DNA of 64,000 nt from Lytechinus pictus (GCF_037042905.1 NC_087250.1:10728001-10792000), one strand, 5' to 3'; shown: positions 1-64,000, counted from the first letter of the stretch. The notes: generated by a model from the letters alone, not told the origin. Numbers and translations are program-made.

Positions 1-1900
1 TAAGGTGTATACTCGGGGCTGTCAAATAAGGTGAGGGAAAAGAGAAAGAATAACAAGAAAATGAAATTATTATGGACAATTTTGGAATTCGTACTTAAAA
101 ACATACTTGGTAATATTCGTGTAGTTTTAGAAGGGTTGGGGTCTGATGTTAAATAAGTAATTTAGATGATCCAACAATATAATTTCTTTATTGTTATTAC
201 CCTATTATAATTTTTTTGAAGTATGCTGTGGGTTAATCAAGGTAACTGCACGTTGTGTTGAAAATAGCTGATTTTAAAAATGAATCTTTTTCGTGAATAG
301 ACTGGAATCAAGCTCATAAACATTCTTCTAAATGATAGTCCAAAATACATTATAATATGATTACATTTAGGGCTATACTTAAGGGCTGTCAAATAAGATA
401 AGAATTTATTTTTCGTTTGATCTTAGGAATGGGTCTTATTTGAAATAAATAATGTTAAAGGGCCAAAAAATATAATTTATTTTATTGTCCTTACACTAAA
501 TATCAATGATTTTTTTTTGTACTTATACTGTTGGTTAATCAATGTGTTTGTACTTTGTGTTGAACATAGCTGATTTTATGAAATAATATAGACAGAAATC
601 AAGCTTTTAGGCATTCCTCTAAAGTATAATCCATAATGCTTATGTAAATAAGGTGTGTTTGCTAACTGTGAAAGGAGATAAGTAATAACAAGAATATAAA
701 GATAATGGAAATTTTTATCAAACACGTACTTAGAAAAGTATTTGGACCTATTCGTGTGGATAAAAAGGTGGGTCTGAGTTGAAATAATTAATGTTCGAGG
801 AAAAAAAAAAATTGTTTTATTGTCATATTACACTAAATATCAATAGATTTTATTCGTACTTATACTGGGGGCTAATCAAGGTGACTGTACGTTGTGTCAA
901 ACATATACAGGAATCCCCTTCATTGTTATGTTGAATAGACATAAATCAAGTTTAAAGATATTCCTGTATAGAAGTATCCAAATACTTACCAATATCATCG
1001 TAATGAAGTGTATTTTTACTTGCTGTGAATGAAGACGAGGGAAAGATAGAAAATGGCAAGAATACAAAGTAAAAACATTATAAAACTTGTTATTGAAATT
1101 TTAATTGGTAGCGTATCTGGAACTATTCCTGTCATTTAATGGATGGGGTCTTATTTTGAATGAGTAATGTTAGAGGTTTTAGAAATAGAATCATTTTATT
1201 GTCATTACATTAAGGTAAAGCGAATACGTATAAATATGTTAACATGCATACTTACTCTCTGTCAAATGAGATAACGAAACAGAGAGAATGACAAGAATAT
1301 AACTCATACAATATTATGGAACGTGTTATCGAAAACTTATTTGGAAAAGTATCTGAAATTAGCTGGGTAATTGTAAGGTGAATTCTGAATTGTAATGTTA
1401 GACGATCCAAAAATATAATTTTATTGTCATTACATTTTACATCAACTGATTTCTTTCATACTTAAGACTTAGAGTCCTTCAAACCGAAAATTTACCCTGT
1501 TTAATATATCTGATTTACATGTAAGAAGAAACATTTTTTTTCGAAGTCAGCTAAAATAAATAGGAGTCATGTTCAAAGGACCTTCATCTTGAGAAAGATC
1601 AACGATAGAGTATACGTATAAATATCATACATGTTAAAGCCGAGGTAATAATAACATTATTATGCTATCAGCAGGGCCCGCTGGTAGAACAGTTTTCAGA
1701 ACTGAAGTGGCTTCCCTGGGTTAAATATGACGTTATTCTTCTTCTTATTGTTTTTATTATCATCATTATTATTATTATTATACTTACTGTCTGTTTAATA
1801 AGATGATGGAAAGGAGAGAAAATGACAAAGGAAATAAAGTTTAAACAAATCATGAAATATGTTATCAAAACTTACTTGGATACGTATGTGAAACTATTCC
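1..1900. repeat. Degenerate tandem repeat, ~300-350 bp units
   Basis: Recurring motifs G(T/C)TAATCAA..GT at ~232, ~534 and ~872, and CTGT(C/G)AA...GAGA...AACAAGAATA-like blocks at ~20, ~385, ~665, ~1025, ~1260 and ~1790. Confidence 0.7.
1630..1760 (+). mobile_element. 3' fragment of tRNA-derived SINE
   Basis: GCAGGGCCCGCTGGTAGAACAGTTTTCAGAACTGAAGTGGCTTCCCTGGG followed by a (TTA/TTC)n tail; matches the 3' end of the full SINE at 32253-32540. Confidence 0.7.
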
Positions 1901-2224
1901 CGTAATTTAGGGGTCGGTCTATTGGCAAGCTGTGAAATGTTGCCATGATTGTGGGCATGGTGGGTAAGCTGTGAAATCTTACCATTAAATAGTTAACTTG
2001 GCAAGCTGTGATATCTTGCTTATGTTTCTGATTTTGGATTATCTTTTTATTCCCACCTATTGGTTAAATTCTATATACAGAAAGTCATTAGTAGTCACCT
2101 CAGGAGCCATCCATACCTATATCATTATGCAAAACAATATATTATATTACGACTTTTACAGTTACATGCACTACTCAGTGATATGCAAATAAAGAGAGTC
2201 GATGATGTCCCTCGCTCACTATTT

Positions 2225-2590
2225 CGTTTGTTATTTATTTATTATTATTTATTTATTTTGTTTTATTTATTTTATACTGCAGGGTAGGCCTGTTCAGTTC
2301 TTAAAACTGCTTTACAAAGGCGCCCTGCAGTTTAAAATACATGTCAAGATAACTATGAACAACAACAACAAACAACATCAAAAATACAAAATACAAAATA
2401 TCTAACATCAGAAACAATTAACACCAAGATATAGAGTGGGAAGTGACAATTTAAACATACATAGCATTGTAAATCAAAGGAATATCATTTCGTTCTTTAT
2501 CAATTCGTATGAAAGGCTTTGCATAATTTTTTAAAAACTAACAAGGAATTACAAACTTGTAAATTTGAAGGAAGTGCATTATGTATTGTT
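2225..2590 (-). mobile_element. 3' end of a CR1/L2-group LINE (ORF2 C-terminus, 3'UTR, AATAA tail)
   Basis: Minus strand ~2580-2490 reads HNALPSNLQVCNSLLVFKKLCK, resembling the WNxLP..FK ORF2 end. It finishes with GCAGGGCGCCTTTGTAAAGCAGTTTTAAGAACTGAACAGGCCTACCCTGC plus (AATAA)n. Confidence 0.55.
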
Positions 2591-4000
2591 TATATATTTC
2601 AATGTTACAGATTAGTCAATTGGTTTGGTTTTATTTACCGTATAAAATCACAATAAAATACATTTCACAAGATATTAGATTAAATATGAATATATAAATA
2701 TGCACATAAAAACATACGGATGGATCACTCTATTCAGAGCCATTTATATAATGGCTCTGTTCTTCCGAGAGGTCCAATAAGGACCAACTTGACTAAACCA
2801 CAAAATTGTAATAGAACATTGAAAATTCCACATGTTCAGAGAAAAAGAAAACTTTGTTTCACAATTAGGAGAAGAATGAAATATTACATATTGCAAATGA
2901 TAAAATACAAAATTTTGAATGGATGATATCAACATTCCCCCTATGTGCATACCGACCAGTGTGTGATGAACTGATATTTGAAAAAGATTGGATACACAAT
3001 AACTCAAATAGGTAATAATGAACAGTACAATCATTTTGCTCTCAATTAAAGCGCTGTCAGAAACCCTTTTCGTCTTTATTGTCACAATCATGGCGGGGAA
3101 AAATCATTATACACAATTATTGATCCAAAGAAAAGAGAATTTGAAATATGACATCCAAATCCGATTTTCAGACACAGGATGTGAAGTAATAAAACTACGT
3201 TACAAAAGATAATGTTCTCTGAGCTCCCTATAATTCAATGATAAACCGTATAATAGTGATAACGGTTACATTTATATAGCGTTTATTACTTCCAAGCGTT
3301 TTACAACGCAGCTATTAATACCCCGGTCATGGGATCATTTACTTGCAGTCTTTGGTAAAACGTATTAAGTTTTTTTAACGGAGGCCTATATCTTTAGTGT
3401 TCTTAATTTTAATTCAGATGAGTATATCTACGGTATTAGGTATTTCATGTTAAACACATATTAACTCTAATTCATTACTTTTATCATCATCATTATACCA
3501 TCACCATTATCATTACCAAACACTTTTATGTATAATAATGTGCAGTCTTATCTATACATGCTACCCCACTATCTTAGGTTTTGTCAGAGAGCTTAGTTAA
3601 AATAACAATTCGCAAAGATACAGTACATATTAATAGAAAAAAAATTGTCGAATTCCATTACATCAAGTACGTGGCACTGATGGAAGCAGTACATGTTAAT
3701 TAGTCATAGGCCATATTGCTGCCATTGTCTTTAGTGTGGATGTGAGTATGTTAGGATATATACATGTATGCGTGTGTAGTGCCTGTTAGCATTCCTTTGC
3801 AGATATGTAAATTTGTAAGAATCAGAGAGATGGGCAAATAAGGACACTACCTTGTTTAGTCGTAATGGCATCCTTTCCCTCAATGGTATCACTGAGCTCA
3901 CTTCGAAACCTTTTGCGGGTATGTTCTTCTCTCTGTCCTCCATTTGTACAAGGTTGATCTTTAAGGGTGAAATAAAACACATTCTTAATAAGATTGCATT

Positions 4001-4940
4001 CCGGGGGGGGGGGGGCACTTACATTGACGAGTGGATACCATGCACGACCCCAAAAAAAAACCACGTAAAAAAGGATTATTTTTTTAAAGATAGGGCACGT
4101 TACGTTCGTAACGTAATAAGGGTGTCAAAAGCAATAACATAATGAAAAAGGGGTATCTATTTCGTTAGGACATTTACGTGTTTAGGATCAAATTTGCGAG
4201 GGTATACAATCACGAATCTAAAGGATGTACTTTTTGCCCCAACACTACGTGTTTAGAGTACGATTTTCGCGAGTTGGGCTGTACTAAATCCAATGATGTA
4301 GGTATAAGGTAAAACCGACGACCGACGTCCGTGTTTGAAATATCGCTGTACTTGTTTAGGGGTACAATTCAGGGAATACTTGCCAATAGTATTGTCTTGT
4401 TTCTAATACGTGTTAAGGGTAGGGTTTCACACGCCAATACTTGTTAAAGGGGAATCCAGCCTTGGCCATTAAATGTTGTGTTGGGAAGGAGAAAAATAAA
4501 TTAAACAGAATGGTGAAAGTTTGAAAGAAATCGGACAAGCAATAAGAAAGTTATAGCTGCTTTAAAATTGAGATCACTAATACTATGTAGATTTCAAATT
4601 GGCAACTTGGTAAGTAAATTATGACAAGGGGCAAGGACAACTTTCCCATAGGCCATGTACTTTATTATCAGGGATTTGTGGTTTTCTCTTAAGTACCTAT
4701 TCCCCTGGGGCAGTAATCTAAATATAACCCAGGTAGTATATTGTTTTATGTCCTCATGAAAGAAAAATATAATTTGAAATAAAACTTTTGGGAAAAATGA
4801 CATATTAGCCAAGTTTTTATTTGGGTTGGATTCCCCTTTAAGGGGTGCATTTTCAGAATATGGAAAAGACGTGTTTAGGTTGCTTTTTGGTACCCCATGG
4901 TCGCGCATGGTATCCACCCGTGAATGGAAGTGCCCCCGGG
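4001..4940. mobile_element. Non-autonomous DNA transposon (CCGGG termini)
   Basis: TIRs CCGGG(G)nCACTT.CATT.ACG.GTGGATACCATGC and its reverse complement at 4898-4940; flanked by direct repeat ATTGCATT (3993-4000 and 4941-4948). Confidence 0.8.
4448..4837. mobile_element. Kolobok-like MITE nested in the 4001-4940 element
   Basis: TTAA|AGGGGAATCCA ... TGGATTCCCCT|TTAA: TTAA TSD with AG termini. Confidence 0.8.
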
Positions 4941-5344
4941 ATTGCATTAGATAAAGCAGTTTATAAGACATTTTAATGTCAAGCACAGCATATATATGTG
5001 ACGTCTAATCTACTTCCGTTCGTAATCGCGGACCATGTCGAACTCGCATTTTTAGTTTCAGAATAAACGCAATCATAATTGCCCTCTTCGCAGGATTCGA
5101 CCCTGCATGAGGATTCAACACTCCGGCCGAGGTGTGTGTAAACACGGTATTCGTTGAGCCCTTCACAAGTGTATGTCACCATAGGTCCATGGGGTGAGTG
5201 AGTGGTGGTAGAGTGTGAGGAAGGGGTGATGTGTTCTGGGTGTGTTTGTGAGGGTGCGGATGTTTGGGGTTTTTGAGTTTGTCATGGTTGAGTGTCTTTC
5301 TGCCTGCGTACAAATTATTTTTGGACACTTTGTTCTTCACCCAC

Positions 5345-5370
5345 TTAGCGCAACTTAGATCCACGCGAAA
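5345..5370 (-). CDS. Possible short terminal coding exon of the death-domain gene (VSRGSKLR*)
   Basis: Acceptor CTCTTCCCGCATATTTTGGTAACAG|TTTCG; phase-compatible with the phase-1 donor at 5808; stop TAA at 5347-5345. Inference only. Confidence 0.25.
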
Positions 5371-5808
5371 CTGTTACCAAAATATGCGGGAAGAGCAATT
5401 CTATCAGGACATATTAATAAATCAATGATTAAAGGTTCCTACTTCAGACAAGCCAAGGCAACTTTAAACTGACGAGACAATTTTTTTCTGACTTCACACT
5501 GTATACATATTTGGGCTTGGCTCTCTCTCTCTCTGTCTCTTTCTCTTTATCACTCGTTTTTTTTTTCTTATATATAATTTATTTTATATATTTGTTTTTG
5601 TTGTTATTCAGAAAAGGTGCAGTGGAAAGTACCATATGTAGTAGCTCCGACAGGCATTTACCACAGTGCCATCTGAGATATGGCGCCAAAGAAATACGAA
5701 ATATGTAATACCAGTAATAGAATTCAAATATAATTGTTAATTCCCCTACACATAAAAAAATAATCCAAGATAAATACAATATGTTCTCACGTAAATAATA
5801 GCACTTAC

Positions 5809-6083
5809 CAAAATGAATATCTGCTAGTTCACTAAGTTGTGCTTTTTCGAGGGCCGTCTTCATCATATTTCGCTGAATACTTGTTGGGGTGTTATTCCTC
5901 CATTGCCGAAGCATCTCCAATGTTCCTTCACTGGTCACTCTTCCATTCAGCTGGTTGGTTTTCACGAAAATATCCGCATCCGCCAACGAAAACCCCAATT
6001 TCAGAGCTAGTTTCCGCAAATTCCAGACATTCCCTATCTCCCCTGCTAGTTCCAAGATCAGCTCGTCACTTACTCCATCCATT
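5809..6083 (-). CDS. DEATH-domain-encoding exon (possibly pseudogenised)
   Basis: MDGVSDELILELAGEIGNVWNLRKLALKLGFSLADADIF...GTLEMLRQWRN...MKTALEKAQLSELADIHF fits a six-helix death fold (W..LA..LG, ..ML..W, ..AL....L..LA). Donor TTTG|GTAAGT at 5809/5808; acceptor TTAG|AATG at 6084/6083. Confidence 0.8.
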
Positions 6084-6087
6084 CTAA

Positions 6088-8670
6088 CAGTCTAGTAGAA
6101 CCACAACATTACCGTCAAGTTGGGTATGTATGCATTTTTTTTTGGCTGAAAGTTGTAGTATAGGGTGTCTACTTTAAGAATCCGATGGATGCCACTTGGG
6201 TACCCATTTATTTTAAATTGACGTCATATGCCACGCCCACTTTTTACATATCATGACTTTCATTTTTTACGAAATAAACATGTCATGTTAGCTATCAAAT
6301 TAAAGCTTATGAAAAATTAAATACAAACATATATATATCACTGGGCATTTAAATCACGCATATGTCAGTGAAGGGTCAGTTAAGGTCATAAAAGGTCAAA
6401 TTGCATAACAAATGTAACTGATACATATTATAAGGCGATAAATATCATGTTTTAAATACAAACAATTTAGGTATAGTACATGCATTTTTTGCTTAAAGTT
6501 AAGTTGAGGGTATGCATATTAAGAATTCGATGGTTGCTACCTTGGCATCTTGAGGGATTTTATTTATGTGACGTCATAAGCCACATCAACTTTTTTACAT
6601 TCCTCTTGTTACTTTTCTACTGAGCGGAATAAACATATCATATTTAATATCAAATAATAGCAAATGCAAAATCAATCCACGTATATGAATCACAAGGCAT
6701 GAAAAACGCGTATTTGGTTCGGATACCATGTTGTGTAAATTTGGCAAGGTAAAGACTTCCACTCTGATCTTGCATATTCCTCTTCCAGACTGATTTCCCT
6801 TCTTCAATTTCAATTGCATGTTAAGTTATATAATTGTGTTTAGAACGGCACAATATATACGATACACCAAGTGGCAAACGCTAGCCCTAGAATTTCATAT
6901 GGTGGCCCCGATTTTAATCCACATGGAACAAGTTTTGATAATTCCATGATGGGAGTATCCACTGTGCTATGAACATGTACAGGAATGTATGGTGGCCCTG
7001 AAGGGACATCGCAAATAGACCAAATCGCGAATATCCACGACGAAATTGGCGACGAAATTCACGACGTCGCCAATTTCGTCGTCAATTTGAATATTCACGA
7101 CGAAATTGGCAACGGAATTCACGACATCGTGAATTTCGTCGCCAATTTCGTCGCGAATTATTCACGACGAAATTTACGACGTCGCCAATTTTCGTCGGCA
7201 ATTTGAATATTGACGACGAAATTCACGACATCGTGAATTTCGTCGCCAATTATTTACGACAAAATTCACGACGTCGTGAATTTCGTCAATATTCTAATTG
7301 GCGACGAAATGCACGATGTCGTGAATTTCGTCAATATTCTAATTGGCGACGTCGTGAATTTCGTCGCCGATTTCGTTGTGAATATTCGCGATTGGGTCTA
7401 TTTGCGATATCCCTTCAGGGCCACCATAGGAATGCCCTCCAAACTTATACTTCCCATCCATACATGGAAGGTTACTTGCAGGGGAGTCTTTCGGATCAGA
7501 TTTTCTCCAGATAAAGCTCCTTTCAGTTGGGTAGGCTCTTATAATCTTTGTAGAATCTTTCTTCTTGCAAAAAAAATGTGAACTAATGCTAAGCAATTTA
7601 AGAGAGACTTACATTTGTTATTAGTTAGGAAAGAGATAGAGTATACCCCTTGCCAAATTAACAAAACATGGTATCCCAACATATTACAGGAATTGTCTGT
7701 GCACAGCCAGCCTTTTCTCCTATAAAAGGCTATAGTTTCAATATCATATCTTTAATATCAATTACCTTTTCATCAGTATGTAGATTAGACTTGTAAAACC
7801 ATAAAGGACAACAGTCTGGTAGAACAAAAATGTCAGTGTCGTCAGAGAAAAATTATATATGATTCTACTCCAATGGCCCTAATGACATCTTCAGAAGATA
7901 TTTGATAGTATGTACTTGTTTATGACAAAGTGGTTGCTCCCATGAATTACAACAACGTACGTGTCGATGAAAGTCATAATTCATACTGCAAGTGTGAAAC
8001 ACAGTATACAGCTAAGGCAGAGACTTGCAGTCGAGATTGTTGAGGAAAGGGAAACCGGTGAGCATCTTGTTGAAGAGGATAGGACATTTGCTATAATTTG
8101 ATATTACACATATGATATGTTTATTCCGCTCAATAGAAAAGTATCAATTGAGAGGAATGGAAGAAGGTTATGTGGTTTATGACGTCAGAAAAAATAAAAT
8201 TGCTCAAGATGCCAAGGTCGCACCCATCTGCACACCCTCAACTTAACTCAAAGCAAAAAATGCATATAATGTATAACCTCTTTTGTATTTAAAACATATT
8301 TTTCGCCTTATATGTATTACTTACATTTGTAATGCACTTTGACCTTTTATGACCTTAAATGACCTTTTACTGACATTAACGTGATTTGAATGCACAGTGA
8401 TTCAAACATTTGCACTTGATTTTTCATTAGCTTTTATTTGATACCAAACATGACATGATTATTTTGTAAAATATGAAAGTCATATTTAAGAGCTATGTAA
8501 AAGTGGGCGTGGCCTATGACGTCGATTAAAAAAAATACCAGGTGCACAAGTGGCACCCGTCGGATACTTGAAGTAGACACCCTATATTACAACTTTCAGC
8601 AAAAAAATGCATATACATGTATACCCAACTTGACGGTCATGCAATAGTTTTGATCATATCTACCCGACTA
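6088..8670. mobile_element. Non-autonomous long-TIR DNA transposon, Academ-like
   Basis: ~570-bp inverted arms (6088-6665 vs ~8090-8670); termini CAGTC.../...GACTA; 3-bp TSD TAA (6085-6087 and 8671-8673). Confidence 0.75.
6988..7428. mobile_element. IS3EU-like MITE with internal CACGACGAAATT repeats
   Basis: TIR TATGGTGGCCCTGAAGGGA(C/T)ATCGCAAATAGACC; 6-bp TSD GGAATG (6982-6987 and 7429-7434). TAYGG ends with a 6-bp TSD are characteristic of IS3EU. Confidence 0.85.
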
Positions 8671-8818
8671 TAAGGAATGATAACCAAATAAGCCTTACTT
8701 ACGGTGCTTTGATTGTCTGCACGGGGTGTTTCGTTTTTATAGCACAAAAAATAGTTATGTAAATTTTGATTGTCAAGTCTCTACAAGGGTAGTGTCTACA
8801 TAATCTGTATCCATTTGG

Positions 8819-9330
8819 CAGGGATGGGCTCAATTACAACGTAACTGATCAATTACGTAATTAATATTTTTTTGTAATTTAAATTGTAATTGAAGTTTTG
8901 AAAGGGAAAGAAATTTCAATTGGAAAAAAAAAAATGTAATTGACTTTAATTACTGCCAATAACTTTAATTACATTCAATAACTTTACAATAAACATTTAA
9001 AAACTTTGATTTAATTTCGTGACCTTTTTCATGTAATCTTCTTCAGCATCAAAGAGATTAATAGGCAGAGTCAGGGCTGTGTAACTTAAATCTTCATCTT
9101 GTCAGTTTCTCTGTAACTTAGAGTTACATGTATGTTGAAATAGGTGGTACTATGTACTGAATAAAACTTTGTTTTAATCTCTTATAGAAAATTATTGAAA
9201 ATGTAACTGTAACTGACAAAAGTAATTGGTAATTGTAATTGGAATTCAATTGAAATGTAATCGTAGTGGAATATATATTTAATTACGTAATTTTAATTTT
9301 AATTGAAGAGAGTAGTTGAGCCAAACCCTG
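8819..9330. mobile_element. hAT-like MITE
   Basis: TIR CAGGG(A/T)T(G/T)GGCTCAA; internal GTAATT/AATTAC repeats; imperfect 8-bp flanks CCATTTGG and CCCTTGGG. Confidence 0.6.
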
Positions 9331-11984
9331 CCCTTGGGGAATGTACCAGCCCTCTCTCGCACTGGTCTGCTGGGCAAACCCTTCACTCGAGTAAAGAGTC
9401 TGAATTGCAGCCTACTCATGCCTTGTGTACTGAAGGCCTTCAAACAGCAGTTTGGTATGTGCTAGTCTTTGCGTGGAGACACACATGTTGATCAAATTTT
9501 CAATCAGGGTCTGTGCCTGCAGACTACTCTTGCATCTTTTCTCTTCGCCGCCAAGAATAAATACTGTATAATTATATACATGCACTGACTAGTCGTAGAG
9601 ATGGCGTTTAAAGAAAATGTTAATGACGATGATGATGGTCAGTACCACAGATTATATATTTTTTTCATACTAATACAGTAGAGAGAAGCAAACTAAACAA
9701 ACTTTAGATTATCTTTATTTTACGGAGGGGGGGGGGGGGGTATTCTAAAGCCTGAGTAAAACGGAGGTGTTTGCTGAAAAGAGCCAAGGGCTTGTAAAAA
9801 GGCAAGCTCCTCAACTTTGATTCATTGCATAATCTACGCGCAAAAAGATCATGCAATTTGCAATTCATAGCCAAATGAGTACGAGTAATCAAAGAATAAA
9901 TGAAAAAAAATGAAAATACAATTTAATTATTTTTTTTCAGTTTGCGTCATTTTAGGAAAAAATATTTACATTATAGGATTTTGAAAAATATTGAGGCAAG
10001 AATTTCGAAAGGCAGTCATTGAGAAGGTACATTAATTCGTTACAAATACAAATAAAGTTCTTGTTAATGGAATGTGATAATGTTGTTGCCTTTTTGGATA
10101 TTAGTTTAGAGATGTATTTTAAACATATAAAGAAAATAGTGGGGAGATTTGAACATCAGTTGACCAACTGTTCACTTACTGAGAGAATGTTATTATCAAA
10201 CAAAAATATCAATACTGTATATGATCTAAAGCGTGTTTGAAAAACATATTCTATAAGCTTTATTATTTGGAGCAATAGCATCCTAGTTAATTGCGTCTGT
10301 ACAGTACAATCCCAAACAATAAAACATTATTGCAATAATGTACATGTATTTAAAAAGAAATACTCTTATTTGGTGGCCATCAGCATGGACGCCACTTGGA
10401 GTATATGGCTTAGAGCCATTTTTTTGGAGGGTATCCTGCTTGTCTTGGGGTCACTCGGCTGGGAAAGTTACTGTGGCATCTCCCCTTAAAATGCCAGCTG
10501 TAAGTGTAATTTTGGTACCTATCAAAACTGTTGCTACGGAAAATGTAGTAAATTTTGGCACCACACCTGAAAATGATCAGTATTAGGTGAAGAATGATTG
10601 TACCAAGTTTTATACTTGTAGCATTTTCTAAGCTGAAACAGCTGCTGCATTTTGCACCCTTCGGCTGCACCATAACGCCAAATCAAATTCATTGGGCTAT
10701 GTGTAATCATTGCATTTGTTACTTGCCGCGGTTATGCATAACTTATATCAAGAAATTAGAAAGCAAATGATTTGTATTATATGGCTTATGGTGTTAATAC
10801 ATATACTTAAAAAAATCATTGCAGCACTGGCAACATTGATCGGTAATAATATCCCCCATTTCCTTGTTTTAAAGCAACTTACCTCCCTAGTGATGCTATT
10901 TCTCAGCCGGCAGATTAAAATGGCGCCCAAGTGTGTTTGTTTGATAAGGCATTTCATATCATATTGCACAGTGCAAACACTAATACGCACTGGCAGAATG
11001 ATTCAATATTCTATTAATAGTCAAGCCTGGCGAGTCTAAAGTCCATAACTGGGAGCTTTGGCGTGAGCCTGTATTGTAAGCCAATTAAAGCATTGGCGGA
11101 TCCAATATTTTGCTTTAAAATGGCGATTTCTAAATAAAGTTGAATGTATTTTTTTTGGCCGGCGCGTGAACTATAGGTTTTTGATGTTCGTTATAGGCGT
11201 ATGTGTATAAAACATTCGTAATATTCAGCGTGATCACCCCCCCCCCCATCGAACCGTTATGTGGCTCCTGGTGGAAACGGTATCTTTGGGGTTTTTTTAA
11301 AGTCAAATATGTCATCACCCCCCCCTTCTCTATGTCCATCCTCACCCGTTATGATCCCACAATGCACGTGCAAATATATCTCTCTCACGCATTCTCTCTC
11401 CTTAGCCCCCCGCCCCCTCTTTTTCTCGTCCGCTCTTTTCTTCATCTATCAATGCATCATTTTCTGTCACTTCTTCTCTCAAAATATCAATACACACAAA
11501 CATTTCTCTCTCTTTCTAGTATACTCTTTCAATATCCCCCTCCCCTTTGTGTCTCATACTTTCTCTCTCCCTTTCTCATTCCTCCGCCTCCTTTATTTAT
11601 ATGTCAATTTTCTGTCTTTATAAACCAATAATACAAACATCTACCCTCTTATTTAATCCTCCTCTCTTGTTTCTATCTGTGTCTAGCCCCCTCTCTATTT
11701 TCAATCCTCTCCAACTATGCTTTTCATTTTCCCCAAGTGCTGCTACAGACACAACTCACAGGTTCAAGAAAAAACATGGATCCTACAACGTGTAGAACGA
11801 GTCGTAAAGGGTATCGTAGAACTTTCATTCCTCTAGCTGAGTGATTGGTTATTAGTCCAGTCAATCTAGCCAGAACAGGGTAACCTACCACTAATTGCAA
11901 CACGGGATATTTCACTGAAATTCTTTCCAGGAAGGTCCCCTAAACAACATACTAAAAGTCCCAAAAGATCCGAGCAGTGGAAAT

Positions 11985-12620
11985 TTAAGAAATTTGCATA
12001 TTAATAAATTAGCCATAAAATTTTTTTAAAGACAGGGAAACAAATCAAATATTGCTAATTAATTGTCCAAAACAATTTAATTTTAATGAAAGTTCATGAT
12101 AAATAACTGAATACAATGTTTTTAATCAAAAGTGCAAAAAATTATACCTTATTTGAATATTAGGTAAATAAGCATCGATATATGGAAAAAAAAATGTCAA
12201 GATAATGTGATTTCTTTCACGGAGACTGCTTGAAAACGTTTCATTAAATGTTGAAATTTATATGCTACTATCACTTAGCATGAGAATTCATCCCAATGCC
12301 TAATAAATAATTTGCATATTATGCAAATTAGCCATTAAAAATAGAAAATAGGGAAAATATTCCAAAGATTGCAAATTGTCCAAAGCAAGATATTTTTGAA
12401 CAAAAATTCATGATGAATAAATGAGTTCAATGTTTTTATTCTAAAAAAAAGCTAGCAAATCTGCCTTATTTGCATATTATACAAATAAGTATCTTTAAAA
12501 GAAAAATTTCAAGAAGTTTTTATTTTTCTCACATTGACTGCAGTGAAAACACTTCAGTTGTTCAAATGAATATGCTGCTATCACTAAGCATGCAAATTTA
12601 TCCTAATATAATTTTTATTC
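11985..12620. repeat. Direct duplication of ~320 bp
   Basis: AATTTGCATATT...AAATTAGCCAT...TATGCT(A/G)CTATCACT(T/A)AGCATG occurs at ~11990-12285 and ~12309-12595. Confidence 0.6.
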
Positions 12621-12729
12621 AAGGAAAAATACTGGAAATATGTTCTTCGCTTCGTAAAGCCCTGTTGCTAGTCTGACAAGATGATGGGATTAACAAGAAC
12701 AAATCACAGTATTTAAATTAAATTAAATT

Positions 12730-13350
12730 TCTTATATGGATTGGAATAACAAAGACTTTCTTGAAATGTCACTGTATAAAGTAAGGCCAGGAAAAGCAAA
12801 CTTATGGCAGGTAGGATCTGATGGGTAGTCACAAAAGAAGTGTAGCAGAGATTCCATCTGGCTTAGTAGCTTTATTCAGGTTGTTCTCTTTTTAACAATG
12901 TCTACAGTAGTTTGGCTACACCTGCTTGACTAAACAATATGTTATCTGGACATGTCTTGGTCAGGACTAGGTCCCAGAACTTGTAGAGCAGCGTCATCAT
13001 CATCACCATGATCAGTGGTGAATACCAAGACTAAAAATATGTTGCCTTCCTTTAATAATGCTATTCCTATTTAGTCATAGCGCATGGTATTAAGGGCTCC
13101 CAACATGCTAATTGATATAGCCTGGATCATTGTCAATCTGGTCAACAAATTATGTATTATACCCTTGTCTATAAACCATTTTCTGGTCCTCTTTAATGCA
13201 TTGTAATAATTCCGAGCTTTACCTTACTGATGCTTTTGGAGTTCTCTCATGCGCAAGTCTTCCTAGCCTTCCTATAATGAATACTGATTAACAAAATATC
13301 TGATAAAGAATACATGAACAAAACTCATATCATGTTTTCTGAAGGATCCT
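12730..13350 (-). pseudogene. Highly decayed non-LTR reverse transcriptase fragment
   Basis: Minus-strand frames give VFTTDHGD..LQVLGPSPDQDMSR, SQAGVAKLL, NLNKATKPDGISATLL (KA.GPDGI motif) and VFVIPI, with many stops. Confidence 0.55.
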
Positions 13351-16300
13351 TGGAATAACATTTCACTTCCAAATTTACATCAACCCTCGGTAAACTACAT
13401 TGTATTAATATGCATGTATTTTATTTACAGAAATGAAAATAAAATGCCTATCTTTTCATTTAGAACAGTTACCATCCAGAGAAAGCGTGGGTAGGTTTAA
13501 GTGTTTCTAAAATAAAGTAGAATAAAATGCCTTTTTATAGATGTTATTGTGTGATTTTTGCATTTTTCAATTGAGGTTTTAATTTCTCTTTTTTGGAAGG
13601 GGGGGGGGGGGGCCGCTGCGCACGCGTACGGCCTTGAATAAGTCTGGAAATGGCATAATGAATATCATCCTCGAGGCACTCACTTGTTCAAACGTTTATT
13701 TTTAAACACTTAGCCTGCATTGTTAAACAATACAATTATTTTATGAAAATGAATATCCCCCTGTTAGAGTTTCTTACTTACAAACAAATATGCTTTGTAT
13801 TATGTGTTGAAAATGAAATTTAATGCATGTAGCGTTACTGTCTGTTATATCTGCACTCCAAAACGTGGTGCAGGATATTTTCCATTTTCTACCATACAGA
13901 TTAATTATATGTTCATTACTTTTTCAGTTCAGTTCAGTTCAGTTCAATTTATTCATTTTCTCAGCATAAAAAAATGATATATATACAATATGTACAGGAA
14001 TGACAAATAGTATCAGAGAAAATTGGAAACTACAGAAAAGTTTATAAAAACTTGTGAGTAGTATATAGTTCCCAGTACATTGTATGACATTAATATTGAA
14101 TTTAAAAAAAAAAGAGAAAAAAATGCACACACAGCATCAACAAACACCAGCAAACACACAGGGAGGGTAGGGCGGTAAATGTATGAGATTTCAGCAAGGA
14201 GAAAGAAAACAAATTATTTTGCATATTCATTTAAATACATTCTTTTTAACTTAGATTTAAATGACGTAATTGTTGTTGAGTACTTAATTCCATCGGGGAG
14301 ATTATTCCAAATGCGTGGGCCATAATGCCTTAATGAATTTAGGAGAATTTGTGTTTTAACCTTGGGATAATAAAAATTATTACTTGAGCGAGTATTGTGA
14401 CAATGAACGGAATTATTTATTAAAAACATACGGGATATATTAAAAGGAATTATGTTATGAATAGTACGAAACATCACAGATGCTATCTGAAATTTATGAA
14501 TATCATATATATTAAGGGTATTGAGATTAAAAAATAAAGGTCGTGAGGGAGCTCTAAAGGGGGAGTTGGTACATATTCTTAATATTTTCTTTTGTAATTT
14601 ATGAAGGGGTTCCAATTTTGTTATTCCAGCATTCGCCCAAATAATATTACAATATTGAAGATAGGGTAAGGAAAGACAGTTATATATCATAAATAACTCC
14701 TTCTGTGGCAAAAAATTGCGAAGTTTAAAAAGAATGCCAATATTTTTTTGAGATTTTGTTAGCTAAAATAGAACGGTGGCTGCTGTATGACAGTGTATCA
14801 TCTAAAGTGATTCCGAGAAACTTGGTTGTTTTCGAACAATTCAAGAGGATTTGATTCATAAATATTTTAACATCCGAAATGTCATGTTTTACATGTTCTT
14901 TACTAATATACATAACAGTTGTCTTTTCATAATTGATTACTAATTCATTAGCATGGAACCAGTTTATAATCTTAATTAATTCTTCATTTGTATTCTTAAT
15001 AAGTAAATCAAAATCACAATTGGACGCAACTAAATTTGTATCATCTGCAAAAAGGACAACATGAAAAAAATGAGAAACATTACATAAATCATTGATATAT
15101 ATCAAGAATAAGAGCGGGCCCAGTGTGGAGCCCTGGGGGACTCCACAATGGACCCTCTCATGATGAGAAACAGCATTATTATAAACGGTATAATGAAAAC
15201 GATCAGTTAAATAATCTTTAAACCATTCAAGGGCAATGCCACGAATACCAAAATGAGATAGTTTACTAAGTAAAATATTGTGGTTGATAACATCAAAGGC
15301 TTTGCTTAAATCGAGAAAAATACCGAGTGAATGTAGATTATTAGTCATATTATTTAGGAGATGATCATTAAGGTCGATAAGTGCAAGCTCGCATGAGTAA
15401 TTTGATCTAAAACCGTATTGTGAATTATTTAATAAATTATTTTTATCAATGTGCCGTATAAGCCTATTGTACATTAACTTTTCTAAGATTTTGGAAATAC
15501 TAGGGAGTAAAGTAATAGGTCTATAATTTGAAAATATATGCAAGTCCCCTTTTTTAAATACTGGAATAATTTTCCCTATTTTCATGTCCTTTGGGAATCT
15601 ACCTGTTAAAAATGATACATTAAAGATATGTGTTAGGGGTTTTGTTATGAAATGAATTATTTTTTTAATAACACACTGACTAATTCCATCAAATCCCATG
15701 CTTTTAATTGATTTAAAATGTTTTACTATTTCAATAATTTCATGTTCATTTGTTGGATGTAAGAATATAGAATTTTGACATTGGTTTGAGAGATAAGACA
15801 AAAAAATTATTAGAACACTGGGGAATATTTAATTTGATATTGGTAGCTATATTAGCAAAAAATGTATTAAATTCTTCTACGATAATTTGATCATCAGTTA
15901 TTTTAACACCATCTTTCAGGAAATAAGTATTTAAATTATCTTTATTTGTAAAAAGAACCTCATTAATTATTTTCCACAACTTAGAAAGATTATTTTTATG
16001 TTTTTGCAGCAAGTTACTATAATATTGTTTTTTGGCCTTTTTTAGAATAAGGTTCAATTTATTTCGGTAAGATTTGAACTTCCTTTCAATTGTTTGATTT
16101 CTACTTTTACAAAAACGTTTATATAAATTGTCTTTTTTATGTATGCATTTCAATAAAGAGTTTGTTATCCATGGCTTGCGTATTTTTTGCTTTGTTTTTG
16201 TTCTTATTGATACACAGTTACTGTCGTACGCAGTTTTAAAATAGTGCATGAATTTACAATAGGCATTATCAATATCTTTGCATAATACAACTTCATCCCA

Positions 16301-16549
16301 GGAAATATTAGATAAATCATTTTTCAGAGAATTTATAGAAGCTGTATCTGTCTTATGTAAAGTGGGAGGTAGAATTTTAATGGTCTTTTGTTCGCAATAC
16401 AGATTACTTATTTGGAATATGGGGAGATGATCAGTAATGTCGCTGTAGAATATCCCTGTCTGAATTTGAGATGTATGTACGTTAGTAATTATGTTGTCGA
16501 TTAAAGTTGAAGATTGGGTGGTAATCCGGGTGGGCTTATCTATTAAAGG

Positions 16550-19500
16550 CACGTATGTTCATCACCCATAGGCTATGTATCAACCCAGTGGAGTTCGCCA
16601 TTAAAGGCCTTTGCACAGTTTCAACGTTGGTGTCGTGATACTTTTCAATAAAGAAAATGTGTGTCGTACCATGACAACATGTATTGTTGCTGGAATTTCC
16701 AGGGATTTAAAGTGGATATTGTGTGATCAAACTATGAAAATTTATAATCCATTATATCAATGGTCATATCATGACTTTAGTTAAGAATATCATGCGCAAA
16801 TAAAGGCAGATCAGCATAATTTCATATCATTGTCTAATACGTAATATATCGAGTGTGGGAGACGGGGGTAAAAAATTTCAACATTTTATTATCTTTATTG
16901 TACTAAGTTCTCAATTTTTTTAATACTTTCTTTCTATAGTATGTTATTTTGTTGTTATTTTATTGTATATTTGTGATGAGTTTGACAACTCTCCAGTTTT
17001 TTTTAATGTGTAAGCTAAATAAATAGTCAGTGGATCTTGGGGCTATATTGCAATTGAAATCACGCACGTCAAGTGGCGTAATTCATCTGATCGGGGGGGG
17101 GGGGGGGGGGTGTGAGAGCAATAATTATGTTGAGTTAAAAAAAAAATTGTCCCCCCCAGAGCTGTTAGTAGACGGGGATATACAAAACGTGTGTGAAGGG
17201 ATGGGGGTCAAAGCAATATATTGAGCTGAATATTCAACAATAATATTCAAGGGTAACTCTTCCCCCACCCCTTCAAGAGCTATCAGTAGACAGGGGCGGA
17301 TCCAGCCTTTGCCAATATGGGGGGGGGGGGGGGAGCCGAATTTTGTTAGCCACATTTTCCCGATCGGCCACTCGAAGTTGATTTTTGTTTGTATCTTTGA
17401 AGGGGTAGTCTTTTATTATAATAGTCTAAGCTTTATTCTTATAAATCAACATAAATATATAATAATCTCGTAAGCCTTATTTGATTAGTGCGAGTGCAAA
17501 GTATTTTGTCCTGAAATCTAAATATTCTGGGCAATGTTTGTGATCCTAAGACAGATGTGTATCCACCGCAACTACCTTACATTTTTCAACAATCAAATAA
17601 TGCGAGCGAAAAGCGTGGGCTGAAAATTTTGACATTTCTAGACGAAGTACGGAAATTCTAAGCACTTTTTGTAATCGTGATAATAATAAGTAAATGACTA
17701 AACAATTGATGCGAGCGCGAAGCGCGTGCGGAAAAAAATCGAGATTTACACCCAAAAATGGGACACTCTGATCATTTTGTGTAAATCATGAAAATGATAA
17801 TTGGAAATCTTATAATGCGAGCACAAAATGTTTGATATTTGGATGATTTAAATAGTGAACAAGCTGCGTATCTGAATAAACATGCGCGACCTAGAATCTG
17901 GGCATTCTAAATACCTTTTACATCATGAAAATCAATAAAGCGAGCGCAAAAAGCGCGAGCTTAAAGTATTTGATATTCCGATCTGAAAAAGGGACAATTT
18001 AATCTCTGTATTTCAAGCACTTTGTAGGACAATTGTGAGGTGGATTTGGATCACAGTTTTAAAAAAGCCGATATGTTTCAATATTATTCCTTTGAGTTTT
18101 GACCTAGGACCGGGACATCCTAAGAACATTATGTCATCAAATGAAAATGATGACTGTCTTTCTATTTCTCTTCCTAAGCACGAAATAGAACTTGTCGATA
18201 TTCCATTCTGAAAACAAGGACATAGTCATTACTAAATTAATATCTTATTTATTAGTCTAATAAGCCTAATGAGAGCGCGTAATCTGTTAATATTATGGCT
18301 TGAAAAATGGACATTTAAAGCACTTTTGTAATTATGATGCACGATTTAATATATTTTCAACAATCAATGCTAGCACAAATCGTAAGCCGAATTTTTTTAT
18401 AATCTGTCATGAAATGGGGATTTTAAGTAATTTGTTATAAAATCAATATTGAGATATACATAACTCACCCGGTGTATTGGAAAAGAGAGGAAAAGGAGCA
18501 CCCCCTTCTCCCGATCCGCTTGAGACAACATTATACCTTCAACTTTCTTCTTCGTTCTCTTTTTTATATATTTCTTGTACATACCATCTCAAGATCTTAT
18601 TCATTTTTAATAGTAGTTCATATTCATATTTATAGTGTAAACAGATTTTACCTTTTATAATTACAATTCTATACGTGTTGAGGACCCCACTGAAAATAAG
18701 CTTTCGAACTATCCTGTTAAAGATTACTGACTTTTATTTTAATTTAATTTAATTTAATTTATTTATTCATTTATTCTTACTCATTATTATTTTTGGGGAG
18801 GGGTCCTTTCACACCCATAATCATCAAACAATAATCGTTTCGAATCCTCCTTCATTTAGGTTATGTAAATGAAATACTAAAATATTAAATTAAGAGGAAA
18901 GGAATTAAGACAAAGCAATTTTACAGCTACAACTATGATTCATTTGCGAAAAAGGGTATTTCTTTTTTATTTTAAGACCGCTCGGGGGACATTCATAATG
19001 TAGTTTTTAGTCAAAAAAATAATTGTGTCAGGAACTCGTTGGCTGCAGTAAATAAATATTGTTTTTAAAAATGGATAACCATGAGAAACAAAATAATCAT
19101 ATCCATCTTTAGTCGAAGTGCCAGGAATGAGCTCTTTGGCAAGCTCTTTGGTGTAAAAACCGCTTGCGAACCAATTCTGCACATTGACAAATAAACGCTG
19201 ACTAAGCAAAAGAAAATTATAAACTGATTGAAATTGCCGTTGCATACGATGACATGTTCAAATAAAATTGGAATCATGCAGTATTTTGTTTGTTATACAC
19301 AAAGAAAACTCAGACCATGACACCCGTCATGATTTTTGTATCTAATATGATTCTATAACATATATTTACATCAGGACAATTTATCTAATATAGACACACA
19401 TAATAGAAATTGTAATAGATATGCGCTATGCTAAACAGTCAATGTGAGTATATGCAATCTTGACCTAAATTTGCCTTTTGGTAATTCAGGAAAGAAATAA

Positions 19501-20393
19501 TAATTCTAGAAAATGAAATCATTTATGTGTTAGGTATATTCCGAACATTTTCCAAAATCGTTAAACCATTAATTTCACAGTGTGAAAGTGTCAAAATTAA
19601 GTATTAAAGTGGTCATTACAAGGGGAAAAGGTACGTGGAAAATACCACCTTACACCAGTATGGGACTAGATATCCGTCCCCGCAGACACGGCGATCAGCC
19701 CGTGTGCGCACGCTAAAATTTATCATTCTGCGGCTCGCGTGCTAGGAATGAACTTGATTTTTCTCTCAATTACGAAACTCATCGTGGAAAAGGTTATCCA
19801 ACATGCAATGATATACTCGTAAAATTTGTCGTCATGTATCATTTACACACAGATAATTGAATATAACCCTTCTTTTGGAGAACTATTAGTAAGTTGTTCG
19901 AATCTAACGATTTTCTTTTAAAAATATAACAACAATTTACCTGATTTCAAATGCCTGCCATTTCTTTAAAAAAACTAGAATCAATAAGCCACCACCGTTA
20001 TCAGTTGTGAAAAATTCTAGGAAACGTACTAAGATGCTTTTGCAAATGATAAAAAAATTAAGGGGATATGAAAATAAGGATTTTGCAATGCTATATCAAA
20101 TTTCTGTTATATTTTCATCAATTTTGGGATTGCATCGAAATGACTGATAATTCAAAGTCTTACCCACACTTGCTTGTAAATTCGGTATATGTTGGTACAC
20201 TGATAGTCAATGTAAATGATAAACATTCATAGCCTCACTAAAATTGAACAAATCCATTGTTTTTAGAATTTTAATGTCGCAGACATTTTGGAGAGTGAGC
20301 AAAGTGATGCTAACAAACGTCGCTAACAATATTGCTAGGCGAAAAGGCCTTTCAATGGCGCGCTCCACTGAGTTGAGGCCGTGAACATACGTG
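16550..20393. mobile_element. Non-autonomous DNA transposon with CAC termini and 4-bp TSD, Chapaev/CMC-like
   Basis: TIR CACGTATGTTCA...TCAAC(C/T)CAGTGGAG..CGCCATT(A/G)AAGGCCTTT; TSD AAGG at 16546-16549 and 20394-20397; splits LINE ORF2. Confidence 0.8.
17291..18500. mobile_element. CAGGGGCGGATCCAG-type repeat element with GCGAGCGC..AAGCG internal repeats
   Basis: Left terminus CAGGGGCGGATCCAGCC plus poly-G at 17291; repeated ATGCGAGCGCGAAGCGCG-like motifs at ~17490, 17600, 17710, 17815 and 17940. Right end not found. Confidence 0.45.
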
Positions 20394-22069
20394 AAGGACG
20401 AAATGAATTATTATATAAAATATTAACAAAATCATTTATGTATTTATTGGAATCTATGTTCAGAAAATTTATATTAAAGTCGCCCATAATGTAAATGGAC
20501 TTATTTTCATGTGACAATTTGTCAAGACATTCATCAATATTTTCATTAAAGCCTTTGATATCTACATGAGGATCTCTATATATGACACCAACCACAATAT
20601 TCTTTCTATGTTGCAATACTATTTCTATAAAAAGAGATTCACAAAAATAATTTGATAAACATATATCTGATCTTATTTTGACATTAAATGAGTTATGGAT
20701 GAGCAAGGCAACACCGCCTCCTCTTCGATCATGTCTGTCACTGTGATAAAAACTGTATCCGTCAAAATTAAACAAGAATGGTGTGTTATTATGAATCCAC
20801 GTTTCACTAAAACCATAAATAGAAAATTTCAAATTAAGTTGAGTAATAAAGGAATGAATATCATCAAAATTTCTATATAGACTTCTAGAATTAAAATGAA
20901 GCATACTAAATCTCTCTTTGTTATCATCACATATCTGTTTGTTATTATTGAATTCATTACATAACCAATATCTTGATGGATTGTCAAAAATATAAAAATT
21001 GTCATCTGGGTCTAAGTCATCAATATTTTCTTGCTCAATAGATGATACAACATGAGTAAAATCAGTATTATCAATTACATTACCTGGAGAGGGGGGGCAA
21101 CTTGACATAGTCAAACACGCACACACAAGTACACACACTAGCACATTCAGAAAATAAAAACTAAAATGGCAGTATATATTATAAGTATAACAGATGAATA
21201 AGATGAATCAATGAATAATATATTCATTAACCTGGATAGTAAATGCATATAATATTAGAAAAAAATATAAATTACTGGTGACAGACAGGCTGTCTGAATG
21301 GAATACGTCAACTATATAATATTAGAACAATCGTAAAACTTGAAATTTCATGTTGTAAATGTAAACACAGAGTAAATGACCATCATTCAGTGAAAAGAGA
21401 AAAGAGAGAGAGAAAAGAAAGAAAGAAAAAAAAATTGCAGACTATGTTGTGCCTGAAAGCATTGTGTTCTAGCTTTCTAATGAATAATAATTATTAAAAA
21501 AAAAATAAAAAAAAATCAGATTAAATAACTGTGATAATAGATGTCAATGTCAATAGCATGACAAAGATAAAGATTATAATAAAATTGAAAAACAAGAGGA
21601 AAACTATGCTCAAGTCAAGACTAAAATAACAAGTTAAATTACCACTGTCAATATATAGCATGACAAGGAAAAATATACCGGTAACAAGTATAACAAGTTT
21701 AAATTACCATTTGTTAATATGGCAAAATTACCTATGTAAATATAACATGACAAAGAAAAGTAAAATATGAAGTGTCACATCAAATAAAGATACAAATAGA
21801 ATATGGTGAAGTCAAGATAAACCTGAATGACTTTCATATTAAAATAGGTCAAAATTATTGAGCAATGTTATGAAGAAAAACATAACAATTTTTGGAACTT
21901 ACGCGGTGCATGTACTTTATATAGCGCTTTGTTAATAACTACTCTTTGAAGAGTAATGGCACAGTACAAGTTTCTCAACGATAGAGCAATTATATGTATC
22001 AACTGTATATTCCACTTCAATCAGATCCATCCTTCACTGGAACACGATTATAACCGTAATTAATCATAC

Positions 22070-22669
22070 TCATATTTCAATCAGTTCACCATATAGATTA
22101 ACAGTTTCCTCTATAGTCTGTGGAATAACAAAATGGCGAACATTTCCAACAATACAATCGATCACATCAACAAATTCCGGACTACATCCAAACGGAGGGT
22201 ACTCTCGGCAGAGTAAATGCTCCACCAGATCTTGTTCGGAATATAACAGAGGCATCTTCTGCTCTTCGCAGTCGCACATCTCCGGAGCATAAAACATAAG
22301 ATCCGGTTTCTCGTCTAGAAATTCTACATCGTTTTGACGCCTAATAGAATGTTGATTCCACTCCTGAACTGTTTGATCAAAGTCACTTTGAATTAGCCCA
22401 GTGAAACAAAATCTTAGATTCTCGATATGTACATGGTTACTGTTATCGAATGCTCCGTTCCTCTGCAATTCGTTGAACAGGTTTATCCAAAGACATGTAG
22501 AACTATCAGTAAGATAACGCCACCACCTTTCAATACGTTGATTGCTCGTAGAGCGACCGTACAAGAAACTAGCATGTCGCTTGATATCGTTGTGCTTCAA
22601 GCGAAGGGCAAGTTTTATACCTCGAACAATACAGTGTTCTGTTCCACGATCTCCTCTCAATATGCAAGC
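22070..22669 (-). pseudogene. IS3EU-type DDE transposase, C-terminal part
   Basis: ILRGDRGTEH...FLYGRSTSNQRIERWWRYL...LRFCF...QEWNQHSIR: second D and E of an integrase-core DDE triad. Confidence 0.85.
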
Positions 22670-22676
22670 TTTTCAC

Positions 22677-25182
22677 CTCATCAATCATTCCAACGCTGTT
22701 TTCTTAACAGTAATTTCTTAACAGAAGATTTAAGCTCTGTTGATTGGTCTGACGTTTATAACTCGAATGTGAATGTCGATGACTCATTTGACATATTTTT
22801 GAAATCTTTCAATGACTGCTTAGATTCTTGTGTTCCTTTAAAGAAATATCGAAATTACGATTATAAACGTGTTCCAAAGCTCCCATGGGTTTCAAAATTG
22901 ATATTAAGGTCTATAAATCGGAAAAATAATCTGTATGTTTCTTATATATCAAATCCAAATGATATTTCAAGGAATAGATACACGTCTTATAAAAATACCT
23001 TAACAACTACTCTCCGAATAGCAAAAAAGAGGTTTTATTCAGAAAAATTAAATTCATATAAAAACGACCTTAAAAATACATGGAAAACAATAAATGGGGC
23101 CCTAAACAAAATTAACAAATCTAGTGCTGTTCATAAATTATGTGTAGATGGTAATATGGTTGAAGATACTCATTCTATAGCAAATGAATTTAATACATAT
23201 TTCTCTCAAATTGGACCAAAGTTAGCTGGAAATATTATGCCTGTAGAAAATTCGTTTAAGGACTTTTTGGATAAACAAAATGAAAGTTCAATATTTCTTA
23301 CTCCAGTTCATAGAGAAGAATTACTTGAGATTGTATTTAATTTGAAAGCAGAAAAGACTCCCGGTTATGATGGCATTATAAATAGAGTTGTGAAAAACAT
23401 TATACATTCTCTTGCTGATCCTCTGCTTCATATATTTAATTTATCGTTACAGCTTGGCCAGGTCCCAAAGAAGATGAAAATAGCTAAAGTTATACCCATT
23501 TTCAAGAAGGGAGACCAATTAATTACTAGTAATTACCGCCCAATATCTTTGTTAACTTCGTTCTCTAAAATTCTTGAAAGGATAATTTATAAAAGGACAG
23601 TTGCTTTCCTTAAGAAATATAGTATTATATGTGATAATCAATTCGGTTTTAGAGAAAAACATAATACAACTCATGCTATATTGACATTAATAAATAAAAT
23701 ATCTACTTCTTTTGACGATTCTGATCACACCGTAGGGTTATTCCTTGACTTCTCAAAAGCGTTTGATACAATAGATCATGAAATACTATTATGTAAGCTA
23801 TCAAATTACGGTATCAGAGGGACAGCTTTACAATGGTTTAGGAGTTACCTTACTGATAGAATTCAGTTTGTTACAGTGAATGAATCAGAATCTCCAACAA
23901 GGCCAGTTTCCTGTGGAATTCCACAAGGTAGTATTCTTGGCCCTTTGCTATTTGTACTTTATGTTAATGATATGAAAAATTCATCTCATGTTCTCTCATT
24001 TATTCTCTTTGCTGATGATTCCAATATTTTCTTTACACATCATGATCCACATGTACTTGTGAGCACTATGAATGCAGAATTTAAAAAAAGTAACAAACTG
24101 GATTAAAGCCAACAAACTGTCATTGAATCTGCAAAAAACTAATTATATGCTTTTTAGTCATTCATTGAAACATCTACCGCATCAAATACTTTTAGATAAT
24201 ACTGAAATCAAAGAAGTGCAAACAACAAAATTCTTAGGTCTTACTATTGATCACAAGCTTACGTGGAATGCTCATATCAACAATATTTGCAAAACTGTGG
24301 CAAGAAATATTGGAGTCATCAATAAGCTTAAAAACGCTCTTCCAGCGCAGGCGCTATCCATGTTGTATTGTGCATTAATTCTACCATATCTTAATTATGG
24401 AATTCTGGCATGGGGTAATGCCTCTCAAACGAGACTCAATAAAGTCTTGCTACTTCAGAAAAAAGTACTGAGAATAATATGCAATATGTCCTTTAGAGCT
24501 CATACAGATGAATTGTTTCGTCATAAACGCATCCTTAAAGTCAATGACCTGTACCGCTTGCAACTATTCCAATTCATGTATAAGCTAGATAGAAATAGTG
24601 TACCTAATGTCCTACAAAAGAAATTTATGAGAAACAATACTTTACATTCATATAATACGAGACATTCAAATGACTATCACTGACCCAAAAGTAGAACAGT
24701 ATTTTCTAGCAAAACTGTATTTTTCACAGGACCAAAACTCTGGAATTCTCTGGACAGAGTAATAAAAGAGGCAGCTAATCTAAACCGATTTAAATTACTC
24801 ATCAAAAAATTTATTCTGAATTCTTATTGATTCAATCAAATATTTTGTGAACCTCATACTTACCCACGGTAGTATTGATTATTTTAAAGTCAATATTTAA
24901 TTTTGTATATAGTGTAAATACATTTGTGTTACAGTGTTTATATATAATTTTATAGAATTTTGCTGATTATTTTACTGTACTTATATCATATTACCCTTGT
25001 ATAAAATTTTGATAGGGGGTCTACATTTTACAAGCTTTGCTTTTTAGTAGGCCCCTCCACTTTTTTCATTTCATTGCTACGTTTCAATCCTGTGTGTTAT
25101 GCAATTTTTTCAGTGTTAAAATGATTTATTATAAATGTACTTTGATGATTGTGGAATATGAATATATCAATAAATAAATAAA
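22677..25182 (+). mobile_element. 5'-truncated CR1-group LINE
   Basis: RT in 22427-24106 (YRPISLL, FLDFSKAFD, GIPQGSILGPLLF, FADDS); frameshift at A7 near 24085; 24072-24683 continuation; stop at 24681; 3' hairpin 25014-25060 and (AATA)n tail 25166-25182. Confidence 0.9.
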
Positions 25183-25499
25183 TTTCATTTTGGCGAGTTG
25201 GAATTGCGAGTCGTACGCGAGCTGCGCGAGCTCTCCCTCGCCTTAACTCGCACAAGCTCGCGTGAAATTTACATTTTTTTCTGGAATTTGCTCGAGTGAC
25301 AAAAGACTCAACATCGAGTTTACTACGCTCGCTGTACGAGTGAACCGAGCGCGAAACGAGTCAGACCGAGCTTAGTATGAGTTGCAGTGACCTTTATACG
25401 ACTTAAAGCGAGCTATGAACGAATTATCCATATTTTGTTACGAGTGATAAGAGTTTCATACGACTAAGGGGTGGGACATGCACATTTTTGGCACTCAAA

Positions 25500-26480
25500 G
25501 ATGGATGCCGGCGGCAGCGTCAACACCAAATCTTAACCGAAGGTTAAGTTCTTGAAATGACATCATAACTTAGAAAGTATATAGACCTAGTTCATGAAAC
25601 TTGACCATAATATTAACCAAGTATTATTGAACATCCTCCATGCGTTTCAGGTCACAAGACCAAGGTCAGAGGTCATTTAGGATAAATAAACTTAGACCCT
25701 GTTGTGGGAATCAACATCAAAATCTTAACCTACGGTTAAGTTTTTGAAATGTCATCATAACTTTTTAGAAAATATATAAACCAAGTTCATGAAACTTGGA
25801 CATAAGGTTATTACAGTATTACCATGATTACTAAACACCCTGCTCGAGTTTCAAGTCACATGACTAAGGTCAAAGGTCATTTAGGATCAATGGACTTTGG
25901 CCAATAGGGGTATTTGTTGAATTACCATTATAACTTTGAAAGTTTATGAATCTGATTCATGAAACTTAAATATAATAGTAATCAAGTCTCGAGAACATCC
26001 TGTGCGAATTTCAGGTCACATGTCCAAGGTCAAAGGTCAATGAACTTTGGTGATGTTCGGGTGATCTGTTGAATTACCATCATAACTTTGAATGTTTATG
26101 GATCTGAGTCATCAAACTTGAATATAAGAGTAATCAAGTATTACTGAACATCCTGTGCGAGTTTAAGGTCACATGGCCAAGGTCAAAGATCAAAGGACTT
26201 TGGCCATATATCGGGTGTATTTGTTGAATGGCCATCATCATTCTGAAAGTGTATGAATTTAGTTCATAAAACTTGGACATAAGAGTAATCAAGTATCACT
26301 GATAAGTCTTAGGTCATATGATCAAGGTCAAATGTCATTTATTGTCAATGAACGTAGTATTGTGTCATCATATGAATGGTGTTTTGTGAATAATTATTTT
26401 ATAGTAGTTTTTAAAGTCAGCACTGCTGCTATATTGAATCGCGTGATGTAGGTGAGACTGCCAGAGGCGCTCCACTTGGA
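25500..26480 (+). mobile_element. Repeat with ~155-bp internal tandem units, Helitron/Helentron-like
   Basis: Units containing GAAACTTGGACATAAG..AATCAAGT..GAACATCCTG..GGTCAAAGGTCA recur about 6 times; ends GGTGAGACTGCCAGAGGCGCTCCACTTG. The family assignment is tentative. Confidence 0.5.
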
Positions 26481-28279
26481 CCTGGTCTAGTTTGGTGTCA
26501 TGTTCTTTTACCTGGCTCTGCTCGTCATTGACCTCCTCTTCCGTTTCAATTGTCTCTTCCTGCACTTCTTCTACTTCTACCCTTGTTTGAATGACATCTT
26601 CTTTCTGTGTTTCCCTACCTGAATGGCCACAACTCTTGGATCTTTTGGGTCGAGGCATATTTCTCTCCTTTGTTGGTACTTGTAATAATGCAGTGACAAC
26701 AGCCATTTTAAAGTACGTGTACATGCGTGGGTCACTTAAAATGTGCTCTCACTTTAAAATGAACTCCTCAAAAAAAGTTTGAAAATCTGGCTTTGATCGA
26801 TAATCCCTCCTCGGTTTTAGTAAATATCAATGTGTAATTGAATATCAATGAATAGATCATTCAATTTCTTTTTAAAATGATACCTTACATGATATGATTA
26901 TGGTTCACATGGAGGTGCAGTGCCTTGAAATGGGGGCAAGGTCAAAATTCAAAAGTTGCAAAATGACACAATATTGAAAGTCGCTGTTCTTTTTTCCGTG
27001 GTGATGAGTGAATTTCTTAAGCGGTTTCTTTTGACTCTGATCGATAATCCCGCCTTGGTTTTTAGTAAATATCAATGTGTAATTAATATCAATGAATTAT
27101 TTCTGAGTTTCTCAGCGGTTTCGTTTGTTTTCATGCAACTTAACATCAACATTAAAATGGAATCAAACACACCTCTGCACAAGTAAACACAATAACAAAC
27201 ATAAACCACAACAAAACATAAGAAATGAAGAAGCAAGGGCTTGATTTGAATGGATTTTCATCTCTATTGACACAGACAAAATAATCATGTTTTGTATTGA
27301 CCCTTCATGACTATTTCTGCTCGCTTTGCAGCTTTTCAATTCAGACCTCATCCAACACTTTTGAATTTTGCTCTTTTTTATGGCATGATCAAAACAAGCA
27401 TGGTATCATTTTAGAGAGAATCAAATGATTTTTTGAAAGATATCAAATATGCATTGTGTAAAATTTGGAGTTGGGAGAAATTAAAGGCCAAACTCAGATT
27501 TCCAAACTTTTTTTTGTGCTCGTTTTGCAGCTTTTCAATTCAGACTTCTTCCAACACTTTTGATTCCTGCTTTTTTTGTAATGGCATGATCATAACAAAC
27601 ATGGTATAATTGTAAGGAGAATTAAATGATCTTTTAAATGATGTCAAATATGCATTGTGTAAAATTTTGAGTTGGGAGAAATTAGTGGCAAAACTCAGAT
27701 TTCCAAACTTATTTTTGAGGGGTTTATATGTGGGAAAATATAGATCACTGGACATTTATCATTCAGCTGGCATGTCAATGAGCACTTGCAACGCACTCGG
27801 AATAAACTCATACGAAACTCGCTGTAACTCGGGGTGCTCGATCTTAAGTCGCGCTAATCTCGTGGGCACCTCCACTTGACTCATAAAACGATCGCAATGC
27901 TCGTATCTCGCTCTTGAAAACTCGGAATGCACTCGCGTATACTCAGATGTGGCGAGTTATTACGAATTATGGCGAGTTTATCTCGAGCTTCTTACGAGTT
28001 ATTGCGAGTACTGCGAGTATATAATGAGTTTAGGTGAGTTCAGCACGAGTTACAGTGAGTTTACTTGGCAAAATTTTTGAACATGTTCCAAAATTTTGAA
28101 AGTGCTCACGACTTCAAGGAGAGTTGTCCCGAGCTCCGCCGAGCCATGCCGAGTTGTCGGGAGTTATCCCGAGTTTCATGGTGAGCTTTATGCGAGTTAT
28201 CGCGAGTGCCTCATTTTGGCAACTCGCTATAACTCGCCATAACTCGCGATATTAACTCGCCAAAGTGGAAACCTTGCCC

Positions 28280-28909
28280 TAATGTCTCGCACATATTCCA
28301 TGTATAACTTGGCAATATAACGTGGATCGTTATTCGTGGATCCTTGTAGCAACAGAATCTTGCGGGAGAATCCGTCGATTGCACCGTGAACAGCAAATCC
28401 AAAAACCTTCAACTTGTCGTAACCGTAAATGTGAACCAAGAAATTGGAACCCTTTACTAACGTATTGCCTCCGGCGTAACCGTCGTCTCGATCTTGCTCA
28501 ACTCCTTCTGGATCTAGGACTGAAAGGAGTTGTCTTAAAAAGTTCTGTGGAATGCAAATGTCATACCTTGTCATCAGTCTTCTCCACATTGCCCAATAAC
28601 CTAGATGTTGCCCACTTCCTTGGAGTTCCTGCCTCAAAGTCGTCACAACATGGTTAAAATTTGGTTGGTTATCCCTTCTCCGGATGCCTAATCTAAAATG
28701 ATTCGCCTAATCTGTCTCAGGCTTTCAGTGATGTTATGGCGCATAAGTAAAAGGATGATGACCTCGGTGGCTGTGTACCCAATTGTGTAATAATGACGAA
28801 CAAGTTCATCCCTAAGCAGGCCATTCCCAGGGATTTCAAATGCTTCTGCAGTATAGCTGGGTGGTCTTGCTTGGACTCCGTCTAACAATAGCACAGGACA
28901 CAATAGAAC
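28280..28909 (-). pseudogene. IS3EU-type transposase, N-terminal part (exon 2)
   Basis: RDELVRHYYTIGY...ESLRQIRRI (HTH-like), ELQGSGQHLGYWAMWRRL...LDPEGVE, and HIYGYDKLKVFGFAVHGAIDGFSRKI (first catalytic D replaced by Y). Acceptor TTTTATTGCAG|GTT at 28910/28909. Confidence 0.85.
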
Positions 28910-29739
28910 CTGCAATAAAATACGATTTTGAACAATACCGTAACTCAGTTGAACAAAATCAGTTCACCCTTTAATTTCCAGTCGTATAGTATATTTATTC
29001 AAAATATGTCACGTTCAAAATACGTAAAAATTAGTTGTATTCTAATTACTCGGACTAAACAGGCTTACTTTGGGGGTAGCGTTTTTAAGAAACTGTATTG
29101 ATGCAGCTAAATATAATCCAGATTTGTACTGAACAGGAAACTCGTTATCTAAAAACATTTAAAATTCAGTGTAGTGATAAAACAATGACCAATTGACCAT
29201 AATATACCTGAATCCATATTACGACTCCTATAGGGTTCATTGAGCATACAAGATTTCTAGTGCTCACTAATTCATTGTACAACAATATTGTTTGGTTGTA
29301 ATTATAGCAATTTCAATTTTCATTTAAAGGGTCGATGCCAAAACGTCTATTATAGTAGGATCCAACGTTTTTCTATTAACACAAATTTCCAACTTTTCAA
29401 TGGGCCATGTTTTAGAAAAGTGAGATTGATCTCAACTTGATATTTGATGATCCAATTGTCGTTTTATTTCTTGCTGTACTTCGTGTCCCCCACCCCCCCC
29501 CCATATCCCTCTGATTTAGCGCTAAATTATTCTAAAATAGGAGGATTAAACGAGAATTTACCGTTTGAAGTTTGATCCTTATTTTATGAGTAATTGGAGG
29601 TTAGAGAATACATGAAAGCTCGCCCGCTACGCTTACGTTCAATCCTCAAAGCGACTGTGACTACTGGTGAGAACGAAAATAAAATAAGGCTTACGAGAAC
29701 AGACCTAAAAGATCCTGAGTAAGGGAGGGAGAGGAGGGC

Positions 29740-29852
29740 ATGTATCCTCTAACCTACAATTACTCATAAAATAAGGATCAAACTTCAAACGGTAAGTTCT
29801 CGTTTAATCCTCCTATTTTATTTCATAATTTTCGGAACGAGAATACATGAGA
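29740..29852. repeat. DIRS internal complementary region (ICR)
   Basis: 29740-29820 is the reverse complement of 29533-29615; 29816-29852 is the reverse complement of ~38218-38255. Confidence 0.85.
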
Positions 29853-29954
29853 TTTCAAAGCCCAGTAGTCACATGCGTCATACTTCCAGAAAATTAACTA
29901 ACCTGCAAAGTGCAGAACTTATTTCCCTTGGTGTAACACTGCTTACGTGTAGGA

Positions 29955-30251
29955 ACCATTTTGATCCTCCACTGGTTTGTTATAAAAAGTCTGAAAAGTT
30001 TTTTTCATTTGCCCAACCTACATGTTTGAGAATGCATTTTGTCCGTAGAATAAATCACTGAAAAATTCTAAAATATCCCTAGCTCTGGCCTGCATCCATG
30101 GAATATTGTGTTCTTGGCAAATTTTTTTCCACTTGTTTATGTAAATGTTGTACTGCTTCTTTGTTGATTTTCTCCAAGATGCACCAATGATGTCTGTAGT
30201 TTGCTTAGTTAGTCCTTGTAGGTCACAGTGTGCCCTCCAAGCCTGCAACAA
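29955..30251 (-). pseudogene. DIRS tyrosine recombinase with internal deletion
   Basis: N-terminal GLTKQTTDIIGASWRKSTKKQYNIYINKW is joined near 30045 to C-terminal ILKHVGWANEK..TFQTFYNKPV; the catalytic core is absent. Confidence 0.75.
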
Positions 30252-30862
30252 AGGAGATCAAGATTAGTAAGAGGGTGGGGTCTGCCAGACACTGGCTGAG
30301 TGAGCAGCACATCAAAAAAAACAAAGGCTCTTCTAGCATCATTTCTTCCAGGGAAATGAACCAAGCCTGTGTAGGCCAATTTGGTACTACTATTAACCCT
30401 TGTGCACCATCTACTTTAATCTTCTGTAGACATTTAGCGATAAGGTTGAAGGGAGGGAAAGCATAGAAATCAAGTTTCCCCCAGTCCAATGTAAATGCGT
30501 CAACTGCCCATGCATTTGGGTCAGGTTTCCAAGAGACATATTTAGGTAATTGAGCATTGAGTCTCGTTGCAAATAAATCTACCTCTGGTGGGCCATATTT
30601 ATTAAGTATTTCCTTAAAAGCCATCTCATGAAGGGCCCATTCAATGTTGTCATTGAATGTGCGGGACATACGGTCAGCTTCAACATTTTAAGTACCCGGC
30701 AAGTAGGCAGCTGTAATCCAAATGTTTCGGTCTCTACACCAATTCCATATTTGTTTGGCCATTTCATTGCATGAATTTGATTTAATACCCCCCCCCCCCA
30801 TCTTGTTGAGGTAAGAAGCTGCCGTCATGTTGTCTAGCCTGTTCAAAACATGCACATTTCTC
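30223..30862 (-). pseudogene. DIRS pol C-terminus: RNase H end and methyltransferase-like domain
   Basis: LRNVHVLNRLDNMTAASYLNKMGG...WITAAYLPG; DLFATRLNAQLPKYVSWKPDP..AVDAF..DW...YAFPPF. Confidence 0.85.
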
Positions 30863-31699
30863 AAATAGTGTGGTACGGTATGTCACTGACACAGCTCCCG
30901 TAGGACTTTCGTGCCAAAATTGATTTTTTGGTTGTTTTGGCTTCAATAGGGTCCTCTTAGACCAAAAATGATGGGGTGAAAATTTTCAGCCCCCTCCTTC
31001 CCTTCGTGGGGGGGTCCTTTTTGGCACCATATTGGGCTGTACAAAGCCCAATAAGATAATCCATTCTTTTCAACCTTATTTCTCACTTTTCTTCGCCAAT
31101 TTTATTTTTAAGTTGTCTGAGGTGTATGAGAATGAATATTTGATGATGTTGTGATGTCAATTTCTTTTTCACTTTTACCATATGGGGGCGGAATTTACGA
31201 AAAATGCCCTAAAATTGTAAAATATTATCCCTAAAATTTCATTTTCCACCTTTTTTGGCACTAGAATTAGGACAAAAGGGTTACAAAATTAAATGAATAT
31301 GTCTTGTTATACAATCCAATAACAGAGGAATATATCACATGCAATTTATATCATTATTTTTGGTCAATTGATGTAAAAATCAACCCCATTTCAGGATTTT
31401 ATGCAGTGAAAAACTTACTACAACACTAGAGGGCGCCATAACTTATGATAAGCACTGCCTTTAAAAAAATCGAATTCTAGGCATTGTAATTTTATCAATG
31501 AATTTGAAAGCTGACACATTTCAAGAGCAATTATTTCCAATGCCAATTCATAGTATGGGCATCTAATTTGTTTTGATTCTAACCCCCCCCCCCTGGGGGG
31601 GGGGGGGGAGGCAAAACGGTTGCCTTAGGCTAAAAGTCCTGGATTCATTTTTTTAATTTGGTTTCAATTCAAAAGTTTTTAAGGGTGAAGAAGTATATC

Positions 31700-34080
31700 G
31701 GCAAAATGATCAAGGACAGCAAGTGGTCTCGTGCCCAGAAATCCAAGATGACTTTCAAAAATGGAGTTTAAAATGGCTGTTGATACTTTAAATGGACATA
31801 GCACATTTTATATCAACCTGAGATAGATGGAATCGGTGTCTAGACCATGGTTTCAAAGATCAAAACTGGGACAAGAATACTGGTTCCTTTTTTTCATTTA
31901 TTTAATTTTTGGAAGCCATCTGGGATTTTTCAACATACCGGGACAGTCAGCGGTCCGGTATGTTGAAAAAAATCCAAGATGGCTTCCAAAAATTGAGTTT
32001 GAAATTGCTGTTGCTGCTTGAAAAACAGATATAGTTTGTTCAATATCCGGAAATATGAGTTTTTGTGTCTACCATGGTAAAATAGGTCAAATAATACATT
32101 AGAATAAGTTACAAGGAGAGTCGTTGGTCGAGTATGTTAAACAATGAAGTATAAAATAGCCACTGTTATTTACAAATTGAATATCCATCAAGGATATGGT
32201 TTTGATGTCTAAACCATGATTTTTAAAGTAAGAAAATTAGTTACGAGCGTTCGAGTGTTGTGGCCCAGTGGATTAGTCTTTTGACTTTGAAAGGGTCGTA
32301 GGTTCAAATCCCAGCCATGGCATAATTTCCTTCTGCAAAAAATTATCTACATTGTGCTGCACTCAACCCAGAAGGGGTAAATGGGTACCCGGTAAGAAGA
32401 AATTATCTAAATGCTTGAGCGCCTAGGCAGCCAATTTAAAGCAGGGATAATTATAATAGCTGGGCCCGCTGGGAGAACAGTTTTAGAACTGAAGGGGCTT
32501 CCCTAGGTAAATATACCTATATTATTAATATCATATTATAACAAGGACAGTCAGTGGTCTATGTCGAAAAATCCAAGGTGGCGTCAAGAAATCTGAGTCC
32601 AAAGTGACTGCTGTTACTTAAAAGTGGACATAGTTAATTTAAAATCCACCAAGGACATATGATTTTGGTGTCCACTCAATGGTTTCATGATTAAAATGAT
32701 TCTTTCGACTGGTTACAAAGATATGCACTGGTCCATTTTGCCTAAAAATCCAATAAATTTTTCAAAATGGCATCTAAAATGATTCCTAACACTCATTAAT
32801 AATGGTCAGAGTTTATACAATATTAATCTGTGAGGAATAATTTTGGTGTCTACATGGTGGTATAAAGGGTCAGATAATACATTCGACAAATAACAAGGAT
32901 ATTTAGTTTTCAATTTTGTCCAAAATCCATGGTAGATTAAAAAAATTCATCAAATGGGTGCTATTTCAAACTCATGAATCAATATAACTTATCCCATACA
33001 TTTAAGTGTAGGCACCAAAATATTTCTCACAGGTTGATATTGTATGAATGATTTTTTCCACTATACAATAGTCATTTTTAAAACCAATTTTTGAAAGCCA
33101 ACTTGGATTTCAAGGCAAAATGGATAACTGCATAGTTATTGTAACCAGTCCTTAATAAGTATTTTTAACTTTTAAAATACTAGTGTAGACACCAAAATAA
33201 TAGCCCCAGGTGTATGCTTAATGTTCTATATCCACTTTTAAGTAACAGCAGTCATTGAAGCAATCTTGGATTTTTTGACACCCGACTGTTCTTTCAACTT
33301 GAAATATACTTGATCCTTTAAACTCTAGTGTAGACATCAAAATCAAATCCACGATGTGCGCTTCTTATCTACTTTTAAGAACCACAGTCAATTTAGACCC
33401 TGCATTTTGGAGGCCATATCGCATTTTTGACATACCAGACCACTGACTGCCCCTATTAACTTGTCCTAATGTCTTATGTGACCCTTGAAACCATTGGTTT
33501 AGACACCAAAATTATATATCCCAGGACGATATGAAATGAACTATGTCCGCTTTAAGTGTCAGCAGCCATTTTAAGATCAATTTATGGAATTCATCTTTGA
33601 TTTATGGACATACCAGACCACTGACTGTCCTTGTAATTTATCCTCATATATTACTTGACCCAAACCAGTGGTTTAAAGTTAAACATCGAAATCACATTTC
33701 CCTGGACGATATGAAATCAGCTATGTCTGCTTTAAGTTTAGCAGCCATTTCAGAGTAAATTTTTCTGAAGCCATCATGGATTTTTGGACCCACCAGACCA
33801 CTCACTGTCCTTGTAACTTTTTCAAATTTACTACTTTACCCTTAAAATCATTGACTGGAAACCAAATTGTGGATTTTTAGCACACGGCAGCCATTTCTTA
33901 TGCCATCATGGATTTTCCAGGTATCCTGGGGTCCTTATATTCAATCTACCTTGTTTCAACAATTATTTTACCTCCTAGACCATGGAGTATGAAACCAATT
34001 AGGATTCTCGGGTGGATAATGAGTGAGTCGTATTTATCAATTTTCAGTGAATGGTGGCCATCTAGGATACTATTTTGAAA
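31700..34080. repeat. Degenerate ~180-bp tandem repeats in two opposed arrays
   Basis: AAAATCCAAGATGG / TGGTGTCTA.ACCATGG motifs run forward in 31700-33000 and reversed in 33050-34080 (CCAGACCACT at 33435, 33613, 33791). Confidence 0.7.
32253..32540 (+). mobile_element. tRNA-derived SINE
   Basis: A-box TGGCCCAGTGG (32261), B-box GGTTCAAATCC (32301), body CATTGTGCTGCACTCAACCCAG..AATGGGTACC, LINE-like 3' tail and (TAT)n end. Confidence 0.85.
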
Positions 34081-35443
34081 ATAACCACTTTCCCTGATGC
34101 GGATTTTGGTAGATTGTTAGTATATTATTCCTGAGGTCAATTAGTACTAAAAACTGTTGAAAAACAATTTGTTGCAAGTTTTCCGAGTAAGGGTATTTTT
34201 GGTCGTACATTGAATAGTCTAAAGGCCCTACCTTAGAAATTGAGGCACAATGCATGTTTGTATGGAAGTTCTCTAAATCTTGTGAAGGTCAATTAATAAA
34301 ACATCACATATTATTTCAAAAAAGGTTATGTGCATGTGTGTGCGTGTGTGTGTGTGTGGGGGGGGGGGCTATAAAAAATACTTTGTGTTTCTTTCTGTCT
34401 ATCAGTAATTGGAAATTAGCCGAGATGTATATAATTGACAATTCAAACAGAAGTCCTTTAACTCGTAAATTGTACTCTAGAACGAGTGGCCGAATGGTGA
34501 AAGTTGTATGTCAGTCAGTTGGGGGGGGGGGGGGGGGTAGGGGAAGGGGTAGGGGATATGGTTGGTAGGATGCTCGTCTAACTGGAAGTCTTCAGATATA
34601 AGCATTCTAGCTGTCTAGGGATGATAAAATACCATAAAACAATTCATTTTTTTAACCAGGCGCAAAATTGCTAATACACCTGATTTTAGGGGGTGTTGAT
34701 ATAGGTGACATCCCCCCCCCTCGGGCAGTGGGTGAGGGTGGGGGAAACTGGAACCCTATCACTTCCTGATAGATTGGACCCAAGTAAATCCAAAATGAAA
34801 AAAAAATGGCGCAAAAGTCATACAGGAGCTGTGTCATGACATACCGTACCGCACTAATATCATCATGATAAGTTATGGCGCCCTCTAGTGTTGTAGTAAG
34901 GTTTTCACTGCATAAAATCCTGAAATGGGGTTGATTTTTACATCAATTGACCAAGAATAATTATGTGAATTACATGTGATATATTCTTCTGTTATTGGAC
35001 TGTATAACAAGACATATGCATTTCATTTTGTAATCTTTTTGTCCTAATTCTAGTGCCAAAAAAGGGGGGAAATTACATTTTTTGGGGTAATATTTTACAA
35101 TTTTGGGGCATTTTTCGCAAAATCCGCCCCCATAAGGTAAAAGTGAAAAAGAATTGACATCACGACATCATCAAATATTCATTCTCATACACCTCAGACA
35201 ACTTAAAAATAAAATTGGCGAAGAAAAGTGAGAAATAAGGTTGAAAACAATGTATTATCCAATTGGGCTTTGTACAGGCCAATATGGCGCCAAAAAGGAA
35301 CCCCCCCCCCCACGAAGGGAAGGAGGGGGCTGAAAATTTGAACCCCATCATTTTTGGTCTAAAGGGACCATATTGAAGCCAAAACAACCCAACAATCAAT
35401 ATTGGCAAACAAATCCTACGGGATAACACACCATACCGCACTA

Positions 35444-36765
35444 AAATGGGAGCAATAAGCTTTCAGACCAAACCCTGCTGATAATGTCTCTAGAAAGTTT
35501 ATTTCATTATTTTTAGCCCTAACCAATTCATGGGCATTCCATCTACCCCCTGTTTGGTAGGTGAGGTCTGTAGCACCACAGTCTTCCCCACTAGCATCTG
35601 TACGTAGTTCCATCGTAAATTTCCCATGATGCATTTGGCATGTCGTTGATGTAGCATTTGTGGCCCACCATTCCAGATCCTTCTTAGCTTCTGTCGAGAG
35701 TGACATGACTCTATCAAAATACCCTTTATTACATCTTAAGGCTGCTATTTTATCTTTCTCGAGTGCCCTGTAATAGAGGGGGCCATATTGTGAAGCTGGG
35801 AATGCAGCTACTATTTTCCCAACTAACTTAGCAACTTCTTGTATAGTTGGACTCTTTTTCTCATACAACCTAATGCATGCCTCTTTTAAGTCTTTACCTT
35901 TGTTGTCAGGCGATGTGACTGTCATTGTAATCGTACTGAGTTGAAACCCCCAAAACTACACTACTTGAGTGGGCTCGAGAACAGACTTTGAGGAGTGAAT
36001 TATAAATCAATGATAACTTAATAGTGTCGTTGTGGCCAACACAGACTTGTTTGTTGCTTCTTCATTCTTTCCAATAATTAGGGTGTCATCCAAATACCCG
36101 ACAACTTTGTGTTTGGACTGTCTACGAGAGGCAAACACTGGTTTAGGGAGCTTGGTAAAAAGTCGGGGGGCAGAACTAAGTCCATTTGGTAAGGCTTTGT
36201 ACTGCCAAAGTTGACCTTGCCAAATAAATCTAAGATACTTTCTAGAGTCTGTATGGATTGGAACTGTATAGTAAGCATCACGAAGATCGACTGAAGCTAA
36301 TAAGTCTCCCCGAGAAATAAGAGAGATTGCAGTGGCGAGGTTGTCCATCTTAAAATGGTGATAGTCTACATATTCATTTAGCCAAGATAAATCAAAAATC
36401 AAGCGTACTCCTCCATTTTTCTTAGGCCTTGTAAAGACATTTCAAATGAATTCCCCAGTTACATGGGAGCAGCGTTCAATTACACTTTTTCTTTCTAAGT
36501 TTGCTAATTCTTCATTAATCATTGCCATCTGCATGTTATCCCTCTTGTAGATATGTATGGGTTTTTCATGTCTCGGGGGAAACTTGTCTGGGTCAAACTC
36601 CAATTTATAGCCCTGAATGGCTTGGAGCGGGAAAGGGTCTGAGGTAATTTGACGCCATTTATTGACAACAAGCTTCAGTCGACCTCCAACAGTACATAAT
36701 TCAGGGGGATTCCCATTACAAGCACTTACCTCTTGAGTGCTTGGCTCTGATGTCGGGACTTCCAC
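35444..36765 (-). pseudogene. DIRS reverse transcriptase / RNase H
   Basis: VGGRLK..WRQIT, HFKMD, ASVDLRDAYYTVPI, LPNGLSSAPRLFTKL, GYLDDTL, TDASG, INFLE; several stops and frameshifts. Confidence 0.9.
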
Positions 36766-36767
36766 AA

Positions 36768-38093
36768 CTATTTCTTGCGTTGTGCTCTGTCCTTGTGTGC
36801 TGTTGGTGTGAAAGTGTGGGAAGCTTGCTGAGCTTGCTTGTATTTCCCTTTCTTGTAGTTCTGATGTTGGCCTAAAAAAGCCGATCTGAATTCCCCGCTT
36901 TGTGATAGGTTGAGTAGGACGACAGAGAGGATGATACAGGGGTTAAGGTCTGGTTTGATCATATTTTTTCGAAGCAAGTTCATGCCATAATTGGCATTAC
37001 ACAGCAAGGCTAAAGCATCGTGCTGTTCCTCTGTCATTGAAACTGGATCAAGAGTATGCGCAAAGGCACATAAGCCCTTAGTCATGGACAGCTGAATGTG
37101 CTGAAGTCTAAGGTCTTTATTTCTAGTAGCGGAGCGCAAATTCTCCCCGATGATGGTGTCACTTTTGGGGTGTCAAGAATTTCACAGTTTGCGGGTGAGA
37201 TATATTGTTCAGCCGCTTTCTCAATGGATTTTTCTTCCAGCTTGTAAATCATTATTCAAGATATTGATCGAGCGAAATCTTCATTCAAAGGTGTGCCTAT
37301 GGCACTAGGCGCAGCAAATTTTGCTGCTATTACGAGGATTGTTGAAGGGACAGGATTGATTTCTCCCTTGTCAACCAAAGTAGAGGCAGTTGTAGAGAGA
37401 GCCCTGCCTGAGCTGGCTAAGTTAACGTTTGGAGACCTATGTCTATGACAAAGGTCCTCTTCATCTGCGTCAAAAAGAATGTCACTATTTGGGGTAAGAG
37501 AACCACTCCCATCGCCCTCACCAGGCAAGCCGCGGGCGAACCCAACTAGCGGGGGTTCCAAACTAGCATTAAAAACAGCCTGGTCAGAAGCATGAGCTTG
37601 TACAGGGCCCGCTGGAGGGAGCTTCTCCATCAGGACTGATAACATGCTTTCAAGCCTGTCCATTCTAGAATCTACGCTAGAAGTGCTGAGGTCCCCCCCC
37701 CCCTTTGAGCTCGGCTTTGCCTTACTCAAACTAGTTTTAGATCTACTCTCACCGATCGGTTTAGCCTTGGTCATAGTACTAGATTTCTCTTTAGAGGGTG
37801 TTTTTTTGTGGCAACTTACTTGTATCATGATCGTTCGGCTTTGCCTTACAACTTGTAATCACTTTGTCGTGAGTGGACTTACCCGAGCTCGGCTTTGCCT
37901 TACTCGGCGGCGGTGTCGGCGACTTCTCTCCGGAGCTGCCGGTAGCCTTTGGGCTGTTGCCCGCTGTAACTCCGCTGACACCTGGAGTGAGTCGAGTCGT
38001 GGTAAAAGACTCCATTTCGAAAAATACGAAGCGAAAATTGTCCAGAAAGGATACAGTCTCGTTCACAAGCATTTGATCTTTACTAATGAACAA
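36768..38093 (-). pseudogene. DIRS gag-like ORF1 (fragmented)
   Basis: S/K/P-rich N-terminus, VDSRMDRLESMLSVL coiled coil, and DLRLQHIQLSM..DALALLCNANY..NLLRKNMIKPDLN, directly upstream of RT. Confidence 0.7.
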
Positions 38094-38989
38094 CTAATTT
38101 TAATACGTTGATCTGCCAGATGGCGAATTTTTTTGTGAAAATCCGCGGAAAAAACAAAGTTCATAGCGTGGTTGGTAAGCGCGACGAACGTATTGAACGT
38201 AAGCGTAGCGGGCGGGCTCTCATGTATTCTGGTTCCGAGAATTATAAAATAAAATATAATATAGGCCTACGTCCTAATTTGATCGTCATAATCTGGAAAG
38301 CCTATTTAATCCCGTAACTTATGAAAAAAACATCATCGGTTTTGAACAGAGAGTCTATATGTAAAATCAATGCATTTCAGCCCATTACAAATTTGCAGTG
38401 CTACAATTCTGGTGTCTAAGAGTAAGCACATCTACAAACTCTCACAGTGCAAAATTTTGGTCGGGGAGGAGGACCATCCAGGTTAAAGTTTGCTGTCTCC
38501 TTCCCGGCAGCCAAATTTTGCACTTTGGGAGTATGTTTCTTGTCTGTTATCATTGACTTTCTGTTGTATAACTTAATGTGTTTTTTTATTATTTTGAAAT
38601 GGCCCATCCAACACCGAAACCCAGAAGTATAGGCCTATGCAATGCTTCCTCTATAAATTTTCTTTCAAAATTAAGGATTTTGTATGCACCATAATACACG
38701 AAAAGTTGGAGCGGGCCCCTCCGACACCTACCCCAGGAGTATAATTTTTTCTCTATATTTTTTGTTCAAAATTTGAGAATTTGGTATGCATAATAACATG
38801 CCAGGAGAAGCTTCAATTTCAAAATTTTTCTCACAATTGTAGGCGGAACCCCCTCTCACACCCACCCCCAGATATATATGCAATGTTTTATATATATATT
38901 TTCAGTCAAAATATAATGATTTTGATAACGTCTGGGGAAAAATGTCAAATTCAAATGTTCCTATGGTGAACCCGCATTCCACACCCATC

Positions 38990-39222
38990 GCTCCTAAAAA
39001 TTCTGAAGCAGACTTGACCCGGAAAATGGTATGTTTGGGCCATACTAGACATTATGAGTAAAAGAAATGACCAAGAATAGAGTAAAAACGACCCGGAATA
39101 AAGTCAAATGTGACCCAGAAACAAGTATTTCTGACCCTATTCCGGGTAATTTTTGACCCGGAATGAAGTGTGGCCACAAACGGACTATTTTCCGGGTCAA
39201 TCTGACCCGGATTTTTTTAGTG
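38990..39222. mobile_element. Small MITE with TGACCCGG repeats
   Basis: Imperfect inverted arms TTGACCCGGAAAATGGTATGTTTGGGCCA and TGGCCACAAACGGACTATTTTCCGGGTCAA; right end ...TTTTTTAGTG. Confidence 0.55.
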
Positions 39223-39940
39223 CATATAAGGCCTCTACATTATTAAACACTTGGTGCTAATGAGGTACGATCCATATGATCGACTATTGTAATCCTTGAT
39301 CCGCCCCTTGTGAAGAGGCTACTTGCCAGGCCCTCGCCCTTGGGCTTGGCATTGGCCTTGGCAAAATGTTTTCTCAAAAATAAAATTTGAAAAGCAAATT
39401 CAAAGTTCATATTAATTTTGGTACAACTGAAACATAACAACCTTCTTTTGCCATGAATAAGTTAAATCAAGTTCAGTTAATGAAGGAATACGAAATCCAA
39501 TTTTCGTCACCAGACTTTGTCTTTGGCTTGCCTTGGTGACAGTACAATTTCGCGGGATCGCTGGGCGGGCCAGCCGGGGCCAGGCGATGGCATACAAGCA
39601 GAGCTGCAGAGCCAGCCCACAGTAGGCTAAATAGCAATGAAATAATTAAGCTTCATGTATGTCTAAATAAAACTGGTGGTTAACTATCAACATTGGCTTG
39701 ATTATTTAATTGGCATACTGGAAACACCTCTAAAAAGCGTTCCGTGTTTATTCCGTACTTAGTTAGGGCCTGTATAAGCCTTAGCGTCGGCGTAATGCTG
39801 GGTTCCTCGTAAACCCATGGCCCAAGCAGTACCGTAGTCTATTAAAAACATTCTCATTTGTCATTATATTCCAGTAATATTTCTTAGTCCATTACGGGTA
39901 AAAAATATAATGTAGTTATAAAAAACACACATACACTTAC

Positions 39941-39961
39941 CGGTACGTAAAATACCTCCAT
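39941..39961 (-). CDS. Putative first coding exon (MEVFYVP) of the IS3EU transposase
   Basis: GCGAAC ATG GAG GTA TTT TAC GTA CCG|GTAAGT: a phase-0 donor matching the phase-0 acceptor at 28909; located just inside the subterminal repeats. Confidence 0.45.
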
Positions 39962-40064
39962 GTTCGCCTTCAGATTAGTTCGTTTCATCATGAAATAATT
40001 TGGACGGACAAAACATAGCAGCAGGCTACAAACTGCATTGAATTTAATGCATCCAGGTGCAAAA

Positions 40065-40463
40065 ATCTTGTCATCTGATCGTCTCTTCTAAAAGATGTCG
40101 ACATGACCAGATCCGGGATCTTGTCATCTGATCATCTCTTCTGAAAGATGTCGACATGACGAGATCCAGGATCTTGTCATCTGATCATCTCTTCTGAAAG
40201 ATGTCGACATGACGAGATCCGGGATCTTGTCATCTGATCATTTCTTCCACAAGATGTCGACATGACGAGATCCGGGATCTTGTCATCTGATCATCTCTTC
40301 TACAAGATGTGGACATGACGAGATCCGGGATCTTGTCATTTGATCATCTCTTCTAAGAGATGTGGAATTGACGAGATCCGGGATCTTGTTATCTGATCAT
40401 CTCTTCTTAAAGATGTGGACATGACGAGATCCGGGATCTTGTCATCTGATCATCTTTTCTACA
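40065..40463. repeat. 53-bp subterminal tandem repeat (left of Tx1 insertion)
   Basis: Unit AAAGATGTCGACATGACGAGATCCGGGATCTTGTCATCTGATCATCTCTTCTA, about 7.5 copies. Confidence 0.95.
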
Positions 40464-41465
40464 GGTGAGGAATTCTATCATGCCTTGTCTAAGTCTGTTG
40501 CTAGTGACGCAATTTTAGGAATACAACGAATAGGATCGTTATGGAGAATCTACCTTGGTACGCAAGAAGACAGGGTTAAGCTCATCACTAGTGGTCTGCA
40601 AATGAGGCAAACAAGTCTACCAGTGTACGATACGAACCCATTCACAAAAACAAATAATGAGGAGTTAACCAGGGTAACGATCAAGGATATTCCCTTATCT
40701 GTCGGGGATGACCTCGTGAAATTATCCCTTGAAAAATTGAAATGTAACGTAAAGAGTCAAGTGATCAGACAGAAGTTACGAGTAAGTGGGCAACTCATTA
40801 ACTGTTTGAATGGAGACCGTGTATGTTATATAGAGCCACCATCACAACCTCTGCCGAGAATGATCAACGTCGCAAATATATTTCGGGGCAGAGCTTTCCA
40901 CGCCGGTCAGCCCGAGCAAACAAAGAAATGTTCAAAATGCCTAGAAAATGGCCACCACTCATCGCATTGCACAAATGATATCAAGTGTAGAATTTGCAAA
41001 CAACCTGGGCATAAGAGCACTAGCTGTCATACCGTCGATGCTAACAACGAAGCTACATCAAACGATGCTCAGACCAACACAAGAGATCAACCACTCATCG
41101 ACCACCTTTCAACACAACCAACCACTTCAAGCAATCATCAACACGTAAGCACATCAACACAGCACGCAACACAAAACAAAACGGATGAGCGGGAAATCCC
41201 CGGGACACCAGCGGTGATGACTCATCGTAGCGATGACGCAACTACTGTTCGACCGAAGATTACTCGCCAACCAATTATTTCACAATTTCTACGTCCAAAA
41301 TCAACATCGCCATCAAGCTCCGACTACGCCACTGATGACTCCAGCACACTCTCATCAGGTCAGAATACCCAGGAAGAACGGATAGCTTCTCCACAAAAAA
41401 GCACACCCCAGCAGAAAGTTCAAAAGAGGAAATCGGAAAGAAAGAAATTGACCAAAGCAAAGTGA
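40464..41465 (+). CDS. Tx1-type ORF1 (gag-like, two CCHC zinc knuckles), 5'-truncated
   Basis: The frame is open from the element start; CSKCLENGHHSSHC and CRICKQPGHKSTSC; TRVTIKDIPLSV...CLNGDR; low-complexity basic C-terminus. Confidence 0.85.
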   Translation, partial: GEEFYHALSKSVASDAILGIQRIGSLWRIYLGTQEDRVKLITSGLQMRQTSLPVYDTNPFTKTNNEELTRVTIKDIPLSVGDDLVKLSLEKLKCNVKSQVIRQKLRVSGQLINCLNGDRVCYIEPPSQPLPRMINVANIFRGRAFHAGQPEQTKKCSKCLENGHHSSHCTNDIKCRICKQPGHKSTSCHTVDANNEATSNDAQTNTRDQPLIDHLSTQPTTSSNHQHVSTSTQHATQNKTDEREIPGTPAVMTHRSDDATTVRPKITRQPIISQFLRPKSTSPSSSDYATDDSSTLSSGQNTQEERIASPQKSTPQQKVQKRKSERKKLTKAK

Positions 41466-41541
41466 GTAAACTGAAACTCAGATCACCAAACACGGACATG
41501 GAAAAAAAAAAATCCTCGGTACGAGTGAACGAAAACAGAAT

Positions 41542-44500
41542 ATGTCTTTTTTATCCCTCAATGTAAGAGGGATCAGAAATAAACTGAAACGAAGCAAAAT
41601 TATGTTGTGGATAATTAAACAGAAAACAGATGTAATAATGTTACAATAAAGTTTTTTGACCTTTGAAATGGAATCGATAGTGAGTCGAGAATCACATTAC
41701 CAATGTTTCTTCAATCATGGCACAAACCACTCTAGAGGTGTGGCTATTTTTGTGCGTAAAGGTTACTTTGAACAGATCGAAAAGTTTTTGCACCTTGATG
41801 GTCGAGTTCTTGCGATAAGATTGAAATATGATAAAAACTCTTACCTTGTTGTAAATGTCTACGCACCAACAAAAAATAATGAACAAGAATTTTTTTTATA
41901 GTCATTTAACAGAATGGTTACGAAAAGTGTTACAAGTCAATGATTCATTGGTGCTAGGCGGAGATTGTAATTGCGTTCAAAATGCCCAACTAGATACGCG
42001 AGGTGTGTCTTATGCTTATAAAGAAAATAAGGTGTTTAAGAAACTAATTAAAAATTTCCATCTGATTGATGTTTGGAGGAAAATGTTTCCTTACAAAAAG
42101 CAATTCACCTGGCGTCAATTGTCATTAAACATATTTTCCCGTCTTGACTATTGGCTGTTAATAGATTCTTTATGCTGCTGTGTGCAAACGGTTGAAATTA
42201 AACCTGCTCCAAATTATGATCATTGTGCAATTACTTTAAAATTGACAACTAATAGTCCTCGAAAAGGATGTGGCTTATGGAAAATGAATAATTCGTTATT
42301 AAAAGACGATTATTATACAAAAAATGTGAAAAGTTTGATTAAAAAATTTATATTGGAAAATGTTATTATGAATCCTCAAATGAAATGGGATATGTGTAAA
42401 ATAAAAATTAAAGAATACACTATCAAGTATTCGAAACAAAAACAGAAAGAAAATAATGAAACTTTCAACCAATTGCAATCTGAATTCGATTCAATGAGTT
42501 ATAAGACTGATGAAAACTCATCTAATGAAAATAAAGCTGAATTAGAACAAACAAAAATTAAACTAGACCAATGGTTAACATATAAATGCAAAGGAGCTTT
42601 CATCAGATCCAGACAAAAATGGATAGAGCATGGTGAAAAGTCAACCAAATATTTTTTTGAAAGTGAAAAGAGAAACGGAAAGAGAAAAGAAATTAATTCT
42701 ATTAAAAAGAATGGAAGGGTTATTACAAACCAGGAATCTGTTCTTGGAAAAATATTTCAATATTATAAACATTTGTACTCTAAAACAAACAATGAAGTTG
42801 AATCGTCTGATATTGATGACTATTTAGATTCAACTGTATTACCTACGTTAACAGAACAAGAAGCATTGTCATGCGAAGGTATACTTACTGAGGAAGAATG
42901 TCGTAATGCTTTATTTTCTATGAAAAACAATAAGTCACCAGGTAGTGACGGTTTATCTGTTGAATTTTTAAAATATTTTTGGGACGATGTTAAATCCCTT
43001 ATAATAGATAGTGTTAATGAAGGTTTTATTAAAAAACAGTTATCAGAAACTCAGAAATTAGCTATATTAACTTTGCTGTACAAGAAAGGTGATAAACAAT
43101 GTCTAGATAATTGGAGACCTATATCATTGCTCAACACAGACTATAAGATTGCAGCAAAAGTATTGTGTACAAGATTAAGAGGTGTTATAGATAAATTGAT
43201 TTCTTTTGATCAATCAGGTTATTTAAAACAGCGCTCTGCTATGCAAAATCTACGTTTGGTTAAAGATATTATTAAATATTGTGAATATAATAATCACCCA
43301 GGCATTTTTCTTTTTCTTGATTTTCGAAAAGCTTTCGATACGGTTACCCATCAGTTTTTATTTCAAATATTATACAAACTTAAATTCAAAGAATCTTTTA
43401 TTACATGGATTAAGGTCCTCTATGCAAATGTTGGAGGGAGTGTCATGAATAATGGTTGGATTTCGAAAAAATTTGAAATAAAAAGAGGAATTGGACAGGG
43501 TTGCCCTCTGTCGGCTCTATTGTTTATTCTTGTTGTAGAAATTATGGCATTAAAAATAAAGCAGAATATTGATATCAGTGGTATCACTGTAGAATCTACT
43601 GTAACTGGTATTTCAAAAGAATTTAAGATATCTCAACTTGCAGATGACACTGTTCTCTTTTTAAACAACATTCAGTCTGCCAACTTATGTCTTGGAGAAG
43701 TAAAACGTTTTGGTTTCTTTGCTGGGCCAAGCCTAAATGTAATGAAAACAAATGCTGTCACTATGCAACAACAACATGCATTCATTGAAGGTATTCAATG
43801 GAATGATGAACCTGTCAAGTACTTAGGAATATATCTAACAAGTGATAAAAAAGAGTCTGAACGACTAAACTGGTTTATGAAACTTCAAAAAGTTAAATCA
43901 ATTTTAAATTTTTGGAAAATGAGAAATTTAATTTACTATGGTAAAGTTTTGATTCTTAAATCATTAGTAATTTCTCAATTTGTTTACGTTGCCTCTGTAT
44001 TACCCATCCCCCAGAAACTAATTGTTGATCTCAATAAACTGATGTATAATTCTTTATGGAATTCAAAACGAGAAAAAGTCAAGAGAGCAGTCTTAATTAA
44101 TGATATTATAAGGGGAGGACTGCGAATGATAGATCTGAAATCTAAATTCCAATCCTTACATTTATCATGGTTGAGTAGATTCTTTGAAAATGATAATGAT
44201 GCACCGTGGAAGTTTATGTTTAGATATTGGATTGAAAAAATATGTCCTATTTTATTAATTTTGAAAACAAATTGTTTCAGTAAAGATATGTTGAAGTTGT
44301 GCGTAAAACAAAAGGTACCCGACTTTTATATAGACTGTCTCATAACTTGGAGTGAACTTAAATATATTCAGTTTCCAGATATTGTAAATGTTAAAAATCA
44401 AGTTTTGTGGTACAATAGTAATATCACACATGATAGAAAACCTTTATTTTTTAAAAGATGGTTTGAAAAAGGCATTATAACGATTAATGACATTGTAGAA

Positions 44501-45307
44501 AATGGACGATTTCGGCCAAGAGAACATATTTGTCGAGTGCTTGGCTTAAATTCTTTGTTAATTGACTTTATGTATTCGAAACTGAAAAATGCGATACCAA
44601 AAATTTGGATCGAAAGAATTCTAGACATAAGTTATGCAGATAACGATGAATCAAATTCACAATACGGAAGCGACGTATTCGAAATTAGAACGCTTGATTT
44701 TATTAGACTACGATCAATGAAGTCTCGCAATTTCTATAGTTTATTGTGTGAATTTAAGAAAAGAGAACCGGCTGCTTTAACATTCTGGGAAGGTAAATTG
44801 AACCTTGCAGTTGATTTTGACTGGAAAGACACATTGAAATTTAAGTCTAAGACGTTGAAAAATAATAAAATAAAGCAACTCAACTTCAAAACTCTTCACA
44901 GGATTTTACCGTTTAGATACAACTTGTGGAGGTGGAAAATTGTAACAGACAACTTATGTATTTTCTGTAAAACAACAGAATCTTTTTATCATGTCGTTTT
45001 AGAATGCCCAAGCGTAAAGCTTTTCTGGAAACGTATTGTGAATTTGATTAATTTAATGTTTAAAGAAAAAATTATATTAAACGAAAAATTATTAATAGTT
45101 GGTTTTGATTTCTCACATGAAAAAGCAACAGATATAAATACAGTCCTTGTGTATGCTCAATATGCAATCTATTTGATGTATATGATTAACTATTTCCAAG
45201 GTAAACCATATAACAGTTATTCTATATGGCATGTGTTTAAATATGAAATTCTTTTAGACAACATCTCGGATGTTGTCTCTAAGACCCTGGATGTAAATAC
45301 ATGTTGA
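41542..45307 (+). pseudogene. Tx1-type ORF2 (APE endonuclease, RT, C-terminal CCHC)
   Basis: SLNVRGI, LQ* (stop at 41647 in place of the catalytic E), SRGVAI, NVYAP, frameshift at T8 near 41890, GGDCN, SRLDYW, DHC, KSPGSDG, WRPISLL, LDFRKAFD, GQGCPLS, QLADDT, CIFC..ES..H...C. Confidence 0.92.
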
Positions 45308-45361
45308 TTTGGCAATTGAATGAATAAATACCTCTGACACGAGGAAAAGAAAAAAAAAAAA

Positions 45362-46015
45362 ATCTTTTCTACAAGATGTCGACATTACGAGATCCGGGAT
45401 CTTGTCATTTGATCATCTTTTTTAGAGATGTGGACTTGACGAGATCCGGGATCTAGTCATCTGATCATCTCTTCTAAAAGATGTCGACATGACGAGATCC
45501 GGGATCTTGTCATCTGATCATCTCTTTTAAAAGATGTCGACATGACGAGATCCGGGATCTTGTCATCTGATCATCTCTTCTAAAAGATGTCGACATGACG
45601 AGATCCGGGATCTTGTCATCTGATCATCTCTTTTAAAAGATGTCGACATGACCAGATCCGGGATCTTGTCATCTGATCATCTCTTCTAAAAGATGTCGAC
45701 ATGACGAGATCCGGGATCTTGTCATCTGATCATCTCTTCTTAAAGGTGTCGACATGACGAGATCCGGGATCTTGTCATCTGATCATCTCTTCTAAAAGAT
45801 GTCGACACGCAGAGATCCAGGATCTTGTCATCTGATCATCTCTTCTAAAAGATGTGGACATGACGAGATCCGGGATCTTGTCATCTGATCATCTCTTCTT
45901 AAAGATGTCGACACGAAGAGATGAGGGATCTAGTCATCTGTCATCTCTTCTAAAAGATGTTGACATGACGAGATCCAAGATCTCGTCATCTGATCTTTTC
46001 GCTAGCAAGATGTCG
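45362..46015. repeat. 53-bp subterminal tandem repeat (right of Tx1 insertion)
   Basis: About 12 copies; period 53 (ATGTCGAC at 45481, 45534, ...). Confidence 0.95.
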
Positions 46016-46449
46016 ACTTCCAAAGATAATTATTTCAACATCTCGGTGGCACTTTTAAGCTTCCATACATTTCAGTGGAATATTTTGTGTTGCAATTAGT
46101 GGTGGGTTACCCCCTATTCTGGCTGGATTGACAGGACTATAGGCCTATAGTTACGCAGAATAACTGCAGTTCGGTTCGGATTACTTTAAAACCATGCGAC
46201 TAAATGAGCTTGGTTGGGGTCAGTGGGATAGATGTATAGATATACAGTTACATGTTTTCTGATTGGTTAAATTAAACTTCTATGAAAAAAATCTAGAATA
46301 GATGTGTAGTTGCATAGTTGTCATATTAATGACCTGGATCCTCATAACCGTCTCAATGTTCGTGAGTTGTGAATGATTTTATGAGGCACTTGAGATTAGA
46401 GGGTTCATAATGCCGTATTATGAAAGTGGCATTTTATTGAGTTCATTAA

Positions 46450-47232
46450 TGTATTTATAAAGAACTCACATACACTTACCGGTACGTAAAATACCTCCAT
46501 GTTCGCCTTCAGATTAGTTCGTTTCATCATGAAATTATTTGGACTGACAAAACATAGCAGGAGGCTACAAACTGCATTGAATTTAATGCATCCAGGTGCA
46601 AAAAATCTTGTCATCTGATCGTCTCTTCTAAAAGATGTGGACACGACCAGATCCGGGATCTTGTCATCTGATCATCTCTTCTTAAAGATGTCGACACGAA
46701 GAGATGAGGGATCTTGTCATCTGTCATCTCTTCTAAAAGATGTTGACATGACGAGATCCAAGATCTCGTCATCTAATCTTTTCGCTAGCAAGATGTCGAC
46801 TTCCAAAGATAATTATTTCAACATCTCGGTGGCACTTTTAAGCTTCCATACATTTCAGTGGAATATTTTGTGTTGCAATTAGTGGTGGGTTACCCCCTAT
46901 TCTGGCTGGATTGACAGGACTATAGGCCTATAGTTACGCAGAATAACTGCAGTTTGGTTCGGATTACTTTAAAACCATGCGACTAAATGAGCTTGGTTGG
47001 GGTCAGTGGGATAGATGTATAGATATACAGTTACATGTTTTCTGATTGGTTAAATTAAACTTCTATGAAAAAAATATAGAATAGATGTGTAGTTGCATAG
47101 TTGTCATATTAATGACCTGGATCCTCATAACCGTCTCAATGTTCGTGAGTTGCGAATGATTTTATGAGGCACTTGAGATTAGAGGGTTCATAATGCCGTA
47201 TTATGAAAGTGGCATTTTATTGAGTTCATTAA
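46450..47232. repeat. Tandem copy 2 of IS3EU end + flank (783 bp)
   Basis: Near-identical to 39911-46449 without Tx1; about 3.5 53-bp units; TIR ends at 46850. Confidence 0.9.
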
Positions 47233-48549
47233 TGTATTTATAAAGAACTCACATACACTTACCGGTACGTAAAATACCTCCATGTTCGCCTTCAGATTAG
47301 TTCGTTTCATCATGAAATTATTTGGACTGACAAAACATAGCAGGAGGCTACAAACTGCATTGAATTTAATGCATCCAGGTGCAAAAAATCTTGTCATCTG
47401 ATCGTCTCTTCTAAAAGATGTGGACATGACCAGATCCGGGATCTTGTCATCTGATCATCTCTTATGAAAGATGTCGACATGACGAGATCCAGGATCTTGT
47501 CATCTGACCATCTCTTTTGAAAGATGTCGACATGACGAGATCCGGGATCTTGTCATCTGATCATCTCTTCCACAAGATGTGGACATGACGAGATCCGGGA
47601 TCTTGTCATCTGATCATCTCTTCTACAAGATGTGGACTTGACGAGATCCTGAATCTAGTCATCTGATCATCTCTTCTAAAAGATGTCGACATGACGAGAT
47701 CCGGGATCTAGTCATCTGATCATCTCTTTTAAAAGATGTCGACATGACGAGATCTTGGATCTTGTCATCTGATCATCTCTTCTAAAAGATGTCGACATGA
47801 CGAGATCCGGAATCTAGTCATCTGATCATCTCTTCTAAAAGATGTCGACATGACGAGATCCGGGATCTTGTCATCTGATCATCTCTTTTAAAATATGTCG
47901 ACATGACGAGATCCGGGATCTTGTCATCTGATCATCTCTTCTTAAAGATGTCGACATGACGAGATCCGGGATCTTGTCATCTGATCATCTCTTCTTAAAG
48001 ATGTCGACACGAAGAGATGAGGGATCTTGTCATCTGTCATCTCTTCTAAAAGATGTCGACGCGACGAAATCCAAGATCTCGTCATCTGATCTTTTCGCTA
48101 GCAAGATGTCGACTTCCAAAGATAATTATTTCAACATCTCGGTGGCACTTTTAAGCTTCCATACATTTCAGTGGAATATTTTGTGTTGCAATTAGTGGTG
48201 GGTTACCCCCTATTCTGGCTGGATTGACAGGACTATAGGCCTATAGTTACGCAGAATAACTGCAGTTTGGTTCGGATTACTTTAAAACCATGCGACTAAA
48301 TGAGCTTGGTTGGGGTCAGTGGGATAGATGTATAGATATACAGTTACATGTTTTCTGATTGGTTAAATTAAACATCTATGAAAAAAATCTAGAATAGATG
48401 TGTAGTTGCATAGTTGTCATATTAATGACCTGTTTGGATCCTCATAACCGTCTCAATGTTCGTGATTTGCGAATGATTTTATGAGGCACTTGAGATTAGA
48501 GGGTTCATAATGCCGTATTATGAAAGTGGCATTTTATTGAGTTCATTAA
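47233..48549. repeat. Tandem copy 3 of IS3EU end + flank
   Basis: Same unit with about 13-14 53-bp repeats; TIR ends at 48163; similarity stops at GTTCATTAA|GAC (48549). Confidence 0.9.
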
Positions 48550-49452
48550 GACTAACAAGACATAACTAAAAACTTCTGTCACTTTTGTTTTACAATTACT
48601 AAATATTTCGCCCTCCTGCCAACCTAATTAACCATCATCAAACTTGGTTTTGTTGTGTATCTGCCAAATAGGCCAAGAGCATTTAGTTTAACATTGAAAT
48701 TTTAGGTAACAAGCTGATGTTTTCATGGTAGGTCCAGAGTTATGTGGAGAATAAGATACGAAAATCCGTAATCCAAGATGGTGTCCAAAATGGCCACCAT
48801 TCACAGAAAATAGATATAACTCACTCATTATCCACCCTTGACATCTATTTTCAGTGCACATTTCTTGGTTTAAAGAGGTACAACAATACATGTTAGAGTA
48901 CCATAAGCAGATCACATTGCCTAAAAAAAAAATCAAAGATGGCGTCCAAAATGGCTGCCAAAGCCTAAAAATCTACAATTCATATATTACGTACTTCTGT
49001 GTCTCTATTTTTTTTTCTATTCAGTGGTTAAAAGGTCAAGTAGTACATTGGGACAAGTTACAAGGACAGTCAGTGTTCAAGTATGTCAAAAAATCAAAGA
49101 TGGCTTCCAAAACTAGTCTTAACTCTTTAAATGCCGTTGGCAGCTATGCGTGCCCTTAGCCCTCTAATGCCATTGGCACGTATGCGTGCCCAGATAACTT
49201 TATTTTTTAAAACCAATTTTACAGCCAGAAAATCAACACCATATTCTCTGTTTTTTATGTTGTTATACTGGCCAGGAATTCACAATTCATTTTATCATAT
49301 AAAAAATAGTGGTTTACATAGACATTTTTTGAGTAAAATTGTATTTTTGCATCATTATTTTCAAGAGTTGATTTCGGATATTGCTGCGATCTGAATCAAG
49401 ATTTCCCCTATTGACACGTGTGATATAACGGTTGTGTGTAGCAATACACGTA

Positions 49453-52400
49453 CAGTGCCGGCCGCGGGAAACGTCACAGTGCCCCCTAGGGCGAACGCGG
49501 TAGCCCGTAGCGGACATTTGAGGGGAGCGGACGAGGGAAGACGCCCGCGTCCGCTCCCCTAGGGCATGAGTGCCCTAGGGGAGTGCCCGAGGATAGTGCC
49601 CGCGTCTATCCTAGGGTGTTTCCCTAGGATGTTCGGCCGTGCATTCTTGGTCGAAAGAGGAGGTCTGATTTGACACATTCGTTCAAGACTGCATGTGATT
49701 TTATCTTATATCAAGCATAAGTTTTCGATAATTTATTGTGGATAAAATCTGTTATGAAAATTACAAAATTTTGGGTTGATAACTGGGATTTTAGGCTTTT
49801 CACCGAATTACTTATTGTGTTCGATTACACACTGGCACCAGCGTAAAGGGTCCTTTCCTATACATGTATATGAATTTTCTCCCGTGGTGTCCGTTATTTC
49901 ATTCACTGACTTGGTTAGTCGTGATCGTAAATGAGTTTCTGACGAAGGAGCAGGTATTTGTCGATGTTGACCCTACATTCCAGAGGTCGTCCTAGAACTA
50001 TTTACTTTATTCTTTCCCTACATGGTCATCCTTTTTTATATACCCTGACATGCCTTTCAGGCGCGGATCTACGAGATGCAGATAAAAGGGAGAAGAAGAA
50101 AGCAAAAATGAAGGGATGGATTGAAGACGAGAAGGAAAGAGATAAGATAAATAGAAAAAGTGAGAGAAGGGGAAAGGGGAGAAAGAGAAAATAGAGCGGG
50201 GGGGGGGGGGGGGGGGAGGAGAAAGAGGGAGAGGGGGTAAAGAAAATAAATAAGGAAAATGTGAAATGGAGAAGAAAACAGAGGGGATAAAAAAGGGAAG
50301 GTGAGGCAGAAAGAAAAGAGGGAAAAGGAGAAAAGGAAAATAGATTGAAAATCGAAGTGGAGAAGAAGATACAAAGGAAGAAAAGGAAGGACAGAATGAG
50401 AAAGAGAGAATGATAAGGAGGGGGAAATTAAATAAAATGAAGAAGGGAGACATAATAAAATGGAGTAAAAAAGAGAGAAAGGGAAGAGAAGGAAGGGCGC
50501 AGGAAAAGGTAAGAAGTACAGGGGACAATAGAAGTGGGACTTAAGAAAAAGTAGAGGAAAAGAGAGATAGTGGGAAGAAAAATTTGGGAATTTGTCCAGA
50601 TTTTCATGTCAGAAAATACGTTAGTAATTCGCATTTGCCCATTTTTACGCTGATGACAAGTATTGAACATTCTTGCGCTTAATCTTGTAATTATTTTCTC
50701 TCACCATGCTCACAATTTCCTGCTCTCGTTGCATCAATTAAAAACTTATCCCGAATTTACATCCGCTCATTCACGAAAGAAGAAAGAAAAATGAAAGAAA
50801 AAGGCAAATACGAAGGGATGGAGGGAAAATGAGAAGGAAATAGAAGAAGTGAGAGAAGCAGAAGGGAGCGAAGAAACGAAGGGAAGAAAGAGAAAATAGA
50901 GGGGGCTTATTGTTTCGTGGTAATATGGATACCATATAGTTATGCAGTACTTAGTTATGAAATTTGTTTTACTCAGTAATGCTCACGCGTGATGATTAAA
51001 AGGATTTTCGACTATATAAAGGTGAACCGGGACGGGGCTTTCATTCTTTAACTTGGCTTGACTGACTCCTTTGTTCCCCCAAAAGAATTGTTAGGTTTGA
51101 TAGTTAGCGTTTGCGTGAGCACCCACCAAAACTCTTTACAAAAGAAGAGAATGGTTTGTATAGCTGCTCCATTCTTGCTTTGTCGGCAAGTGATAATTAA
51201 CTCGTTAAGTACCCATTCCACACACTACGTCATAGTCGCTTTCGAAAACATACTTTTACTAGGGTATGTGTTTAAACATTGAAGCTAAATGCGCAAGAAT
51301 TTTTCTAAATAGTTACATTATGTAAATAGCTTTTGTTGCTTTGCTCTGAAGCGCATTGAGCATCCAATCAAGATGGAAAGTGCGCCTTACAAATGCCATG
51401 TATTATTATTTTTAGCTGCCATATAACACTGAATTCTGTATTATACCAAATTGTGACTTGGTTTTATCATTTCCATTTCATATAACAAAGTATATTTCTT
51501 CATCCTCATTTATTATTTCCACCACTTTCATCTCTTCCTAATTCGAATATCTACCAATGTAACTTAAAAACCGCAATAGAGTGCAGGTAATGTGATCAGA
51601 TGTTTTAGCAAAAAGATAAATCTGTTTTATCTGTTACATTTAGGTAAATTTATACTTTTTATAGGGTGAGGGTTTTAGAGACCCGATTTGAACCGAAATG
51701 AAAATAACATCCTCATTTATTGTTGTTAACGCATCAACAAATTAATCCCCCCCCCCATTTCTATGAACATCCTGTCATAAATTGGGAAGCGGATGTGATC
51801 AAAGGAGATCAAAGGTGTGGGCGGGGAGCAAGACTCTACCAGACTGTTGACAATAACAAAAGAACCAAATAACAAATCGATGAGCACAACCAGTTTTGCT
51901 GGTGTTCGCTTTTTGCACGTCTACTTTGTATGATCTTGGTCATACTAGTATTCGTTTTCACGTACCTTTCATTCCCTTTATTAGGGTTTTATCAACCATG
52001 TCAACGAATTGACGATCCCAATATTGACCGCACGTTTGTTATAACATAATGAGAATTCGCAAATGCCCTTGATATTCATAATTCTGTTTTATTTTAAGTT
52101 TGTTATTAATGTTTGTTAACAATCACTCTGTTAATAACTAATAACTAAATCAAGTCTGCTTATTAATGTCTTTTGTCTATTTTAATTATTTTTTGTTGTT
52201 GATATGCCTTTCTTTCTTCTTTTCTGATTCCACCTTGTGCACCCCGTTAAAACTCAAGGAAGAATGTTTCAAATGTTTTCTAGTTCTTACACTGTTCATA
52301 ATAAGGAGATGGGATTTGGTGTAAAGTTCACGCTGAAGGGAGAGGAATGGGTACGTATGGAGAGAGAAAAAAACTTATCACAAAAGATAAAGAATTGATC

Positions 52401-53415
52401 TCCATGACATTAAATCACAATTGTGTCCTATTTTTTAAACAAATTTGTATGATACATATGCCTCCCACGTAAGGCGTAAGGAAAATAAGTTTACCTAATG
52501 CATCAAATTAGATTAATTAATTAGATTCATTGCGGTAAATGAAAAACAATAAATTCGATGTTCCAGCAAGGGTGACCAGATTTTACAAAATTAAATACGG
52601 GAAATCAACAAAGCACTACGTACCATCGGATCGACCGAGCCAGGCCAAAAAATCAACAAAAATGCTACACAATGTTAGACTTGTTAACAAAATATATTAA
52701 GAAAGGGGAAGGGAGGGTGAGCGGAAGAAACAAAAGAGAAAGAAAATTAGGAAACAAGAAATGAATTGAGAGGAAAGAAAAAAAATAAGGAAAAATTAAA
52801 AGGAAAAAAGTTTGAATAAAAGGATGAAAGAAAGAATAAAAGACAGATAACAGTTTCCGTCATTACTTGAAATGAATAAAGAAAGAAAGAATTAAAATAA
52901 AGGAAGGGAAGATGAATAAATGTGGAGAAAAAAAACATAAGGAGGGAAAAGAGAAAAGTAAGAAAAATTGAGGAAAAGAGAAAGAAAGAAAGAAAAAGAA
53001 TTCCTTCATTATTTGAAAGAAACCGTAGACAGAAGAAAACATGAAGGAAGGAAGAAAGGAAAGAGGGAATAAGGGAAAAGAATTAAAAGGGAAAACAGAA
53101 ATGAAAAAATGAAAGAAAAGATAACAAATAACATCTATTAAAAAAATCTAAAATAGATTCTGATCACGCTAGTTTAAAAATATAATGGTCTATCACAACA
53201 TAACCAGAGTACATGCACATGTAAACATAATGCAATGTACGTACCCTAGGGTACCCGAGGATAAGTGCGGGCACGGCCAATATTATATAGCACGCAGGAA
53301 ATTGCGGGCGCGGCTAAACACCCTAGGGGGCTCCCCTTGAATACCCTCGGTTAGACGCAAAAGCCCCCTAGGGTGTTTGCGTGCTCGGGCGTGACGTTTC
53401 CTGCGGCCGGCACTG
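49453..53415. mobile_element. Tc1/mariner-like non-autonomous element
   Basis: TA|CAGTGCCGGCCGCGGGAAACGTCAC ... GTGACGTTTCCTGCGGCCGGCACTG|TA; subterminal CCCTAGGG repeats at both ends. Confidence 0.85.
50080..50590. repeat. Polypurine (GA-rich) low-complexity tract
   Basis: Almost purine-only top strand; similar tracts at ~50770-50900 and ~52700-53130. Confidence 0.8.
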
Positions 53416-54477
53416 TACTTCTATGGGCAGAGCAAAGGCGAATGTGCGAAGACATTCAGCTCGGAATTGACCAATGACCGAGCGGTACGATGTTCCTCAC
53501 CCAACACTACTCGCCCATTCGCTATTGTTACATGAATATTCATGAGCTATCGATCAGGTCTTTTGCAGGCCTGTATGGTAGTATTCTTGTGTCAAGGCTT
53601 TTTTCTGCCTGCAAATGTGCACGGTTTGGGGATTTTTTTTTTTTGGGGGGGGGGCGGGAGAAAGGTCTTATACATTGTTTTTAGCATTGTCACAAAATTG
53701 TTCTCGTTATAAATATATTAGTAAAGAAGCCTGTCATTTCCAACTCTCGTCTGCGCACTGCAATCATCACACTCATTATTTATTTATTCATTTATTATTG
53801 TTATTAATATTATCATTATTAGTATTAGTTGAGAACACCAATGATTGATGCAATTTAATGTGTATAATTCTACATGTTTGTTACGTAACATTTATATTTA
53901 TATTTTATTTCTGATTGTAAGCGCTGTGATACTTTTTGTGTATAAATAACCATTATTATTATTATTATTATTATAATTATTATTATCATTATTGTTATTG
54001 TTATTGTTATTATAATTATTATTATCATTATTCTTCTCTTTCACCTTCTTTTTAGTATAAAAGGGATGGTCCCGGCTGAAAGTATTTATAGTTTTATATA
54101 CAAAGCAGAATTCACTGAGCAAAATACCGAAATTTTCATCAAAATCGGCTAACAAATAACAAAGTTATTGAATTTCAAAGTTTAGTAATATTTTGTGAAA
54201 ACAGTCATAAATATTATAATTATATATTATGTCATAAAATGATTGTAATCATATCAATTTCATTTCCGCTGCAGCCAAACTCTCTCTTCATAAACTTAAG
54301 ATCAGGTAAATAATGGTTCATATTCGTTTGTGTTTTTATAGCCCATACCATTATAAAAAAGAATTATTGATATTGTTACGCTTATTAATATCATATTTAA
54401 ACTTCTCACAAAAATATTAATTGTTCAATTTTCTCCTCGAATAAAATAGGACGAAGAAAAAAGAGAGTGATAATTAA

Positions 54478-54760
54478 CCCTTTGCGTGCGGGCCCGCGAA
54501 TCCCGATACCTCTCCCTGCGGCGGAGCCGTTTTGGTACATTGCTGGTATTTGGATCTGTGGCGGTGTTTTCCGAATCAATTGCTAATTGCGCCAAACTAA
54601 AGTATTTTCAGGATTTTTAGTAAATGTAAATATGAAAGAGCAGACATTTTTTTCTTTCTAGAAACAAAGGTATTGCTTCTCAAATCAACAGAATAGTTAA
54701 GAAATTTACGAGGAAAAAGTCGTGTTATTTTGTAAAATCTTCGCTTTTCCCCAAGTCATG
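54478..54760. mobile_element. Left end of a second piggyBac-like element
   Basis: TTAA|CCCTTTGCGTGCGG terminus; matching right end not identified. Confidence 0.4.
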
Positions 54761-57700
54761 ATGACCGTTTTGATAGATTTAATTGTGACATACTTAATTT
54801 TTTAGAATAGGACCTCCCGCCTTCGGCACATATACGTTGGAATTATGGAATTCATAAATGGCTCATTATAACCATATTCACTTTATGCCAGCAAAAAGAT
54901 GATGGGTAAATTCCCCTACACGCTGAGCTCTTATGTCAAATGTGATATCATTATACTACTAAATGAAAAAAAAAATGGATCAAGAAAATTTGATAACAAC
55001 ACCAAATTACGTACCAATTTTGGTGGAAAAAATAAGCATCAAATTTGCATCAGTTACGGAAAGAAACCTAAATATTATTTTGATATTCAACAAAATATAT
55101 GATGTCAATGTGGCAAGGGCGAAATAAAAAGTATGATGTGTGTAAGGAAGAAAAACAAGAGAAAATGGGAGTGAGCGAATCAAGCGAGTAAACGCACTTT
55201 TCATGATCTTTTCACTTTTCATAATTCTGTGAATGTCAATTCCGTGAATTCTGTGAATGTCATGCATTTTCCGTAATGCTTTTTTTATTCTTCCTCATTT
55301 GTTTTATTAGCGAGAAATAATTTATATCAATCAATGCATAATTTCTTCCGATGTTCCGCTTTCTTTTGTTTCTCCCTTTTTGCCAGCAAAAAGATAATGG
55401 GTATATTCCCCTACACGCTGAGCTCATATGGCAAATCTGGAAGCATAAACTGGATTACTACTAAATGGAAAAAAAATATATATCAAGCAAATTTAATAAT
55501 TGGAAATGTAAATTGTACTAACATATCGAGTATGTTGATTGTGCATAAGTCCTACTGCATGAATATTGACAATGCACGGTATAAAGAAATTTAGTGGTGT
55601 CACTTATATATCATTTGAACAGCAAATAATGTCCATTTAACTTATTATTTCAGGGAAGGGGAAGTAAAAATAATCCTTACTAGATTGATATTTTAATGAC
55701 GGGGTAATTATAAATATCACAAATAAAGAGGTGTAGAAAATATAATTTCTGATATTGTCGAAAGCAATATCTTACTTTTCTGATAGATGATCAATTACAA
55801 ACATATTATTTGAATAAACAATCGTAAGGTTCAACAATTTATAAAGATCTAAATTTCTACAAATTGTTAGTAATTTCTACCTTCACACCCCATTGCTTCG
55901 TTATTTATGTTCCCTCTTTTATCTTTCAATTTCCTGTATTTTTGATTTGTCAAGGATTATATAGCCTATACATTTCTTCAATCTTAAATCTTATCTTTAT
56001 CCTTTATTTCTAAATTTGCAAAATAGGCTTCAGCTACAAGTTAATTAAATTATTTTAAACTATTTGTTTTTCTTTATGCTTTTGATAAGTGGAAGTAACA
56101 ATGCCAGTGTTTGTGCTGGTGGTCGTGGTGGTGGAGGTGTGCTGTTTCCCCGTGATTTCATTCTCAACATTATCCATGCCATCTTTACCATCATCACTAT
56201 CATCATCATCATCATTTAGATTACAGGAAATTTGACGCATATTGTCGATGCTAAATGTCTTAAAGTCGAAACAGTGTTGGGGAAAGAGACAGAGGAATCT
56301 TAATCTTGATCTCAACGGAGAGAAAAGCTATTGTGCGTATCGGAACCTTTGAAAGTATTCAATTGTCAAATCAAAAGACGCGCGCGTGGCACGATTTCTA
56401 TGAACATCCTGTGCTAAATTGCTCTCCTCGATAATAGGTCAGGAGGGAGTGCGGATTAGACATTCCTCATGAAAGAGAGTCTGGGGATCTATTGTTCATG
56501 ACTTGGTGGAATGAACAATAAAAATGCAGTCGCTATCAGACAGGTGGCTACTTTGCTCGCTTGCGGAATGAATGAAGCCTAAAGTTTGAAAATAATCAAT
56601 TATTCAAAGACATAATATGCAATGGGGCCCTTTTTTTGTCTAAAATTTCCATTATATTTTCATATTCATATTGCATTATATTATCCACACGAAAAAGAAT
56701 ATCCGGCATGTATTGTCCATTCCTTGGCATGTACGAGATGCATAGTTGGCCCAGATTACAGTCTGTAAATTGTCAGAATACCAGTATTATAATGACTGTA
56801 ATCACAAAATTCTAATTGCGTAATTATTCATTATGTTTATCTTAATTTTGGTTACCCTGGAAGCCGCGGGGGGGGGGGGGGGTCTCTTACTTCAAAACGG
56901 CTCAACATTAACATTTTTTGACAGTTTAAAAATGAGTGTTCACAAATATCAACGTTCATAATATTTTAATACTTTGCCAAAAACGCCCATATTATTTTGT
57001 GGGATTTTACACCCCAAACCTGTTAGTATTGAATCTGTCCGATCCCTCTTTATCTATATTTCAATATATCATCTTTAGTTTTCTATATTTTGTCTCCTTC
57101 TGACTGGCAATAACTTTGTTACAGTCGAAAGCCCGTATAGTATGTACGACGAATCGACCCTGACAAAATATGGCCAAACTTTTCACTGATTCATGCTTTA
57201 GAACGATAGTTGAGTGGGTCGCAAATGTTTGTTGCCGACACTGGATAGAAATCGCCTACATTATCCAAAACAGTATATAGTTGAGTGCATCGCACACCAC
57301 AACTCGTATCCAGGTTACGATTTTTCTAAAACATGTTTTGCATTACGACAATATTGACAAGAATTGAAATGACATAAAATTTACACTGCGCTAATAATTT
57401 TGTTTCCCCAATAGCGGTAGTTTCGGAATACCGCGCATTCTGAAAAATTACAGGGTCTTGTTTTGAAGACTACACGAATGTAAGGGTACGGTTGGCTGCA
57501 CTGTGAAGATACATGGCTCCAATATATTATTGTGTGTGTTTGCGTGGGGATCGCAGCTGTGCTGTGATTGGTCACTTGATCGACGACAATGCCCTTTTTT
57601 GGAAAGGTCGGTTTCAATTTCGTGTGTATAAACCCTCTCACATTTCAGAGGAAATAACTTGAATAGCAAAATAGTATTTCATTAAAAAGAGCATTATTTT

Positions 57701-59215
57701 TCATATTTCTGTTTGTTCAATTTCATCAATAGATACGTCATTTGAAAGGGTAAACATTGAACTTTCATTTTATCCTCTTAATTTTTTGGTATCTCTATAA
57801 TTACTGAGGTTATTTACTCTTTGAAATGTTCATGAAATCATAATTTTCTATGTTTTACTTATTGAAAAAAAACGATGTAAAATATTTCATCTTTTCTCAA
57901 TTTTTCCGATTGCAAATATGAAAGGTCATAACATGATCATAAAGTTCATGAACCATGCATCATTTCATATGTAGAAGGTTTCATTATACAACGTACGGGT
58001 GAAGAGATATGACCGTTTTAAAATCGGTCTCTGCTTACGTTTCGGTCAATTTAGGATTCCCTCGAATATCCCTGGCACTAGAGGGGTATTGGGCATGGCA
58101 TAGTAAGAGTTAAATGACTACTGGTGCATACAAATAGGCATAGTTTATTTGATGTCTGCCATGGAGATCAAGAATTTGGTGTTTAAACCGTGGTTTAAAT
58201 AGCCAAATGATATATTCGAACTAGTTACAAAGACAGTAAGTGGTTCAGTGTTTCAAACAAAATCTGAGATGATTAAACAAAGGAGTCTAAAATAACTGTT
58301 GTAATTGAAAAATTGACATGGTTCATTAAAAAATCAACCTGGGAGATATGATTTTGGTGTCTAAACTATAGTGTAGATTGTCAAATAATACTCTAGGACA
58401 ACATTAATTGGTTCAGTATGTACAAAAATCGAAGATGGCTTCTAAAAAATTGAGTCCGAAATGGATTATGTTGGAAAAATTGAATAAACATCTACCTGGA
58501 ATATATAATGTTGGTGTTTAAACCATGAATTAAAGAGCCAAATTATAAATTGGGACAAGTTACAAGTACAGTCAGTGGTCAAGTATTAAAAAAAACAATT
58601 GAAGATGGCTTCTAAATAATAGAGTCTAAATTGACTATTGTTATCGAAAAAAATGACACAGTTCGTTAAAAATCCACCTGATAGATATGATTGTGGTGTC
58701 TATACTACTGGCGGATCCAGCCCCTCCCCTTCCCCTCTTGAAAGTGAAGACATTTTTCTTTTTATTTATTTATTTTTTGGCTTGTCAATTTTTTACGTTA
58801 ACCAAATTGAAATTTAAACCATTGAAACTATAGTGTAGACACCAACATAATCTCAGGCGGATATAAATTGAACTTTTATTTTGAAAGTAACAGCAGCCAT
58901 TTTAGAATCCACTTTTGGAAGCCGTGATCGACCTTTGAATAAATAGCTCACTGCCCTTTTAAAATGTCTGAATGTATTTTTTTACCCTTTTTTTACCATG
59001 GTTTAGACACAACGAATTCATCTCCCAGCCATACATTAAATGGAATATTTAAATTAGAATGTAGCAACAGCCATTTTAGACTACATTTTTCGAAACCGTC
59101 TTTGATTTTCGGACAAAGTGGATAACTGACTGTCCTTCGAATCTGTTCTAGAGTATTTTTGACCCTCTAAGCCATGGTTTAAACACCAAAATCTTATTTC
59201 CCAGACAGATATTAA

Positions 59216-59814
59216 AGGACAAGTCCACCCCAACAAAAACTTGAGTTGAATAAAAAGAGAAAAATTCAACAAGCATAACACTAAAAAATTCATAGAAATC
59301 GGATGTAAAATAAACAAGTTATGACATTCTAAAGTTTCGCTTCATTTCACAAAACAGTTATATGTTTATCTCGGTCAGTATGCACATGAGGGAACTGGTG
59401 ACATCACTGACTCACTTTTTCTTTTGTATTTTATTATATGAAATATTTTGATTTTCTCGTCATTGTCATGAGAAATGAAGTTTCATTCCTCCCTGAACAC
59501 GTGGAATTCCATTATTTTAACATTTTGTGGTTCAGGCAAGGAGGTCTTAATCGTCAAATTCGTAAAAAAATGAAATGTTGTATAACTCAAACAAAAAAAA
59601 ATAAAAGAAATAGTGAATGAGTGACATCATCGACTCTCTCATTTGGATGTAACTGGCTCGTTCATATAACTATTTTTTTTTCAAAATAAGCGAAAGTTTG
59701 AAATGTCATAACTTTCTTATTTCACATCCGATTTTGATGAAATTTTCAGCATAGTGCTTGTCTGATTTTTATCTATTGATTCAAATCAACAATTTTCTGA
59801 GGTGGACTTGACCT
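59216..59814. mobile_element. Kolobok-like MITE
   Basis: TTAA|AGGACAAGTCCACC ... GGTGGACTTGACCT|TTAA with long imperfect inverted arms. Confidence 0.85.
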
Positions 59815-60205
59815 TTAAATGAACGATGTCATTTTTTTCAGTAACAGCAGCCCATTAGGACTCCATTTTTGAAAGCAAACTTGTTTTTTGGACAAACTGG
59901 ACCACTAACTGTCATTTTGACTTGTCCAGATGTATAATTTGCCCCTTTAAACAATGGTTTAAAAACCAAAATCATATGTTCCAGACCAATATTAAATGAA
60001 CTATGTCCATACGGCCATTTTCGGAAGCTATCTTTGATTTTTGACACATTTGACCACTCTCTGTTCTTGTATCCCGTCGTAATGTATTACTTGAAACTCA
60101 AAATCGTTGAATAGAAAAAAAATTATTACATTATAGTAAGAAATGGATGAATTGTGGACGTTTAGGCTTTCGCGGCCATTGTTGGACTTATAAGCGAATC
60201 GTGCT

Positions 60206-60640
60206 TATAGTGTAACTCGCCGGGTAAGCTCGCGTAAAAGTGTTCTATTGCAAATATAATGTACGAGCGCACAGTGAATGGGGAGTTTATGCGAGAATAT
60301 CGCTTCAATAAAATATTCACGCACAAACACTCTGTATGTTTCTTTTTTCCAACTACTTACTTTTTCTTTTGGGGTGAGGAGTTGTAGTCTGTTCTAGAAA
60401 AAACACATCTTTCTCATCACAAAATAAAAGAGATTTAAGACATATAATAACCTAGTAAAAAACTGCAGCATATTTTTCATTTAGAGCAAATCATAGGCGA
60501 TCGTGTACGTGTGCATGCAGTGGATCCTATGCGTGCATCCGCTGCGTTGGTGTACAAACAAATGGTACCAAACAACACAGAGGCACTGCGCGCACACACT
60601 GGACACATTTTCAATAAGCTACAGAGCGAGTTACACTATA
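60206..60640. mobile_element. MITE
   Basis: TATAGTGTAACTCGC ... GCGAGTTACACTATA inverted ends. Confidence 0.65.
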
Positions 60641-62309
60641 GCAAGAGGTTACAGTTTAAGACCGTAACAGACGTCAACTTGGGTTCCTAGGATTCCTATG
60701 TTCACTCTAACCTGTATCAATACATCGTTTTACCCATTTAAATCATGAAATAAGCACGGACTTTGCATGTCTAGTGTTGATAACGAGTGAGTTATGTCCA
60801 TTTTCTATGAATGGGTGTCATTTTGGAGGCCATCTTGGATTGCGGAAAACCCTCAAAAAAGATGTATGAGGATTTTCAGACATAATACTGGACCTATCCT
60901 GAAAAAAATCAGCTTGTTGCCTCAAATTACCTAATGCTCTTGGCCTAAAGCCATTCTTCTTTTTTTCTGTTTCTGACCACACCCCTTCTGTTCTCGAAGG
61001 AGATGAGGCCAGGTGGTTTTTCGTTAGCCCACCATCGATCGACCCACTTTACACTATGGTCCTTCTTAAGGACCACAGCCAGCTCTCTCTGCTCCAAATT
61101 TGATTCGTTTGCTCCACGAGGAGCCATCTTTATAGCGGTTCATAGGTGCTTCCGCTATAGTTAGATTCAAGAATATAAAAAAAATGCTTTAAAAAATGCG
61201 AAAATTCAGTGAATCCAGTAAAAGTTAAGTATCCTTAACAGTTCAGAGATGAATGGGACACTTTCAATCTTCTTTTGAGAGATGTCATATCTGACACACC
61301 TTATGCACTCTCCACAAAGCAATATTAAGATACAGTATAGCAGCTCCATTTACTATCTTACATCAGCATGATATTATTTATCACTATTATTCATCACGCT
61401 CAATTAGAAGGAAAAAATCTTTACCAGTCCCAAACCACGCACTAAATCATGTCGTCGAATGTTTCCATACGACTGGACCTCGTAATTTAATTCATTTTCT
61501 TCTACTATGAATTTAATAGTAATTCGATAATGATTTCCTAGTATGAAATCATTATCGAATTATAATAGATTTATGAGGGCACCTCATCACCAAATCCTGA
61601 ACACTATTTACCGTGGTGAGAGGGGCTTGGTACTCGGTTTCTACGTGAGGGTGGGGTTGGGGTTGATGCACTTTCTCCCTTTAACTGATGTTGATTTTAT
61701 TGTTACACGCAATTTGTTGATGAATTAAGTTTGTGATATGAATTTCATCTGGTTTGTTTAACTTAATTAAACCCCACGGCAGAAAAATTTAACAACCTTT
61801 CTGCCCGAATGCAACAATGTATATGATTTTTTTTTCCATTTCTCTTTTTAGTGCCTGGTTTCAATAAACAAAATTATGACATGCTGAAAACGGTGTCGGT
61901 GTGTATCAAGTCCTATTGTCCGATGTCTCTCGGGATTACAAGTCACTCGATGACGGTTTTAAAAGCCAACCTATGCATACGGCATTATTTCTGGTTATCG
62001 GAGATCCATTGCCTGCCGTCTCCTGAAGATTTCACTTAAACCGCTGACTATCTGCCCAATCTAGCTCCTCATAAAGAAACTTGGCAAGAAAAAATTGGGA
62101 AAATATTCGTTCTCATATAGAAATCCAGTCCTCCTTCTCATTGGCAGTCAGACCTCTTTCCTTTTGGTTGGCGAAACCCGGATGTTTTCCTCAAACAGCT
62201 AGAAATGTTTCTTCCTAAAATCGCCACCCCCCCCCCCACCAAACACAGACCTAAAATCACACCACCAATAACAAATCTTGTTTGAAGGTTTGCATGGTTG
62301 CATGTACAA

Positions 62310-62565
62310 TCGCTGATGTGGTTTACGGTACACCATGTGGAGTACTATAGAAACAGTGGATAGAAGAAGGGGAAAAAAAAGAAAAAGAAGAAAAAAAAAG
62401 AAAATGGATAGGCGAGAAAGTGGAAGAAAGAATACTCTACTCTCAAATTTTCACTTTCTCGCCTATCCATTTCTTTTTTCTTCTTTCTTCGTTTTCTTTA
62501 TTTTTCTTCTTCTATCCACTGTTTCTATAAAACTCCACATGGTGTACCGCAAAAAACATCAGCGA
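62310..62565. repeat. Long palindrome / fold-back
   Basis: CGGTACACCATGTGGAGT..TATAGAAACAGTGGATAGAAGAA...AAATGGATAGGCGAGAAAGTG pairs with its reverse complement across a ~20-nt loop near 62430. Confidence 0.85.
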
Positions 62566-62633
62566 AAATAATAAATCTGATAGATCACGTTCCCTTCAAC
62601 AAACCGCACGACCAATTCTCGCAACGATGAAAA

Positions 62634-63560
62634 TAGTCCAGTAGAATCACAACATGATCGTTAAAGTGGGTATAAGTGCTTTTTTTGGGGGGGGGGGTTG
62701 AACATTTTTTTCGAATCAATGACTTAAGAAACGCCCATTATTCGCACTCATCTTGCTCCTGATTTGTCTACTTTACAGAATAAATAATTCATGTTTGGTA
62801 TCATATTGAAACTGATGAAAAAATAGAATGTAAATAAATTCATGTGGCATTAAAGTCACGTACAGGTCGTCAAAGGTCGAATTGGGTCACAAAAGGTAAT
62901 ACAACATACACTACGAAGCGTCATATGTTCTAAAATATTACATGTAGCGTATCATATGCATATTCTGCTGAAAATTGTAGTTGAGAGTGTGTATATCAAT
63001 AATCTGGAGGTTGCAATCTTGGCACTCTAAGGCAATCTTGTTGATTGACATCATAAGCAACGTCAAATTTTCACATTTCTCTTAATTGACTTTTATAGAT
63101 TACGGAAAGTACATGTGATGTGTTGATAGCAAATTAAAGCTGTTGAAAAGTTTAACTATATGGATCTCATAGCATTGATTGCACGTAAAGTGCAGTTGAA
63201 GGATATTTGAGGTAATAAAAAGGTCAAATTGGGTCACAAAAATGTTGTTACTATAATGCAGAACATACGCAATGTGTTTTAAATACAAACACGTCAATAA
63301 TATTCATTTCGGGGTAAAAGTTGTAGTTTAGGGTTTATATATTAAAATTAAAGTACTTTGTCTTCCTTATAACAATTCTTTTTTTTTTTTTATTGAGCCA
63401 TGCACACATTTTACATAGCCATATTCGTCTTGATACAGTTTTAGGAATAGATATATCGTGTTTGATATTAGATTAAAGTTAATGAAAATTCCAAAATAGA
63501 TATTGACCATTAGGCATTGAGAACATGTGCAGGTCATTTTAAAGTCATTTAAAGTCTTTG
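62634..63560. mobile_element. Arm of an Academ-like element related to 6088-8670
   Basis: TAGTCCAGTAGAATCACAACATGATCGTTAAAGTGGGTAT resembles CAGTCTAGTAGAACCACAACATTACCGTCAAGTTGGGTAT; internal ~350-bp repeats (AAGGTC(G/A)AATTGGGTCACAAAA at ~62873 and ~63220). Confidence 0.5.
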
Positions 63561-64000
63561 TCACAAAGTGAACAAGAATTCAAATCTTAAAAGCATTTTA
63601 ATTAAGCATTTTAAATAGTTGAAATTGGAAAGTTAGTAATCTTAGCAATCCTAGCAATCAAGTTAACCCCAAGAGAACAATTATAGGATCCCAGGCTAGA
63701 GTGCTCTCTGGCGGAATAGGAGAAGTATGTGAATGATGTGTGCTGGGCAGTAGTACCGTGTGCAATGAGCTATGCATGAATGCTTGCTGTACAGTGCAAA
63801 TTATGTATGCATATGTATCGTTTGCTCCTCTTATCTTAATAAATTTTGCTCCAGTAAGAATTACTCAGAGGGAATGCTGCATTATCGACCGTGTTTAATT
63901 TCATCCAGTATGAATAACATTACTGTAAAGCACATAATTTCCATCAGCGCAAATTACGTATGCATGCAGTATGTCTCGTTTGCTTCTCGTATCGTAATAT

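Follow-up and report, generated by a model that had tools for sequence, protein, structure and literature searches.

A hydrophobic, micro-exon-spliced leader resembling an ER signal peptide on animal IS3EU/GingerRoot transposases

Introduction

The described IS3EU/GingerRoot elements have a transposase with an rva_4 core and two N-terminal HTH domains, and a TAYGG left terminus (PMC10045372, PMC12730594, PMC6839031). Their marks are TAYGG..CCRTA ends and 6-bp TSDs, according to two of these accounts (PMC12730594, PMC10045372). Another paper calls IS3EU structure and function largely unexplored (PMC11934779).

Two proteins from other systems are relevant to a transposase that carries an N-terminal hydrophobic leader. 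Ty1 Gag, a protein of a transposon, functions outside the ER and yet transits it: it is targeted by SRP and translocated, and the authors' model has it retrotranslocated afterwards (PMC3945221). HBV precore, which binds nucleic acid, has a conserved signal that is cleaved, after which the product is released to the cytosol; 70-80% of the cleaved product takes this path in vitro (PMC2114996).

Here, we analyze a window of 64,000 nucleotides from the sea urchin Lytechinus pictus (GCF_037042905.1 NC_087250.1:10728001-10792000), with positions counted from its first letter, together with related proteins and loci. The window shares the rva_4 core, the HTH domains and the TAYGG left terminus with the described elements; it differs from them in that its copy is dead, one-ended and triplicated at the 5' end. 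The transposase has a hydrophobic leader assembled from a micro-exon and the start of the next exon, and this leader, kept in many relatives, is probably a cleavable ER signal peptide.

Results

The transposase of the window is encoded on the minus strand in three pieces: a micro-exon, an exon 2 beginning at 28909 and reaching about 28278, and a C-terminal piece (Table 1). As the preliminary description had proposed, the minus-strand pieces are of the DDE type, since the Pfam family rva_4 (PF24764) matches both parts of the core, with E values of 1.8e-8 and 1.1e-16. The HTH piece gave a weak match to Clr5 (E 0.25). Identity to full-length relatives is 51-75%, and the structural model of a relative, the Lytechinus pictus gene model P0006, matches IstA and retroviral integrases. 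The closest named relatives would in themselves suggest an echinoderm host. The window thus has the combination that defines IS3EU/GingerRoot, an rva_4 integrase-like DDE core without an HHCC domain, with an HTH N-terminus; placement was by Pfam and identity to relatives. On these grounds, the element is very probably a decayed IS3EU/GingerRoot DNA transposon of the cut-and-paste kind.

The copy is dead. Its first catalytic D is a Y (at 28427), exon 2 has a frameshift near 28695 and an out-of-frame stretch near 28495-28455, and several elements are nested within it. The core is split by a 5.6-kb insertion at which just four residues are absent in comparison with relatives. Of the other nested elements, we take the non-LTR retrotransposon in the subterminal array to be Tx1-like by its motifs, and the DIRS label is our assumption from that element's layout.

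Table 1. Positions of the element's parts and of the nested insertions in the window
Feature	Position	Strand
Outer tandem copy A: 386-bp flank, TATGG terminus (48163), 53-bp array, micro-exon, intron start	47233..48549	-
Copy A array, 13.7 units	48113-47388	-
Copy A micro-exon	47283-47263	-
Tandem copy B: flank, TATGG terminus (46850), short array, micro-exon	46450..47232	-
Copy B 53-bp array	46800-46605	-
Copy B micro-exon	46500-46480	-
Flank preceding the copy C terminus, same as in A and B	46449-46068	-
TATGG terminus, innermost copy C	46050..46067	-
53-bp subterminal array, outer part, 12.4 units	45362..46017	-
Nested non-LTR retrotransposon in array: zinc-knuckle ORF1, 1150-aa RT ORF, poly-A tail, 11-12 bp TSD	40464..45361	+
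53-bp subterminal array, inner part, 7.5 units	40065..40461	-
Micro-exon 1: 7 codons (MEVFYVP), donor GTAAGT, phase 0; putative leader n-region	39941..39961	-
Intron 1, made longer by nested elements	28910..39940	-
Nested DIRS-like retroelement: RT, methyltransferase-like ORF, inverted terminal matches	29533..38256	-
4.5-kb element with 560-bp inverted arms, splitting the DIRS-like retroelement	30896-35423	
Putative leader h- and c-region: 14 codons, V-Q-A at end	28868..28909	-
Transposase HTH domains and first part of DDE core	28278..28867	-
Nested insertions in transposase core	22673..28277	
Core insertion 1: element with short inverted ends	~28270-25185	
Core insertion 2: RT-bearing LINE	~22673-25180	+
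Transposase C-terminal part to stop codon; second D at 22651, E at 22531	22070..22672	-

The 5' end is present three times in tandem, each copy comprising the 386-bp flank, the terminus, the 53-bp array and the micro-exon. The terminal 18-mer has 3 occurrences, where chance would give 0.13, and the innermost copy, C, is the one that runs on into the element. The single terminus at 46067 reported in the preliminary description is therefore present, as the innermost of three, and the other two had been missed. In copy C, 50 bp separate the TATGG from the array, and the ATG follows some 104 bp beyond it. This order and spacing of TAYGG, tandem array and ATG matches relatives, in which terminus and array start lie at 3215 (TACGG) and 3251 (L041), 1604 and 1704 (L013), and 2157 and 2203 (L021), as expected if the terminus belongs to the element. 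L041 is complete, with TACGG TIRs at 3215 and 12608 and a 6-bp TSD, as in IS3EU, and with a convergent HECT ORF; its transposase is leader-bearing and frameshifted. In the window, by comparison, the right TIR has no match within 3 mismatches, no CCRTA is followed by the expected TSD, and a search with 12 ORF pieces of relatives (tblastn, best E 0.25) did not find the HECT ORF2. With no right TIR, TSD or second ORF in the window, the 24 kb of the preliminary description is a one-ended figure; its IS3EU-like left end and core stand.

We next consider the splice joint. On the minus strand, an AG acceptor ends at 28910, and the 21-nt ATG micro-exon, followed by GTAAGT, splices into exon 2 in frame, as had been proposed. 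The ATG has A at -3 and G at +4. A scan from 49000 to 28912 for ATG micro-exons of 3-15 codons with a phase-0 GTRAG donor gives six. Three of these represent the MEVFYVP exon, with a BLOSUM62 score of 15 to residues 1-7 of P0006, and the sole other candidate of 7 codons scores 0. The window and P0006 agree in M-E at positions 1-2 and P at position 7, and their alignment has no offset from the leader into the HTH. In a second L. pictus model, too, a 7-residue Met-to-Pro stretch stands ahead of the hydrophobic run, and in the contig calls of P0004 and P0005, which are close relatives, the reading continues through an acceptor-like Q-V where the window has its acceptor. Among 80 fetched loci, four were picked that lacked a Met ahead of the hydrophobic run, and in each an upstream ATG micro-exon splices in frame across an intron just before the hydrophobic stretch. 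L026 and L037 resemble the window in splicing at phase 0 immediately ahead of the first Val; in L063 and L066, the splice is in phase 2. The first exon proposed for the window thus follows a pattern found in related loci.

The 39941/28909 joint was absent among the 15 of 754 joints listed for four contig sets, taken as RNA by guess. One contig of run X2 stops at 28910, and a second one, starting at 28881, enters the intron unspliced; this pair fits a fork at the acceptor and is a weak hint. A search of sequencing runs with the window gave no match recorded as RNA (best share 0.14), and a search with its N-terminal piece returned 3 proteins, all of them contig ORF calls without exon 1.

The leader of the window has 21 residues in total, 7 from exon 1 and 14 from exon 2. 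To follow it across the family, we fetched 270 proteins, of which 171 span HTH and core and 113 were left at <70% identity, and scored a leader where 9 residues upstream of the HTH had a mean hydropathy of >=2.2. By this rule, 31 of the 113 homologues have a leader, of which about 4 are false by eye, while two near misses seem true and some 'leaderless' rows are truncated calls. Among loci with an N-terminus, the rule finds a leader in 39 of 75, about 7 of them false (non-coding read-through). Leader-bearing queries bias both fractions, which do not estimate rates for the whole family. Leaders occur in cnidarians, echinoderms, a mollusc and a brachiopod, with named models from Lytechinus (sea urchin), Montipora (coral), Mya (clam) and Lingula (brachiopod), and the fetched models from fish, Clytia, Hydractinia, oyster and Oculina have none. 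Since 82 of the 113 relatives are leaderless by the rule, the leader is dispensable for transposition. In a core-only tree, its distribution needs 13 changes against a shuffled mean of 27; 19 of the 21 rows of one strongly supported clade are leader-bearing, and other leader-bearing rows, including the window's closest relatives, lie elsewhere, although this is a quick tree in which several long branches meet and gain cannot be distinguished from loss. A set of 18 near-identical proteins, full-length and open, also carries the leader, in which substitutions per residue amount to 0.019, compared with 0.009 for the core. Together, these results show that the micro-exon-spliced hydrophobic leader is real, is kept in many animal IS3EU/GingerRoot members and is not peculiar to this copy. 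Three findings would have told against the preliminary reading, namely another first exon in intact copies, a TIR owned by an unrelated element, and homologues lacking a conserved hydrophobic leader; in so far as the relatives bear on them, none of the three emerged.

Small residues at -3 and -1 are the pattern of cleavable ER signals. The leaders conserve hydrophobicity rather than sequence and vary in length, and they end at a set distance from an x-P-x-Y motif. Where this motif is present, 15 of 19 leaders have a small residue (A/G/S/C) five residues before the Tyr, against 28% at nine upstream positions (binomial p 6e-6, uncorrected for kinship); A/G/S/C/T/V stands at -3 in 13 of the 19 and -2 is variable. 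The anchor motif is missing in 11 of the 31 leader rows and mis-anchored in 1 (P0069, counted among the 19). Judged by our own rule rather than a trained predictor, the leader has the short n-region, hydrophobic h-region and small -1/-3 residues of a signal peptide. Six of the 82 leaderless rows start with a Met at most 8 residues from the motif, which is the N-terminus that cleavage would leave. Among 36 hand-picked loci, 27 have an in-frame leader ATG, and 21 of these have a purine at -3. From these features, the leader is predicted, with reasonable confidence, to be a cleavable ER signal peptide. The window's own h-region contains a Pro that is absent from close relatives.

We also looked for marks of passage through the ER in the proteins. 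After removal of 4 false leader rows, 10 doubtful leaderless rows and rows of <330 residues, Cys, charge and sequons did not differ between leader-bearing and leaderless proteins, which counts against any ER route. N-glycosylation sequons in 25 leader-bearing proteins were neither depleted nor enriched (42 observed, 42.8 expected), so there is no trace of selection from lumenal exposure. The HTH signature residues are equally conserved in leader-bearing and leaderless rows, and the leader-bearing enzyme must therefore still fold and get to DNA.

Discussion

Because the enzyme must still reach DNA, aborted translocation with cytosolic release would be the simplest route for a signal-bearing transposase, and by analogy with HBV precore and Ty1 Gag we put it forward tentatively, as the likeliest of the readings considered and somewhat short of an even chance. 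SRP would take the ribosome to the ER, and signal peptidase would cut just ahead of x-P-x-Y (RPPSY in the window), leaving an N-terminus like that of several leaderless relatives that start at their own Met. Translocation would often be aborted, perhaps, as a weaker inference, at an unusually apolar HTH helix 2 followed by a basic helix. The cleaved enzyme would return to the cytosol and slip into the nucleus, and the remainder would be lost to the secretory route, a throttle on the amount of active transposase.

An apolar helix 2 is present in 28 of the 31 leader rows and in 21 of the 82 others, with no such shift in four control helices, and such a helix could stall the chain in the ER. The same shift speaks for a leader that is a structural helix with no targeting role, packed on the apolar face of helix 2 within the chain or across a dimer. 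AlphaFold is at most moderately confident of the leader, with a pLDDT of 56-57 from the mixed alignment and 64-71 with leader-bearing rows only, as suits a signal peptide; with the latter rows, a helix at 11-20 reaches 71, which would suit packing. However, the linker at 24-31 stays disordered at pLDDT <50, and packing would be expected to fix particular residues, yet the leaders hold only hydrophobicity, at variable length, and a fixed small end residue. The correlation with helix 2 also fails when independent pairs are compared: about 6 of 8 pairs show no difference in this helix (sign test p 0.5), and kinship may underlie the link. A complex prediction of leader against HTH domains scored 0.00 and is not evidence either way. 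Overall, we consider packing unlikely. Still more doubtful is a membrane anchor, in which leader or helix 2 would hold the transposase at the membrane of the ER or at the inner nuclear membrane, its core towards the nucleoplasm. The hydrophobic leader and the basic residues that come after helix 2 would suit it, but the hydrophobic runs are just ~9-13 residues (the leader was judged short by eye), and helix 2 has a median hydropathy of 1.04 over 19 residues, with just 1 of 27 leader rows reaching the 1.6 of a membrane span. Helix 2 moreover folds within the HTH at high confidence (pLDDT 84-95), and the small residue at -1 points to cleavage.

A signal peptide could also serve full secretion, followed by uptake into other cells, for example oocytes or stem cells of the germ line, through which somatic expression would mobilize elements of the germ line or of other individuals. 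The textbook n-h-c leader and its strong start context agree with this, as do the recurrence of the leader in several lineages of the core tree, the lack of KDEL/HDEL among the 24 C-termini listed, and the lack of a transmembrane segment at helix 2. Such a route requires escape from the endosome, for which nothing was seen, and the leader-bearing proteins have the same Cys, charge and sequon content as leaderless relatives. We think it improbable, though a little less so than an anchor, and regard as just as improbable its broader form, in which a widespread animal IS3EU branch would consist of exported, capsid-free transposases acting in another cell, from soma to germ line or between individuals. 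The least probable of the alternatives makes the leader form a decoy or by-product, with active enzyme coming from a downstream or alternative start or from a leader-skipping isoform. Leaderless relatives exist, some starting at the motif, and one X2 contig runs unspliced through the acceptor. Against this, the leader ATGs have good context, and any Met at all occurs in the 40 residues around helices 1-2 in just 8 of 27 leader rows, at scattered positions; the alternative starts suggested in the preliminary description thus find no conserved Met after the leader.

Cleavage followed by aborted translocation has partial precedents. Ty1 Gag is a retrotransposon capsid protein whose abstract names no cleaved signal, and its ER transit is experimental, whereas that of the transposase is inferred (PMC3945221). 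HBV precore belongs to a virus, has no sequence relationship to the transposase, and has a leaderless counterpart, the core protein, of which no equivalent was found here (PMC2114996).

Among the papers listed in literature searches, none reported a signal peptide for IS3EU or any other DNA transposase. Term searches did not find 'signal peptide' in the GingerRoot and Hydractinia papers, and two Kojima papers were not among the 3 with both 'IS3EU' and 'signal peptide'; an Atlas search gave leads <0.9 only. Within the literature searched, a signal-like leader on IS3EU transposases thus appears new, although prior notice is possible.

The usual assumption is that DDE transposases are synthesized in the cytosol and then enter the nucleus by import. 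If the leader is a signal peptide, one superfamily in four animal phyla routes its enzyme via the ER first, and self-throttling, maturation or cell-to-cell movement are possible purposes. The interest lies in this family trait, the locus itself being a fossil. Leader-bearing and leaderless relatives provide ready natural controls, and secretome lists of corals, urchins and molluscs may include transposases.

Alternative N-termini and ORF2 in IS3EU relatives

In several relatives of the IS3EU element, the place of the signal-peptide-like leader is taken by a different N-terminus, which is Cys-x2-Cys zinc-ribbon-like in one subset and acidic in others. The transposase N-terminus is therefore a swappable module in the IS3EU family. 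At locus L026, the micro-exon has a GC donor, and its relative L037 carries GT at the same place.

The convergent ORF2 of relatives encodes a HECT ubiquitin-ligase domain (Pfam); five of the eight ORFs scanned scored above the cut-off, two fell below it, and one gave no match. A HECT ORF2 also adjoins leaderless transposases at two loci, L035 and L047, where the matches are weak. Among the papers listed in a literature search, none named both IS3EU and HECT.

Insertion site and 5′ end

The host flank and the first 0.5 to 0.9 kb of the element form a local tandem triplication, in which copies A and B are identical in the exon-1 region, copy C, the innermost, differs from both at several sites, and the 53-bp array differs in length from one copy to the next. 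The flank immediately outside the TATGG terminus has an 86% match elsewhere in the window, which places the insertion of the element within a second dispersed repeat or next to one; a continuation of this repeat was looked for on the far side of the element and was not found.

Nested and neighboring elements

Xenopus Tx1L elements target Tx1D DNA transposons, and the young-looking LINE within the subterminal array resembles that arrangement; it may have target specificity for the 53-bp repeat. The ends of the inverted-arm element contain TAYGG/CCGTA-like motifs, and this element is possibly a non-autonomous relative. A further LINE adjoins the transposase on its downstream side; it may have taken the place of the right half of the IS3EU element or pushed that half aside. 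The ORF with a Death-domain match is probably a host gene exon.

Features of the window and of related loci
Feature	Position	Strand	Remarks
Death-domain ORF	5579-6091	minus	weak match, E 0.006
Match to terminus flank	11853-11921
Further LINE	13950-21200	minus	endonuclease and RT pieces; split by 3.8-kb insertion
Inverted-arm element	30896-35423		560-bp arms, 91% alike; nested in DIRS-like element
Young-looking LINE	40464-45361		open 1150-aa ORF
Triplication	48549-46068
Micro-exon, GC donor	L026:90-116
ORF2 of relatives, HECT scan	L041:6955-8007, L005:2125-2913, L001:2658-3365, L009:2745-3806, L013:5142-6476
Zinc-ribbon-like or acidic N-terminus	P0154, P0159, P0112, P0152 (proteins); L051, L062, L077 (loci)
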